A stretch of DNA of 64,000 bases, taken from positions 20,460,001 through 20,524,000 of the forward strand of contig NC_043005.1 in NCBI RefSeq assembly GCF_006345805.1, read 5' to 3'. Position numbers and translations under genes: made by a program. The stretch is from Octopus sinensis. Taxonomy: Eukaryota. The notes below the pieces were generated by a model. The model was not told where the DNA came from. It did not search any database and saw only the letters and a list, made by a program, of their open reading frames with translations. Within the stretch, counting starts at the first letter, position 1. Each line of letters opens with the position of its first letter. Below are positions 1 to 64,000 of the stretch, in pieces.

Positions 1-1309
1 TATGTGTGTGTGTGTGCTTCTCCCCACCACTATTTGACAACCAGTTTTGGTTCGTTTACATCCCTGTAACTTATTGGTTCAGCAAACAGAAACTGATAGA
101 ATAAGGTTTAAAAGATAAGTACTGTGTTGATTCATTCGACTAAACCCTTCCAGCTGGTGCTCCAGCATGGATGCAGTCTATGATTGAAACAAATAAATAA
201 ATGATATAAATGTATTAATAGGAAAAGTAGAAGAGTTAAAAACCTGACATAAGCACAAACAGAAATATTTTGAAGAATGTGTAGGAATCAGTATGGTATG
301 TAAGAAGAGGAAGATGCTATGAAAAGGTAGAAGTAATCTGCTTTAATGAAGACAAGGTTATAAAAATGTCTAGAAGACAGGAGGCCAGGTGTTACTCTTA
401 TCAGAGCACAGAACGCTAGAAAGCGTTCTATCCTTTTGTAAAATGAATTAAAACCCCTCTGCTGAATACATCACAAACACAACATCAAAATCTCAAACAC
501 CAAAACAATAGTGTACAAGTGTGTATCACTGAGAAACTTACATGTGTGGAAATGGCCACACATATCCAAGTGAAGAAGTGTTTGTGTGAAATATAGGTAG
601 ATACAGACTTCATTACTATAGGCCATCGATTCAAACACTTGAGAACCTTCTACTCACAACAGAAAGTGAAAGTAGGGACACCCTCACCTAAATTCTTCTG
701 ACTCCACAAATCCAATAGCAATGGCAACAAAAGCAACAAAGTCCCTCAATCTCAACGCATCACCATATGACATACCTCTCACTACTCAGATCATTCAGAC
801 ATGTTTTGTAATGAGAGCAAGTAGTGCAAAAAACTGTTCCAATAAGAGAACAGAGTAAAAGGAAATGGCACAAAACAAATCTAACATCACAAAAAAAAAA
901 AGAGACTTAAAAGTGCAACACCAGTGCCATATTCTCCTCCATTACTACCATCAGAACTGATAGAGACAAAATTTACAATCCAACAACCACACAAAAAAAA
1001 AAACAAACTAAATCTACACACAAACCAACATCATGTGTTCACAAACAGATAAAAACAAAAAGAATTGATGAAAGGCTTACATCAACACCCAAACATTACA
1101 CAAAACTTACCCACAATAATGAATAGCATGCCAACATATATGAAAAACATTAAAACAACACAAAACATATGTAACCTGTTAAAAAGTAAATACCATAATG
1201 GAGTAGAAGACTTTGCAGGGAATATTAACAAAAGACTATTCAAAAAACTACCCATGGAAACAACACATCAAAGTAGAGAGACAGAACACCTATTGCCTCT
1301 ACAGAAATA

Positions 1310-1430
1310 AGGTTAAGTAGGTATTTCATCCCTTTGGGGTCGATAAATTAAGTACCTGTTGAGTACTGGGGTCAATGTAATTGACTAGTCCTCTCCCTCC
1401 AAATTTCAGGCCTTGTGCCTTCAGTAGAAA
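1310..1430 (+). mobile_element. SINE family ending ...tttcaggccttgtgcctt.agtagaaa(ATT)n
   Basis: Core ggggtcgataaattaagtacc...ggggtcaatgtaattgactagtc; further copies at about 2190-2290, 11640-11830, 33270-33500 (-), 43200-43260, 48870-49060 (-), 60280-60490, 63080-63330, 63335-63550. Confidence 0.7.
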
Positions 1431-1453
1431 TTATTATTATCATTATTATTATA

Positions 1454-1531
<78 letters not shown>

Positions 1532-1546
1532 TTTAACATTATTATT

Positions 1547-2102
1547 GAGTGAGAGAGTAGTGCATGCCATCAAAGTGACACTGGAGTAAAATATACAAAG
1601 CCCAGTATACCCATCATGACTACCCATCTGATGAGGGTACACTAGGCACATGCATCACAACCATTTGTGTATGACATGGTGATCTCATATCAAGATAAAC
1701 AGCACATGACCTTGCAGGTGGGGCCCAGTTAGAATTTTCTTCTGGTCGAGTAAACCATCCCACTCAAAAGGTCCCTGAATAAAGGTTGTTTAACGATGTT
1801 GAATGAAACACCCATGTTTTCAGAGGTGAATTATTCAAACCCCAAAGAACCCCTCTCAACACATGGCTATGATGCTCCCCCACTACTTCTGCTCATGATC
1901 AGAGATGCACATATCGTCAGCCACAAAGGGACATGCTCAACTGGTTAATGGTCAAACAACTGACAAGCAAGTCTGGGGTATTGAGCAGAATATTTGCTGT
2001 AGCCCATCTTTTATACCAAGGCAAAACAATGTACATGATAACACTTCCAATCAGTTAAGATCAGAAGCCATGTGAGCCACTGCCTGGTATTGCATCAGGG
2101 CA
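1547..2102 (-). mobile_element. ~560-bp interspersed repeat flanked by (ATT)n on both sides; SINE-like or LINE 3' UTR
   Basis: Begins gagtgagagagtagtgcatgccatcaaagtgacac, ends catcagggcatt. Near-identical full or partial copies at 5428-5523, 52300-52750, 52837-53218, 54782-55307 and 63776-64000, all in the same orientation and next to ATT arrays. Strand inferred from the (AAT)n tail. Confidence 0.75.
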
Positions 2103-2897
2103 TTATTATTATTATTATTATTAGAAAGCAGCGCATGCCATCAAAGTGACACTAGGGTACAAATATACAAATCCCAGTATACCCATCATGACTAGTTGAG
2201 CACTGGGGTCAATGTAATTGACTAGTCCTCTCCCTCCAAATTTCAGGCCTTGTGCCTTTAGTAGAAATTATTATTATTATTATTATTATTTTTGTATTGT
2301 TTTTTAAAGATATTTTCAAAATAGTAGATAACTGATATTTTAAATTAAACACCAGTTATCCATCTGGTACATGATTTTATAAATATATTATAAAAACACA
2401 GTCCCTCTACAAAATTATATTTCATCAGACACACTTCATAGAATTCAAGTGAATTCCAGAACATCATAAAGATGTACTCGAAGCCTTGCCTAATAGTTAT
2501 GATGTAGATAATCCATTTGTACATCTCTCTCCTCATACTTTGCTTTTGTTTAACATTGAATAGCTGTAACAATACTTGACATGTTGATTGGTTGGCTGAT
2601 ATCCATTTAAGTGAGTTTTGACCCTACAAAGGGACACCATCGGAGGAAAGTTGATCTAATGGAATATCTGTAATTTAAATATTGAAACAATGTTTCAATT
2701 TCCAATATGTTCTACAACTCACAGGAATGCCAACTAGATTTTCATGTTGTGGATCAAATATTTGTTAATGATAAATATCCTATTAAAAAAATTATGTGCT
2801 ACATGCTTTATGATATTTAATCTATTGTTTTGTGTGTGTCTGTCTGTTTGTGTGTGTTTGAGTATACAATTTATTTCCTGTTTTCTTTTTTTTCCAG

Positions 2898-3131
2898 CCA
2901 CTGATCATGTTTTTCAATTAAAAAAAGTTACCATAAGGGGGTATGATAATATTGGACGGCTTAAAAACATAGACCCAATGCAGTGTCATCAAGCATGTCA
3001 TGCATACTCAGGATGTTCATCTTATGAGTACAGTGAGACAACTAAGCAATGTGATCTGAGTAATGTGACTCACCTGACTCAAAAACTTGAACCCAGCAGT
3101 AAAGGTTGGGATATTTACATATTTAATCCAG
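2898..3131 (+). CDS. Exon PANa1: PAN/apple domain
   Basis: ttttttttccag|CC...AATCCAG|gtcagt; 234 nt; [77 protein letters not shown]; C-x3-C-x5-C-x11-C PAN core. Confidence 0.9.
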
Positions 3132-5522
3132 GTCAGTAGGTTTCATTTTACTAATTTTGTGTGTATCAGTGCATTTACGTGTGTGTGTGTTTGTGTGTGT
3201 ATTTCATCATCATCATCATCATCTTTTAACGTCCGTTTTCTATGCTAGCATGGGTTGGATGGTTTGACCAGGATCTGGGAAGCCAGAAGGCTGCTCCAGT
3301 CTCCAGTCTGATCTGGAAAGTTTCTACAGCTGGATGCTCTTCCTAACGCGAACTACTTTTTACTCTCACGGAGTGGTTGGCATTAGGAAGGGCATCCAGC
3401 TGTAGAAACACTGTCAGATCAGACTAGCATGGAAAATGGATGTTAAACAATGATGATGATGATGAAATACACACACACACACACACTCACACACACATAT
3501 ATATTAATATATTGGGTCATCCCATAAATAATGTGGTTTTTTATATACTTCTTTCATTTTTCAAAATTAAAATAAACAAAGATATTTTAAATCTAAAATA
3601 TACTCTCCTTCATTTTCTACAATGCTCTTCCATCTATCTGGCTGCAAGGCCTCTCTTCCAAAATTCACTTGTCTGTTCTGACCTCATCTACAGAATTCAT
3701 ATTTTTTCCATCCAAATGATTGTGAAGACTGTGGGATAAATGATAATTAGATGGGGCAATATCCAGCAAATATGGTGAGTAGGGCATCGTTTCCAATTCA
3801 AACTGTTCCAGCCTTTGGAGAGTCATCCTCACTGTATGTGGCTGAGTATTATCGTGATGGAAGAACACCTTTTGTCTTGAAGCCAAAGATGGTTGTTTTT
3901 CTTCTGGTGCTGACTTGAACGACTGGTTGAATGACCAAATCCAAGCTTCTCTGCTAGTTCCTCAACAGTTACGATGGGATTTTTTTCCACGAGGATTTAT
4001 AGGACATCCTTGTTGAGCTCTGCAGATCTTCCAGGATGAGGCACATCTTGTAGGCTGTAGTTTCTGGCTCAGAATTTCTAGAACCACCACTGACACTGGC
4101 TTACACTTATTGTCCAATCTCCATATACTGTATTAATATTCCTTGTACCTTCCATTGTGCTGTTGCCTTTATTGAATTCATAAAGTAAAATATGCCAAAT
4201 ATGCTTGTTTGTCACTTCCATTATAGCTTCTACAACTTTTTTGTTCCATCAGTAAAATGTCATTATTATCAAGAAATTTGTACATCTTTTCTACAATTCC
4301 TTCTGACAGTAACTTCCATATTGATGGAAGGCAAGAGATTGGCCTGTAATTTTTGGCAGCATTTCCTTTTGATACATCCTTCAAGTACAACACTGTTCAT
4401 CCTTTGGTCAACTACCCTGGGGTTTCTTTTTCTCCATCAATCAATGTATTAATTGCTCTGCAATCAATTTATCAAAACTACTGAACTTTTTTTTTATCTA
4501 AAATCCTTGTACACCATCAGGACCTCTTGTTTTCCAGTTGCTTATCTTTTTGCTCATACTGTTTTTTGTAAAGAGGAAAGCTTCTTGCTGAGGATAAGAA
4601 GCTGTTTGCTCCAGGCAATTGTGGGCAATTGTCCATTTCTTCCATTACACCACTTTCATTTCTTGTATACCCAGCATTACATGATAACCTTCTTTTGATA
4701 GTTTCTAACTCCAATTCTGATAACCATTCATTCTTTCACATTGTTCTTGCTTGATCACATAATCTCTGTTCAGTAATTTCAAACAGGTCCATTGCCCTCC
4801 ATTCTTTGTGCATTTGTTGTATGTATCCTCTGGCTGGCACACCAATTGCATCTACTAGACTGCTGCAATAGTAACACTCCATAACCATCATGTTTACCTG
4901 TTTACTCTACTTTTGATGCACAGCATGGCAAGCAGTGGCTGGATTATAACTAGGCCCACCCTGCTGCACAATGAGACACCTGCTTGGTGTAGCACCTTCA
5001 CCATTGGTTCCAGTCCCATTCATACCATTATTGTTAGCTATTTTGCTTGACATTTTCACTCATAAAAGAGGTGCACTTTTAGGCTACCACCAACCAGTAT
5101 TTTTATTGAGACTATCTCTAGCAAGGTTGTCTGCCAAAGTGGAAGAGGCTGTGTTCCCCTCATTTTGAAACCAGAGTGGTCCTTCTCCTAAGCTGATTGC
5201 CATTCAAGGCTGATGAGCTCAGCCGGGGCAGTGGTTATTTGAAGGCACCAGACACTCACCTTTTTACTCCCTTCTGCTAGTTTGGCAAAAGCCTTGATTT
5301 GGGCTTTGACAGTCAGAGGCTATGTTTTGTACAGGCCGTTGGGGCATTTTATTAGTGAAGGGTGCCCAAATCTCTTCACTACACCCCAGCATTAAAGTTT
5401 TATTTTATTATTATTATTATTATTACTGAGTGAGAGAGCAGTTCATGCCATCAAAGTGACACTGGGGTAAAATATACGAAGCCCAATATACCCATCATGA
5501 CTACCCGTCTGATAAAGGTACA

Positions 5523-5576
<54 letters not shown>

Positions 5577-5612
5577 TACTATTATTATTATTATTACTAT
5601 TATTATCATTAC

Positions 5613-5679
<67 letters not shown>

Positions 5680-5853
5680 TAGTTTTATTTTTATAGCGTG
5701 CTTTCACTTCACTACCGAGCGCAGCTCTGTGTGCCTTGGGTATGTGCTGTGATTTGTTGTGATGCTCTGATGGTTATTGTATGGAAAGTGTTCTGCGTAG
5801 GATGTGTGCAGTGCCTAGTAGTGCAATTTTCTGTATGTTATATGTGTTTGTAA

Positions 5854-5891
<38 letters not shown>

Positions 5892-5912
5892 TATTATTAC
5901 TATTATTATTAC

Positions 5913-5974
<62 letters not shown>

Positions 5975-8900
5975 TATTATTTTGGTTTAGCTCAGGTTTA
6001 GTCTTATTCATGGTGGGATTTATGTGGGTAGCGGGTTACTATCTGTAACCTTCGGTATCCACAAGTTATCAGCAGTCTTTCAAGTGCTTAGAACCCTCCT
6101 GATAATCCTTGTTGTCCCTAAGAGACAAATTTTCTGTAGAAGCTCTACTGGGCATTCTATTTCAATCTCCTTCAGCTATTTATCTATATCTTTGCTTACT
6201 GTTCCCAGTTCACCAATTATAGGTATATATTTACTGTTCTCATCCTCCAAATTCTTCCTATTTCAAATTGTAAGGGACTGTATTTTTCTGTTTTTTGTCC
6301 TCTCGCTTTACAATCATGAAATCAAATGAGCATGATTGGTCGATCAGTAAGCAACTTTGCTTTTCCTTATCTATAATTGTTAGTTTTGGTCTATCATTTT
6401 CTAATTTCTTGTCCATCTGAATAGGAAAGTCCCACAAAATTTTACATTTCTCTAACAGACAAACATGTATGTATGTATGTATGTATGTATGTACGTATGT
6501 ATGTATGTATGTACGTACGTACGTACGGACGGACGGACGGACGGACGGATGGACGGATGGATGGACGGATGGATGGATGGACAGATGGATGGATGGGTGG
6601 ATGGCCGGATCTATGCATGTATGCCTGTATGTATGTATACACATATATCTGTATAAACCATATGTTCATGTAGATATATATTTGTATACTTTCATATGCA
6701 TGAGAGTGAAGCCCTGGTAGAATGATCTAGCAGGAGATAGAGGACATGTCTGCACCAGTGCATGTAATGGATAGCTATGAGGTGGGAAACTGTGGATCAA
6801 TGTGTGTGCACATGCAGTTCTTTGTTGGGAACATGATGTTCTCGATGGTTCTCAGGGCTCTGGTATTGAAGCTGTTGATGCTCTTTGCCAGAGTTTTCAA
6901 GAGGGGCCATGTTTCTGCTTGACAGATGGCGGGATATGACTAAGGAAGATCTTTGGAGGCCTGGAGGATGCAGAGGGGCTGACATGGGACTGCCAACAAT
7001 GGAGAGCACTGGTGGACCTGGTCAGCTCTATGCATGATGATGGCTTTGGGATCACTAACCTGGGATGACTCCAGACCCATCAAACAAGATCATGAAGCAA
7101 GCAAGCGACATATGCACGTATGTATTTGTGTAAATATGTATGTGCAAATTTCTTAAATTTGTTTCATTCAATATCTTTTATTACAAATTGTCATTATCTC
7201 TTCATTTTCATATAAGGCCATTTTTATGAACTTCTATCAATTTCAGCTTATTTACATATTCACTGTGGAAGTCCAAAATATGTTGAAGGTGCATTGAAGT
7301 CCTACACGACCACCAACTACAAATCAGTAGTGGAATATTCTTGCCCAGGGGGTGAAAAATTTAAATCAAGATGTGAACAAGGAGGTAAATGGACTCCAGT
7401 AATAGCTACTTGTAAAGGTAACATAAATCACATCTTTCTTGTTGCTACTGTATTGATAACTTTATTTAATTTTTTAATGAAATATTTTAGTCAGAGAAAA
7501 AATGGCTGACTCCATGGCAATTTCCACAGTATCTGTGGCTGGTCGGAGAGAGAGAGGACATTATCCTCAGACCTAAGACCCCTCCAAATGTTTGGAAATG
7601 TGGAAGCTTGTCTTCTCTGCCATGATTCCAAATAGTTCCAATCTACCAGATTTCAACCTTAGTTGTGAAGCAAATGTTTAATCACATAACCAAGACTCCA
7701 CACAATACCTCATTGTTGTGACATGAACTTATTAATCCCAAGCTATATTTGACCCATTTCTCTTTATTTCTGACTTAAGTTGTCCCACCCATAATTTGTT
7801 TCATCATCCATCTCTCTGTACAATATAATGTACTGAATCCTTCATTACTAGATTTTGGCTATCCTCTGAAACAGCTATTTGATGATCCATTGATCTTTTA
7901 ATCACTGCCCTTAATTAAAATAATACTGCAAATAATTATAATGGTCTCTGATTTTGGCTTATGGCCATCAAATTTTGATGAGAGTGGTTTAGTAATTACC
8001 ATTGACCCCAGTACTTGACTATTACTTCATGTTTTAGACTGCTGCTAGGATGACAGATGGAGTTAACCTTGGTTGAATTTGAACTGAAAATAAAAAGAGC
8101 CTGAATATATAGTGTAAATAATTTCTTTGAAAACATCAATGATTCTTCCACTCAGCCACTTATAATTGTATAATTGATAATAGTAATGATTTTTTTTTAT
8201 TTGTCTCTAGGACATGATATTAGGCAGATGATACAAAGATAAGCATAAAATATAATTGTTTATAGAGAATCAAACAAGTAAAAGAAAAATATTAGTTTAC
8301 ATGTATACGTTTAAAAGAAAGATGAGAATGATGATACAGTCTTCCTAAATATAGAAGGATCTTTATCTAGGGCCAGCTGAAGAACTCCATCATTGAAGAT
8401 CATCCTTAACTCCAAGGACAAATGTCCACCCCAGTTATACAGGCCTGCTACCAAAAAATTGTTTCACATATATTGGGTGAAGCTGTTCAACTTTTACTTG
8501 CTGATTTCGAAAATTACAAAGAAATTATCCTATCATGTACAGTTTCTTCCAAAAATTGATCATTGCATTTACCATTATGCCTGATTTTGACTATTGCCTT
8601 TATCATTACTATTGATTGCTATATTTAAATAGACATTAACAGTATAATAGGTGTAATTTTGTAAAATAAGCATCTAGCAATGTTTAGATTGCTTCAACTA
8701 CACAGAGAGGTACCTGCATCATGGTAGCTTCAGTTGCCTACAAGCAGTGAGGAAAGAAAGACATGCATTACAAGGTCATGTTATTCAAGTATCTTTTTAT
8801 ATTTCAGTTATTTCCTCATGCCTTTTTCAATATACATATGCTATGGTGCATTGTTTTATTATATCATATATTTTAAAGCATCTTTAATGATATTATGTAT

Positions 8901-11900
8901 ATACTTAGATGATAAATCAAATATATAAACTAGAAAAGCACTCAGAGAGTGTAGACCTCTGCCAAGCAGCTCATTTCCACCCATATACACACATGCTAAA
9001 AATCACCCAATTTCCCAAACTAATGCCAGCAAAAACATAACCTCATTGGCAAGGTTTAAAAAAAATAACACAGCCATATGAATTTAAAAAAAACCCTTAA
9101 AAACAGGTATCATCTGAAGCAGTTATAATACATCAATGACAACAGCAAGCTAGTTTCACCATACAACTAAAAAGAAACAACAATTACCTAAAACTTGAGT
9201 GATACACACACAACGCAAGTAAAATTACTAATAGAGAAACGAAAATAAACTTTGGAAACAGCAACGCCACCATAGGTTACGTTGAAACAATGAACGTGTT
9301 TTCAAGGGAGATAATCAAAGAACGTAACAATACTTCATGTAAAGTAAATATAACAAATGAAAAATCTTTCAAGAATCCATACAAATTCCTGGATCACTAC
9401 CAAATTTTCATCATCTGTTCCTTGTGTCATTACCAACTTTTTCTGCAAGTTTCATCAAATATTATTCACAATGTTTTGAGTTATTTTGCACACAGACGGA
9501 AAACCAATACTGATGAAAACATGACCTTCCTTGGTGGAATTAAAAATGTCCCCTTTCCCTTTCCTTACAGACTTCCTCATAATTTGAAGTAAGGATGTGT
9601 TCTTGAAGATGTACAGCAATCTTGGATAATTTTTTATTACATTTGTAATGAGTTTATGACTAAAATACATAAAAAAACATTACAAAATTTGTCAAAAATG
9701 TTACTATGCTTACATTGGTGTGAAATTAGGAGACCAAGATAAGAAGTGGGTTCCTCATAAGGCTTGCTCAATTTGTGTTGAAGAACAAAGAAACAAAGAC
9801 GATGGACAAATATACAGGGAAGTCATTTCCTTTTGGGGTTCTAATGATATGGAAAGAGCCTAAAAATCAGTGAAGAGTGTTACTTTTTGCTCATGTAAGG
9901 TGTAGGAACACAATTTGAAGGGTGAGAAAAACATTGTTTATCCAAATCTTCCATCTGTACTGTGACCTGTTGCTTATTGACCAGATGCTTGAGTCTTATC
10001 ACTACCAGGAAATCTTGAAGACATACGCTTGAGTTATGAGTCAGAAGATAGAAATAGTAATGATGATGAAAGCTTCAATTGCAGTGAAGGTAAAGAGTCT
10101 CAACTATTCAACCAATGTGAGTTAGATAATCTAATCAGGGACTTGGGGCTCACAAGCTTTTAGGTTCCAGACTTAAATCCAAGAATCTTTTAGCTCCTCA
10201 CACATAATTCTATTGGTATTATAATTGCGAAAGGGAATTTGTTCCTTATTTTTCACAAGAAAATGATTTGGTTTATTGTACTGAGCCATCAGGGCTAATA
10301 AGAAAATTTGGGATAAATTACAGTCCTGATGAATGAAGACTCTTTATTGACTTTTCGAAGAGAAGTATTAAAGCTGTTCTACTACATATGCTTTCATACC
10401 TGTTCAACACTCAGTGATCATGAAGGAAGCATATGAAAATTTGGTGTCACTATTACCCAACAATAAATTTAATGATTACAACTGGATAATTTGTGGTAAC
10501 TTGAAAATAATTTGCTTGGACAAAAGTTAGGCTACACAAATCTCCTTTGTTTCTTGTGTAAATTGGACAGTAGAAGTAGGAACCTCCATAAGTCTAAAAA
10601 AGAATGACCAGCTTGTATATGCTTAGACTAGGAACAAAGAATATCTTTTGAGAAAATTTGGCTGACCTGAAAAGGGTTCTTTTACCTCCTCTACATGTAA
10701 AACTTGGCCTCATGATATAATTCATAAAAGATTTGCTACAGGATGGAGAGGGCTTTGGGTAGTTGCATAGCAAATTTCCTGTGTTGTCAGATACCAAAGT
10801 TGAAGAGGGTGTATTTGTAGGACCAGATATAAGGAAACTTGCCAAGGATGAAAATTTTTAAAATTCTCTTAGTGATTCTGAAAAGATGCATGAATTAGTT
10901 TTAAAGATGTGAAGAAGAACTTCTTGCATAATTACAAGGATCAAAACTAAAAAGATACTGTGGGAAGAATGCTGGAAAATTTTTAGGTCTTAGGATGTAA
11001 AAGGAACATCAAAATTCATTTCCTATATGCCCATTTTGGATTTCTTTTGAGAAAATCAGGGGGATCTGAGCAAAGAACAGGGGGAAAAGTTTCATCAAGA
11101 CATAATGGAAATGGATAGAAGATATCAGGGAATATGGAATGTCAATATGATGGCCGACTACTACTGGATGTTGCATTGTGAATGTCTGTCAAATAATCAC
11201 AAGTGAAAGAGTTTCAGACATAGTTTCCGAGTGAAAAAGAAATGAAAAGAAGGAGTTAACCTTCTAAAGATGATGACTTCTTTTTATTGCTCACTAAAAT
11301 TATAATGTTGATGAATAAAATTTCTTAGCTTGTTACATTAAATTGTTGACATCTACTCCAAATTTAAATGAATTCACTAGAAACATTGCAAAATCAGTAA
11401 AGCAATGGGTTATAAGTAAGGCCTTGCCACGACAAAACATATTTAGTTACTTTCTTTTACATTCTGGGTGTGCTTAGCTTTTTATTCTTATGAGGTTGAT
11501 AAACTCTAATCAAGTCTGAGATGGATTTATTCTTTAGTATTCTTACTGCAGAATGTCTGTAGTTGTATTTAAGCTATCAAAAATTATTATTAATTTTGTT
11601 AACGTCAACAGCAATTATCAACTTTGTTAATGGATTGACCATTTGACATTAGACAAAATGTATTGTGGTATTTGTTCTGGCTCTTTACCTTCTGGTTTCA
11701 AATCCTGCTGAGGTTAACTTTGTCTTTCTTTCTTTGGCTGTCAATGTAAATATATCAATCAAGGGTAGAAACCAATTTAATTGACAAACTCCAACTCAAA
11801 GTTTTGGCTTTCCATGTTAGAAATTATTATTGTGGTGGTTATCATTTTTCATTGGCCTAAATTTTACTTTAATCCTAGATATTGACATCTATTTTGTGAA

Positions 11901-13337
11901 GATAAAGCAGGCAATTCTGGATGTATCAGGGAAATCAATGTGGTCTCCTAGAAGGAAAGGAGCAGAAAGCTGTGCAGAAAAATGTTTGAATAATGACGAA
12001 TGTTCATCATTTGAAGACTCAGAGGAGATGGGATATTGTTACCGATCAAAGGAAAGTGCAGCTACCTCCACGAAAATAGTGGAATTTGATGACAGAGATT
12101 ACTATCAAAAAATAGATCGTAATTATTCTTTGTATTTTATTATTAAACTCTTTTTTTTTTCTGAAATTTGTGATTACGTTTGTATTTCATTTTATGTAGA
12201 CCTACACTTCTGTAAAGACATTGTTAAATTTACCTATAAGGACAGACATAGTTACTGGAATATGACATGGTCCTTGGACCCTATAAGATCCTATCAAATT
12301 GTCCAAGCCATGTAAGCTTGAAACATAGACATTCAAAAATGATGATGGTGATGATGATATCAGGGCAATCTTATACAGCATTTGTTCACCCTAAATACTT
12401 TTTTTGCATCTTTTCAAATGTTTTTTGATGTAAGAAAGGCAAGTTTTGTTGTCTTTGTTAAACCTGAATAGTAGCAATAATAGAAGAAACAATAACTTTA
12501 TGTTCATTTTCCCATGTTGGCATTGTTTAAACTGTACTGTTACAAAACTGTCTCAAACCTAGTTGCTAGCCTTCAAAATCTAATATATATTATACATACA
12601 TACATACATACATACATACATACATACATACATACATACATACATGTATCCAATAAATCTAATTGGTGATGATTATTTGTATAAAACATAAGGAGAAGAG
12701 GTAAAAAATGGAAAAAAATTATCTTATACCACCTCTCTTTCTTTATATTTTATACACTCCTAATGAAATAATGTCTAACAAGTGGATTTATTGGATGGAT
12801 ACATACATACATACATACATACAAAACAAACAAACAAAATATAAAGAAAGAAAGGAGATATAAGATGAAAATAATTATTTCACCAATTGACATCCATACA
12901 ACTACGATCATTAAAAAAAAAAAGTGAAATGATCGTAGTTGTCAATTGTCAATTGGTGATATAATTTTTTTTAATCTTATACACTCCCAATGAAATAATC
13001 ATTACGAATAGGATTTATTGGATTTCAACTGCATTGGACTACAGATTACATCCCTTTATTTTGTTTTGGTTTACTATGTGGTTTGTAGCCTGATCCATTA
13101 AGAAGTTTTTTTTATGAGTATCACTAGATTAGTTAAATCCATATATTTTATAGTTTAAAAGTTTAATTTCTCTATCCTTAGAAAAAAAATTGTCTAACCT
13201 TACAAAAAATTTTTTAATGATCATAATAATCAAATAGTATTATCTGATACGACCCTCCCATTTATCACTGTATCCAAGATGTAGGAGGGAGCAAAGGAGA
13301 CACAGACTGTGACATCCCATATATTGTCCATTAAATT

Positions 13338-13378
<41 letters not shown>

Positions 13379-16300
13379 CTAGCAGTATTGCCTGGCGTTG
13401 CTCGGGTTTGTTTCGACCCTTTAGAATTGGAATTTTTGAAAAGTAAAACTGTTGTATTATGTAGCTCTTTAAGTGAACATTTTTCTGGTTGAAATACACC
13501 GAAAAATGGCGACACAGCAGTAAAAACCGTAAAAAATAGGGATTTTCATAGAAAAAAAGCACCTTTTTGATGTAAATAATTTTTGGTGTTAACATGGTCC
13601 AATTTGAATTTTTTCTTCTACGGAAGGAAGAGCAAGCCTTCTTCTATTATACTTTCAATTTTGGTCAGCTTGCGCTGCAGGGTCTCGGAGGAGATAGTGT
13701 TAGTTGAAGGCTACCAAACCTGCTATACACAGACAACTACAGCTTTATATATATATATATATATAAAGGGAAAGTTTGCGAAAATAAACAAAAGACGAAG
13801 GCAGGTGGTGTACAAACAAACAAATGTATTAGTATAGCGCTCAGGAATAGAAAAAGTCTTTTACGTTTCGAGCCTATGCTCTTCGACAGAAAGATACACA
13901 GAAAAAAACAAGGGGAGAAAAAAATGTGTGTAGTAGCTAACGATCTGTCATGGCATCTGACATCAGATGGAATGGTCAGCCACGAGAGGGACAGTAGGGG
14001 AGATAACAGGGTCAAGTGACTCCCAATACGAAGGAGCCCCCAACACAAAGGTGCGTGTGTGTATAAGAGATTATGTATGTGTGTGTGAAAGAGGGCTGGT
14101 GGTCTGGACGTGTGTGTGTATGTATGTGTGGGTTTAATATTATGATATATATATACACACACACACACATACATACATATATGGTGAGTATATAGGGATA
14201 AATTATCCAGACTGGTAAGTTAATAGCTCTTGGGAATATTCCAGGTTTTGACTAACCACATCAAGTAGTGATAAACATCAATGACAGCTTAGTATGAGCA
14301 ATCCTGCTGTAATTCTTCTGACATGTTAATCAAGGTTTGCATCCCTGAATTATTAATATTATCAGTCAATTACAAAGAGTTCAGAGACTAGTACATCTTC
14401 AAGATTTTCTTTTAATTTAATAGTTGGTTTTATAGCATAATTAGTTCGTTAACCCTTTTGTTACCAACCCGACCAAAACCAGCTCTGGCTCTGTAGTACA
14501 AATGTCTTGTTTTTATAAATTTTTCATTAAAATATACCACCAAACCTTAGTCGCAATTTATGTTCCTAACACTAGCTTAATGATAATTAAATTATTTTAC
14601 TAAATTCTTTGTTATATTTAAAATAATTGAAAGAAACACAGAGCATCTCAAAATAAATACAGTAATGAAAGGGTTAAAATGTCTGACATGTGTCTCTGTT
14701 GCAAAGAGTTGTATATGCAACCCAGCATATTCTGCTGTGCACCTTCATTAAGGGTCTTTCTACAAGCATGGTTTGAAGCAATCTGAGTTAATTAATTTTT
14801 TTGTGGCTAGTTTATTTCCTTATTCCGCCCTGTTTAAAATAGAAAAGGTAGTGATGGGGGATATACTGAAATCTGATTTGTCTATCCAGTTTATTTCTTA
14901 GCTGCCTGCAAATCAACTCTAGTTCCAGGGTGAAATTAGGAGTTTTATATATATTAAATTAGGTCAAAGTATATCAGAGTATTCTGTAGTGGATCTTGCA
15001 GTGGTGTGGATTCAATCCTAGATAGCCAAATTTAAATTAACAGTTCAACAGCACTTTTCTCACAGTAAAACAATAATTTTTCTGTGACAGTAGTTACATT
15101 TGCCACATGCCTTAGCTAAGCAAAATAATGTCTTTGCCACTTGACCCTTCTAACCTCTTCTATTTCACCAATAGCTAGAACAGAGATATCACAGACCTGC
15201 TTGTGGCCATGACTAGTTGTCCATTCACTAACTGACGGTCGCTCTTACTAATCCTGTTCTCACTAATTCCTTTTGCTTGGAGGTTCTTGTTTTTATAACT
15301 ATCCAGAAGGATAGACATATCGTTGAGAACAATAGATTTTGTTGGAGGTCTGTGATATCTCTATTCTAGCTATTGGTGAAATAGAAGGGGTTAGAAGGGT
15401 CAAGTGGCAAAAACATTATTTTGCTTAGCTAAGGCATCTGGCAAACGTAATTAGTCACAGAAAAACTATTGTATTACTGCAAGAAAAGTGCTGTTGAAGT
15501 GTTAATTTAAATTTGGCTATCTAGGATTGAATCTACACCAATAACTTTTTCTTTGTGTTAAAAGAGTTTGAATAAACATAATATTAAACTTAATTACATC
15601 GATAGATTTGAATCAAATATATATATATATATATATATGCATATGGACAAGGACAGTTGTGTAAAGGATTGTTACATATGGACAAGGATAGATGTGCTGA
15701 TCTCTCACTGTGGAAGAAGTAGATCCAAGAAGACATGAGATGAAGTGGTGAAACATGATCTTTGAGCTTTGGGTCATATGGAGACGATGACTAGTGACCA
15801 AAATCTTAGGTGATATGGTGTGCTTGAGAAGACCCATCAAGCCAAGTGAAATCATAATCACATAACTGGCACCCATGCCAGTGGCACATAAAAAGCACCC
15901 TTTGGGCCTTGGGGCTCACAGAGGCTATATGGTTGATGCCTGCTTTGCACAACTGTGCTGGTGCTGGTGCATGTAAAAAAGCACCTTTAGAGTGTTGGGC
16001 CTCACAGAGGCAATGACAAATGACCAAAACCTTCAGCAATATGCTATGCTTGAGTAGAAGACCTATCAAGCCAAGTGAAATCATAGTTGTAGCAGATACT
16101 GGTGTCATGTGAATGACACCCATGCCAGTGGCATGTAGCAGTACCCATTACACTCTTGGAGTGGTTGGTGTTAGGAAGGTCATCCAGCTGTAGAAACCAA
16201 GCCAAATCGGACTGGAATCTTGAGCTGTTTCTCAGCTTGTCAGCTCTAGTTGAACCGTCCAACCCATGCCAGTATGGACAATGAATGCTAAATGATGATG

Positions 16301-19300
16301 ATTTCTTTTTTAAGATGTCTATAAAGAGAGTGTACTTCTAAGTTGATGTGTTGTGATGATTTATACAAAACAAAAAAGATATTTTAAGCTAGTGATGATA
16401 ATGATATCTGATTGAAAGTTAAGCCAGATAATGTCCCAACAAATACCTCCACTATTTGCACCTCCCCTTTGTGAGCGGATACTATTCTATCCCATACCTG
16501 TATGGAAATGCTTAAAGGTTTTCCCATGCAGGTGTAAACATCTCAAGCCACTTCTAGTCTACTGTTAAGTAACTGGTGTTTCAATGTAAAAATCTGATAC
16601 ATTTCTTCTATGCACAAGTTACATGTCTTTTCCCCAGGGTCTAGTGACTCCATCCAGCAAACCAACCCAGTAGAGATACACATTCTATTCTATGTCAATA
16701 GGGAGTTTCCACTAATAGAGGGTGGATTATGCTGCTCACTATCAATGTAAGAAGCACTGTTGGCCCAGCTGTGATCTTCTGCTGTTTCTTCACAATCTTC
16801 CATGTTGTAGTCTCATGACTTCACTGTATCCCTGGCAGGGTGGCTGAACGGTTGCTATACCTTGCTAAAGGTCTGCCCATAACTATGCAGAGCATGGCCA
16901 TCACTCTGTGAGGTATTTTCGGGCAATGATTGAAACAGGTTGCTTGGCATCAAGAAAGTCATTAGGTTCTCACAGCCCTTTACCCATTCAGTTATTTAGT
17001 CAATGGAAGTTCTATGCTGGTATTGTATAAAGAGTTAGGGGAATCTGCTGACTTTGGCAAAAGAGAATGTGTGATAAATGAGATTGAAAGGGCTGAAGAC
17101 AGATGTGATCCTCATCAACTTTTTCAAGTTTCTGTTGAAAAGGAAATTGAGGGTGGAGAGGTAAGTGTTGCCTCCCAGAAAATTTTCAAAAAGGTTTATG
17201 TGAGTGGTTTGTCAACTGATCAAACCTACCCCAAGAATGAGCCTGTAGACAGGGAAAAGATAATCAAGAGTATACATTTGTCTTCACTGTCAGGGTAACC
17301 ATGGTTTCATGAGGTTTCTGTTAGTAATGCTTAGAGTTTTCCTTTCTTTTGAGGAACTATTCTTTGTTATAATTCTTTTCTTTGTTTCTGTTACATCACA
17401 TTATACATGTTCTTTTTGTTGAAATCCTACACTGTATCTCTTGTGCTCTGTTTTTGTCTACCATTTGTGCTTAATAAAGAAAACCTCCTCCTCCTTCTTT
17501 TTCTTCTTTTTTAGTAGTAGTAGTAAAAAGAATCATCATCATCATCATCATCACCACCACCACCACCACCACCACTCTTGTTTCAGGTTTCCATCAATCA
17601 GCCAGAGCCAGTGTTCCCTATTTCCAACAATCTCAATTTGTTGCCTGAATTGGACAAGCAATTCTGTTCCTTTCCAGCTGCTTGTTCTTTTGTTCTTCCT
17701 TTTCTTCCTAAATTCTACTACTGTTTCAGTAGCATTTGAGCATTTCTAGCTTTTCGTCCACACAACATAAGTTTTTAACGTCAGTATCACAGTACTAGCG
17801 GTGTCTTCTGCCTTTAGTAACCTTCTATTTTCTTTCTTTATTGATCAGTAGAGTCTATCATTATTTCTTTTAGAGTGGAATGTGTTATGCATTGTGAGCA
17901 GCTTTCTAGTTCTTGTATCCAAACTTCGACCTTTGTCCATTTCAGAAAGGGGGCTGAGTATATTGATATTGGCATAACCCATGTATTTATTGCTTTAATG
18001 ATATTCTCTCCATTTAATTTTATTTCGAACACTCTCCTAATTCTCCTCTTATACGAGGGGCGTTCAATAAGTAATGCCCCTGACCCACTTCCCATAGCAG
18101 TAGAGCAACGAAACTTGGCACAGTTATTAGTCTTTTTCTACATAGGAACCACCCAGAGTTACGCATTTCTCCCATCGTTTGATGTGGCTCTGGAGACCGT
18201 TTTTGTAGAAGAAACCAGCTTGGTCCTCCAATCTCAACGTGACTTCAGAAATCAAGGCTGCAACATCTGGGAAACACTTTCCTTTCAAAAACAACTTCAT
18301 GATTGGGAGAGGTGAAAATCAGAGGGTGCAAGGTCAGGAAGTAGGGGGATGGGGAGGAGTTCATAGCCATACGCCTGTGCTTCTGATCTGGCGACAAGCG
18401 AGTTGTGGACCGGAGCGTTGTCCTGCAGGAGGAGGATGCCTTTGCTGATCTTGCCCCGCCTCTTGATTTTGATAACTTTCTTAATTTCCTCAAAAGTGAA
18501 GCATAATAGGCTCCTGCAATTGTGGTACCCTTTGCCAGGAAATCTGTCATCACTACTCCATCCTGGTCCCAGAAGACTGTGAGCATGACCTTGCCAGCAG
18601 AGGGCTGCACCCTTGCCTTCTTTTGAGGGGGTGAGTCACGGTGCTTCCACTGCATTGACTGGGCTTTGGTCTCTGGATCATCGTGATGGACCCAGGTTTC
18701 ATCCTGATTAATCAGTCTTTTGAAAAATTTTGACTCATCTTCTTGGCACATCTCCAAATTCACCCTCAAGCACTCGACGCGTTCTTGCTTCTGGAAAGGC
18801 GTGAGCAACCTGGGAATCCATCTGGCAGACACCTTTTGCATATGCAAATGGTCATGAATGATAGTTTCCACAGACCCGGTACTAATCTTGACCTCATGGG
18901 CTATTTGGCGAATAATTATGCGTCGATCTTCCAAAATGGCAGCCTCAACTTGACGGACAGATGCCTCATCAAGGGCAGAAGGGGGCGACCAGATCTGGGA
19001 GCTGTTTCCACAGAGTTCCGACCATGTTTGAATTCACGATGCCAGCGTTTTACAAGGTCATATGATGGGGCATCATCACCATAAGTTACTTTCATTTCAT
19101 CAAAAGTCTCCCGTGGTGTGCGTCCTTTCAAATACAAAAACCGGATCACTGCTCGACACTCAACAGGCTCCATTTCACACTTGACTCGGTTCAAACACCT
19201 GTAAATCAGAAACCACAATTAATTCAGAGCTGTAATTTGTCACTTACTCTATAGAGATATAAATGATTGCACATGCAAAATTTCAGCTAGATCAAACAAA

Positions 19301-20042
19301 TGCAAGTGGGTCAGAGGCATTACTTATTGAACGTCCCTCGTATTCTTAAGAGATTTTCTCTCTCATTTCTTGTTCATTATCCTATTATCATGCAACACTC
19401 CTAGGTATTTGTATCCCTCATTATTCCACAGCAATCTAATGATGCTGTGACAATTTTATGCTGTCTGATTTGGCATGGTTTCTACAGCTGGATACCCTTA
19501 TCAACCACTCCAGAAGTGTATTGGGTACTTTCACATACCACTGGCATGGGTGCCATTTACATGACACCGGCAACAATCACGACTATGATTCTTGGGTAAT
19601 TTTTACATGGCACTGGCAACGACCATGACTATGATGCACAAGTGCCATTAAAATGGCAATGACCACGATGATTCACAGGTGCGCTTTACATGGTACTGGC
19701 AACAACCATGACTACTATTTGTAGGTGCCATTTCCATGGCATGGTCATTGACCCCAACTCCAATTCATGGGTGCCATTTACAAGGCACCAGAGATGGCCT
19801 GACTCTAATTCCATGGGTACAATTTACATGGCACTGGCAATGGCCACAATTACGATTTCACTTGGCCTGACAAGTTTCTCATGCACAGCATATTGCCAGA
19901 GGTCTCTTTTCCTTTGCTTCATCCCTTGCTTAGGAATTTTATCTTTTTTGCTCATTCCATCAATCTCTCCTTTGAATTCTTCTCATAACGTGCCAAATTA
20001 TTATTATTATTATCATTATTATTATTATCATTATTATTATTA

Positions 20043-20079
<37 letters not shown>

Positions 20080-23000
20080 AAATATTTTTTAAACATTAAA
20101 AATAATTATCAAGTAGTGCCATTTAATTGAAATTATAAATAAAATGTTTGAAAGCCATCTGGTTTAATTTTTTTTAATGGACAGTTTTTTTTTATAAAAG
20201 CACAGTCCATCCACAACATTATTTTTTGGCATGAGACACTCTTCTCAGAATTCTTGTGAACTCTGCTAAGTCATGAGACATACTCAAAACTTCACATCAA
20301 TGTTTAGGCTGCAGTTAATCCATCAGAAGAGAAATTTATTCTGATGGTGTGCTTTGGTTTAAAACTGAATAATGGCACTTGACATGTTGGTTGATCACAA
20401 GTATAAGGGAAATTTTACCTTACAAAAGCATACCCTCAGAGGAAGAAGTACAAAAGGATTATTTACAATCTAAATATTGAAATAAAGTTTTGAGTAAGTC
20501 TCAAGATGTACTATTACTCACATGAATGCTGATGAGGATATGATTTTGCTGATCAAATATTTGTTTATAAAAAATTGTCCATTATTCTCCATGTGTGGTA
20601 TAATACTTAATATATGTTTGTAGAGTTTCTTTTGTGTGTGAGTGTGTGTGTGTGTATGTGTCTGACTGCCAGTCTTTCTGTTTTTATATGCATGTATGAG
20701 TATAATATGTATTTCTTGATTTTTTTCCAGCCTATGGTGAGGTTTTTGTATTTAAAAGAGTTCATATACCAGGGCAGGATAATTTTGAACAGTTTAAGAA
20801 CGTGGACTTAAAGAAGTGTCATGAAAAGTGCTTGAAACATCCGCAATGTTTTTCTTATGAGTACCATGAAAGAACGAAGGCCTGTGATCTGAGTAATGCA
20901 AATCATTTGAGTCATGATCTTAAGCCCAATGAAAAAGGTTGGGATATTTACATACTTAATCCAGGTCAGTTGCTTGTTTTCATTTTATTAATCATGTGTC
21001 CATTGTGTGTATTTATGTTTGTATACATCTGTGTGTGTGTGTATCAAATATATGCATATCTATGTATCTGTGTGTATATACATATGTGTATGTATATATA
21101 TAAACATATATGCCAGAATGGACAATGGATGTTAAATGATGATGATGACATTTATCTTCTTTAAATATAAAACTGAGAATGTGTGTCTGTCTGTCTGTCT
21201 GTCTATCTGTCTGTCTGTCTGTCTATCTGTCTGTCTGTGTGTTTCCCTAAAACTTGAGAACTGCACAACCAATTTCATTCAAATTTTACACATGCCTTAC
21301 CTAGGGTCCATGTAGTTTCATGGGCAAAAAAAATGTTCAACTTCTTGCCTAGAGCGAGCCCATAGCAATATCATATCTTCTCCACTATTTCAGTATTACG
21401 TGTTAAAAGTGAAACAAAAACATTTCTCTATTTCATGTCAGATACTTTCACTTTAACAATAAAAATAATAATAACAATTGAATTATATGCAGTAAGTAAT
21501 AATTAAAATCAAACTAAAGTATAATATAATCATAACATAACAAAAGTAAAAATAGCAATTGGTATAAAATTGCATCAATGACTTGAACTTGAATAAGTGG
21601 TTTCACATGAATGGAAATAAATTAAAAATAAAATTAGCATGCAGAAATGGAATAGTCCAGATGGATAATAAAAAATTAAATTAAAGAAAAGACTATTGTC
21701 TATAAAGTATACAATGTAGAGAAAAAAGAAGATTTGAAAACATGGAGGAAAGCACCTTCGAAAAGTGTCTTGGTGCGACTATGAAAGATATCTAATCAGA
21801 GGCAGTAAATTCGCCACAATAGAAGCAAGGTTCGAGTCAACGGAGCGTGCAAGGGAGTACTCGACTCGAACTTGCCAAGTGGAAATATTTTATTTTTACC
21901 TTTATATCTGGGACGTAGGACGTCCCGGAAAAAATTTAAAATGCCCCCCCCCAGAAGTAGAGGTAGGCTGGATTGTAGCCGCACTTCTATACAAGAGGGA
22001 GAACAAGATACAATTGATTGAAATTACAAGAGATGGGCTAACAATTCCAGAGTCTGTTATATATTTTGAGTATTGATATCACTGGCGATATCAAGATATA
22101 ACTTTGTATTTTGTATTTTATGTGTAGATGTATATATATATAGATGTACATGTAATATGTACACATTATATATACACATATATACATGCACTAGCACTAT
22201 GACCCGGCAACGATGGGTCTTTAATGCTAGTAATATATAATACAGGTGTGTGTGTGTGTGTGTGTGTGATGACCATTACTTGATCCCACGTAAAATCAAT
22301 ATTTTTTATCTAATTTCGTTCACACTTGGCAAATACATCACTTATGTTCCACAGATGGCTCTACACTATTTAGAGTTTTCACTTATGGAGTAATATGGAA
22401 TAATAGCGCTTCTAAGGTCAGAAGGTCTGTACTTTGCGAAATAACAGTCAGAAATTGATTGTTTCCCTTACACAGCAATAATCAAAAAAAAAAAAAAGGC
22501 CAGAAGGTCTGTACTCTGTGAAATAACAGTCAGAAATTGATTGTTTCCCTTACACAGCAATCATCAAAAAAGGTCGTAACCAGGAATTTTTGGTTGACAA
22601 TTGGTGGATCGTAGCCCACAAAAAGATGCTCTGCAAACCATTTCATGCACACATCAACATAGAATTCAATGACGAAAACCAGGCTAGCCTACACAGTTGG
22701 ATCCAGCCATGTACAAAGGCGACACAATCAGATGCGTCTACAGAGTTCAGCCCCTGAACTCCAAATGCTTCCATCTGCAGCTCTTACTTTATGTCATTAA
22801 GGGATCAATCTCCTTCAACAACCTTCGCACAATGGACGGCCACTTATGCGGCACTTATCCTGCTTCAAACTGATACAGATAATCAATATGATAATGCACT
22901 TGAAGAGGCCTCTCTGTGTCGTCCTCTGCACAAGCTCTGACACCTTTTCGCAATAATGCTGGTTTTCTGCAACCTGACAAATGCACATTCACTTTGGAAT

Positions 23001-25852
23001 AAACACAAAGATTCAATGTGCCATGACATTTTGCTGTAGACTTGACAAATCACAGATACCCTTGACACTCCCACTATCCCTGTCATTTACAACAGGAGAC
23101 TTCTTCACTTGGAAGACTTTGTTTTATCATTGTTAGGTCAATGATTGGGCACTTATTCTCTCAACACTTCAGACAGAAATGAAGATGCCTGTTCCAATCA
23201 TCTCATTCTTAGAGAAACATCCTACAACATCTACAAAGTCAAAGTTGACATTACTGACAATGAGCCCCTTCTGAATTCCAATCAAGCTGATGTATACAAT
23301 TTCGTCCTCAGAAACACCTACACACACTCTGGTGGAGTCAGCTTCTTAGATGCACCTGTTGGAACTGGGAAAACTTTCCTCCTGAATATTCTTCTTGCGA
23401 AGTTGCAGCATAATGGTGACCTTGTTATTGCTGTTGCTTTCTCAGAAATAGCCTCAACTCTTCTCACTCTAGCTTCAAATTGTCTTTCAATGTAGCACGT
23501 AAAGAAAACCCAATGAGCCACATAATGTATTCCTTGGATTAAGTGACAATTTAAAAAAATTGCCAACTCATTGTTTGGGATGAAGCAACTATGTCCCATA
23601 AATGTTCCCTACAACCACTTGGTACCACAATGAGAGACCTTAGACCAAACAACAAGATCCTTGGAGGTGTGACTCTACTTCTTGCAGGAGATTTTCAACA
23701 AACTCTGCCTATTACACCCAAAGGAACACCCGCTGGTGAACTTAATGCCTGCCTTAAAAAATCTCTCCTTTAGTCACATGTCCAATCAAACAACTCACCA
23801 TCAACATGAGATCACCCCTACAGACTGGTTAGCCTAGAACCCAGTTTTTGGAAATGTTCCTTATAATCGGCAATGGACAGATTATGTCCAACAGCAATTG
23901 ATACACTAACACTACTACCATTGGTCACACTGTCTCCAGCCCTGATGACTTATGTTCTGCCGTTTACCCAAATCTTGCAACAGAATAAATAAAAACAGAT
24001 TGGCTTCGTGACAGGGCTGTTCTTGCACCTGCAAATGCAGCTGTCAATACTCTTAACTATGACTTGCCGTCAGCTACCTTCTCAAGAATGTTGTTACAGA
24101 TCAGTTGATACCATTACTGACCTCAATCAAGTTATACACTTTCCTACAGAATTTTTCAACTCTCAAAATCTTCCAAGACTCTCTCCATGAACTACACTTA
24201 AAAGTCGGTTGTCCTGTCATCCTCCTATGTAATCTAAACACAAACACACTATGCACTGGAACTCACCATGTTGCCAAACAAATGATGGACTACACCATTG
24301 AAGCCCAAATTATCATGGGACATGGCAAAAACAATACTGTTTTCATGCCGAAAGTTCTGCTAACGGCAACAGATAGCTCCTACCCTATGCAGAGACTTCA
24401 GTTCCCTCTCAAGCTCAGCTTTACCATGACAATTAACAAAGCACAAGATCAGTCGCTGAAAGTTATCTGATTGGACTTTTGAATATCGTACTTTTCACAT
24501 GGACATTTCTATTGTGGTTGTTTCAGAGTTGGCCATCCAGACAACATATTCATCTATGATCTGAAGGAAAAACAAAAAATGTCATCTACAAAGCAGCCCT
24601 ACAGTAGTTATTTGTCTACTGCATTCTTCACATCTATGCCAAACTGTAGCCGTTAGCAATCAGACTTCCTGAAAGCATTTCATTGATATTTTGTTTCATT
24701 TCCCTGATTGCTGTTAACAGTACGTTACCTTCAACGACCCTCCTTACTTCATGCACACTGTTTGCTCATAAGCATGCTGTCACATTTATTTTTGTGCTTG
24801 CTGTTATTTTATTTGCGTGCTTGCTATAAATGTTTGCTTCTCTTTATCATACATGACTTTCATTGAAAAAAGCTTCAATATGGTTGTGCCAGGCATTACA
24901 AGAAAAATAAAAAAATAAGTACATGATACAAAATACTTCAAGTAAGATATAGGATCCCTAATGCCTACTGAAATTGTGATCTCATTTCATGGACTTTCAT
25001 TTATTACTAACAGCCAAATTTGTGTCCAAAAAAATTTATTCATTACCTAAATTTCTTAATGCCATATCATTAACTGCTAACAAAAAATGGGAATTATACA
25101 TTTTATGTTTATCAGCTTGAAAGTGACAGCAAGTGGCTTAGTGGTTAGGGCATTCGACTCATGTTCATAAGGTTGTGAGTTCAATTCCCAGCAATGCATT
25201 GTATCCTTGAGCAAGACACTTTATTTCGTGTTGCTCCAGTCCACTAAGCTGGCAAAAATGAGTAGTTCCTGTATTTCAAAGGGCCAGCCTTGTCACACTC
25301 TGTGTCATGCTGAATCTCCCTGAGAACTGCTTTAAGGGTGCACGTGTCTGTGGAGTGCTCAGCTACTTGCATGTTAATTTCACAAGCAAGCTGTTCCGTT
25401 GAACGTATCAGCTGGGACCCTCATCGTTGTAACAGACGGAGTGATCCTCCATGCACATTAATTTCATGAGCAAGCTGTTCCATTGATCGGATCAACTGGA
25501 ATTCTCGTTGTTGTAACTGATGGAGTGCCACGACGATGATCAACTTGAAATAACTTCTTATTGCTAATTCAACTTAAACTGTCCATAGGGGTGCACCATT
25601 ATAATAAATTACACCGTCCGAAGGACAGGTGCATTTGCTAGTATATATATATAGGCATAGGAGTGGCTGTGTGGTAAGTAGCTTGCTTACCAACCACATG
25701 GTTCCGAGTTCAGTCCTACTGCATGGTACCTTGGACAAGTGTCTTCTACTATAGCCTCGGGCTGACCAAAGCCTTGTGAGTGGATTTGGTAGAGGGAAAC
25801 TGAAAGAAGCCCATTATATATATGTATATATATATGTGTATATACATATATA

Positions 25853-25888
<36 letters not shown>

Positions 25889-27388
25889 TGTATGTATGTA
25901 TGTATGTATGTATATGTATGTGTGTGTATATGTTTGTGTGTCTGTGTTTGTCCCCTCAACATCGCTTGACATCCGATGCTGGTGTGTTTATGTGCTCATA
26001 ACTTAGCAATTCGGCGAAAGAAACTGATAGAATTAGTACTAGGCTTACAAAGAATGAGTTCCGGGGTCGATTTGCTCAACAAAAGGCAGTGCTCCAGCAT
26101 GGCCACAGTCAAATGACTGAAACTAGTAAAAGAATAAAAGAGTAAAGTGTAAGAGTATATATTTGTCCAGCCAGAATTGGATTGCTTCTATTCCATAATT
26201 GTGGTGTATATTAGTGCATAGGTTTATCCCATCAAATGAAACCATGAGTGTTTCTTCTCTGACCCCTTCTGGTTGGTGATATTAACATATCTAAGTCATC
26301 TCTAATATAACTTTTGATGTATTTTAGAAATAGTTCCAGGAGGATGTCCATGTGGCATCTTAGTCAATATGTTTCACAAGATGGTCTATCTATAATGGGC
26401 TGTAATTTTAGGTCATTCTGGTGCATGTATGTATGTATGCTTTTGGTGATTTTTGGTGGCTTAAAAAGTTATATTAGAGATGACTTAGATGAGGTCAAGG
26501 AAGAAACACTCATTGTTTCATTTGATGGATAAACCTATACACTAATATACCCCACAATTATGGAATAGAAGCAATCCAGTTCTGGCTGGACAAATATCCA
26601 GAAGAAATGCCAGAATGAATCAACAAAGATTTCATAATTGAATCAATAAAATTCATCCTTCAAAACAACCATTTCATGTTTGACACCACTGTTTATAGCC
26701 AAAAATCCAGAATTGCCATGGGGACCAGGGCAGCACTGACCATTGCCAACCTAACAATAGACTATCTGGAAATAACAATATATCAGGAGTCATTTTCAAA
26801 ATTTTGTAACCTTCTCTCCCAATACATAAAAGAAAATTGGAAAAGATTTCTGGATGACTGCTTCATCTTCTAGAATGAAAACATAGATAAACTCCTGGAA
26901 TTCAAAAGACTCCTTAATAACATTAACACCAACATACAATTTACAATGGAATACAACTAAGAACTCTATTCCTAGACATACTAGTTTAAAAAATAAACAA
27001 AAAATAGAAATGTACCTCAACTCAAGTGCGACTAAATAAAGGTCTCAATTATCAAAAGATATATACCAGAATTAAATATAAACCCATATTGAAAAGTAAA
27101 GATTTATCCCATTTATTGAATATAATATTGATATAAGCCAAAATCAAATACAAATCTATATTAAAAATTACAGATTTACCTTCCTGTTACTCAAAAATAC
27201 TTTGGTTACCAATTATCCCCACCTAGCAAACAAAAAATCTCTAACTCCAAATTGTACCCAACACCCAAACTTTGAAAAGCATTTGCAAAACCTATTATAT
27301 TATGTTGGAAGAAAAAATCTTATTTTGAATAATACTTATATTAAATAATTCTTTTACCATGTGGAATTAACAACCATATACCTTGTCT

Positions 27389-27475
<87 letters not shown>

Positions 27476-28280
27476 GCACACATATATAGCAGGAAATGTG
27501 GGCTCTGAATGTGACAGGCATGTAAAGGTTGGAGAACAACAAAGCTGGTATGCTTTACCAGATGTGCAATGTCAATGTGCATGTGTGACAGAACACTGGT
27601 ATATTTTGAGAGAAGTTGGACATAAGAAGAATTAAATACGGTGTGCAAGAGAGGAGACTGTGCTGGTTTGATTATGTGATGCAGATGAATGAGAACACAT
27701 ACATAAAGAAATGCCAATCACTTAAAGTTGAGGGAAGTTGTAGATGAGGGAGACACAGGAAGATATGGGACAAAGTACTGAAGGCCAATCTCAAAATGCT
27801 GAGCCTTATGAAAGAGGTGATAGAAGATCGAGGTACATGGCACAATGCTGTACTCAAGGAGACCCAACCACTACAACAGAGTTGAGATTCTAAAATCAAG
27901 GTGCCATGTAAAAAGCACCTGGTACACCCTGTAAAGTGATTGGCATTAGGAAGGGCATCCAATCATAGCAACCATGCCAAAACAGACGATGAAATCTAGT
28001 GCAATTCCTGGTCTTGTCAGTTCCTATCAACCCGTCCAACTCATGGAACATGGACATTAAAAGCTGCTGCTGCTGATATGTGCATATCAGTATATATATA
28101 TATATATATATAATATCCTTTAATTTTGTTTACAGAAAATGTTTTGAATATACATGTAAAAGTTCCTATTTTATAATACTGGCTATAGTCTAATGATGTC
28201 AACTGGCCATACCAGCTTTTTGGGGTTGTACCGAGTTGTGCTGATATGACGTAGGATAAACTCCATCTAAGGATTATTAC

Positions 28281-28343
<63 letters not shown>

Positions 28344-31300
28344 TAGTGAATAGATAGGGATACAATTTCCAGGTGCGCACCATTCAAACATTTAATTATA
28401 ATCCATGTTAAGGCTAACCTCATCAGGTTATAATGAGCACCAAGAATTACTTGTGGTAAGCAATCCCACAGTTGGCAATAATGTTCATATCTTCAGCCTT
28501 GGTTTTGTACAGTCTATATTTGTTGTCTGTCAATGTTTACTGCCTATTACATTGCAAGTATTTGGTGGGGATCTCTTGTTCATGAATTGTTTGGCAATAG
28601 CCTTCAAAATGGGATGTCATAGACTTCTCAATACTCTATGTCAAACTCATTTTATAAGCAAATCCTTCTATAGCTTGTCTCTTTTGGGCCAAATACCCAT
28701 GTACTACTTGCTCAGTGAACTGGTTCATTTTTTAATTTCTTTTTTTTCTTTTTTTTTGATAAATATAATTTACCAGTGCTCATTGGAGAGAGATCTGTAT
28801 CAGCTCTTATTTCCTGCCTTTCCTCAAGCTCATTAGCTATTCTAGTTATGCTGTTGATCCTTGGTTAGAAACTTGGGCATCACAGTTACTCTGCTGCAGC
28901 TGTTGCTTCAGTGTCACAGTAAGGGTTTCGTATAACATCAATACAAATTTAAGATCATAGCCATCATCCTGTCTACCTCTCCACTGATGTTGGAGTCTCT
29001 AACAGCATGGAGCAGCTTGTGAGTTTGTACATCTATCTCACTGATTTCTTGTAATGACCAGTTCAGAAGGCCAAATGAAGACATGAAATCAGGCACTGCA
29101 AAGGTGTTGTGGATGATATGTTGAGAGTTCAGATGGCCTTATTTTTTTTTCTCTAACTTGAGGTACTCATTCCTTGTCCTTTCCTTATTGATGGATCTGT
29201 CTTGGCTGATATACTCTTCCTGTCCACATATCTGTAACTTTTCCCAGAGACCATGTTGTTTATATTCTAGGCTATTTAGTGTTTTGGATCAGGGCGCAAG
29301 CTTGCTATATGCTTTACCACCAAAAATGCACAGTAGGACACACAAAATTTCATTTCAAAATCTTTGGAAAATTGGGTTATGTCATCTAGTTGCTTTTTGG
29401 TGTGAATAGTACTTGGCCTATACAGGTGTGTGTGTGTGTGTGTGTGTGTGTGTATTTGTCTATGCATGCATATCTAGGTAGAAATTTCTTCAATCTGTTC
29501 TACACAGTATCTTTTATTGTAACATTATCATAATTTCCTTGTTCTCACATTTCTCCTCCTGACATACACACACACCATTCATGTCAATTTCTCTTGTTAA
29601 TCCCAGGTTATGCACTAATTGACTGTGGACATCCAAAAGAAGTTTTTGGTGCAGAGATGTTTTACAAAAGTGCCTCCTATAAATCTGAAGTGACCTACAC
29701 TTGCCCAGAGGGAGAAACAATAAAGGCAGTATGTGGAAAGGATAACAAATGGACAAGGGTACCACCTGTTTGTAAAGGTAAAGTAAATAAACTTTCTCTT
29801 GTTGCTTCTAAGTAATATTGTTTTATTTTTTATGAAATGTCTAAGTCAGAGGAAGCATGGTTGACTCCATGACAATTTCTACATAGTATTTTTGACTAGT
29901 GGGGGGAGAAGCAGATCTCTCCAAATGTTTGCAATAGAGTGAACTCCAGTAATTCTATCCCGAGGCCAGGTAATGGTATTCTATTGGGTGATGTATTACA
30001 TCTAACAACAAAGAACTAGAAGAATGGAAGCTTGTTCCGTCTGACAGGCTTCCATATAGTTTCTATCTTCCAGATTTCGTCCTTAGTTATAAAGCTAAGA
30101 TTTCATTCAATGCCACATTGTTGTGTAGTGAACTTATTAGACCCAATCTATGCTTGACCCATATCTAGGTAGTTTTCCTCTTTATTTCAGACTTGCTCTG
30201 TTTCACTCATACTTTTTGCCATCATCCAAATCCTTGTATAACATAATGGGCTGAGTCCTTCATTACTAGATTTTGGCTAACATCTGAAACAGCCTTTCGA
30301 TGCTGTAATGGTCTTCTAATCCCAAATATCAATAACAATAATGGTTTCTGATGTAGCCTCACATTTAAATTTTGATGTGACGGGTTAGTAAATACTATTG
30401 ATCCCAATACTTGACTAGTACTTTATGTTTTTGACCCCTGCAAGTGTGAAAGATAAAGTTTTTCTTGGTTGGATTTTAACTGAAAAATATAAAGAGCTTC
30501 AATACATAGCATGAAGAATTTCTTCCAATTCTTTAATGATTCTTTCACTTGACAACACTTCTGAGATAATAATAATAATGACTTCATTTATTTGTTTCTA
30601 GGACATCACACTGGATTGATAATACAAAGACAGACCCACATAACTTCTTCAATACAAATTAATTCATAATACATGTATTTGAAAATCTGTAAATAGCCAA
30701 AGTACTTACACAGTGCGAATGCTTCTTCCCCATCCATTCACCTATATATACATACTTACACACATATACCCACACACACACACATGCACACTCACACACA
30801 CACACACACACATAGATACATACACATATGCCTAATCACTGCTTTGCTTTGGTACTGTTGAATTTCTCCTGACTGAGGGAGGTCCAACAGTGCAACTTAG
30901 TCAATGTTGTTGACCGTGTTTTAGTTAAAGCTACAACCTTAAATCTGCTCAGGTTTACCTCTCTTCAGTATTTTCCATCGAGGAAGGGTAAAGAGCCAGA
31001 AATGCAGCATCAGAAAATCCAATAGTGGGCAACACTCGGCAGATATGGTGTTTTTACACCTTTTACCATTGAAGAGAATTTTTTCTCCGTGGTAACTGCA
31101 GTGAATTTGCCTTGAGAAGTTGAAATATGTCACAAACATATTTTAACTGACCTAAAGTTTACATATGCCTAATCACTGCTTGGTGCTCTTGCTATTGAAT
31201 GTGTGTGTCTGTGTGTGTGTATTGGATTGGAGCAAAAGTGTGTACTGTTTTTTAAGTAAAATGAAAAACCATCTTTTAGTTACTTGTATATACCTTTATT

Positions 31301-34300
31301 AAATTACACAAGTCCTTTTTGTTCCACTATCTTTTGCCAACCTTGAGACAGCTTCATGCTCCCATCCTCTCAGAACTTGGCATGTTTCTGGATCTAAGTA
31401 GTTTAAGAACTGGTCTACATGGTTTTTATAGTCATTCACAGAACTGAAGTTCTTCCCATTAAGAGAATTTTCTAGAGATCAAGATAAACAATAATCCAAG
31501 GGTACATGGTCAAGTGAGTATGGTAGGTATGGTAGGACATTCAAATCAAGTAGTACCAATTTCTATCAGGTGAGCAAAGAAACATGAGCATTGTTTTGAA
31601 GGAAGATGTTACTTTTCCAGCTGGTCAGTTCTGGATGTTTTTCATTGATTTCTTCCTTGAATTAGTCTTATTGGGAACAATAGTTGTCTGAATTCAACAG
31701 CTGATTTCGCAAAAGGAGTTTGTACTACTCTACTCAATTCTCTTTCAATCTCACCAGATACAAAGCATCACCTATTTTAGATACTGACTGGCCTTTAGAG
31801 TGATTAATGGTGGTTTATTTCGCTTTCTCATTCTTTAAAAAAAAAATGAGTCATTTTTTTTTACTGTGCTTGGGCAAGGAATTGCAAATGGAAATGTGGT
31901 CCATTAAATTTTCTTCTGTTAAATTATGAGGCACCCAAACAAAGCAGTTCCCATTTTCAAGTGTTTCTAAATACCTTATAATGTTTATATGAAATATGTA
32001 AAGTATCCCTGCAAAATCTTGTTTTGTGTAACCTGAATTATGGTTGAATAGCCTTTTGATTTGGTCGTCATGAATGACTAAAGGCCTTCTGGAATGTTCA
32101 GAGTCTTTCAAATCAAAATATTATTCATAGGCCTAACAAACCATTCCTGAACAGTTCTCTCAGTGATGACACCACCCTCATAAGCAGCACATATCTTTTT
32201 TGTTGTTTATGTAATGTCCTTTTTCTCTTTCTGGAAATGAAAGAGCATCAAATGATGAACATGTATCTCATTTTCTTCCATGTTTACTTTTTAATGTAGA
32301 AACTGTAGAAATAAGCTATCCACACAGTAATTGTATAGAAAGATGTATTGAAATTACACCTTTAAGAAAAAATATTTTTGTCATATGCTTTACCCACATG
32401 AGAAATGAAATCATGTGTTTAAATGCCACTGAAAATCAGAAAATTGTATGAACTTTCATTCAATCTCCAAAGCTTTAAGGTTGCCTTTCATGACATCCTT
32501 AAACCACTTCCTTGGTTTATGCTGAGGCTTTTTCTTGTTGGCCAGCTCCCATTAGCTTGCCTTCTATCTTCTATCCTGACAACTTTAGAAGCTTTATCTA
32601 AAGATGAACAAGACCAGTAACAGAGTTAAGCTCATGGACCACCGAGTCGGAATAAAAATATTGACATCAGTACCAAGCAGTGATGAAAAATATATGAACT
32701 GTAAATTAGTTGATACAGCTATTTTTATTCCAACCAGGTGATCCATGAGTGCTACTAAGTTACTGGTGTTGATTGTTTTTAGATTAAAGCTATGGATTTG
32801 AATCTGCCCAGGGTTATCTCTCTTTGGTATTTTTGTATTGAGGAAGGTTAAAATGCCAGGAATAGGCAGCTGGGATTCTGCTAGAGGGAGACACTGGGTA
32901 GGTATGGTGTTTTTACACCTTTTGCCATAAGAAAGAATTTTTTCTATTCAGTAACTGAAGTCAATCTGCCTTTAGAAGTTAAAATATGTCATAAGCATTT
33001 ACATTTTTTACAAACAACTTGCAGATGCAAGTACTATTGGATTTTAGCAAGCTCATGTGGTTATGAGGAGTGAATGTGCACTGTTTTAGGGCCTTGGCAT
33101 CATTGCACACCAGCCCTCCTTCCCCCTCACTGAAATGAGGCCCTGCTTGCTAGATTAACTGGTTATATATTTGAACTAACTTAAAATTCATTTCTTCTTC
33201 ATTACAGCTTGATACTGATACTTTTAAAATCTAAGTACTGGTGTTGTCTGTCTCTTTTCAATATATATTTCTTTACTACCCACAAGGGGCTAAACACAGA
33301 GGGAACAAACAAGGACAGATAAACGGATTAAGTCGATTATATCGACTCCAGTGCGTAACTGGTACTTAATTTATCGACCCCGAAAGGATGAAAGGCAAAG
33401 TCGACCTTGGCGAAATTTGAACCCAGAATGTAACGCCAGACGAAATACGGCTATGCATTTCTCCCGGCATGCTAACGTTTCTGTCAGCTCGCCGCCTTTT
33501 CAATATAGATTAGTTGTAACAATTTCTTTCCTTTAATTACTAGAATGTTCAAAATAGGAAGTTCTCTTTCACTCATGTTCATAGAGAATTGGACCAATGA
33601 TTGCTATTTATCAATTTAAGGAATCTTATAAGTTCTGTTGCGAAAGATAGAGTAAGCACTCAAGAATCTTTTCTAGTTTTCTTTTAAATGGAATTAGAAA
33701 TAATGATCCAAAGCAATCATAGAACAGGCATTAATTTTTTCTTTTTACCTTCAAGGAATCGCATTACCAGTGTATGTATGAATTTATACCTGTATGGTTA
33801 GTGAGAGCTGTGCGGGCCATGTATAGGGACGCCGCTAGTAGGGTGAGGGTTGGAAATGAGTACAGTGAAGAATTCCGGGTAGAGGTAGGGGTCCACCAAG
33901 GCTCAGTACTCAGCCCCCTCCTATTTATCATAGTCCTCCAGGCAATAACGGAGGAATTCAAGACAGGATGCCCTTGGGAGCTCCTCTATGCTGATGACCT
34001 TGCTCTAATTGCTGAGTCGCTATCAGAACTGGAGGAGAAGTTTCAGGTGTGGAAACAAGGATTAGAATCGAAGGGCCTCAGAGTCAATCTAGCTAAAACC
34101 AAAGTCGTAATCAGTAGGAAGGTAGACAAATCACAAACACCTTCAGGTAGATGGCCCTGCTCGATCTGTAGAAAAGGTGTAGATAGAAACTCTATAAGAT
34201 GCACCAAGTGTAAGCTATGGACACATAAGAGATGCAGCAATGTCAAAGGAAGGCTAACTAGGAAGATGGTTTTTGTATGTGGCAGATGCTCAGGAACAAT

Positions 34301-37300
34301 AAACACTGAAAATGCTCTGAGACCAACTTCCGTCACTTTCCAGGGAGAAAAACTAGAAATAGTTGATAGTTTCCGTTACCTAGGTGACCAAGTCAGCAGC
34401 GGGGGCGGGTGTGCTGAAAGTGTAACTGCTAGAGTAAGAATAGCTTGGGCAAAGTTCAGAGAGCTCTTACCTCTGCTGGTGACAAAAGGCCTCTCGCACA
34501 GAGTGAAAGGCAGACTGTATGATGCGTGTGTACGAACAGCCATGCTACATGGCAGTGAAACATGGGCCTTGACTGCTGAGGATATGCGTAAGCTCGCTAG
34601 AAATGAAGCCAGTATGCTCCGATGGATGTGTAATGCCGGTACTCACACTCGGCAGAGTGTAAGTACCTTGAGAGAAAAGCTGGACCTAAGAAGCATCAGT
34701 TGTGGTGTGCAAGAGAGACGTTTGCGCTGGTATGGTCATGTGGCGAGAATGGATGAAGATAGTTGTGTGAAAAAGTGCCACACCCTAGCGGTTGAGGGAA
34801 CCTGTGGAAGAGGCAGACCAGGAAAACCTGGGACGAGGTGGTGAAGCACGACCTTCGAACTTTAGGTCTCACTGAGGAAATGACTAGAGACCGAGACCTC
34901 TGGAAGTGTGCTGTGCGTGAGAAGACCCGGCAGGACAAGTGAGTCCACAACCCGTGGCCTTCTACATGGGATGGAGCCAGCCTACGTATGCATACCTTCC
35001 CTTCTTGGGACACAAAACTCTACTTGTGAAGACGTGTTGAGGCAAGTGAGGATCAGAATCGAAATCGATCAATGGAAATTGCGGATGTGCTACCAGTGCC
35101 GGTGGCATGTCGAAACTCTGCTTGTGAAGACCCATTGAGGCAAGTGAGGATCAGAATCGAAATCGATCAATGGAAATCGATCAATGGAAATTGCAGATGT
35201 GTTACCAGTGCCGGTGGCATGTAAGAGAACTTTCCGTTTCGCGACCGTTGCCAGCACCGCCCCGTTTCGTGTCCGTTGCCAGCCTCGCCTGGCCCTCGTG
35301 CCGGTGGCACATAAAAAGCACCATCCGTTCGTGGCCGTTTGCCAGCTCTGTCTGGCACCAGTGCGGGTGGCACGTAAAAAGCACCCACTACACTCACGGA
35401 GTGGTTGGCGTTTAGGAAGGGCATCCAGCCGTAGAAACACTGCCAGATTTGACTGGGCCTGATGAAGCCTTCTGGCTTCACAGACCCCAGTAGAACCGTC
35501 CAACCCATGCTAGCATGGAAAACGGACGCTAAATGATGATGATGATGATGATGATGATGATGCATGTTGCTTCAATCTGTTTCACTAAATATCTTTTATT
35601 GTAGTATTATTATCAATTCTTTTTTCTTAACCACCTCCAAACATACATGTACAACTGATATCAATTTCTGTTACCAATTTCAGCTTATGAAAAAGTTAAC
35701 TGTGGACCCCCAATGTATGTTGTTGGGGCACTTCAGTCTTCCAAAACCAGCACCTATAAATCAAAAGTTTACTATACTTGCCTAAACGAAGACAAGTTGA
35801 TCTCAGTATGTGAAAAGGACAGCAAATGGGTACCGGTGGCTGGTTGTAAAGGTAAAGTAAATAAACTTTCTCTTGTTGCTTCTAAGTAATATAGTTTTAT
35901 TTTTTTATGAAATGTCTAAGTCAGAGGAAGCATGGTTGACTCCATGACAATTTCTACATAGTATTTTTGACTAGTGGGGGGAGAAGCAGTTATTCTCAGA
36001 CCTGAGACCTCTCCAAATGTTTGCAATAGAGTGAACTCCAGTAATTCTATCCTGAGGCCAGGTAATGGTATTCTATTGGGTGATGTATTACATCTAACAA
36101 CAAAGAACTAGAAGAATGGAAGCTTATTCCTTCTGACAGGCTTCCATATAGTTTCTATCTTCCAGATTTCGTCCTTAGTTATAAAGCTAAGATTTCATTC
36201 AATGCCACATTGTTGTGTAGTGAACTTATTAGACCTAATCTATGCTTGACCCATATCTAGGTAGTTTTCCTCTTTATTTCAGACTTACTCTGTTTCACTC
36301 ATACTTTATGTCATCATCCAAATCTCTGTATAACGTAATGGGCTGAATCCTTCATTACTAGATTTTGGCTAACATCTGAAACAGCCTTTCAATGCATGCA
36401 CTGAAGTCCCCATTCACTCTTGCCCTTTTTGACATGTACACCCAGCTGTCAATAATTTCACTTTGGGACAGTACTGCCCTCTCCATCTTCACCGTCTTCA
36501 CAAGTGAAGTCTAAAGATGCTGAACCAAAGAGGAAAGTATCTATCACCATATCTTTCAACCTGATCCATGACACAAATTCTTTTGAAAACAGAAGAAAGC
36601 TGCATTCTCTTTCCTATTAAAGCAGGGTGTAGGACAATCATCATGATGAACTTGGTTGACAACAATATCCCTCCCTACACAGCAGCGTCTCTTTGACATA
36701 ACTCTACAGGGTGTCTCAAAATTAAGGCAACCAAGGCTTTAATAATTATCAATAAATATGATAAGATATGAAAGTTATACATCATTATAAAAGCTTAGTG
36801 TGTCTTCTTTTGTTTCAGACTAAATAAATTCAGATTTATAAATTAGATAATGGCTATAGACCGAAATACAATCATAATCCTTCACAAAAGAGGTGAAAGT
36901 AATAGAGCTATAGCAAAACAGCTTAAAATTAACTGAACAACAGTCTGAAAAATTGTCAAGAAATTTCAAGAGACTGTCCAAGCACTGTTCATCCTAGATG
37001 TGGCTGAAAAGGAAGTGTGCAGATCCCTCTGCTTATTAAAATACCAGAGAAAAAATACAGCAAAATCCTTGTCTTCCAACACGAAACTGGCTGCCACAGC
37101 AAAAATAAGCCAAACATCGATGTATCAAGTGCTGAAGGAGGATATCAGAACCCACCCCTACAAGATGATCTGCCGTCATGAGCTCATGCAAATTTATAAG
37201 GCCATGAAACTAGAAAGAATCGTCTTATCCTGCATTAGATTGCTGAAGGCATGCTACCCAATCTAGTGTTCACTGACAAAAAGAAATTTGACATCAATCA

Positions 37301-40300
37301 GACAGCAAATTATATGAATTACTGACTTTGGAGTGTATCTGACTCTGTCAAAGGTAGACTTGTAAATTGATGTCAAAATCCACCGTCAGTTATAATTTTG
37401 GCAGCTGTCACAGTCACTGGAAGGTCTTCCCTTGTTTTTGTGCCCTTGGGTGTTAAAATTAACACCCAGTGATAGATTAGTGACATTCTGGAAGCTGACC
37501 TGCTTCCATGGGTGAATGAGCACTTTCAAGGTGCACCCGGGAGCCTGCAGCAGGATTCAGCATCATCCCACTGCTACGAACACAGACACAGCACTGGATT
37601 CAGAAAAACATTTTGTCGCTCATAGGCAAGAATGTATGGCTCTCAAGAAGCCCCAATTTCAACCTGTTGGATTTTCCTGTTTGGTTCATTTTGGAGACGA
37701 GGGTTTTGAGCACTCCTTATGCTTCTCTCAATGCTCTTAAGGCAAAACTGTGCCAGAAATGGGCTTCAATTTCACAAGAACAGTTGCGTACCACATGTGA
37801 AGCATTTGCACCTAGACTTAAGGCTATGATTCAAAATAGAGAAGGTCATATCAAATAAATGTGGTAGTGTCATAATTGTATTTCCTTTACTATTGCATTG
37901 CAATGCTTGGACCCAAAATATAACAATATTTTGATTTGATAAAATTGAAAAAAGTTGGTTGCCTTAATTTTGGGACACCCTGTATTTGTCAGCAATGCAC
38001 AAACAATGAATGAGTGCATTAAAAAGGATTTTGGTGTCCTCTGTGTATTTCAAACAGACCTGACTAATGGTATTCCAATGATTGAAGAGTTTATCTTGGA
38101 CTGGTGGAGTGCTTTAGTAGCAATGATAAGCCAATGACTTCAGAAAGTTGTCCATAATATTGTCAAAAGATCCTTTGAAACAAACTTGCTTGTTTATTTC
38201 CATGAATTCCCAAAGGGCTTTTTTGAGAATGTCAGTGCTTTTTCCCTTCACTAACCCTCAACAGGTTCTTTGATTGGGACATTCACCAGTTCCATTACCC
38301 ATTTCAGGTTTGATCTAGCATATGTTATATGTAATCCTTAGGCTTACTTTAGATAAAATGGTCTTCCCTTTTTTAAGAATGTGGTAAGGCAATTGAAGAT
38401 GATTTTGTTAATATTTCTGATATGTTGAGTGAATTCATAGGGGCTTCCACAGTGGCTGATCCACTGTGAATTTTGAACTTCATATTGCAAGCAGATCTGA
38501 CGTAGCTTATCTTCTGGTATAATTTGTTGCCTTGTTCAACATCACCACCTGGCCTTTAGATGGTCATGGCAATGGTGCTGGATAGTTTTTAGTCAATATC
38601 ACTATATTTATTACAATAACAAACACTCAAATTGACCCACAGTTGCTCATCTTGGGCATGAATGACATGAATCTCACAAGTATAGGAGGGAGGGTGGCCT
38701 GAAAATTTCATGGCATTGATGTTTCTCCCAGTACTAGCTTATTAATAAAATCAAAAATCCTACCTCATTGTAATTACTAATGTATTCATTGTTTAGGCAC
38801 ATGGCCAAATACTATGAGAGAGAGGGAAATGAGACTATGTAATAACCATGTCATTCTAAAGAACATTATTGTCTATGTAAAGTAAACTGACTTAGATGAG
38901 AGTCAAACCTAGATTTTTGACGCCACATTTATACTAAAGAAAAACTAGGGAAAAAATACTGAGAGTCACATACTGCATGGAAAGCAAATAGTAAACTGGT
39001 TACTTATTGAATGAAGATAATAAGATTAATTAATATTTTTCCCTCAGTGTATGTTAAAATCATTATGTTGGTGAGTTATTCGGATTAATAATTTCAGAGG
39101 AGATAACAGCATAAAGATAATCACTTTTCTTTTTCATCTCACTAAAAGTATAATTTTGATGAGCAATATTCCTTAGCTTACTATCTCAAGTTTTGACTGA
39201 TCACCTTTATTACATATTACATTAATTCCCTAGATAATGGTGTAAGTTAAGTTATTTTAATTTTTCCCTGCCAAAATCAGTAAAGGGATGGGTTATAGTC
39301 CTTGCTGTGACTAGACATATTTTATTACATCTGTTTACATTCTGGGTCCAAATCATTCCTCAATGCACTTCACCACTCATATTTCTTTGGTTGATAAAAT
39401 AAGCATTACTCAAGTAGTAAGAATGATATATTTTCATGTTTCCTCACTGCAGAATCTGTGGCCTTGTGTTTAAGTTAGGAACAATTATCATTAAAATTGT
39501 TAGCTTCAACAATAATTATAATTATTCTTGTTAAGAAGAGTGATAGACTGACAGAATCATTCATGGATCAGGAAATAAAATGTGTTGTGGTATTTGTACT
39601 GGCTCATTGACTTCTGCTTATGATGATTTTCTCTTTCCAGGGATCCAGTTTAATTAATTGACATGTACCTCAAACTTTGCCCTACTGTCTATGTTAGACA
39701 TTATCATTGTTGTTGTTGTTGTTGTTGTTGTTGTCGTCGTCGTCGTCGTTGCTGCTGCTGCTGCTGCTGTTGTTGTTGTTGTTGTTAATCTTCATTAGTC
39801 TAAATCTTATTTTAAATGTAGGTGCTCTGGTCAATTTCGTGAGAGTAAAAAATGGAGCTCTGAATGTGAAAAATAAAAAATTGTGGCATAATAAAAATGG
39901 AACAGCAGAAGACTGTGCAAAGAAATGTTGGTCTGACAAAAGTTGTTTGTCATTTGAAGTGATTAGAAAATCTACAAAATGTTACCTATTAAAAGAAAGT
40001 GCACTTTCCACGAGGAGAATGACAACAGACATAAACAGAGATTACTATCAACGAGTAGAACGTAATTATTCTTTATGTTATATAATTGGACTCGCCTTCT
40101 TTTTCTGAAATTTGTGATTATATTTATGTATCTTAGTAGACAGACAAACACTCTTGTAAAAACATTGACAGGTTTACCTATAAGGACAGATATAGACATG
40201 TTCCAGAAAAAGAGGAAGCGATGCTTAGGGAATTCTCAAACAGCATTTGTTGATTTTGAACAATTTATGTATATTTTCAATTGCACTTTTTCTATGTAAG

Positions 40301-42113
40301 AATGGCAACACTTGTTTTTGTTAAACCTGACTAGAAACAGTAGTAGTAATAACAACATTTGTCTTTTCTGGCATGACTTAGGGCTATTAGAGCACAGTGT
40401 CTCACCCACTAGATACAGTTCTTCCTAATTTGATACACAAAATAACTAAAAAAAAAAAAATATCGTTATATGGAGTCATGTATCACTGATATTTTGGCAT
40501 GGTTATTAGGGATGGATGCCCTTCCAGCCAATATACCACTTAAAGAGAGTACATTTTTCAATGCTACTGGAGTGAGAGAAATTTTCTATTGGGGTTAAAG
40601 AATCTTCTCAACATAAAATAAGTTCTCATTCAGAATAGTTCCATGGTATTTAAGAATAGAACAGTCAACAACTGTATTTAATTTGATCTCAAGAACTTTG
40701 TCTTTTATTATCAAAATCCTTCTTTCTTGAAATCTTGAACTTCAGAGGAAATTCACTAGGTTTAATGAACTCAATATCAAAAAAATCCTGAAAGCTAGGA
40801 TGTCATTGCTATTGTGATGAATTTTTGGGGGCCACTTTTGAAGACCTCACTGTAATATTTAACCTGAGCACTTTCAATAACTTCATGCACATTCACAGCT
40901 CAGATTTATACAGAGACAAAAGCTTAGCAATTTGAAAGAAATGAAGCTAGCTTGGTCCACTGGATGTGTAATGTCATAGTGTAAGCGCCCTGAGAGAAAT
41001 GTTGGAAGCATCAGATGTGGCTTACAAGAGAGATGACTGTGCTGGTATGGTCATGTACTACAGATAAATGAGGAGAGCTATGTGAAGAAGTGCCACTCCC
41101 AAACAGTAGAAGGAACCTGTGGTAGAGGGAGACCCAGGTAAACATGGGATGAGGTGGTAAAGCATGACCTTCAAAGGTTGGGCCCCACAGAGGCAATGAC
41201 AAAAGACTGGGACCTCTGGAGATATGCTGTGTCTGAGAAGACCTGGTAGGTAAAGTGAGATCACAGTTGTAGCCTACACCAGTGTTACATAACCAGCCTA
41301 TTTAAAAAGTGCCTTTGGATTGTCGGTCGACATGCCGTGCTTGAGGAGACCTATTGAATCAAGTACATCAAAATTAAAATCAAAATCAAAATCAAATCAA
41401 ACTACAATCAAATGGAAATTGTAGTTGTAGCTGATACTAGTGCCGCCTGACTGGCTTCCCATGCCAGTGGCACATAAAATTACCATTCGAACAGGGTCAA
41501 TGCCAGCCTCCTTGCTCTGAAATTACTAAAAGCATCTACAATTTATCCTCAAATAGAGATATTTTTGGCAGTATACTTACAATATTTTTGCTAGGATTGG
41601 CTCTACTATAAAAAAAAGAATATCCTCCATCTCTAAAACTGAAGAAAATTAGAAAAATAAGAAAAGTTTGGTCCAACCCTCTCTTCAATTTAAATGTCTA
41701 CAACCAGAAAAGTTTTATCCTGTGTTAGACTCCATTTCTTGGTCACATGGAAGTATCACAAGCTTATTAATATGCCTAGTGTCAAGGTTTGCTACTCCTG
41801 TCTGCTACAATAGGATTACTTTATTCAGTCTTTTTATCAGACATCCATCTTCAATTACCAAAATCAACCCATCTCTCCACTGAGAAACTTTCTAAGATAG
41901 AGGTTTATAGGGCAACTCTCACTCCTCTTGATGATTTCCCAATGAATTACATGGGACTCACAGTCAATGACTTCATTGAAAGTTTCACTCAGCATATACA
42001 CTCATTTTTATGTGAAAACTTCAGGAACAGGGAAATGATCTGCCCAGCATAATCTTGAGCTTATGCAACACACCACACACACAAACACACACACACACTC
42101 TCTCTCACGCACA

Positions 42114-42148
<35 letters not shown>

Positions 42149-43841
42149 GTATACATAATGTAAACAATATCACACATCAATATAAATTAAGATACAAATA
42201 TAAAAATATATATTTATTTTTTTCTTACATTATTGTTCTAAATTTCATTCAATTTGATATTGTAAACAAATTTATTAAGTTTTTTTTAGTTTTTCCACAA
42301 GTATTTATCCTCATATTTGAGAAATATTTGCTATTAGGAATGCTGTGAAAAGCAATTGCAGCTAATGAAGTGGTGTATATGTTAAGTCATTGTATGGGGG
42401 ATAAATCAACAGGAGTAAATCTGCCCTAAGAGTTATATTACCACAAGCCAGATGTGTTCATTCCTCTCTTTGTAGCCATCTACTCCAGTTGGCAGCAGAC
42501 TAGGAACATTCCTGGGGAGTGCTGATACAGCTGAGGAGAATCTAAAAAATGGGAACTGACAGAAGTTTTCAGACCCAGAAATCTGCCCAACATTGAATTA
42601 AAGACTTTAGTAAAGGTGCTTGCCAAGGGGCTGGCACATGTTGATAGTATAGATGGAGGTAAGCAACTCTGCGTGATCCTTGGCAGATCTATCCATGACA
42701 ACCTCCACCTCATGTGATAAATCATACACCAGGTCCAAATGAATCTTGCTTTGGTGAGTACTGATCAGTTAGTGTGAGTCCTAAGCATTTAACAAGGTAG
42801 ACCATTATTTACTGGAGACTGTCTTAAGAACTGCCATATTTTGTCTATCCTTTGGAGGCTTGAAGGTCACAATGTACAGTAGAATGTGGTCAGTATCAAT
42901 GACTGCACCCAGAACTGAGCATTGAAAGCTTGGTCTGTTCAGGTGCCTCCCATCTGTCTACTGCATGTTTTTATTCAGGAGCCATTGCTACTGAGTATGG
43001 AGAGTTTGAGTGGTATCCCATTCTAACTAGGACACAGGAGAGTTGTGTCAGTTTACATAAACAATGTCATTGTTTGCCAACAGTGATTGCTATTACTGTA
43101 TTGAGGGCACAGTGGAAGTGCTCAAAATCTTTTTTGGACTAGATTTCTGAGTGGATCAGAAGTTGTTTGGTAGATAATCAATCTTACTCAGAAAGGTACC
43201 AACTTGTTGCCTCCCCCAAACTTTCAGGCCTTGTGCCTATAATAGAAAGAATTATTATTACCTATTCTTTTTATCTCGGGTTTTGTTGTAACTCCTGAAG
43301 TCTTGCATGTGCAGTGGACTTGCTGCTTGCTGCCTGTTCTTTTCAACTATCTAGTACTTCTCTGATTATTCTGGGTGTATATCTTTGATGAAGCACAAAC
43401 TGAAGTTTCCCCAGCGTAAGCTGAACTGTGCTTGAAAAGCATATGTGGAGGTATAGGTTCTAACATGTGTACCTGTTTGAGATACATGGAAAGTGACAAA
43501 AATGTTCTGCAAACACTTGTGTAGTACCCAAGCGTTTCTGACTTGTGGAGTTATTGGAGCTATGTCAATCACCTGCTGCCACATGTAGGATTGATCAGGC
43601 TGTTTGCTGTGTCCATTGTGAAGATTGTCTCACTACCTTGTTTTGGCTGAGAAGGTCTTTAACTGTCTGGTAACTTTGATAATAAAAGGTTGTGTAGTGG
43701 ACCAGATTGAAAGGGTTGAAGGCAGATTTCTTCATCTTTGGTCAAGCCTGCATTAATTTTTCCAAGTTTCATTTGAAAAGGAAAGTCAGGTTGGAGAGGA
43801 AAGTGCTGCCTTCTCAAAAATTTTTTGTATTTCCTGTTCTC

Positions 43842-43890
<49 letters not shown>

Positions 43891-43931
43891 TATTATTATT
43901 ATTATTATCGTTATTATTATCGTTATTATTA

Positions 43932-43986
<55 letters not shown>

Positions 43987-44700
43987 TATTATTATTTATA
44001 TGTTGTTTAAAAAGTTTAGATAATAATGTAGAAGCATCATGTAATTGAAATTTTGAATAAAATATTAGAAAGCCACCTGGTGCACAATTTTTTTAAATGG
44101 ATAATTTATCATAAAAACACAATCCATCCACAAAATTATTCTTTGGTATAAAACACCTTCATCAGAATTCATGGAATTTCTGTTGCATCATAAAACATAC
44201 TTGAAAATTTGCCTTAAAGTTGCAGATAATCCCAAGCTTGGTGTGCTTTGGCTTAAGATTCAATGGCCATAGCAACACTTAAGTCATTAGTTTAAGGAAG
44301 TTTTGACTCTGCAAAAGTACACCATCAGAAAAGGGATGCATAAATGGATTATTTGCAATATATTTGTTAAAACGAGGTTTCAAGTAGATCTCAAAATGAA
44401 CTACAACTGACATGAATACTGACTAGGATTACATATTGATCAAATATTCATTTGATCTATATTCATTTACAATAACTTGTCTATTTAAAAGATTATGCAC
44501 CACATGATTTATAATATTTAGGATATATAAGTGGTGTGTATATATATATATATATATATAACGATTGTAGTGTTATACTCATTATCTTTTTTTAATAATT
44601 TTGATATATATTTAAAATAATATTAATTAATTAATCTTATGTATTGGCTTACGTTTTTCATTGTATGATTTACCCAATAGTGGCCTTTATCTCTAATTTA

Positions 44701-44794
<94 letters not shown>

Positions 44795-45313
44795 TATATG
44801 TATGTGTGTGTGTGTGTATATGTGTGAAAGCATGAGTGTGTGTGCACATGCATGTGTGTGGATGTGTATGAGTATAAAATGTATTTCTTTCCCTTTTGTT
44901 TTTCCAGCTGATGCTAACATGATTGCATTAAAAGCAGTAGGCATACCAGGACAGGATAATATTGGACGGCATGATAGTGTGGACGTAAAGGCATGCAATA
45001 AAGCTTGCCTTGAATATACAGGATGTACTTCTTATGAGTACAATGATAAATCTCAATACTGTGATTTAAGTAATGTGACTCATGCAACTCATGAACTTAA
45101 ACCCAACACTGCAGGTTGGGATATTTACATCTTAAATCCAGGTTAGTAGAATATTTTCTCATTTTATCCTTTGCATGTCTGTTTGTATTTACATACCTGA
45201 ATATGTATATAATACATATGAATATAATATATATGTATATATACATATATGTATGTATATGTGTATATATGTGTGTATGTGTATGTATGTATGAATATAT
45301 ATATATATGTATA

Positions 45314-45362
<49 letters not shown>

Positions 45363-48300
45363 CCCATGCTAGCATGGAAAATGGACGCTAAATGATGATG
45401 ATGATGATGATGATGATGATATATAGTAAATCCCAAAAGGAAGAAGAACAAACACAAAAACACAACAACACGAGCACGTGGTACATGTAAAGTATTAGCA
45501 GATGCTCAAGGAAGGAAAGAAAGATGGTTTAAGGTTTCGGGCAATGCTCTTCTTCAGGAACAGAGGAAAGTTCAGTAGAAAGGAAGACAGAGGAAGACAA
45601 TCGCCAGTGATTCACATGTGGTTAAATTTTGAATATATATATATATATATATAAAGGTATGTGCGTTCTTAGTTCATGGGTCAGCTGCTGTCTTTAGGTG
45701 TAAGAGAATATATTCTTTATGTGCTTGGTGTAAAAAATACTTGAAAGTAAGTTACAGTCAAGTGAGACAACTCACATCAGGTCATTTCTCAGAGCAACAG
45801 ACATCATGTTTCATTACTGTTTCGACTTATCAACAAGGCCTGCTGCAAGCCATATTACCGACTATGACTATATGCCAAATAGTTTAGACACCATCTGCTG
45901 GTATGTCCCAACGTTTGCTACTTAGGTGAGATAATGAGCAGTGGAGGAGGTTGTACAGAAAGTGTAATAGCTAGAATAAGAATAGAATAGAGAAAGTTCA
46001 GAGAACTTTTACCTCTGTGTGAAGGCAAAATTGTACAATATGTATGAACTGTGATACTGCATGATAGTGAGACCTGAGCCCTGAATGTGGGGGACATGCA
46101 AAGACTGGAGAAGAAGGAAGCTGGTATGCTCTGCTGGATGTGTGATGTCAGTGTGCATGTGTGACAGAGCACTGGTGTGCTGAGAGAGAAACTGGGAATA
46201 ATAGGAATTATATGCAGTGTATAAGAAGAGACTGCACTGGTTTGGCCATAAGATGTGGATGGATAAGGACAGTTGCATAAAGAAGTACCAATCAGAAGAT
46301 TGGGAAGAGGGAGATCCAGGAAGACATGGGATGAAGTACTGAAGGCCAATCTCAAAATGCTGAACCTTATGAAGGAGATGACAGAGGACTGAGATATGTG
46401 GCGCATTGCTGTACTTGTGAAGATCTGCCCACAACAGAATCAAAATCTTAAAACCAAGGTGCCACATAAAAAGCACATAAAAAAGCACCAGTACACTCTG
46501 TGGGGTGGTTGGTGTTAGGATGGGCATTCTATGGAGCTTGGTGCAACCTCTGGCCTTATCTGTTCCTGTCAAGCCATCCAACTCATGCCAGCATGTAAAA
46601 TAGATGTTAAATGATGATGATGATGATGATGATGATGATAATGATGATGATGATAATGATGATGAATTTGTGTATTGAAACAAATTTTGTTGTGTTTTGG
46701 CAGAGTCATTACACTAATAATTATAACACATGTACAGATTCCGTTCCACTTCTCTATTGTTAGTCAGTTGGTTAAATATCTAACCAACTTAACTAAGCAA
46801 TTATTTGTTTAATGTGTTGATTAAACAATCAATAGGTTGTTTGTTAGTCAAAGTTCTTTCATTATTGTTAACAACCTCTTCAGTGACTTAATGACTTCTC
46901 ATCTTACTCCAAGGTCTGTTCTGAGTCTATCTGAGAATTATTCTTATGTTTGTATATATGCATGCTTGTATGTGTGTGTGTTTCTAAACAAAAGAGTGTG
47001 TATGGATGGATAATAGTACATTTAGCCTTTGTGATCCTGAAATAAAAGAGGTATGGAAGAACTACTAGGAAAGGCTATTAAAGGTAGAGAATGAATTGGA
47101 GAGAGGGAATCTCCCCATGTGAACCCAACAGAGGGATAATCTACTCTAGTCAACAGCTGCATGACAGATAAGGCAAATGAAGATATGAAGACAGGGAAAG
47201 ATCCTAGTCCATTAAGAGTTACTGCTGAGATGCATTAGATATCTAGTAAGGTACAATGCAGATTAGTCACCTGCTTAGTTAATCAGGTTATTCAGTAAAT
47301 AGTATTGCTCAGTGACTATCATAGTAAGCAGCTATGAGGGCAAAAGAAATGCTTTAGATAGCAGTAATTATATAGGGATCAAATTGCTGGACTAGGTGAT
47401 GAAAGTTGTGGAGAAAGTTAATTAGGAACAGAATTAGAACTAAATGAAATGCTGTTTGGCTTTATCCTGGGGAGAAGCATCGCAGATGCTATTTTTACAG
47501 TCAAGAAACTGTGAGCAGTATTTAGCTAAGATCAAATGGTTGTACTTGGCATTTGTTTTTCTAAAGAAAGCCTTCAATAGAATACTTTGCTTTGTGATAT
47601 GGTGGCCTCTGATGATGATAGGAATAAATGAATGACTTGTGAAAGCAGAACAATCCATGTACAGAGGTTCTGTCCATAAGGTAAGAGTTGGTTAGGGGTG
47701 TACAGGTGGGTGTTCACCAAGGCTCAGTTCTCAGCCACCTCCTACTCATCATCGTCTACCAGGCCATACCAAAGGAATTCAAGACTGGTAGCCCATGGGA
47801 ACTGTTATATGCTGATGATCTTGCTCTTATATCAGGTTCTGTTACAGAACTAGAAATGAAATTCCAGGCTTGAATGTAACACCAGAAATCAAAGGGCCTT
47901 AAGATTAACTTAGCAAAGACTAAGGTGCTAGTAAGCAAGAAAACAGACAGGATCCTTCTCCTATCAGGTAAATAGCCCTGCTCAATATGTAGAGATGGTG
48001 TAAGCAGGAATTCCATACAGTGTACCAGTGCAAGCTATGGACTCAAGAGATGCAGTGGAATAGTAGGAAGTTTTGTATGTGAAAGATGTAGAGGAGCCAT
48101 AAAAACTACAGATTCTTGGGATACTGATTTCTCAAATGACCTGAAGGCACTTCAGGGGTAGTGAATAGTGTCTGCAACCTAGAGAACCTAATTAGCCATG
48201 GGAGAGGATGCATAGAAATTGTAATTTCTAGAATAAGAATAGGATGGACAAAATTCAGAGAGCTTTTACCTTTGCTGGCAACCAAAGATCTCTCTCAGAG

Positions 48301-48765
48301 TGAAAGGAAGATTGTGTGATACATGTATAGAGCAGCAATGCCACATGGAAGTGAGACATGGGCCCTGAATGCAGAAGACATGTGAAGGCGAGAGAAATGA
48401 AGCTTATATGCTCTGCTAGATGTGCAATGCCAGTGTGAAACAGAACACTAGTATTTTGAGGGAAAAGTTGGACATAAGAAAAATCAGCTGAAATATTGAA
48501 GGCTGATCTCAAGACACTGAGCCTTACAAAGGAGATGATTAAGGATGAATTGCTGTACTCAGAGCAAATTTGATGCCAGTACTGGTGCCACATAAAAAGC
48601 ACCCTGTACACTCTATGGAGTAGTTGGCTTTAGGAAGGGCATCCAGCTGGAGAAGCCATGCCAGAACCAGCTCCAGTCAAACTGTCCTATCGATACCAGT
48701 ATGGAAAACAGAAGTGAAATGATGATAGTGATGAAGAAGAAGATATGTGTGTGTGTGTGTGTGTA

Positions 48766-48826
<61 letters not shown>

Positions 48827-51800
48827 AGTGTGTATGTGTGTGTGAGTGTGTGTGTGTGTGTGTATGGCCATTCCTCAATGGAAAGGAGGCCAGTCGATTA
48901 GATTGACTCCAGTATGCAACTGGTACTTAATTTATCGACCCCAAAAAGATGAAAGGTAAAGTCGACCTCAGTGGAATTTGAACTCAGAATGTAAAGACAG
49001 ATGAAATACCACTAAGCATTTCACTTGGCGTGTGAGCGTTTTTGCCAGCTCGCCACCTTTAAATATATTGAGTATATTATGAAAAACCTGTCCTGTTTTG
49101 TTTTCCACACTATGTTTGTTTGTGTGAATGTATTTTTGTGTTTTCTTCAATATGAAGTAGGGCAGCATAAAATTTTAGAGAATATTATGTAGCGTGATTT
49201 TGATTGCAGGAAATATCTATATGAGAAAGAGTAGTTGGTACAAGTAATAGTTGGTATCTTTCATTTAAATAACAAAGAATTTTGTTCATTGAACTATTGA
49301 GGATATGAAGATGTGGGAAACACTTGTGTATGAAAAATTGACTCTGATATGCTTAAAATATCTAGCAGAGTAGACTAGAATCTAGTTCCTCAATTATCAA
49401 ACTAAATAATATGGGAATGTTATATGCAAGGACTAGAAATGCATTATAAAGGGTAATAAAGGCAATGGAAATACATAGAATAAGGAGACTACAAGAGCAT
49501 CAAATTTTCAAACATAGCCAACTGCTACAAAGGTAAAGGTGACGCTTTAGACTGGTATAGCAGCACCATAGTCAACTGCTACAAAGGTAAAGGTGACGCT
49601 TTAGGTACAAATAATTACAGAGGTATCAAGTTGTTGGATCAGGTAATGAAGGTCACGGCAAGGTCATAGCCCAACTATTTAGGGAGAGAGTCAGTTTAGA
49701 CGAGATGCAGTTTGGGTTCATGCCAGGGAATTGCACCACTAATGCTATATTTCTGGTAAGACAGCTGCAGGAGAAATACCTAACCAAAGATAAACCTCTG
49801 TACCTGGCTTTCATTGACATGAAGAAAGCCTTTGACAGGGTCCCCCCGATCCCATATCTGGTGGTCAATGAGGAACCTAGGGTTAAGGCAACCTGTGGAA
49901 GCTATCCTCATCCATTCTCACTACATCACCACAGCTATCTCTCTTTCACACCACATCTGATACTTCTATGGTCCAACTTTTCTCTCAAGGTACTTAAACT
50001 CTGTCGAGTATGCACACTGACATTACACATCCAGCGGAGCATACTGGCTTCATTCCTTGCAAGCTTACGCATGTCCTCAGCAGTCACGGTCCATGTTTCA
50101 CTGCCATATGGTGGTTTAGGGAACCTGTGGATGAGGTGGTGAAGCACGACTTTCAAACATTAGGCCTCAGTGAGGCAATGACTATTGACCGAAATATGCT
50201 GTGCTTGAGAAGACCAGGCAAGCTAAGTGAGACCATAACCTGTGGCCTATTCCAGGGGTTTAACCAGCCCTCTTATCTGTACCTTTCCTTCATTGGACAC
50301 TAAACTTTGCTTGCGAAGACCTGTTGAGGTAAGTGAAATCGAAATCGAAATCAAATTTGATGACTGGCATCTGTGCCAGTGGAGCACTAAAAGCATCATC
50401 CTAGCATGATCGTTGCCAGAGCAGCTGACTGGCTTCCGTGCCAGTGGCACATAAAAAGCACCATTCAAGCATGATTGTTACCAGCATCGCCTTACTGGCA
50501 CTTGTGCCCTAGTGAATGTGAAAACTATTGCAGCAAGGGTCATCAGCAGTGCCGCCTGGGACTGGTTCCTGTGCAGATGGCATGTTAAAAAAAAACCATT
50601 TGACTTGCCCTCGTGCTGGTGGCACGTAAAAGCACCCACTACACTCTCGGAGTGGTTGGCGTTAAGGAAGGGCATCCAGCTGTAGAAACTCTGTCAGATC
50701 AGATTGGGGCCTGGCGCAGCCATATGGTTCGCCAGTCCTCAGTCAAATCGTCCAACCCATGCCAGCATGGAAAGCGGACATTAAACGATGATGATGATGA
50801 TGTTTGAAGTGTATCAAAGACTAAGAGAGGATTTGCAATCATTCTCTGATGATTATGTAATGTTAGTGTGCATGAATAGAAGAGTAAAAATGAGCAAAGG
50901 AAAAGCTATATATAATAGAATCTAATATGATGTGAAGAAAAAAAAAACTTCTATGGTTCAGGCATATGATGCATATAGAGAATGATTGCTATATAAGAAA
51001 TTGTCAAGTGATCAAACTGAACAAAATTTGCAGAAAAGGGAGACTGAGGAAGACTCAAGACAAAACAGAGAAGACAAAAGATGATGATAATTGGTGTTAT
51101 GTAAAGCTGCAGTAACCTGATGAAATGTACATTAGAAACAGCTGTGTTGAACAATGTGTGTGGGTGTATTTATATCTCTGTGCAACTTGCTTCACTCAAT
51201 AAATTTCATTGTAAACCTGTTATGTTCTCATTCTCATCCTCCTCCTAACATACTTTCACCATTAGTGTCAATTTCTGTCATCAATCAAGAAGATGATGAT
51301 GATAATTGGTGTTATGTAAAGCTGCAGTAACATGATGAAATGTACATTAGAAACAGCTGTGTTGAACAATGTGTGTGGGTGTATTTAATCTCTGTGCCAA
51401 CTTGCTTACTCAATAAATTTCATTGTAAACCTGTTATGTTCTCATTCTCATCCTCCTCCTAACATACTTTCACCATTAGTGTCAATTTCTGTCATCAATT
51501 CCAGCTTATGTGCAAGTTAAATGTGGACCTCCAAAAGATGTTGCTCTTGGCAAAAAGGCCTACACTACCACCAGATACAAATCTGAGGTGACTTATACTT
51601 GTGATGATGGAAATCAATATAAGTTGACATGTGAAAAGGACAGTAAATGGAGTCCCATAACATTTTCTTGCAAAGGTAACGTAAACAGCTTTTCTCTATT
51701 TGCCTCTGTCTATGTGACTTTTTAAAAAGAGTTTAAATTATGTGTTTTTGTCAGAAGAAAGTTGACTCTTCATACATACATCTTCTTTGCCCATTTAATG

Positions 51801-52766
51801 CCAGAATGGGAGAGGGGAAAGAATCCTCAAGCATACCTTTCATGAGATCCTGTCAGAAGCAACTGTCTTCTGTTAGACCCCAAGACTAGCCAAGCACATG
51901 CATGTTATCCAAGCACCTTGCTCGTGGTTTATTCCTGGGTCTCCTGCCTGTTGGTTTTGCCTGTAAAACAAGTCTTTCCCAATACAATCTTACCACATGC
52001 CCATATTATCAGAGTTGTGATCTCTTAATTTGGAGACATTGTGGCTCCACCTGGAGTGACACACCGATTTCTGAGCTACACATTCTATCGAGAACATTAC
52101 TCCTATGTCCCTTTGGTGTGAACCCCATCTTGACCACTTGTATTGGTGATCGTATTGCTTCAGTCATCCCATGAGTTATGACCACAGGTAAGGATAGGCT
52201 TAAATACCAATTATTCAGCATTTGCACTTACTTCTCTTCTGATGATGATGGAATGTTGAAACTGGCACATTACTGCCCCAGCTCCTGTAATTCTTGCACA
52301 TGCATCACAACCACATGTGTATGACATGGTGACCTCCTATCATAAAAAAAAAATGCATAATCTTACATGTGGAACCCAGTTAGAACTTTTTTCAGATTGA
52401 CTGGCTCATCCTACTCAAAAGGTCCCTAAATAAGGTTTGTTTAAGGATGATGAACAAAACACCCACGTTTCCAGAGGCAAATTATTCAAACCCCAAAGAA
52501 TTTCTTTTGAAACATGGTTATGAAATTCCTCACAACTCCTGTTCATGGTCAGAAAAGCACATATCATCAGCCACTGAAGGACATACTCAACTGAATAAGG
52601 TCAAGCAACTGACAAGCAAATCTGTAGTATTGAGTAGAATATTTGCAATAGCCCACCTTTTACACCAAGACAAAGCATATACATGTTAACACTTCCAATC
52701 AGTTAAAATCAGAAGCCATGAGAGCCACTGCTTGTTACTGTATCATGGCATTATTATTATTATTAC

Positions 52767-52820
<54 letters not shown>

Positions 52821-54047
52821 CATCATTTTCGTTATCGAGTGAGAGAGTAATTCATGCCATCAAGGTGATACTGGGGCACAAATATATGAAGCCCTATATA
52901 CTCATCATGACTACCCATCTGATAAGGGTACATCAGGCACATGGTGGTCTCATATCAAGATAACCAGTACATGACCTTGCAGTTAGAGCCCAGTTAGAAT
53001 TTTTTACAGTTTGAATTGTCTTTCCCACTCAAAAGGTCACTGAACAAGGGTTGTTTAATGATGTTAAATGAAACACCCTCTCAACACATGGCTATGATGC
53101 TTCCCCTCGACCTTTGCTCATGATCAGAGATGCACACATCTTCAGTCACTAAGAGTTAAGGTCAAGCAACTGACAAGCAAACCTGTAATATGGAGCAGAA
53201 TATTTGCTGTAGACCATTTATTACCTCCGTCTTAGTGAAGGCGGAGGTATTGTTCTCAGTCATGTTTGTTTGTCCGTGGACAATATATCTCAAGAACCAC
53301 TGGATGGATTTGAATGAAAATTTCAGGGATGTTTAGCCTCATGACTGGCACAAACTGATTAGATTTTGGGACCAATCCAGCACCATACAAGGATTCTAGA
53401 TTATTTTTCATATTTTCTTTACATGTATATGTAGTTTCACATAATTCTCTTGTACACGCACACACACATGCAAATATACTTTTTTTTACACACACTTCAC
53501 ACTTGAAACACTTTTTATTGGCTTTTTCATTCCTTCCTTTGTTATTCATACAACACTCTCTTTGCCATTTATCTCCTCTATTTTCACCTCTCACTCTGGC
53601 TCTATTTTATATATTTATGTATATATATATATGTGTGTGTATAAATATATATAGAAATATATAAAAAGACAATGCTCATTATTATATTAGGAGATTATAC
53701 ATACATTTTAAAACTTTACAGTATACTTACCTATATACATAATTCTATACATTGATCTAAAACAACAGGGTTACTAAAGGAAGACCAGAATTTAAGAGAA
53801 GAGAAAACCAAAAGGTCTCATGATATTCATTGAATGGTTTTATTTCATATATTCTCATTTAAAAAATCATCTCCAGTTAATTGTCGAGAGGACGTTGATG
53901 TTGCATTGCCAGAGGTTTGCACTCTCTGAGTGCACTTGTTATCATTATTATTATTACTATTATTATTATCTTTTTTTTTTCTTCTTCTTTCAAATTTGCT
54001 TCCATTTCTTGCTGAGTGTCTTCCCGACTCCTAGGGCAAAGAAACTC

Positions 54048-54095
<48 letters not shown>

Positions 54096-55368
54096 GAATT
54101 TTTCTTTTTCTGCTGATTTTGTTTCCATTTCTTCCTCAGTACCTTACTGGTATCTAGGGTAAAGAAACTTACTCTATATATTGAAAGGCCATTAAATAAA
54201 CACTACAGATTTGTCATTTACAAAATCAAATAAAGTTAAGTAGAGAAAAAAAGATATTTGCATGGAAGGTTATCACAGAACATTGCCCTTCTCAGTATGA
54301 GTGATGTACTGTTTAAAACAATAATTGCTCTTTCTGCAGGGATGGTAAGCCAGGGATTATTCTCAAATAATATTCAGTTTCTTTTTTGATCATTCCTAGT
54401 GCTTTTACAATCACTGGTATTTTAATTGCCTTGAGATGTCACATTTTTCTATTCCAATGAGTAAAGTTTATATTTCATGAGTTCGTCAAACTCTTTGCCA
54501 CAATATAATGATCACAAGGGATACTCAAGTCAATAAACAGACTTTATTATTTTGGTCTTTTACAACAATGTCCTGTTTATTAGCTTTGATGGTTCAGTCT
54601 GTGTATAAAGGAAAATCACCAAAGAGCATAACATATTCTCCCTCAGTTGTGTTTACAGCATTTGTCAACAGTTTTGAATTATAATGTTGACATATTAACT
54701 AGTGTAGATATTTGAAGACTCTATCATATCTTGATTTATACTCTATTTGTGTTAAAACTTTACCTTATTGTTATTATTATTGAGTGAGAGAGCAGTGCAT
54801 GCCATCAAAGTGATACTGGGGTACAAATATACAAAGTCCAATATACCCATCATCACTACTTGTCTGACAAACATGCATCACAACCATATGTGAGTGACAT
54901 GATGATCTCATATCAAGATAAACAGCATATGACTTTGCAGGTGGGTCCTAGCTAGAATTTTCTTCAGATTAAGTGGGCCATCCCACTTAAAGGGTCCCTG
55001 AATAAGGGTTATTTAGTGATGTTGAATGAAACACCCATATTTCCAGAGGTGAATTATTCAAACTCCAAAGAATTCCTCTCAACACATGGCTATGATGCTC
55101 CTCCACTACTTCTGCACACATCATCAGCCACTAAGGGACACGCTCAACTGGTTAAGGTCAAACAACTGACAATCAAATCTGTGGTATTGAGCAGAATATT
55201 TGCTGTAGCCCATCTTTTATACCAAGACAAAACATGCACATGATAACACTTCCAATCAGTTAAGATCAGAAGCCATGAGAGCCAGCATGTGGTACTGAAT
55301 CAGGTCATTTATTATTATTATCATTATTATTATCATTATTATTATTATTATTATTATCATTATTATTA

Positions 55369-55429
<61 letters not shown>

Positions 55430-58400
55430 TTCTCTTTATCACAAGTTTTGTTGCAGCTCCTGGAGTTTTACATGTGTTGTGTATTATCATTATTAATACC
55501 TCTGCCTTAGCGAAAGTGGGGGCATTGTTTTCAGTTGCATTTGTTTGTTTGTTTGTTCATGGACAAGATATCTCAAGAACTGCTGGTTGGATTCAAATGA
55601 AATGTGATGAAGTTCACCTGTCATTTTATTCATTCCTCCAGGGTGTTATTTTAGTAACTCACAAACATATTTGCACTCATGTATTTTGAGGAGTGAAAGT
55701 GTAGTAGATTCAGAACATTTTCTGAGAATGTGCACTTTCAGATGTCCCTCAAAATTGCAGCTGCTTGATGTAAAATGTTTGGCAAATTCTGTCAAACTAC
55801 TGCAATTGTGCCTAATGAATCTACCTGTGCCTATTGAATCTTTTGTTCAATTGTTCTGTTGTACAGCCAACATAAATAAAGTTGTGTTTAGTGCATTCTG
55901 CTGCATACACCCAATGAGAATCTTTACATGTCTCACCTTTTGTATAAATCATAACGTTTCTGTTATGATTCTTGATGGATTTGACTCAACTCATGTTGTT
56001 GCACAATGAACAGGGCTAACTTCTTTTGCATCTGTTGCAGCATTCAGAAACACCAGTTTTAGTTTTGTTGGAGTCAGTAGTAGAGGATAATATTTCTCTT
56101 ATATTTTGTTGAGGGCTACTGAGTTATAGCTTAGACTTGTTCAACCATCTGCTGCTCCATTTTTCTTTGCAATACACATATCATATGCTCTCTTATTACA
56201 AACCACTTGTACAACTATCTGTCACTCACATCTTCTCCTTGACCACTTTAGTGTTGATGTCATCATAAAATACACTCTGTATACTCCACACTGTAAAGTG
56301 GTTGGTGTTTAGGAGGGCAGCCAGTCAAAGAAATCTTACTAAATAAAACATACAAGTAGGAAAAGATGCATATTCATGGTTCAAGGGAATGCTACAAGTC
56401 TGAATGAGAGGTGACTGATATTGCATGAAGGGATCCAATTTGCACTAGCAGCATAAAATGATGATAATAATACTAAAATATTTATATGCATCAACACACA
56501 CAAATATACAAGGTATGTATTGAAACATATCTGAATATATGTATTCACTGTTTTACACATGCATATATGTATGTACATGTACATACACCCATATGTGTGT
56601 GCGTGTGTGTGTGCGTGCTTGTGCGTGCTTGTGTGTGTGTGTGTGTGTGTGTGTGCATTCATATCACTGTGTAAATAGCTCAACTTGCTTCAGTCAGTAC
56701 CTTTTATTGTAAATTTGTTACCTTCTCATTCTCACCTTCCTCCTAACATACATTCACCATTAGTGCTAATTTCTCTCATTAATTTCAGGTAAGGTTGACT
56801 GTAAAACTCCAAAAGATGTTGCTGGTGCAAAAAAGACCTACACTACAACTACCTTAAAATCTGAAGTGATTTATACTTGTCCAAAAGGAACGAAGCTAAA
56901 ATCAATATGTGGAGAGGACAATAAATGGAGTTCACTTGCATTTTCTTGCAAAGGTAACATAAACAGCTTTTCTCTATTTGTCTCTGTCTAGGTGACTTTT
57001 TAAAAAAAGTTTTACTTATGTGTTTTTGTCAGAAGAAAGTTTGCTCTTCATACATACATCTTCTTTGCCCATTTAATGCTGGAAGGGGAGTGGGGGAAGA
57101 ATCCTCAAGCATACCTTTCATGAGATCCTGTCAGAAGCAACTGTCTTCTGTTAGTCTCCAAGACCAGCCAAGCACAGGTATGTTATCCAAGCACCTTGCT
57201 CGTGGTTTATTCCTGGGTCTCCTGCCTGTTGGTTTTGCCTGTAAAACAAGTCTTTCCCAATACAATCTTACCACATGCCCATATTATCAGAGTTGTGATC
57301 TCTTAATTTGGAGACATTGTGGCTCTACCTGGAGTGACACACCGATTTCTGAGCTACACATTCTATCGAGTAACATTACTCCTATGTCCCTTTGGTGTAA
57401 CCCCATCTTGACCACTTGTATTTGTGATCGTATTGCTTCAGTCATTACCCATGAGTTATGACCACAGGTAAGGATAGGCTTAAACACCAAATTATTCAGC
57501 ATTTGCACTTACTTCTCTTCTGATGATGATGGAATGTTGAAACTGGCACATTACTGCCCCAGCTCCTGTAATTCTTGCACTAAATTGAGCCACTTTCTTT
57601 TAATCACTTGTGAAAACAATTCCTTGATACTTGAACTTCTCCTGCTTCAGCGAAACTTTATTTATATGTAGAGTACTTCACGCAAGCTTCTTAAGAGAAT
57701 TAGTGTCTTAATCTTTGCAGAACTGATTTTCTATCCTGCTGAGCAGCTCTCAGCAGGAAACCTCTCATGAGCTTGTCAGAGATCACCTTCTGATGAGTTG
57801 AGTCATTCAAATTTCAGCCAACTATTCCTATACCTACTGGTCTCAATTCCACTTTCAACTCAGTTGCACATGTTAGTCCTTTCCTCTATGGGTGAAGTTT
57901 GACATCCATAGAGATTTCAAGACAACAAGCTGTCCTTTATTCATTGTCCCATCCTCCTGAAGAACCTCCCACAATACGTCCTGAGTGATTTAGTCATATA
58001 TAGCCTTTTCAAGGTCTACAAAGCAAGCATACACCTCTTGACCATACTTCCATGATGTCTTGAAAATTTGTTGCAGTTTGCATATTTGGTTGTCTGTGCT
58101 GTATCCGTTGTGAAAAACCACACTGTTTGCCTGCCAGCATAGATTTGACAATATCCTAACAACTCTTCATCAAACACTCAGCATAGATTCTAATGGGGGA
58201 GCTTCACAAGGAGATTCTTCTATAATTAGTGCATTCTGCCTTGCCTCCCTTTTTGAAAATTATTCATCTGAGGCTGAATTTTGTCTTCTCCAGGAACCTT
58301 GCCGTATTTGAGCTTTGTAATTGCTCTTGTGACCAGTTTCTGAAAGGTTAGTCATCACTCCTAGATGCACCTCATATGTGTCAGAAGATGGACCAAGTAT

Positions 58401-61400
58401 TCTCTCCACCTCATGAGGACACAACTCTTTTCCGAGAGAAGAAATCCAAATGAGTTTCTGAAAGCAGGCATGTGACCGAACGATCTGCTAAAATTCTTCA
58501 TTTGCTGAACTTAGGTAGAGGGCCTGACCAGATGCTATCCTGCAATCTCCCTCTAACACTGTCAAAACATGCAATGGGCTTACAACCTGCCCTGGGGAGT
58601 GTGGGAAGGACATACAATGGTTATGTACTCTGAGACACCCCAAAAGGTCCAAAGGATGGTGGGGAATAATTTGGCTGTGTCTACAATTCCATGACATTTA
58701 TGACTGGAAGGAAGAAGTTATCCTCAGACCAGTGACCTCCTCAAATGCTTACAACAGAATATACTGCATTAAAGCTACCCAAGAATCAGGTAATACTGTT
58801 AAACTGGGTGATGAAGTAAGTCTATCACCTAAGAAATGGAAATATGGTAGCTTCCACATGGTTTCCATCTACCAGATTTAATTCTATTTTGCAAAGCAAA
58901 TTTTTAACCCTGCAGCCAAAACCCAAAACAATACCATATTGTTTGGAAATGAATTTATTAACCCCACAACTATACCTGAGACCATCTTGGCAGTTTTCTT
59001 CTGACTTTCTCATCTGGCCTTTGTGTCATTATTCGAAACACATACAATATAATGTACTAACTCCCTTACAGCAATTCTTTGAAACAGCTGTCCAATGCCC
59101 AAGTAATCTTCCAATTTGTCATGCTCAATTACTAACGAGAATAATGGTTTCTGAATAGGACATAGATGTTGATGAGAAGGGTTTAGTTTATAACATCAAA
59201 ACCAGCACTTGATTAGTACTTTATGTCGTCAACCCACACAAGTGTGAAACAAAAAGACTGACCATGGCTGGAAAATGAAAGCATCCAAATACTTACTGTA
59301 AAGTATTTCTTCTCTTGCTGTATTGGTGATGGTACAAAGACAGGCAAAAAGCATGGTGGTTGACAGAGTTAAATGAATAATAAGAAACATTAGTATTTAT
59401 GTATACAATTAAAATAAAGATGAGGATGATGATGCAATCCTCTTGAATGTAGTGGGATCTGCATCTGGGGTGGTGGTGGGGGAAACTGAAAAAAAACCCA
59501 CCATCCAAGATCACCCTAAAATCCAAGGGAAACTGTCCTCTCCAGTAATTATTCTCTGACCTAAAGGCTTATGCACTGTGGTCCCCATCTGCCTTTGCCA
59601 TATTTGACACTTTCACCATCATTTCAATAATTTCACTTGACTGTATCTCACCCTCAATCCTTACCATTTACAAGTGAAAGGTGGAAACACCAATGCAGGA
59701 TCCATGGAAAAAGAAAGTTTCTGTTATTTGATCTTTCAACCTTATCCACCACACAACCATTTAACTGTCATTATCTCGCAGTGGCAAACTACCTTCTCTG
59801 CCTGGTTAAAGGACAGTTGGGGCAATGAATTTTTGAACTTAATATTGCATACTAACAGTTCTGACACATTTTATCCTCTGATATAATCTTTTGCCTGATT
59901 GAAATCACTAGCTGTTCCTCTAGATCAGTGCTTCTCAAACTATCTGATGTGTTGTACTGACAGTTTTTTTCCAATGTGCCAGGGACCAGTAATATTTCTT
60001 AGTTATATCAATTTATACTGGAAACAATATATATAATGAATATAATAAATATTGACAATTTTTTTTTATCTTATATTTATTTTGTAAACAAATAATATAA
60101 TATTACATAAGCATTTTAAAATGTTTCTCTTTTGGAAACTGGCCACATAACAGCAGTTGCTGGCCTGCAGACCAGCGCTGGTCCATGGACCACCACTTTG
60201 AGTAGCACTGCACTAGGTTGTCATGGCAATGGTGGTGGACATTACTTGGTTCATTGTTAATATATCTTTTCAATAAATAATCAAGCTGACAGAATCATCA
60301 GCATGCCAGATGAAATGCTTAGTGACATTTCATATGGCTTTATGTTTTGAGTTCAAATTCTGCTGAGTTTGACTTTGCTTTTTATTCTTTCTGGGATGAT
60401 AAAATAAGTAGCAATTGATCACTAGGGTCGATGGAATTAACTTACCCCAGCCCCAAAATTTCTGGCCTTGTGTCAAAATGTGAAACCAATATACATATTA
60501 CAGTAATAAACACTTGAATTGACTCACAGATGCTCAGGAAGGACATAGATCACGATAATCTTACAATCGTAGAAAGGAGGGTGGACATAGAATTTCATGG
60601 CATCACTGTTTCTGCTATGACTAGCTTCTTAAAAAATAAACATACCATCTCATTGCAATTAATTACTGTATTTGTTGGTGTATAAGACATGCTCTCTTCA
60701 TTTTTAGATACTTCATAACATTACCCTCTGTCCAATGCCACTATGGATAGGAGATCCAATGTTGTAGGATAAGGATCTGGATAAGCATGAGTACTTTATG
60801 CACAATAATCATTATTAATAATGAAATATTGAAAACAAACCAAAATAACACACAATGTTTTCAGAAACTTAGGAAAAATTGAACCCACATCAGCTCATTA
60901 TACATCCTTCCTCAGGATACATAATCTACACCTGATATATGTACGATGAAATGTACTAAATTTGTTTTCTTTTCCAAGAAAATATACCTGTAAAGGTATA
61001 TGGTTCAGTAGTTTGAGCATTGGGTTTACAATTGTGAAGTTATGAGTTCAATTCCCAGATTGGGCTATGTGGTGTGTTTTTGAGTAAGGCACTTTATAGG
61101 AAATCCTATGGTCATTCATGACTAAAGGAGATCTTTACTCTTTTGTAACTGTAAAATAGAGGACTGTCTTATGTGCTGACAAACATGGTACATCTTTATT
61201 GTTTAGGTATATGGCCTAACACTATGACAGAAAATAATGTCTTTCCAAGGGCGTTAACTGTGTATGTAAAATAAACTGACTTAGACTGAAAATCACACTT
61301 AGAACATTTACTAACACCTACCTCAAATTTTTGGCCTTTTATCTTTATTAAAAATTATTGTTGTTATATTTCACTGATCTAAATTTTACTTTAACTCTAG

Positions 61401-61637
61401 ATATACAGCTCAGCTTCGTGAAAGTAAAGAACGCCAGTCTGGATGTACTTAAGAAAACATTGATAGATAGCAAAACCTTAACAGGAGAAGCCTGTGCAGC
61501 AAAATGCATGACTCTTGAAAGTTGTTTATCATTTGAAATAACAAAAAGTGGAAAATGTTATAAGTTAGAGGATACTGCAGCTTTCTCTAACCATATAAAG
61601 ATAACCCCAAACAGAGATTACTACCAACGAGTAAAAC
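2898..61637 (+). CDS. Multi-exon modular PAN/apple + Sushi(CCP) domain gene or tandem gene cluster, partial; 11 domain exons, all phase 1-1
   Basis: Eleven exons with canonical polypyrimidine-AG acceptors and GT donors, lengths 234,171,240,234,171,168,240,234,171,165,237 (all multiples of 3), no internal stops, conserved Cys spacing. Junction codons (G+CT, G+GT, G+AT, C+CC, C+CT) are all sense. No ATG or signal-peptide exon seen in the window. Confidence 0.85.
3512..4228 (-). mobile_element. Degraded mariner (DD34D-type) element
   Basis: Minus strand [19 protein letters not shown]...HPGRS and [10 protein letters not shown]...[16 protein letters not shown]; terminal TA|ttgggtcatcccataaataatg. 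Confidence 0.75.
4229..4900 (-). mobile_element. R4/Dong-like non-LTR retrotransposon RT fragment
   Basis: [42 protein letters not shown] (RT N-terminal block). Confidence 0.65.
5524..5980. repeat. Long (ATT)n microsatellites
   Basis: Direct reading; other long arrays at 1430-1545, 19997-20078, 43843-43997, 52750-52822, 54048-54094, 55308-55428, 63661-63775. Confidence 0.95.
5677..6460 (-). mobile_element. Two stacked R4/Dong-like 3' ends, each with an (AAT)n tail
   Basis: 5981-6460: RLE domain [34 protein letters not shown] and [17 protein letters not shown]. 5677-5853: [16 protein letters not shown] plus 3' UTR. ATT arrays at 5524-5676 and 5856-5980. Confidence 0.75.
6465..6645. repeat. 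Compound tetranucleotide microsatellite (ATGT/ACGT/ACGG/ATGG)
   Basis: Direct reading. Confidence 0.95.
7247..7417 (+). CDS. Exon CCP1: Sushi/CCP domain
   Basis: caatttcag|CT...TGTAAAG|gtaaca; 171 nt; [56 protein letters not shown]; 4 Cys, C-x2-P start, V-x-Y-x-C, C-x5-W-x6-C. Confidence 0.9.
8211..8242 (+). CDS. Putative terminal mini-exon T1 ([10 protein letters not shown]-stop)
   Basis: Strong acceptor atttttttttatttgtctctag|GACAT; in phase 1 it reads to TAA at 8240-8242; homologous acceptor after CCP2 at 30602. Confidence 0.45.
9590..11230 (+). mobile_element. Degraded DNA transposase, CMC/Chapaev3-like
   Basis: Frameshifted motifs [87 protein letters not shown]. Family assignment is from memory of these motifs. 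Confidence 0.65.
11879..12118 (+). CDS. Exon PANb1: PAN/apple domain, second subtype
   Basis: ttttactttaatcctag|AT...GATC|gtaatt; 240 nt; [79 protein letters not shown]. Confidence 0.88.
13379..13765 (-). mobile_element. Non-autonomous Helitron
   Basis: On the minus strand, 3' end cccgagcaacgccaggcaatactgCTAG|t with subterminal hairpin; 5' end TATATATATAAAGCTGTAGTTGTCTGT. Confidence 0.7.
14453..14673. mobile_element. piggyBac-type MITE
   Basis: TTAA|cccttttgttac ... gtaatgaaaggg|TTAA (TTAA on both sides, about 12-bp imperfect TIR). Confidence 0.75.
15002..15540. repeat. Long inverted repeat, arms about 195 bp, spacer about 147 bp
   Basis: 15002-15198 is the reverse complement of 15346-15540 at roughly 90% identity; no clear TSD. 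Confidence 0.9.
15640..16300 (+). mobile_element. RTE-LINE 3' end plus SINE-like tail ending (GAT)n
   Basis: Similar to the 3' end of the RTE copy at 33764-35560; ends aacccatgccagtatggacaatgaatgctaaatgatgatg. Confidence 0.65.
17580..19430 (-). mobile_element. R4/Dong-like RT C-terminal fragment interrupted by a mariner
   Basis: EGYKYLGVL ... KEY|[24 protein letters not shown] ... [12 protein letters not shown]; the frame joins across the mariner TA site. Confidence 0.7.
18054..19340 (-). mobile_element. Full-length mariner transposon, 1287 bp, frameshifted transposase
   Basis: TA target duplication (18052-53, 19341-42); 37-bp TIR cgagg(g/a)cgttcaataagtaatgcc(c/t)ctgacccactt with 2 mismatches; ORFs 18916-19218 and 18245-18934 with [19 protein letters not shown]. 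Confidence 0.95.
20731..20964 (+). CDS. Exon PANa2: PAN/apple domain
   Basis: gatttttttccag|CC...AATCCAG|gtcagt; 234 nt; [77 protein letters not shown] (the ORF track splits it over two frames). Confidence 0.9.
21155..22230 (+). mobile_element. Non-autonomous Helitron (about 1.08 kb)
   Basis: A|TCTTCTTTAAATATAAAACTGAGAATGTGTGTCTGTCTG 5' end; 3' hairpin gaccc-ggcaacgat-gggtc followed by tttaatgCTAG|T. Confidence 0.75.
22231..25641 (+). mobile_element. Helitron with degraded Rep/PIF1 helicase
   Basis: [62 protein letters not shown]; 3' hairpin caccgtcc-gaa-ggacaggtg then catttgCTAG|T at 25638-25641; the 5' boundary is inferred. Confidence 0.8.
25128..25540 (+). mobile_element. tRNA-derived SINE nested in the Helitron
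   Basis: A box tggcttagtggttagg, B box gagttcaattcc. Confidence 0.65.
25656..26140 (+). mobile_element. tRNA-derived SINE with internal (TA)/(TATG) microsatellite
   Basis: ggcataggagtggctgtgtggtaag...ggttccgagttcagtcc head; tail ggtgctccagcatggccacagtc also seen at 1-200. Confidence 0.7.
26159..27050 (+). mobile_element. Penelope-like RT fragment with inverted partial duplication
   Basis: [32 protein letters not shown]; 26159-26315 is inverted relative to 26464-26597. Confidence 0.75.
27490..28070 (+). mobile_element. Degraded RTE-LINE 3' fragment plus tail
   Basis: Homologous to 34560-35560. Confidence 0.65.
28400..29150 (-). mobile_element. R4/Dong-like fragment (zinc-knuckle region)
   Basis: Minus strand HGYLAQK...[17 protein letters not shown]...[20 protein letters not shown], a degenerate CRxC...HI...C knuckle. 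Confidence 0.55.
29607..29777 (+). CDS. Exon CCP2: Sushi/CCP domain
   Basis: ctcttgttaatcccag|GT...TGTAAAG|gtaaag; 171 nt; [56 protein letters not shown]. Confidence 0.9.
30602..30669 (+). CDS. Putative terminal mini-exon T2 ([22 protein letters not shown]-stop)
   Basis: acttcatttatttgtttctag|GACAT...ATACAAAGA, homologous to T1; phase-1 frame ends at TAA 30667-30669. Confidence 0.45.
31222..32330 (-). mobile_element. Degraded mariner element
   Basis: [14 protein letters not shown]...[22 protein letters not shown]; TA|ttggattggagcaaaagt terminus. Confidence 0.7.
33764..35560 (+). mobile_element. Young 5'-truncated RTE-clade LINE; 356-aa RT ORF at 33774-34844, 3' UTR and (GAT)n tail
   Basis: [48 protein letters not shown]; single frameshift near the C-terminus. 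Confidence 0.92.
35684..35851 (+). CDS. Exon CCP3: Sushi/CCP domain (absent from ORF track)
   Basis: ttctgttaccaatttcag|CT...TGTAAAG|gtaaag; 168 nt; [55 protein letters not shown]. Confidence 0.87.
36707..37982 (+). mobile_element. Tc1/mariner-superfamily element, maT/DD37D-like, 1276 bp, degraded
   Basis: TA|cagggtgtc(t/c)caaaattaaggcaacca TIRs (about 27 bp, 1 mismatch), TA on both sides; [28 protein letters not shown]. Confidence 0.88.
39822..40061 (+). CDS. Exon PANb2: PAN/apple domain
   Basis: tcttattttaaatgtag|GT...GTAGAAC|gtaatt; 240 nt; [79 protein letters not shown]. Confidence 0.88.
40975..41500 (+). mobile_element. RTE-LINE 3' fragment
   Basis: Homologous to 34660-35230. Confidence 0.65.
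42400..43150 (-). mobile_element. LINE AP-endonuclease region fragment (RTE-like)
   Basis: Minus strand GAVIDTDH motif in degraded coding-like sequence. Confidence 0.45.
44908..45141 (+). CDS. Exon PANa3: PAN/apple domain
   Basis: cttttgtttttccag|CT...AATCCAG|gttagt; 234 nt; [77 protein letters not shown]. Confidence 0.9.
45915..46640 (+). mobile_element. RTE-LINE 3' fragment plus SINE-like tail
   Basis: Homologous to 34380-35560. Confidence 0.65.
47400..48720 (+). mobile_element. Degraded RTE-LINE RT fragment
   Basis: [27 protein letters not shown]. Confidence 0.75.
49515..50800 (+). mobile_element. RTE-LINE with internal inversion (+/-/+) and SINE-like tail
   Basis: + strand [15 protein letters not shown]...[13 protein letters not shown] (49705-49850); - strand [16 protein letters not shown] (49935-50105); + strand 3' end from about 50120. 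Confidence 0.75.
51078..51499 (+). repeat. Tandem duplication of about 208 bp containing the CCP4 branch/polypyrimidine region
   Basis: 51078-51285 and 51290-51499 are near identical. Confidence 0.95.
51505..51675 (+). CDS. Exon CCP4: Sushi/CCP domain
   Basis: ttctgtcatcaattccag|CT...TGCAAAG|gtaacg; 171 nt; [56 protein letters not shown]. Confidence 0.9.
53220..53420 (+). mobile_element. DINE-1/Helentron-like non-autonomous element
   Basis: attacctccgtc...ggcggaggtatt subterminal hairpin followed by gtttgtttgt; similar copy at 55495-55630, reverse copies near 9030-9055 and 9440-9545. Confidence 0.55.
53940..54760 (-). mobile_element. R4/Dong-like RLE domain and two stacked 3' UTRs with (AAT)n tails
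   Basis: Minus strand [27 protein letters not shown]; 3' UTR motif gtttcttt(a/g)ccctag...aagaaatggaa repeated twice, each followed by AAT repeats. Confidence 0.65.
56789..56953 (+). CDS. Exon CCP5: Sushi/CCP domain (absent from ORF track)
   Basis: ttctctcattaatttcag|GT...TGCAAAG|gtaaca; 165 nt; [54 protein letters not shown]. Confidence 0.87.
57090..58690 (-). mobile_element. RTE-like LINE inserted in the CCP5 downstream intron; its end is shared with 51840-52299
   Basis: Minus strand [27 protein letters not shown]...LQIKRSQL; post-CCP intron homology resumes at about 58700. Confidence 0.6.
59926..60210. mobile_element. hAT (Charlie-like) MITE
   Basis: TIRs cagtgcttctcaaa / tttgagtagcactg; degenerate 8-bp TSD ctctagat / cactaggt with CTAG core. 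Confidence 0.75.
61401..61637 (+). CDS. Exon PANb3: PAN/apple domain
   Basis: ttttactttaactctag|AT...GTAAAAC|gtaatt; 237 nt; [78 protein letters not shown]. Confidence 0.88.
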
Positions 61638-63299
61638 GTAATTATGCTTTGTATTTTATTATTGGTTTTGAAATGTATGATTTCATTTGCACTTCATAAT
61701 ATATAAACAACCATCTCTGGAAAGATATTAACAGTTTTGACATAAACATACTGTTAGTGCTTCCCATATGGCATTTGTTCACCTTAAACACTTTTGTGCA
61801 TATTTTCAATTATTGTTTGATGTTTGAAAGATAAGTCTTATTATTTTTATTAAATTTTAATAGTAGTGGTGTCAGCAGCAGTAGTCCTAGTATAAACAAC
61901 TTTATGATCATTTGTCCATGTTGGTATGGCTGAGACACTGCTATTGCATCACAGCATCTTAACACTAGTTACTTTTCTTCATAATCTGGTATACAAAATA
62001 AGAGAAAAAGTAATGCCAATCAATGTAATTACGTACCTCCTGTATTTTGGCATGGTTACTATAGGTGAATATATCTTCCTATCACCAATCTTTATACTGC
62101 CTAAAGAGAGTACATTTTCTCATGTTATTAAAGTTAGTGAAGTTGTCTGCTGGGACTAAAAAATCTTCTCTACTTAAAATATATACCTATTCAGAATGGT
62201 TCCATGGTATTGAGAAAAAATTGGTCAGAGAATTCACTTAGTTGTTTTTCAAGGATTTTGTTCTTTCCTATTGAAACGCTTCCTTCTTGAGACCTTGGTC
62301 TTAAGAGGAAATTCACTAGGTTTAATGATTTCAGTATTACAATACTCATGAATACCAAGATATCATCACTACTGTAATGAATCTTGCTGGTTCCAAAAGA
62401 AAGTTGAGCTATTTCTCCCTATTTCTATGAGGACAGTTAACAAAGGTTGAAATCACAGACCTCACTTCAGTATTTATCCTAGGTGCTCTCAAGAAGTTTG
62501 AGTACATTCACAGTTCAGGATTATACAGAGACAACAGCATATCGATCTCATCTAATATGAACATCCATGAACAGGTTTAGGAAGAACTTAACAGGAATCT
62601 CCAAGGAGTTTAATTTGAAATAAAGATTACAAATAATCTAACTACATTCAGCTAATTGGACATTACTTTAGATTTGAAGTCAGATATCAGACAAGTATTA
62701 GCTCTACAGAAGGCCTAAAAGAAAGAGAATGGGAACTTTTATAGGAATTTCAACTATGATTCCCAAGCTATATTAAGATAGTTATTACTTGACATTACTA
62801 AAATAATCTTGAATTTATCCTCAAATACAGACACTTTTGACTGCATTTATTTATTATGCAACAAGGTGTTAGCTAGGATTTGCTTTAGCAAGAAAATAGT
62901 CTAAATAAAGTGTAAATACATTTACACAAGTTTCATGAACTGGCACTTATCAAACGTATCAAAATTGGTTAAGTACTAATGCATGAGACTTTCAGACCAT
63001 GGGCCACTTTGTAACTTTTGCTGATGAAATAATATACAGGGTGGGCCAACAGTGATGCACCAAAACATTTGGAATTTTGGCAGAATTATTAGCACACCAA
63101 GTGAAATGCTTAGCAATATTTCGTCTACCACTACATTCTGAATTCAAATTCTGTCAAGATCAACTTTGCTTTCATCCTGTTGGGGTCAATGAATTAAGTA
63201 CCAGTTGAACACTGGGATCAATGTAATCAGCACATCTATTCCCCTAAAATGGTTTTCCTTGTAGCAAACATCCTTTGCCCTTGTAGCAAATAAATGAAA

Positions 63300-63333
<34 letters not shown>

Positions 63334-63673
63334 AGAGTAAGCTGGCAGAATCATTGGGCTGATTAGCATGCTTAGCGGTATTTTGTCTGTTTCATATTCT
63401 GAGTTCAAATTCTGCTGAGGTCAACTTTGCTTTTCATCCTTTCAGGGTCGATAAATGAAGTACTAGTGAAATACTGGGGTCAATGTAATTGACTAGTAGT
63501 CCCCTCCCCGCAAATTTCAGGCCTTGTACTTTTAGTAGAAAGGATTATTATCATTATTTTTGTTTTTTAGTTTTTTTGTTTTTTGTTCTTTTTTTTTATT
63601 TTGTGTGTCACACTTTTCTATTGTCCCCCATGCTTTGAGTCCTTGTGGCCAATAAAAGATATCATTATTATTA

Positions 63674-63728
<55 letters not shown>

Positions 63729-64000
63729 CATATATTATTATTATATTATTATTTTTTATTGTTATTATTATTATTGAGTGAGAGAGCAGTGTATGCCATC
63801 AAAGTGACACTGGGGTAAAATATATGAAACCCAGTATACCCATCATGACTACCCGTCTGATAAGGGAACACCAGGCACATGCATCACCACCATATGTGCA
63901 CAACATGGTGATCTCATATCAAGATAAACAGTGCATGATCTTGCAGGTATGGCCCACTTAGAATTTTCTTCCTGCTCAAAAGGTCCCTGAATAAGGGTTG

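Follow-up and report, generated by a model that had tools for sequence, protein, structure and literature searches.

The run of single-domain exons in this stretch of octopus DNA raises the question of what such an array encodes: one long modular protein, several small ones, a choice of interchangeable cassettes, or no product at all. Across the whole stretch that was analyzed (64 kb, hereafter the window), tblastn searches with domain peptides located 11 one-domain exon copies, all on the + strand, comprising 3 PANa, 5 CCP and 3 PANb exons in the order A-c-B-A-c-c-B-A-c-c-B (A, PANa; B, PANb; c, CCP). Each exon is flanked by an AG acceptor and a GT donor and has both ends in phase 1 (Table 1), with weak acceptors and C|GTAATT donors at the PANb exons. 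Joined, the exons amount to 2265 nt and encode 755 aa without a stop codon, including 44 Cys, four per domain. An earlier, sequence-only reading had proposed 11 intact exons in three classes, of phase 1-1 and encoding 755 aa, and our searches recovered the same total and end coordinate. The array continues past both window ends. Within the 64-kb window we found no signal-peptide, GON or TM exon, no GON-like coding sequence (PF08685), no Rfam family and no other gene besides the PAN/CCP array. We also looked in unit 1 for a decayed second CCP exon, which neither protein nor DNA comparison detected.

Table 1. Domain exons and homologous intron segments of the window (positions count from its first letter)
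Feature	Position	Strand	Details
PANa exon 1	2898..3131	+	234 nt, phase 1-1; Pfam, AlphaFold pLDDT 87
CCP/Sushi exon 1	7247..7417	+	171 nt, phase 1-1; 4 Cys and conserved Trp
PANb exon 1	11879..12118	+	240 nt, phase 1-1; weak C|GTAATT donor
PANa exon 2	20731..20964	+	234 nt, phase 1-1
CCP exon 2	29607..29777	+	171 nt, phase 1-1
CCP exon 3	35684..35851	+	168 nt, phase 1-1
PANb exon 2	39822..40061	+	240 nt, phase 1-1; AlphaFold pLDDT 91
PANa exon 3	44908..45141	+	234 nt, phase 1-1
CCP exon 4	51505..51675	+	171 nt, phase 1-1
CCP exon 5	56789..56953	+	165 nt, phase 1-1
PANb exon 3	61401..61637	+	237 nt, phase 1-1
Intron block 5' of PANa exons	2267..2897; copies 19997-20730, 43916-44907	+	self-blastn 65-71%
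Intron block 3' of PANb exons	40062..40825; copy 61638-62385; shorter copy 12119-12587	+	self-blastn 65-72%
Intron tract	29778..30303 vs 35852-36395	+	96-100% identical; adjoining CCP2/CCP3 exons 68%
Intron tract	51676..52299 vs 56954-57580	+	90-100% identical; adjoining CCP4/CCP5 exons 73%

The PAN/apple and Sushi identities first proposed for these exons agree with Pfam profiles run on the 755-aa translation and, for PANa and PANb, with AlphaFold and Foldseek. PAN_1 was detected in six stretches of the joined protein (E 6e-42) and Sushi in four (E 2e-12). Scanned singly, four exons scored 33-41 bits each against PAN_1 (cut-off 21.4) and CCP2 scored 23.4 bits against Sushi (cut-off 20.7); all five CCP copies feature four Cys and a K/N-W motif. 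The four invariant Cys in PANa and PANb are the PAN core Cys, and the structural models show the PAN fold, an antiparallel sheet on one helix with two core disulfides. The closest Foldseek matches of the PANa exon 1 model are the HGF N domain and plasminogen PAN (TM 0.75-0.84), which the PANb exon 2 model also matches (E 2e-5, TM 0.82-0.85), and among the 50 matches listed per model, all carry a PAN/apple-type module. The listed matches include PAN-bearing oxidase, S-receptor and MANEC entries.

The sequence-only reading did not recognize this architecture as a described gene family. Protein searches showed otherwise: in O. bimaculoides, O. sinensis and O. vulgaris, predicted proteins that reach 4283 aa and end in a GON domain are built on the same PANb–PANa–CCP(1–3) repeat; the giant PAN–Sushi gene family is thus already in databases, as uncharacterized predictions in three Octopus genomes. 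The best match is O. bimaculoides LOC128248837 (47% identity over 98% of the query), alongside LOC106869402 from the same species (GON at its end) and an O. vulgaris model. Other members include LOC128248838 and LOC128248840 (O. bimaculoides), LOC118764742 (O. sinensis), and the O. vulgaris proteins CAI9728796 (4283 aa encoded over 252 kb, GON at its end, labelled 'ADAMTS20-like') and CAI9728791 (labelled 'SVEP1-like'), with further models of 2643 aa (O. sinensis) and of 4083 and 1865 aa (O. bimaculoides). The 'ADAMTS' and 'SVEP1' labels are misleading, since none of the diagnostic domains is listed: the relatives are listed with PAN, Sushi and GON domains and without reprolysin, TSR, VWA, EGF or pentraxin domains, and the window holds PAN and Sushi only, so that it lacks the domain complement of ADAMTS9/20 and of SVEP1.

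The domain strings of all giant-family models read B-A-c(1-3) repeated, and the window follows this order with one domain per phase-1 exon. A phase-1 GT donor was found at the expected place in 31/31 CCP, 23/23 PANb and 23/23 PANa copies. The window exons are 52-72% identical to their best annotated-protein match; further loci were compared (L001-L004 and L009), and the identities of 52-67% to relatives and loci would place the window in another part of the array, another paralogue or another species. Two exon-sized Logan ORFs, from unannotated read-assembly contigs of a related species, are 73-79% identical. No annotated protein containing the window exons was found, exact look-ups of seven window ORFs gave no match, and as no annotated protein matches closely, this copy of the giant gene appears to be unannotated. 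In relatives, annotators split the array into many models; these are computational and fragmentary, begin mid-domain and lack signal peptides, with more exons lying between them, and the exon array runs on beyond the annotated model ends in the same strand and order. In O. bimaculoides it is placed between an NDUFV1-like and a CACHD1-like gene. The sources searched assign no function to the giant PAN–Sushi–GON family, and none of the papers covered by our literature search deals with GON/PAN proteins of cephalopods.

The family also includes short paralogues with the architecture signal peptide–PANb–PANa–CCP–GON, namely Abdopus aculeatus GON-Abd-1/2 and Sepioteuthis australis GON-SepT-1/2 (UniRef names), O. 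bimaculoides LOC106874924 and O. sinensis LOC115215708. Conservation among these is strong (91% for the Abdopus–O. bimaculoides comparison); the array units diverge fast. In O. bimaculoides the short gene and the array are on one chromosome, with the short gene ~125 kb upstream. At the genomic locus of the short paralogue, the signal-peptide exon ends in phase 1, PANb and CCP occupy one exon each that ends at the domain boundaries in phase 1, with the PANa exon between them, and the GON domain is spread over four exons. An earlier guess at a venom-gland role gains some backing from the GON-Abd and GON-SepT names, which we take to derive from posterior-salivary-gland transcriptomes; the window is related to these venom-gland 'GON' proteins through its PAN and CCP modules only.

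These data suggest that the window probably covers nearly three units from the interior of a giant gene, of the octopus PANb–PANa–CCP(1-3) family, that encodes a secreted modular protein; it is placed in the interior because signal-peptide, GON and TM exons are all missing from it. The predicted protein would be secreted, Lys-rich, disulfide-bonded and modular, with each domain of its PANb–PANa–CCP(1-3) cassette encoded by a single phase 1-1 exon; complete relatives start with a signal peptide and end with a GON domain. The sequence-only reading had also proposed secretion, and this is consistent with a joined product free of any hydrophobic segment and with relatives that carry a signal peptide but lack a TM region. 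The exons are presumably joined in series to give a single long chain of PAN and CCP modules, which, judging by its domain families, may serve as a multivalent glycan or protein binder in a secretion or the extracellular matrix. One place where it might be secreted is the saliva (venom), since posterior salivary glands yielded the short paralogue.

The array would have grown by old tandem duplication of a three- to four-exon cassette, followed by transposon insertions that bloated the introns. Self-blastn agrees with the previously noted duplication of a unit with homologous intron blocks, aligning 2267-3202 with 20051-21044 (66% identity), 19997-20561 with 43916-44448 (71%), 39776-40825 with 61355-62385 (65%) and 17044-17186 with 43666-43824 (69%), with repeat unit lengths of 17.8 and 24.2 kb. 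Judged by sequence divergence, the three units are old copies rather than recent ones; they are 35-52% identical to one another in amino acids and show no greater likeness among themselves than to other octopus species' units. Two intron tracts that follow tandem CCP exons are nearly identical beside more diverged exons (Table 1): the 3' introns are 94-99% identical, the CCP2/CCP3 and CCP4/CCP5 exons 68-73%. Accelerated exon evolution as a general rule in CCP2/CCP3 and CCP4/CCP5 was rejected, because the 5' introns of CCP2/3 have diverged as much as their exons, dS in the tandem CCP exon pairs is raised as much as dN (0.47 and 0.43), and the pattern is normal in six tandem CCP pairs of O. bimaculoides. 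Recent gene conversion limited to the introns fits better, and an assembly artefact is possible. Transposon fragments in the window match DNA of O. bimaculoides and O. sinensis alike, at 83-97% identity.

The exons, phases, folds and family membership are established. The giant gene may be silent, or spliced otherwise than the models of relatives suggest. The sequence-only reading had described the array as 'fully combinatorial', with exons serving as cassettes in many combinations and conferring domain-level isoform diversity on a recognition protein (immune, allorecognition, gamete or venom), which we consider unlikely. All exons are divisible by 3 and of phase 1-1, so any subset would stay in frame and escape nonsense-mediated decay; however, symmetric phases permit skipping without showing it. 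Extracellular modules are generally encoded by symmetric phase 1-1 exons (Patthy), which also occur in constitutively spliced multi-CCP genes, and being the default for such modules these exons are not evidence of combinatorial splicing. Features that do favor cassette choice are the weak PANb acceptors and C|GTAATT donors, which are compatible with regulated inclusion; motifs specific to each exon class within the first ~30 intron bases, conserved across 23-31 paralogous copies; fast exon evolution (omega 0.26-1.3 between paralogues, ~0.45 between orthologues); and two tandem CCP pairs whose introns are homogenized but whose exons are kept different. Yet of the 48 genomic exons that fall within five gene models of relatives, 46 are included whole, following their order in the genome, two apparently contribute only in part, and none is skipped outright, although serial exon use in such models is weak evidence of splicing. 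Unit composition is moreover irregular already in the genome, with one, two or three CCP exons per unit, for example, and the three exon classes alternate, unlike the runs of like exons in known mutually exclusive clusters. In a Dscam-type comparison, the CCP pairs alone stand like-with-like, and the relatives' models include both pair members. A more specific version appears quite unlikely, in which intron motifs particular to each class and the weak splice sites of PANb would help octopus cells choose among PAN/CCP cassettes, selection would keep exons different despite converted introns, and diversified secreted binders would result in saliva/venom or defense.

That the array is instead a silent relic, its duplicated exons no longer expressed, is very unlikely. 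The copy is absent from all annotations searched, its introns are transposon-swollen (~5 kb per exon vs 1.7 kb in one O. bimaculoides segment, and about three times longer than those of L001), and N-glycosylation sequons conserved in relatives are partly lost (0.5 vs 1.3-1.6 per 100 aa). However, annotated members probably have a similar intron density (252 kb for 4283 aa; 35 kb for 5 exons), and all 11 exons are open, with their 44 Cys and both splice sites kept even though copies differ by about 0.5 substitutions per silent site. Orthologous sequence points the same way: Logan contig L005 matches PANb exon 1 at 81% over 974 nt including intron (exon omega 0.47) and L008 matches PANa exon 2 at 82% over 1087 nt (exon omega 0.43). 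Pooled, these two exons, compared with a species ~15% diverged, give a pN of 0.104 vs a pS of 0.213 (Fisher p = 0.01), with dN significantly below dS. The resulting dN/dS of about 0.45 indicates, at the sequence level, purifying but weak selection on the two exons and suggests that the exons are functional but fast-evolving. Finally, three separate small genes, one per unit, are scarcely credible: the family does contain a one-unit paralogue of 465 aa and annotators do break the relatives' array into many models, but nothing like a signal-peptide or GON exon occurs anywhere in the window, every PANb phase-1 donor fits the next PANa acceptor with Pro as the junction codon as in the cDNA-derived GON-Abd-1, and the split models begin mid-domain with more exons between them.

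Under the preferred reading of one giant gene, octopus genome annotations cut one of the animals' largest gene arrays into misnamed fragments or miss parts of it. This giant PAN–Sushi–GON locus spans about 0.7 Mb, includes single models as long as ~4300 aa, and is now linked to small 'GON' proteins of cephalopod salivary (venom) gland transcriptomes. The giant family is fast-evolving and could reasonably supply a component of saliva, mucus or matrix.

Among known systems, the PAN modules of HGF and plasminogen share their fold with both the PANa and PANb models (TM 0.75-0.85), Sarcocystis SML-2 and TgMIC4 match both more weakly (TM 0.64-0.69), and leech anti-platelet protein matches the PANb model only (TM 0.73); sequence identity of the window PAN modules to HGF, plasminogen, the micronemal PAN lectins and leech anti-platelet protein is 9-23%. 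The factor XI/prekallikrein apple subtype features six Cys and a third, outer disulfide that ties the N- and C-terminal ends together, whereas PANa and PANb exons carry four Cys and lack the outer pair. In factor XI each apple domain is divided between two exons; in the window one exon comprises a whole PAN module. SVEP1, CSMD and the complement regulators also possess CCP modules of ~55-60 aa, one per phase 1-1 exon, and multi-CCP proteins are the next-best matches to the window (~30% identity, CCP parts only), but they feature other accessory domains and no interleaved PAN modules. This likeness is one of domains, not of family. The short GON proteins share the window's PANb, PANa and CCP modules and their order, with equal junction residues (…YYQRVK|P…, …NP|GY…CG and …CK|… in the short paralogue and the window prediction), but comprise only one unit with a signal peptide and GON domain (451-503 aa). 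The giant-family proteins share with the window their Cys patterns and the motifs …CLSFE…, …DYYQR… and …WDIYI.NP, their loci likewise end every domain exon in a phase-1 donor, and the flanking introns of the window can be aligned to theirs at 65-75% identity.

The window is AT-rich eukaryotic DNA in which microsatellites and transposon relics are abundant. A tblastn search with domain peptides detected exactly 11 domain copies, on the + strand only, in the order PANa–CCP–PANb–PANa–CCP–CCP–PANb–PANa–CCP–CCP–PANb. All 11 have an AG acceptor upstream and a GT donor downstream, with both ends in phase 1, and the joined exons comprise 2265 nt, or 755 aa, without a stop. The exon count, the phase 1-1 boundaries and the 755-aa translation of the sequence-only reading were thereby reproduced exactly, and self-comparison recovered its homologous intron blocks close to where it had placed them, at 65-71% identity. 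These data confirm its structural observation in full: the array is real and had been correctly dissected.

Exons, intron elements and transposon relics of the window
Feature	Position	Strand	Remark
PANa1-3 exons	2898-3131; 20731-20964; 44908-45141	+	
CCP1-5 exons	7247-7417; 29607-29777; 35684-35851; 51505-51675; 56789-56953	+	
PANb1-3 exons	11879-12118; 39822-40061; 61401-61637	+	weak acceptors 11879, 39822, 61401; weak donors 12118, 40061, 61637
Intron motif sites (examples)	7418-7447; 12119-12148; 3132-3161		past CCP; PANb; PANa
Near-identical intron tract, CCP2/3	29778-30303; 35852-36395		
Near-identical intron tract, CCP4/5	51676-52299; 56954-57580		
Segments matched by Logan contigs	11250-12172; 17575-17727; 20054-21110		81-84% identity
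LINE-type reverse transcriptase ORF with PHD finger	33774-34844	+	intron; 356 aa
Two reverse transcriptase fragments	47688-48490; 49705-50142		intron
Mos1/mariner transposase with HTH domain	18245-19218	-	intron
PIF1-like (Helitron-type) helicase pieces	23145-24470	+	intron

In the joined protein, six stretches match Pfam PAN_1 (E 6e-42) and four match Sushi (E 2e-12), the two families that had been anticipated, and single window exons scanned alone also exceed the curated cut-offs. AlphaFold models, with input alignments combining the window exons and the domains of relatives, were confident for PANa1 (pLDDT 87) and PANb2 (pLDDT 91). The structures matched to these models by Foldseek all contain PAN/apple-type modules, including the HGF N domain and plasminogen PAN (TM 0.75-0.85), micronemal PAN lectins and factor XI apples; leech anti-platelet protein matched the PANb model only. 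Each window exon encodes four cysteines, and none of the PAN exons has the six that characterize the apple subtype. PANa and PANb of the window are four-Cys PAN modules.

The architecture had not been recognized as a described gene family, but databases already contain the family, as uncharacterized predictions. The joined protein is best matched by predicted octopus proteins that share its build, namely O. bimaculoides LOC128248837 (47% identity across 98% of the query) and LOC106869402 (with a GON domain at its end), an O. vulgaris 'SVEP1-like' model, and GON-Abd-1 from Abdopus aculeatus. Further members came from listings of clusters and from one exhaustive HMMER search: an O. vulgaris model of 4283 aa, which spans 252 kb and ends in GON, an O. 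sinensis model of 2643 aa, and more O. bimaculoides models. All family members feature the repeated domain string B-A-c(1-3), where A is PANa, B PANb and c CCP. Below the octopus matches, the HMMER search reached only CCP modules, at ~30% identity, and the only cephalopod match outside Octopus was to an Argonauta protein, which carries two PAN pairs. From these searches the array looks limited to octopods, unlike the short gene (signal peptide–PANb–PANa–CCP–GON), which has relatives in squid and cuttlefish (GON-SepT-1/2 and one Acanthosepion pharaonis protein). The window is a new, apparently unannotated member or segment of this PAN–Sushi family. A further protein (P0115, 517 aa) combines the same PANb–PANa pair with a signal peptide, a Thr-rich linker and three Cys-rich repeats resembling, by eye, WSC domains. 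Its make-up suggests that this pair is an older module shared with proteins beyond the GON family.

On O. bimaculoides CM046610.1 (88.12-88.82 Mb), all family members point one way. The short gene, of 465 aa, comes first, followed by an NDUFV1-like gene, the array, split into models of 1133, 709, 1865, 761, 4083 and 1067 aa, and a CACHD1-like gene. The relatives' array models begin mid-domain and without a signal peptide, same-order, same-strand exons occur beyond and between their ends, and whole units lie unannotated between models in this region (loci L001-L004). The annotated models are therefore pieces of a single giant gene or of a few such genes. Annotators' labels in O. bimaculoides, O. 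vulgaris and O. sinensis include 'ADAMTS9/20-like' and 'SVEP1-like', despite only PAN, Sushi and GON domains being listed. The 64-kb window contains no signal-peptide-like or GON-like exon, its first exon depends on a preceding one for a base, and the final exon ends at a donor. The window is therefore an internal piece of a gene.

No window exon exceeds 67% identity to any exon of the retrieved proteins and loci; two short ORFs found on contigs assembled from reads of a related species reach 79% to PANb1 and 73% to PANa2. The two contigs carrying them align to the window through exon and intron alike at 81-84% identity, and so are orthologous to it; they are among Logan contigs L005-L008 (SRR11869384, SRR11869390, SRR11869391), orthologous genomic contigs of a related species. 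Exon identity (86-89%) is hardly higher than that of introns (81-86%). For PANb1 and PANa2, dN/dS against these contigs is 0.47 and 0.43, with a pooled pN of 0.104 vs a pS of 0.213 (Fisher p = 0.01). The exons are under purifying selection and therefore functional, yet fast-evolving. Comparing the units within the window with one another gives an omega of 0.26-1.3, at a partly saturated dS of ~0.5-1.6. In the related species, the counterpart of window 17575-17727 sits 360 nt past the PANb exon; in the window that distance is 5.4 kb, so the window intron has gained ~5 kb.

The array had also been read as fully combinatorial. Exons for extracellular modules are as a rule of phase 1-1, and this symmetry is no evidence for combinatorial splicing. 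All 77 exon copies examined, in the window and at four loci of O. bimaculoides, have a phase-1 GT donor, and the signal-peptide exon of the short gene likewise ends in phase 1. At the exon junctions, the residues predicted for the window coincide with those of GON-Abd-1, by its name a transcriptome-derived protein, which supports the exon boundaries. Of the 48 genomic exons that lie inside five gene models of relatives, 46 are used whole and in genomic order, the other two are apparently used in part, and no skipping was seen. Since these models are computational, they point only weakly to serial splicing of the array; combinatorial exon use is a hypothesis so far without support. The number of CCPs per unit, one to three, varies already in the genomes themselves. 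The first part of the PANb exon alone (up to …C-A-E/K-K/G) is repeatedly joined to the next exon in relatives' models, at L001 15000-15221 (O. bimaculoides) and in several units of an O. vulgaris protein (P0013). The genomic exon is intact at the former, the sole case checked against DNA, and such partial use could reflect an internal donor or a modeling artefact.

Every PANb exon in the window has a short pyrimidine tract and a weak C/GTAATT donor, similar to the C/GTAAAT donor of the O. bimaculoides short paralogue (L004). Moreover, the first ~30 nt of intron past each exon, in the window and at equivalent places in L001-L004, carry a class-specific motif kept in 23-31 paralogous copies and conserved about as strongly as exon ends, with consensus GTAAtaTAAATAGnTTCTCTCTTgTTgT past CCP, GTAATTATTcTTTGTATTTTATTATTG past PANb and GTCAGTAGAgTaTTT..ATTTTATTT past PANa. 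These motifs may be splicing elements. Together with the weak PANb sites they are compatible with regulated splicing, and equally with exon definition in long introns.

Directly 3' of both tandem CCP pairs, the intron tracts are 94-99% identical over 520-620 nt, against 68-73% between the adjoining exons (44-57% in amino-acid sequence). At CCP2/3 the 5' intron has diverged as well, identity switches within the exon's last ten bases, and the two exons are not sisters in the domain tree. The simplest account is likely recent gene conversion confined to the intron; its halting at the exon twice might reflect selection against homogenized exons. The pattern is absent from six comparable CCP pairs in O. 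bimaculoides, and the tracts may instead be an assembly collapse or artefact.

The encoded protein would string disulfide-bonded PAN and CCP modules together in a long chain. The window segment is computed to be basic (pI 8.7, 12% Lys), with few glycosylation sequons, no hydrophobic segment and no membrane anchor. No tissue or function data were found for any family member; given that the short paralogue comes from posterior salivary glands, saliva is one candidate site. By analogy, the most economical reading is a predicted multivalent secreted binder, or a matrix or mucus component: elsewhere, PAN modules take heparin, galactose, collagen or partner proteins as ligands, and CCP modules bind proteins.

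Follow-up and report, generated by a model that had tools for sequence, protein, structure and literature searches.

Accelerated exon evolution and segment switching (ASSET) has been described in the three-finger toxin and PLA2 genes of snake venoms, and in the three-finger toxin genes intron segments are >85% identical, with some exon segments at 12.5–50% (PMC2474615, PMC2711939, PMC6062510). The locus compared with them here lies in a stretch of 64,000 nucleotides of Octopus sinensis (contig NC_043005.1, positions 20,460,001 to 20,524,000), referred to as the window. Like the ASSET venom genes, the octopus array is multigene, has a fixed Cys scaffold and carries exons at least as divergent as its introns, and its differences cluster in short exon segments, such as one nine-codon loop in which the paralogous exons CCP4 and CCP5 differ at almost all residues. 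Unlike them, its units are the exons of a single giant modular gene, the venom cases being small separate toxin genes; its whole-domain omega is below 1, its cleanest contrasts of conserved intron and diverged exon are due to recent intron homogenisation, and any toxin role for it is hypothetical.

In abalone lysin/VERL and in the conotoxins, positive selection is focused on surface residues of a conserved fold, and the octopus gene is like them in the selection on a conserved fold; their folds are, however, unrelated to the octopus modules, their whole-gene omega exceeds 1 and their partners are known. The PAN/apple domains of plasminogen, HGF and factor XI, the leech anti-platelet protein and the apicomplexan microneme lectins, which are protein- or carbohydrate-binding modules, appear from the structural model to have a fold in common with octopus PAN. 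The types and order of the domains (PANb, PANa, CCP) are the same in the window and in the coleoid GON proteins (GON-Abd-1, GON-SepT-1/2; UniRef names), reportedly obtained from posterior salivary gland transcriptomes by Ruder et al. 2013; these align with the window modules at ~48% identity (best local alignment, 30% of the window protein covered). The short GON proteins carry a signal peptide and end in a C-terminal GON domain, whereas the window has neither and repeats the module many times. The array is a relative of these short coleoid proteins (PAN–PAN–CCP–GON), and this relatedness is the sole link of the window gene to toxins. The venom and secreted proteins of cephalopods have been reported as mostly constrained (PMC4619613). 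With over 100 intact exons, the array allows the divergence of coding sequence and of introns to be set directly against each other.

The window holds 11 exons on the + strand with one domain each, laid out as three PANa–CCP(1–2)–PANb modules. All were located by tblastn and splice-site mapping, and additional support is given in parentheses.

2898..3131, +, PANa1 exon, PAN/apple domain, 234 nt, phase 1-1 (Pfam PAN_1)
7247..7417, +, CCP1 exon, sushi domain, 171 nt, phase 1-1 (Pfam)
11879..12118, +, PANb1 exon, PAN/apple domain, 240 nt, phase 1-1 (Pfam, AlphaFold2 model)
20731..20964, +, PANa2 exon (Pfam)
29607..29777, +, CCP2 exon
35684..35851, +, CCP3 exon, 168 nt
39822..40061, +, PANb2 exon
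44908..45141, +, PANa3 exon
51505..51675, +, CCP4 exon
56789..56953, +, CCP5 exon, 165 nt
61401..61637, +, PANb3 exon, 237 nt

Each of the 11 exons is bounded by AG..GT splice sites, has a length divisible by 3 and is in phase 1-1, and their splicing yields a single open frame of 755 codons; by our own arithmetic, 755 random codons at the base composition of the window would be free of stops with a probability of ~1e-24. The window is an interior part of a very long gene: no signal-peptide exon was found within it, nor any GON-like sequence (PF08685) at E ≤ 1, and the 3' end of the gene may lie beyond it, which may be why it has no GON exon. Relaxation or pseudogenisation specific to the window was considered and rejected, since omega on its terminal branches is the same as in the rest of the family and its exons retain their frame, splice sites and Cys.

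The Pfam models PF00024 (PAN_1; 141.5 bits against a cut-off of 21.4, in six stretches, each matching one of the six PAN exons) and PF00084 (Sushi; 47.6 against 20.7 bits) identify the domains. Full retention of the Cys and Trp scaffold, as claimed earlier, holds for the four Cys of each domain (6/6 PAN and 5/5 CCP exons) and for the Trp of PANa and of all five CCP exons; it does not extend to the Trp of PANb, which is replaced in PANb3. The AlphaFold2 model of PANb1 (pLDDT 89.6), with one helix and seven strands, superposes on the PAN domain of plasminogen with a TM-score of 0.82 and an rmsd of 1.7 Å, and further structural matches are the leech saliva protein 1i8n and the galactose-binding lectin 2yil, all at a sequence identity of just 14–24%.

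Similar modules occur in five loci of three Octopus species, with 107 exons, nearly all of standard length, and the window gene belongs to a large tandem array of the kind that Octopus species carry. The annotated products of these arrays reach ~4,470 residues, PANb is joined in them to the next PANa by an identical splice junction, and the GON domain (PF08685) is present in two relatives (P0008 and P0002). Giant arrays among the matches are confined to Octopus species, and the top protein match to the window is 49% identical; no annotated product identical to a window ORF was found. Between the window and the five family loci, transposon pieces match at 80–92% and exons at ≤76%, with nothing else matching. 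No paper on the gene array was found in the literature searched.

The hand counts of the earlier note were reproduced: 31 of 54 residues are identical between CCP4 and CCP5, 4 of these with a synonymous change, and 40 of 77 between PANa1 and PANa3, 9 of them synonymous, while the protein identity of PANb2 and PANb3, given as ~46%, was recomputed as 49%. The flanks of the latter pair are alignable beyond the exons, as had been stated (exon 66.2%, upstream 76.1%, downstream 73.7% (533 bp)), and the shared codon strings are present, TCTTATGAGTAC and GGTTGGGATATTTACAT once per PANa exon and AGAGATTACTA once per PANb exon. What cannot be upheld is the step from few synonymous changes to a low dS, because codons of identical residues hold few synonymous sites: 4–10 changes over 13–25 such sites correspond to a dS of 0.26–1.2, and tallying changed codons therefore misjudges dS. 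Nor is dN/dS generally >1 in the window, where pairwise values obtained by NG86 and by our own maximum-likelihood code are 0.26–1.3, mostly 0.5–0.9, with a whole-domain omega of 0.64–0.82.

In the 16 same-class pairs of the window, exon identity is 61–73% and that of the collinear flanks 64–84%, the latter biased upward because it was taken from local alignments; two flanks, at 97%, stand apart from this range. The exons, intact in frame, splice sites and Cys, are thus diverging about as fast as the introns, as the earlier note had proposed, and the same is seen in orthologs of sister loci (below). The similar flanks are collinear and run unbroken out of the exons on both sides in every paralog, and therefore are not scattered repeats. 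The two flanks at 97% belong to homogenised tracts:

29770..30303, +, CCP2/3 copy 1, last 8 nt of CCP2 and 526 nt of native downstream intron (change point 29770, support 29766–29775)
35844..36395, +, CCP2/3 copy 2, end of CCP3 and downstream intron (97.3% identical to 29770–30303)
51661..52299, +, CCP4/5 copy 1, last 15 nt of CCP4 and 624 nt of downstream intron (change point 51661, support 51660–51669)
56939..57580, +, CCP4/5 copy 2, end of CCP5 and downstream intron (96.6% identical to 51661–52299)

Beside these ~97% tracts, the exons of each pair are only 68–73% identical, and their synonymous sites are far too diverged for such tracts (CCP2/3, P = 9e-7; CCP4/5, P = 0.003), matching instead the 70–84% identity of the upstream flanks. 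The 97% introns are accordingly no sign of exon acceleration but tracts of 0.5–0.6 kb homogenised recently, and the strongest exon/intron contrasts, those of CCP2/3 and CCP4/5, arise because intron DNA was recently copied. A recent tandem duplication of entire CCP units of 5–6 kb was rejected, since near-identity spans only 0.5–0.6 kb and ends abruptly on both sides. A tandem duplication of 98% identity was also noticed upstream of CCP4.

It may be asked whether homogenisation is the whole story, that is, whether the exons are normal and concerted evolution or gene conversion keeps the introns alike. The sharp tract boundaries beside old exons, the 98% duplication upstream of CCP4 and a PHI recombination signal in CCP agree with this, and in tandem arrays homogenisation can indeed make introns seem more conserved than exons; the explanation accounts very well for the two tracts but not for the general pattern, given that the paralog flanks outside them are only 64–84% identical and hence not homogenised, that no comparable 97% tract occurs among 243 CCP pairs of other loci, and that exon divergence is still no lower than that of introns between species, where conversion within an array cannot make introns look conserved. 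As a complete account it is therefore very improbable. Independent insertions of common repeats are scarcely credible as the source of intron similarity, a possibility that the earlier note had named as fatal to its own reading: transposon fragments (RVT_1, mariner, PIF1-like) are abundant in the window, but the flanks keep a collinear order and continue directly from the exons, sequence at the corresponding position behind CCP exons matches the CCP2/3 tract at 65–77% in each of the five loci, and the CCP4/5 tract has no other occurrence in ~345 kb of family loci; an origin of the similar flanks from transposons was rejected on these tract matches. Equally hard to credit is the suggestion that the two exons of CCP2/3, and those of CCP4/5, are used alternatively in a mutually exclusive way, with the downstream tracts acting as splicing-control elements. 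Their equal phase, near-equal length and adjoining conserved introns would suit it, but annotated relatives carry both CCPs in series, the tracts of the two pairs are unrelated, and identities of 97% within a pair and 65–77% between modules indicate recency rather than constraint.

Between O. bimaculoides and O. vulgaris, 18 orthologous exons (1214 codons) of sister loci, not of the window itself, show dN 0.086, dS 0.111 and omega 0.77–0.86, and 17.9 kb of orthologous intron show 7.1% mismatch (K 0.075); the comparison of dS with intron divergence that had been proposed thus gives 0.111 against 0.075. Divergence at codon positions 1, 2 and 3 is 8.4, 7.9 and 8.7%, and the exon total of 8.3% exceeds the 7.1% of the intron in these sister loci (Fisher p = 0.006). 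Base composition was rejected as the cause of this excess (exon GC 0.36–0.37, window GC 0.364). Whole-gene dN/dS remains below 1 both under M0 (0.64–0.82) and in the orthologs (0.77–0.86). At variable sites defined by paralog conservation, ortholog omega is 1.21, with a CI of 0.80–1.89 that includes 1, and dN is 0.124 [0.099–0.150], ~1.65x intron K.

Codon site models, the analysis suggested earlier, were run on CCP, PANa and PANb with our own code, on an NJ tree whose branch lengths were kept proportional to those of M0, and in each a class with omega >1 was favoured (2ΔlnL for M1a vs M2a 27.7, 26.0 and 110.3, and for M8a vs M8 21.0, 21.3 and 94.3, respectively), with omega 2.2–3.6 at 13–20% of codons. 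In eight simulations under the M1a null the statistic was 0–9.1, and one replicate exceeded the chi-square cut-off, so that the site test is somewhat liberal. Recombination inflates likelihood-ratio tests of this kind; PHI detected it in CCP (p = 0.001–0.012), was borderline in PANa and gave no signal of intra-exon recombination in PANb. When sites (P>0.5) were learned on independent sequences, their ortholog dN was 0.173, against a pooled dS of 0.107 (p = 0.007) and an intron mismatch of 7.1% (K 0.075; p = 1.5e-7), that is 2.3x intron K (CI 1.65–3.14), and for PANb omega at flagged sites was 2.7 in the ortholog pairs. Sites learned without the window sequences have omega 2.0 in window pairs, and the remaining sites 0.50; the signal persists after removal of the window sequences and in the train/test split against ortholog pairs. 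The diversifying selection postulated earlier is thereby supported as a cross-validated class of sites in all three domain classes; as a property of whole domains or pairs, where omega is below 1, and free of recombination in CCP, it is not.

Relaxed constraint alone, with neutral drift outside the Cys/Trp scaffold and an omega >1 class produced by recombination, alignment or tree artefacts, would be consistent with the low overall omega, with the ~60% of sites that M1a assigns to omega = 1, with the equal divergence of the three codon positions, with the CI of the variable-site omega, with the PHI signal in CCP and with the one null replicate above the cut-off. Such a reading seems unlikely, since the PANb statistic (110) is twelvefold that of the highest null replicate and comes without a PHI signal, and since dN at independently flagged sites exceeds dS in orthologs and is far higher than intron K (2.3x, and ~1.65x at the conservation-defined sites), while omega at such sites is ~2 in pairs from the window itself. 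Clustered differences might, nevertheless, be imported at already variable sites by ectopic conversion among paralogs, which would mimic ongoing selection in orthologs.

The fast exon change is thus probably explained by a constrained scaffold, a neutral half and a diversifying class of codons, together with non-allelic exchange, in what may be a secreted multivalent binder. The product would consist of extracellular modules with disulfide bonds, PANa–CCP(1–2)–PANb, strung together in a chain, with one domain per phase-1 exon. The codon models suggest that ~27–29% of codons, the Cys/Trp/core scaffold, are constrained (omega 0.15–0.25), that about half are effectively neutral, and that ~13–20%, chiefly in loops, turns and inter-domain linkers, would be under recurrent diversifying selection (omega 2.2–3.6), most strongly in PANb; coding sequence would then keep pace with the introns, since the majority of surface positions either can vary freely or are driven to do so. 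Non-allelic exchange would reshuffle the array, and the two tracts downstream of adjacent CCP exons would be its recent products, leaving 97% introns beside old exons at 68–73%. The binding surfaces may have been driven to diversify by prey, pathogen or gamete partners, and the strong, site-specific signal in PANb points to a binding partner relevant to feeding, defence or reproduction. More speculatively, and with rather low confidence, the Octopus PAN–CCP–PAN arrays might be a cephalopod hypervariable recognition/adhesion system, with frequent short-tract ectopic exchange carrying sequence from module to module and selection removing the events that homogenise exons; this would explain both why the two tracts end within the last 8–15 nt of a CCP exon and why all three codon positions outpace introns between species.

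Of the 15 positions flagged (P>0.8) in the PANb model, 10 fall outside regular secondary structure, and there is no Cys among the 15. CCP3 is the most divergent CCP, keeping 67% of the family-conserved residues, and fewer of these residues are also retained in PANb1–3.

The window, eukaryotic and rich in AT (GC 0.33-0.42), contains abundant microsatellites and transposon fragments. In it, tblastn with domain-like ORFs, followed by splice-site inspection, defined eleven plus-strand exons of two PAN/apple classes (PANa, PANb) and one sushi class (CCP), in the order PANa1, CCP1, PANb1, PANa2, CCP2, CCP3, PANb2, PANa3, CCP4, CCP5 and PANb3. All eleven are bordered by AG and GT, have a length divisible by three and are in phase 1-1; spliced, they form a single open frame of 755 codons, and the outermost coordinates match the span (2898-61637) over which the earlier note had claimed that exons change as fast as, or faster than, introns. 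In the spliced product, Pfam recognizes PAN_1 (141.5 bits, six stretches) and Sushi (47.6 bits), and the AlphaFold2 model of PANb1 (pLDDT 89.6) matches the PAN domain of plasminogen at a TM-score of 0.82 and an rmsd of 1.7 Å. Neither a signal-peptide exon nor an exon for GON, the C-terminal domain of short coleoid relatives, was found within the 64 kb, and the window therefore represents the interior of a longer gene.

The hand counts of the earlier note were all reproduced on recount, and its three conserved codon strings are present in every copy. The low number of synonymous changes among identical residues, to which it had pointed, nonetheless does not amount to a low dS, because the codons concerned hold just 13-25 synonymous sites, giving a dS of 0.26-1.2. 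Intron flanks are collinear with the exons over 50-600 bp per side in all same-class pairs; in the 16 such pairs of the window, exons are 61-73% identical and flanks, as measured in local alignments, 64-84%, two flanks reaching 97%. By NG86, these pairs have dN of 0.30-0.63, dS of 0.47-1.6 and dN/dS of 0.26-1.3, mostly 0.5-0.9. The comparison set comprised 522 within-species paralog pairs from other loci.

Identity in the 522-pair set
PANa: exons 66.5%, flanks 74-75%
CCP: exons 72.6%, flanks 73%
PANb: exons 75.7%, flanks 75-77%

Thus, neither in the window nor in the comparison set does the conservation of exons exceed that of their own introns, which is unusual. Independent insertions of repeats as the source of the similar flanks were rejected, the flanks being native intron.

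The two most extreme contrasts, in the adjacent pairs CCP2/CCP3 and CCP4/CCP5, are events of the intron.

Identity of the adjacent CCP pairs
CCP2/CCP3: upstream flank 70.1%, exon 67.9%, downstream flank 97.3% over 526 bp
CCP4/CCP5: upstream flank 83.7%, exon 72.7%, downstream flank 96.6% over 623 bp

Both near-identical tracts begin at the 3' end of the exon: by a two-rate change-point analysis (support intervals of about 10 nt), they include its last 8 nt in CCP2/3 and its last 15 nt in CCP4/5. Both end abruptly 0.53-0.63 kb downstream. Synonymous sites of residue-identical codons are far too diverged for tracts so young (P = 9e-7 and 0.003, respectively) and agree with the divergence of the upstream flanks, and the CCP tree places the partners of each pair in different parts. 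Recent duplication of the whole units is excluded, because the other 5-6 kb between copies is unrelated; the simplest reading is that the exon duplicates are old and that short tracts of the intron downstream have recently undergone ectopic conversion. No comparable tract was found among 243 CCP pairs in other loci. Directly upstream of CCP4, a tandem duplication of about 205 bp (51080-51285 and 51295-51499, 98% identical) holds the polypyrimidine and branch region without acceptor or exon, its first copy therefore being a flank lacking an exon.

The cleanest test of exon against intron rates is the species comparison, based on 18 orthologous exons (1,214 codons) of O. bimaculoides and O. vulgaris from sister loci of the window's gene. 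Here dN is 0.086 and dS 0.111 (omega 0.77 by NG86, 0.86 by YN00), collinear orthologous intron (17.9 kb) gives K = 0.075, and the first, second and third codon positions diverge by 8.4, 7.9 and 8.7%; overall, exons differ by 8.3% and introns by 7.1% (p = 0.006). Base composition was rejected as the cause of this excess. Across these loci, the O. vulgaris sequence is 99.5% identical to that of O. sinensis.

Site models were fitted with custom-written GY94/F3x4 likelihood code, with branch lengths from M0 then held proportional, on NJ trees from short alignments.

Site models by exon class
CCP: 37 sequences; M0 omega 0.67; M1a vs M2a 2ΔlnL 27.7; positive class 17%, omega 2.2
PANa: 28 sequences; M0 omega 0.64; M1a vs M2a 2ΔlnL 26.0; positive class 13%, omega 2.3
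PANb: 28 sequences; M0 omega 0.82; M1a vs M2a 2ΔlnL 110.3; positive class 20%, omega 3.6

The M7/M8 and M8a/M8 comparisons agree. A small number of null simulations under M1a through the same pipeline (n=8) gave 2ΔlnL of 0-9.1, so that the test is a little liberal, although the observed values still lie far beyond the null range. PHI indicated intra-exon recombination in CCP (p = 0.001-0.012), was borderline in PANa and detected none in PANb. When site posteriors were learned without any ortholog pair, the likelihood-ratio tests remained significant, and in the ortholog pairs the flagged sites had a dN of 0.173 (CI 0.124-0.235), compared with 0.107 for pooled dS (p = 0.007) and with 7.1% mismatches in introns (K 0.075; p = 1.5e-7); for PANb, omega was 2.7 at flagged and 0.58 at unflagged sites. 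Sites learned without window sequences gave an omega of about 2.0 at flagged positions and 0.50 elsewhere in window pairs, and the omega of the window lineages equals that of the remaining family. Dividing the sites beforehand by their conservation among paralogs, a weaker check, gave an omega of 1.21 at the variable ones (CI 0.80-1.89). Of the 15 PANb positions flagged at P>0.8, the structural model puts 10 in the N-terminal linker, loops and turns, beyond any regular secondary structure, four within a strand or at its end, and one in the helix beside a Cys; none is itself a Cys.

The core idea of the earlier note, that the scaffold stays fixed while the rest changes quickly and in part adaptively, is supported at the level of the family and is consistent with the data within the window. 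The pattern is probably composite, with a constrained scaffold, many positions close to neutral and a smaller share under positive selection, overlaid by non-allelic exchange, and is of the same kind as the known phenomenon of accelerated exon evolution. A toxin role for this gene is suggested solely through its relatedness to the coleoid GON proteins, which reportedly come from salivary-gland transcriptomes; PMC4619613 lists the source study as its reference 18.

The proteins closest to the window product, merely 39-49% identical, are uncharacterized ones from Octopus bimaculoides, O. vulgaris and O. sinensis, together with GON-Abd-1 of Abdopus aculeatus; one squid and one cuttlefish also have short PAN–PAN–CCP–GON relatives. 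In five genomic loci examined (L001-L005), the same three-exon module forms head-to-tail repeats, and nearly all of the 107 exons mapped measure 234, 171 or 240 nt, as in the window. The window differs from all five, with exon matches of at most 76% and transposon pieces alone at 80-92%; the nearest relative of each window exon sits in another locus (52-66% protein identity), none within the window, and the family NJ trees are star-like. Neighbouring gene models in these loci have 1,865 to 4,470 residues and begin or end within domains (the annotated protein P0001 starts mid-PANa exon), with intact module exons running on past their borders, so that the annotation probably understates the length of the genes. 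A few incomplete or shortened exons also occur, namely a PANb piece without acceptor, a CCP fragment and a 201-nt PANa variant, orthologous and common to two species (L005:53564-53719; L003:556-609; L001:32123-32323 and L002:81804-82004). The family and its giant modular architecture apparently have no description in the searchable literature.

Orthologous introns of L001 and L002 align in a shared core only, and those of O. vulgaris exceed their O. bimaculoides counterparts in length 2-5-fold, in the extreme case about 60-fold (13.8 kb against 230 bp); the window introns, of 4-9 kb, resemble the O. vulgaris/O. sinensis state. They contain the following elements.

33774-34844, plus strand: retroelement reverse-transcriptase ORF (RVT_1, 57 bits, plus a PHD-like finger)
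49705-50142, plus strand: retroelement reverse-transcriptase ORF
18245-19218, minus strand: mariner/Mos1-type transposase, two ORFs (Transposase_1, HTH_48), apparently frame-broken
23145-24470, plus strand: PIF1-like helicase fragments (PIF1 and Pif1_2B domains), split into separate ORFs

The helicase domains are of the type found in Helitron-type elements, and the O. vulgaris and O. sinensis loci hold copies of the retroelement ORFs that are 78-92% identical. Long microsatellite or low-complexity runs occur at many intronic sites (e.g., 1421-1651, 6258-6720, 44693-45463 and 53820-54128) and give rise to spurious long ORFs with poly-N, YIYI or HTHT translations.

Follow-up and report, generated by a model that had tools for sequence, protein, structure and literature searches.

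Two pairs of CCP (sushi) exons, E2/E3 and E4/E5, show the same mosaic structure in the window, a stretch of 64,000 nucleotides of Octopus sinensis DNA, as clearly diverged exons are followed in each pair by nearly identical introns. The mosaic is probably the result of short-patch non-allelic (intragenic) gene conversion which was limited to the downstream intron, and this is the explanation that fits the data best. Such recent copying of introns would be of an already known type and requires no novel mechanism.

Based on the sequence similarities, the window is predicted to be an internal portion of an octopus gene of the PAN/CCP(sushi)/GON family, which appears to be composed of repeated [CCP - PAN - PAN] modules (Table 1). 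The alternation of PAN and CCP exons was seen along the window, and its best family matches are octopus members with 41-50% identity. No GON exon was found within the window, which comprises the internal gene part only, and no orthologue of its gene was detected in the protein database or in the loci L001-L007. The family members include GON-Abd-1 and GON-SepT-2, whose names derive from transcriptomes of the cephalopod posterior salivary (venom) gland. The CCP exons are of the sushi/CCP (SCR) type, as they encode ~60 residues in phase 1-1, all five (E1-E5) retain the four cysteines and the tryptophan, and the five concatenated exons match Pfam PF00084 (Sushi) with an E-value of 1.1e-15 and one stretch above the threshold. 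One CCP unit comprises the exon together with ~120 nt of the intron before it and at least 0.5 kb of the intron after it. This unit is doubled in two modules, with the copies being 5-6 kb apart, and at the position of the E2/E3 and E4/E5 pairs only one CCP is present in module 1 and in several paralogues.

Table 1. Features of the predicted PAN/CCP/GON-type gene fragment, with positions counted from the first nucleotide of the window.
Feature	Position	Strand	Remarks
Host gene fragment	2903..61642	+	tblastn; PAN exon limits approximate
PANb	2903-3130		first exon in order, followed by E1
CCP exon E1 (7247-7417) with downstream intron	7247..8438	+	nearest I2/I3 outgroup, 77-79% identical
PANa	11878-12123		after E1
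PANb	20739-20963		followed by E2 and E3
E2 upstream intron flank	29485..29606	+	5' limit of E3-unit homology; directly after (GT)n microsatellite
CCP/sushi exon E2	29607..29777	+	171 nt, phase 1-1, AG/GT sites, four Cys and Trp
I2 near-identical tract, copy 1 (segment A)	29778..30303	+	97.3% identical to 35852-36395
Segment B, ancestral intron	30304..30640	+	after E2, E1 (about 7885-8239) and E5 (59140-59256); missing after E3
E3 upstream intron flank	35567..35683	+	directly after (GAT)n microsatellite
CCP/sushi exon E3	35684..35851	+	168 nt, phase 1-1, AG/GT sites
I3 near-identical tract, copy 2 (segment A)	35852..36395	+	carries 17 nt missing from I2
Segment C, ancestral intron	36396..36576	+	abuts segment A in I3; 68.6% identical to 59571-59756 downstream of E5
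PANa	39824-40066		after E3
PANb	44889-45140		followed by E4 and E5
E4 upstream intron flank	51370..51504	+	83.7% identical to 56644-56788
CCP/sushi exon E4	51505..51675	+	171 nt, phase 1-1
I4 near-identical tract, copy 1	51676..52299	+	96.6% identical to 56954-57580
E5 upstream intron flank	56644..56788	+	83.7% identical to 51370-51504
CCP/sushi exon E5	56789..56953	+	165 nt, phase 1-1
I5 near-identical tract, copy 2	56954..57580	+	ancestral intron resumes only at ~58711
PANa	61388-61642		after E5

The exons E2 and E3 differ at 54 of the 168 aligned nucleotides (67.9% identity) and at 31 of the 55 residues, in agreement with the initial annotation. By the Nei-Gojobori method, 12.0 synonymous differences over 34.5 synonymous sites were obtained (dS 0.47, dN 0.42). 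Among the CCP exons sampled, E3 is the most divergent; its identity with each of the others does not exceed 75%. The homology of the two upstream flanks spans only ~117 nt, and these are just 70% identical (35/117 mismatches), in agreement with the diverged upstream acceptors noted before.

The intron tracts behind these exons differ by 14 substitutions in 526 ungapped columns (97.3% identity) as well as by a 1-nt and a 17-nt indel. The contrast between exons of about 68% and introns of about 97% identity, which had drawn attention to this locus, was hereby reproduced; about 13 substitutions and an end of the second copy at 36394 had been given for it, and whereas the pattern holds, the exact figures are 14 substitutions and position 36395. 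The 17-nt stretch (35988-36004 in I3) is kept in the introns after both E1 and E3, and its absence from I2 is therefore due to a deletion in I2. The final mismatch upstream of the tract lies at 29769, 8 nt before the exon end, so the identity begins at TTGTAAAG|GTAAAG, the shared sequence at which its onset had been placed. A maximum chi-square scan also set the switch after 29769, with 89/277 mismatches on the left versus 14/534 on the right (Fisher p 5.5e-32), which is far beyond chance and agrees with the proposed switch at the exon 3' end. E2/E3 is a mosaic of two ages, with a K of about 0.4 for flank and exon and of 0.027 for the intron tract.

Introns homologous to the I2/I3 tract, with 63-77% identity, directly follow almost all CCP exons of the family, and the tract is thus ancestral intron and not a transposon or another inserted element. 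No dispersed copies of it were found, as in ~465 kb of octopus DNA it matches only introns after CCP exons. The downstream intron of E1 retains the segments A, B and B2. In I3, the junction of the segments A and C is a deletion breakpoint, which sets the 3' end of the tract. The two copies, 526 and 544 nt in length, are located 6.1 kb apart between unrelated spacer sequences.

The same mosaic was found again beyond the originally noted region, in the pair E4/E5 (51370-52299 versus 56644-57580). Here, the exons are 72.7% identical (dS 0.49, dN 0.30) and the introns 96.6% over 623 nt, with 21 substitutions and additional indels. The maximum chi-square breakpoint lies after 51660 (67/285 versus 21/638 mismatches, Fisher p 3.4e-20), and the tract copies of 624 and 627 nt are 5.3 kb apart, again with unrelated spacers. 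The mismatches per 100 nt along the intron amount to 8, 5, 5, 1, 1, 1 and 0, while the upstream flanks have a K of 0.18 and are mutual closest relatives (84% identity). The divergence is thus highest at the exon and falls off both ways, a cline as would be produced by recurrent conversion around a resistant region. In I4, only the first ~46 nt belong to the ancestral family intron, and the remainder is lineage-specific and common to I5. A dispersed repeat begins at 52298, at the end of the I4 tract, and there is now no homology on the 3' side of the two tracts. Apart from the match of I4 and I5 to each other, the ~465 kb of octopus DNA yielded a single weak match (66-67%) to this tract.

In both pairs the near-identity is confined to 0.5-0.6 kb of the 5-6 kb spacing and ends with the colinearity, which fits a conversion tract and not a recent tandem duplication. 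Gene conversion or unequal crossover had been suggested in the initial annotation; the two age blocks support the former, whereas the latter is not supported, since it would leave near-identity across the whole 6-kb spacing and not only over 0.5 kb. The breakpoints are supported, the tracts are short and lie between nearby repeats, and the spacers show no identity, all of which is characteristic of conversion. The replacement of a pre-existing colinear homologous segment is seen for I2/I3, but for I4/I5 only in the first ~46 nt.

A tract that was placed twice through mis-assembly or haplotype mixing might be considered in this repeat-rich region, in which microsatellites flank the units. However, the copies of one pair differ by 14 substitutions and the 17-nt indel and those of the other by 21 substitutions and indels, each copy is contiguous with its own distinct exon and distal intron, and the pattern is seen twice. 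Furthermore, a haplotig duplication would duplicate the exon too, at 98-99% identity. An assembly artefact is therefore very improbable.

The diverged exons could also have arisen by a recent duplication and a subsequent accelerated, positively selected evolution of the exons only, a pattern described for venom-gland families with conserved introns. The naming of GON-Abd-1 and GON-SepT-2 from salivary gland transcriptomes and the high dN/dS (0.6-0.9) are in line with this. However, the non-coding upstream flank of E2/E3 is as diverged as the exon itself (K 0.38 versus 0.42), hence the exon block is truly old and an exon-specific acceleration is largely ruled out for it. That the synonymous sites are diverged too had already been used as an argument against selection alone; it is sound, as the synonymous divergence of 0.47-0.49 is about 15 times that of the tracts, and the flank now adds to it. 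The dN/dS never exceeds 1, with values of 0.90 for E2/E3, 0.62 for E4/E5 and 0.79 for orthologous CCP exons of O. vulgaris and O. bimaculoides, all of them near-neutral. Altogether, an acceleration of the exons is hardly credible. For the initial proposal that the exons were held apart by selection, a dN/dS of 0.6-0.9 gives no signal either way.

The two pairs were compared with the family in a survey of four octopus sources, with 40 CCP units from the window and 7 loci of O. sinensis, O. vulgaris and O. bimaculoides, which yielded 553 comparable pairs. The family means of identity are 72.8% for the exons, 72.7% upstream and 71.0% downstream. The units of E2/E3 (W2/W3) and E4/E5 (W4/W5) are extreme outliers, having an excess of intron over exon identity of +29 and +22 points, with the next pair at +10.5. 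Five other tandem CCP pairs of paralogues contain no comparable tract, their introns being ordinary and about 70% identical. Within the window, the nearest neighbours of exon and flank differ from those of the tracts. The exon E2 has 79% identity with C2, C3 and T4, compared with 68% with E3, and the E2/E3 blocks are not mutual closest relatives.

In O. bimaculoides, the units D1, D5 and C3, the last of which lies about 0.5 Mb off, have common patches of 126-150 nt with about 94-95% identity, within flanks which apart from that either show about 70% identity or cannot be aligned. The dS of these pairs is 0.08-0.21 versus a flank K of 0.22-0.50 (mostly 0.33-0.43). Judged by these patches, short-patch conversion is active in the PAN/CCP/GON family and does cover exons elsewhere.

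This allows the mosaic to be read in reverse. Each pair would then be a young dispersed duplicate of ~1 kb (K about 0.03), in one copy of which flank and exon were later overwritten by conversion, with a diverged CCP unit from another part of the large gene cluster as the donor. Such a history is equally parsimonious, with one event per pair at the same junction, and exon-covering conversion between distant paralogues exists in D1/D5/C3. Moreover, E2 and E5 are closer (79%) to exons of the consensus type in other genes than to their respective partners, and the lineage-specific sequence in both I4 and I5 is easily explained by a young duplication. Nevertheless, it is unlikely. No donor of more than 82% identity was found for any block of the window among the 40 units, and the mutually nearest upstream flanks of W4/W5, with a K between those of exon and tract, are not predicted by a single overwrite. 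In addition, ~1 kb would have to be copied 5-6 kb away twice and each time be overwritten up to the same exon end, which requires more coincidences.

Another explanation is that the tract is an RNA or DNA element held identical by selection, e.g., a selector for mutually exclusive exons, an intronic enhancer or a non-coding RNA. Clusters of mutually exclusive exons with docking sites and selector sequences are found in Dscam1, 14-3-3 zeta and similar genes. The octopus pairs resemble them in being tandem homologous exons of the same phase (1-1) and near-equal length (171/168 and 171/165 nt), each of which is accompanied by a repeated intronic element, and they take the place of the single CCP of module 1 and several paralogues. 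E2/E3 and E4/E5 might be alternative exons, although this is rather doubtful. Unlike in these clusters, the repeated element measures 0.5-0.6 kb, and a selector would need tens of nucleotides and not 525-625; both exons together keep the reading frame. Tandem CCPs occur in annotated and transcript-derived family proteins, as two consecutive ones are carried by P0003, P0004, P0007 and the squid transcript-derived P0010. A complementary docking site, for which a search had been advised, was not found, since the best reverse-complement matches in the own pre-mRNA region, scored for Watson-Crick matches only, were 12-13 nt long and equalled by 45/60 and 13/60 shuffles. The folding z-scores of +0.34 and +0.72 indicate no excess of RNA structure, and no Rfam family matched the tract. 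The homologous family intron is no better conserved (about 71%) than exons and flanks, and between orthologues it evolves as other intron sequence does. The shared splicing selector, which had been proposed as the alternative to conversion, has no support as a Dscam-like cluster, and a functional element of any of these kinds is very unlikely.

We therefore return to gene conversion, for which the following course can be envisaged. The CCP units would have been duplicated long ago, as the K of flank and exon (0.2-0.4) and the dS of about 0.5 suggest. Recently, the intron stretch just downstream of one exon would have overwritten its counterpart by homology-directed repair with the sister unit as template, resetting 0.5-0.6 kb to a K of about 0.03, which is roughly 1/3-1/2 of the neutral divergence between O. 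vulgaris and O. bimaculoides. We infer this direction, in which the intron was homogenised and not the exon block replaced. In either pair, the tracts begin inside the exon, within its final 8-15 nt; their 3' ends lie where the colinear intron homology stops, at the deletion breakpoint in I3 and at the start of the dispersed repeat in I4. The exon may be excluded either by selection that keeps two functionally different CCP domains from being homogenised or by the ~30% mismatch, which would bar heteroduplex extension and isolate the short upstream flank behind this barrier. As I4/I5 are not ancestral beyond +46 and have no 3' homology, a simple one-off conversion is awkward there.

Conversion between introns which were previously ~70-75% identical is mechanistically unfavourable. 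It is easier if the homogenisation has been continuous since the duplication.

Comparable contrasts between exons and introns are known from other gene families. In the L/M opsin genes of gibbons, the paralogues are more diverged in exons than in introns, synonymous sites included, and the conversion tracts are mostly intronic, which was interpreted as conversion combined with selection against the homogenisation of exons (PMC3213168). The octopus exons likewise exceed the introns in divergence, also at synonymous sites. However, the opsin partners are two genes with an exon divergence of a few per cent and known selected sites (spectral tuning), whereas the octopus partners are two exon units of one gene, in which the divergence is ~30%, the dN/dS is close to 1 and selected sites are not known. 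In HLA class I and DRB, recombination or conversion keeps introns similar beside highly diverged exons; these are alleles or lineages at polymorphic loci under balancing selection, in contrast to the fixed tandem exon duplicates of one assembly described here. The phospholipase A2 genes of snake venoms have introns far more alike than their coding regions, and their synonymous sites also exceed the introns in divergence. The octopus family is likewise tied to the venom or salivary gland, but in phospholipase A2 all non-coding parts are conserved, i.e., the contrast is between coding and non-coding sequence. In octopus it is between 5' and 3' blocks, since exon and upstream flank have diverged to the same degree; with a dN/dS of 0.9 for E2/E3, the locus was not assigned to the venom-gene type of accelerated exons with conserved introns.

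In a wider sense, short-patch conversion in the octopus PAN/CCP/GON cluster could be systematically anchored at the 3' ends of CCP exons, although such a general rule is quite doubtful. If true, a recombination hotspot at the exon end or selection at the domain boundary would make the exon and the following intron independently exchangeable cassettes, which would provide a mechanism to diversify or homogenise single domains in a fast-evolving family of secreted proteins. In all high-identity patches of the same-source CCP unit pairs sampled, one of the junctions is no more than about 20 nt away from the 5' splice site. Those in the window extend from the exon end into the intron, while those of D1/D5/C3 in O. 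bimaculoides cover the exon and stop 16-21 nt into the intron.

The window is eukaryotic in character, with a G+C content of 31-46% in 2-kb windows (mostly 31-40%), microsatellites and long introns. Five CCP (sushi) exons, E1 to E5, were identified, all of them with AG/GT splice sites, four cysteines and one tryptophan; concatenated, they match Pfam Sushi. They are interleaved with PAN (apple) exons, which were located by tblastn with relatives. At its 5′ end, E5 is 6 nt shorter than the remaining CCP exons; CKTP has replaced its CGPP motif, and its start (56789-56800) reads cag/GTAAGG, so the first exon bases resemble a consensus 5′ splice site.

Features of the window (positions within the stretch) and, in the last three rows, conversion patches in O. 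bimaculoides comparison loci
Feature	Position	Strand	Description
PANb	2903-3130	+	PAN exon
E1	7247-7417	+	phase 1-1 CCP exon
PANa	11878-12123	+	PAN exon
PANb	20739-20963	+	PAN exon
E2	29607-29777	+	phase 1-1 CCP exon
I2/I3 tract	29778-30303 / 35852-36395		near-identical introns after E2 and E3
E3	35684-35851	+	phase 1-1 CCP exon
PANa	39824-40066	+	PAN exon
PANb	44889-45140	+	PAN exon
E4	51505-51675	+	phase 1-1 CCP exon
I4/I5 tract	51676-52299 / 56954-57580		near-identical introns after E4 and E5
E5	56789-56953	+	phase 1-1 CCP exon
PANa	61388-61642	+	PAN exon
D1	L007 1167-1320		shared exon-covering patch
D5	L007 28502-28655		shared exon-covering patch
C3	L004 5294-5447		shared exon-covering patch

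Octopus proteins with equal PAN/CCP architecture were the top protein matches (41-50% identity), including O. bimaculoides LOC106869402, which carries a GON domain at its end, as well as O. vulgaris and O. sinensis gene models; GON-Abd-1 (Abdopus) and GON-SepT-2 (squid) matched more weakly. Neither the product of the window's gene nor an orthologue was found in the protein database by two protein searches (best identity 33-50%), and the window or its orthologous locus is in none of the seven loci compared from O. sinensis, O. vulgaris and O. bimaculoides. At the end of one of them, L006 (85532-94990; O. vulgaris OX597823.1, ~24.177 Mb), a gene starts whose annotated product contains PAN and sushi domains and is 3597 aa long. 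This protein was never among the matches of either search; smaller relatives were. It could represent the window's gene or its orthologue.

The CCP units of E2 and E3 (W2 and W3), each consisting of about 120 nt of upstream intron flank, the exon and at least 0.5 kb of downstream intron, were aligned globally and mismatches were counted per compartment. The upstream flanks differ at 35 of 117 positions (70.1% identity, K 0.38) and the exons at 54 of 168 (67.9%, K 0.42), with 31 of 55 residues differing and a dS of 0.47 and a dN of 0.42 (Nei-Gojobori), whereas the downstream introns I2 and I3 show 14 mismatches in 526 nt (97.3%, K 0.027) and two indels, of 1 and 17 nt. Both observations of the initial annotation, namely exons of about 68% identity followed by introns of about 97% and an upstream side that is diverged as well, were thereby confirmed. 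The final mismatch before the tract lies at 29769, 8 nt short of the exon end, and a maximum chi-square scan places the switch at the same position (Fisher p 5.5e-32). At 30303/36395 the homology of the two units ends abruptly.

The same mosaic was found in the second pair, E4/E5, with 83.7% identity in the upstream flank, 72.7% in the exon (dS 0.49, dN 0.30) and 96.6% over 623 nt of intron, and with a breakpoint after 51660, 15 nt short of the exon end (p 3.4e-20). Mismatches per 100 nt of I4/I5 drop away from the exon (8, 5, 5, 1, 1, 1, 0). Divergence between these two units is highest at the exon and lower on either side, and their upstream flanks are mutual closest relatives; this cline agrees with conversion having recurred around a resistant segment. 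Beside E4, which belongs to one of the converted units, there is also a local and very recent head-to-tail duplication (51080-51285 and 51295-51499, ~207 nt, 98% identity), which copies the 3′ splice-site flank of E4. Its first copy ends in tgtcatcaat followed by caagaa, without acceptor or exon, and the second continues through tccag into E4.

In an all-pairs comparison of the CCP units extracted from the window and the seven loci (40 in total), ordinary paralogue pairs show a mean identity of 72.8% in the exon, 72.7% in the upstream flank and 71.0% in the downstream intron. Exons and adjoining introns of the PAN/CCP family diverge alike. The excess of intron over exon identity amounts to 29 points for W2/W3 and 22 for the units of E4 and E5, the next pair reaching 10.5. 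No near-identical intron tract is present in the five other tandem CCP pairs (V1/V2, V4/V5, B1/B2, B4/B5 and C2/C3), of which four have downstream introns of ~67-74% identity and C2/C3 has essentially unalignable ones. Between orthologous units of O. vulgaris (V1-V6) and O. bimaculoides (B1-B6; loci L002/L003), exons are 90-95% and introns mostly 93-95% identical, with an exon dS of 0.082, dN of 0.065 and dN/dS of 0.79. Since these exons are conserved no better than the introns, and given this ratio, the CCP domains are near-neutral at the protein level.

A recent duplication whose exons then evolved faster does not explain the pattern, because the upstream flank, which is non-coding, has diverged as far as the exon, and divergence at synonymous sites is about 15-fold that of the tract. 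Unequal crossover, which had been proposed as an alternative to conversion, and recent tandem duplication are ruled out, because identity is limited to 0.5-0.6 kb of a spacing of 5-6 kb and the spacer is not identical. An assembly artefact is unlikely, as 14-21 substitutions and further indels separate the copies, and each copy continues into flanks of its own.

Across three species, almost all CCP exons of the family are directly followed by an intron homologous (63-77%) to the I2/I3 tract, which is therefore ancestral intron; its nearest relative is the intron after E1 (77-79%). A transposon origin was rejected, the matches in about 465 kb of octopus DNA being confined to introns that follow CCP exons. 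The 17-nt indel represents a deletion in I2, because E1 and E3 retain the 17 nt. The ancestral intron consists of successive segments in the order A-B-B2-C, seen after E1 and, farther downstream, after E5, and the tract corresponds to segment A. I2 runs from A into B (30304-30640) and I3 joins A straight to C (36396-36576, matching 59571-59756); the 3′ limit of the tract is therefore structural, set by the point at which the two introns cease to be colinear. The first ~46 nt of the I4/I5 tract are ancestral, and the remainder is lineage-specific sequence common to both copies. After E5 the ancestral intron picks up again at ~58711, and behind the I4 tract a dispersed repeat follows from 52298.

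As an alternative, the tract had been read as a shared splicing selector, for which a reverse-complement docking site would be expected elsewhere in the same pre-mRNA. A function as selector or other element found no support. The best complements, searched with blastn-short on the minus strand, are 12-13 nt long and were equalled or beaten by 45 of 60 and 13 of 60 dinucleotide shuffles; the tracts fold ordinarily, with no excess of structured RNA (z-scores +0.34 and +0.72), and match no Rfam family at gathering thresholds. The homologous intron shows no special conservation among paralogues or orthologues, and two consecutive CCPs occur in proteins of the family, one of them a squid protein derived from a transcript. 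These tandem CCPs also weaken the idea that the paired exons are used in a mutually exclusive way, in favor of which there is the single CCP per module in paralogues and in module 1.

The best fit to the mosaic is short-patch non-allelic gene conversion between the paired exon units, limited to the downstream intron. In a sliding-window survey of the CCP units, D1, D5 and C3 of O. bimaculoides were found to share patches of 126-150 nt with ~94-95% identity; one run of ~165 nt (D5-C3) is perfect, and C3 lies ~0.5 Mb away. From mid-exon the patches extend 16-21 nt past the exon into the following intron and take in two-thirds of the CCP exon on its 3′ side, the mirror image of the window mosaic; the surrounding flanks are ~70% identical or unalignable. 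The dS of these pairs is 0.08-0.21 compared to a flank K of 0.22-0.50 (mostly 0.33-0.43), and they therefore represent exon-covering conversion patches. Short-patch conversion is demonstrably active in the PAN/CCP/GON family. With the CCP exon dS of 0.082 as yardstick, the tracts (K 0.027-0.034) were last homogenised well after the O. vulgaris-O. bimaculoides split.

The same picture is expected from a reverse mosaic, in which a young duplicate of ~1 kb later had its flank-plus-exon block overwritten from another family member. The E2 exon indeed resembles exons of other genes (79%) more closely than it does E3, but no donor above 82% identity was found among the 40 units sampled from a much larger cluster, and we regard this course of events as unlikely.

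Under gene conversion of the intron, the initial annotation had inferred that selection kept the exons distinct. Only the conversion part is supported, since a dN/dS of 0.6-0.9 in paired exons and orthologues gives no evidence of protective selection; mismatch-limited heteroduplex extension would explain equally well why the exon was spared. A junction hotspot near the 5′ splice site of CCP exons is possible. All high-identity patches found in the survey have one junction at most ~20 nt from this site. When paralogous units are compared, 17 of 150 pairs, roughly double the expected number, have their longest exact match at TGTAAAG/GTAA, the conserved motif formed by exon end and 5′ splice site; this hints that the motif may act as a microhomology anchor.

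Exon/intron mosaics are well known from opsin and MHC genes, with the same pattern and reading applying to HLA introns, and the case presented here reveals no new mechanism. In primate L/M opsin genes, both the pattern and the way it is usually interpreted are established (PMC3213168). Compared to these genes and to HLA introns, the partners here are exon units inside one gene, the contrast is far larger (~30% vs 3%), and the pattern occurs twice in one gene. It is a clean case, seen twice within a single gene, of paralogous exons and adjoining introns with different histories, and marks the octopus PAN/CCP/GON cluster as an active arena for short-patch conversion. For dating in this family, intron similarity is no guide to the age of exon duplications, nor exon similarity to intron events. 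Additionally, intron copies of 0.5 kb that are almost identical and lie 5-6 kb apart are liable to mislead short-read assembly and read mapping.

Several repeats were observed in the window. Microsatellites are located exactly where the homology of the CCP units begins, before E2 (29428-29454, (GT)n), E3 (35536-35562, (GAT)n) and E5 (~56590-56660, (GT/GC)n). The spacer between the E2 and E3 units is mostly transposon-derived and includes a LINE-type reverse transcriptase fragment (33790-35100, + strand), to which copies in loci of O. sinensis and O. vulgaris show 83-90% identity. Transposon fragments shared at 83-92% identity place the source of the window in Octopus or close to it. A dispersed repeat family (1404-2123, 5391-5981, 43843-44004, 52296-53223, 54765-55436 and 63634-64000) contains an internal array with self-matches at numerous 3-nt offsets, and one copy begins exactly at the end of the I4/I5 near-identity (52298). 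Finally, a PANa-PANb intron contains an inverted repeat (15002-15198 and 15346-15540, ~197 nt, 93% identity, ~150 nt apart), which could be a hairpin-forming or MITE-like element.
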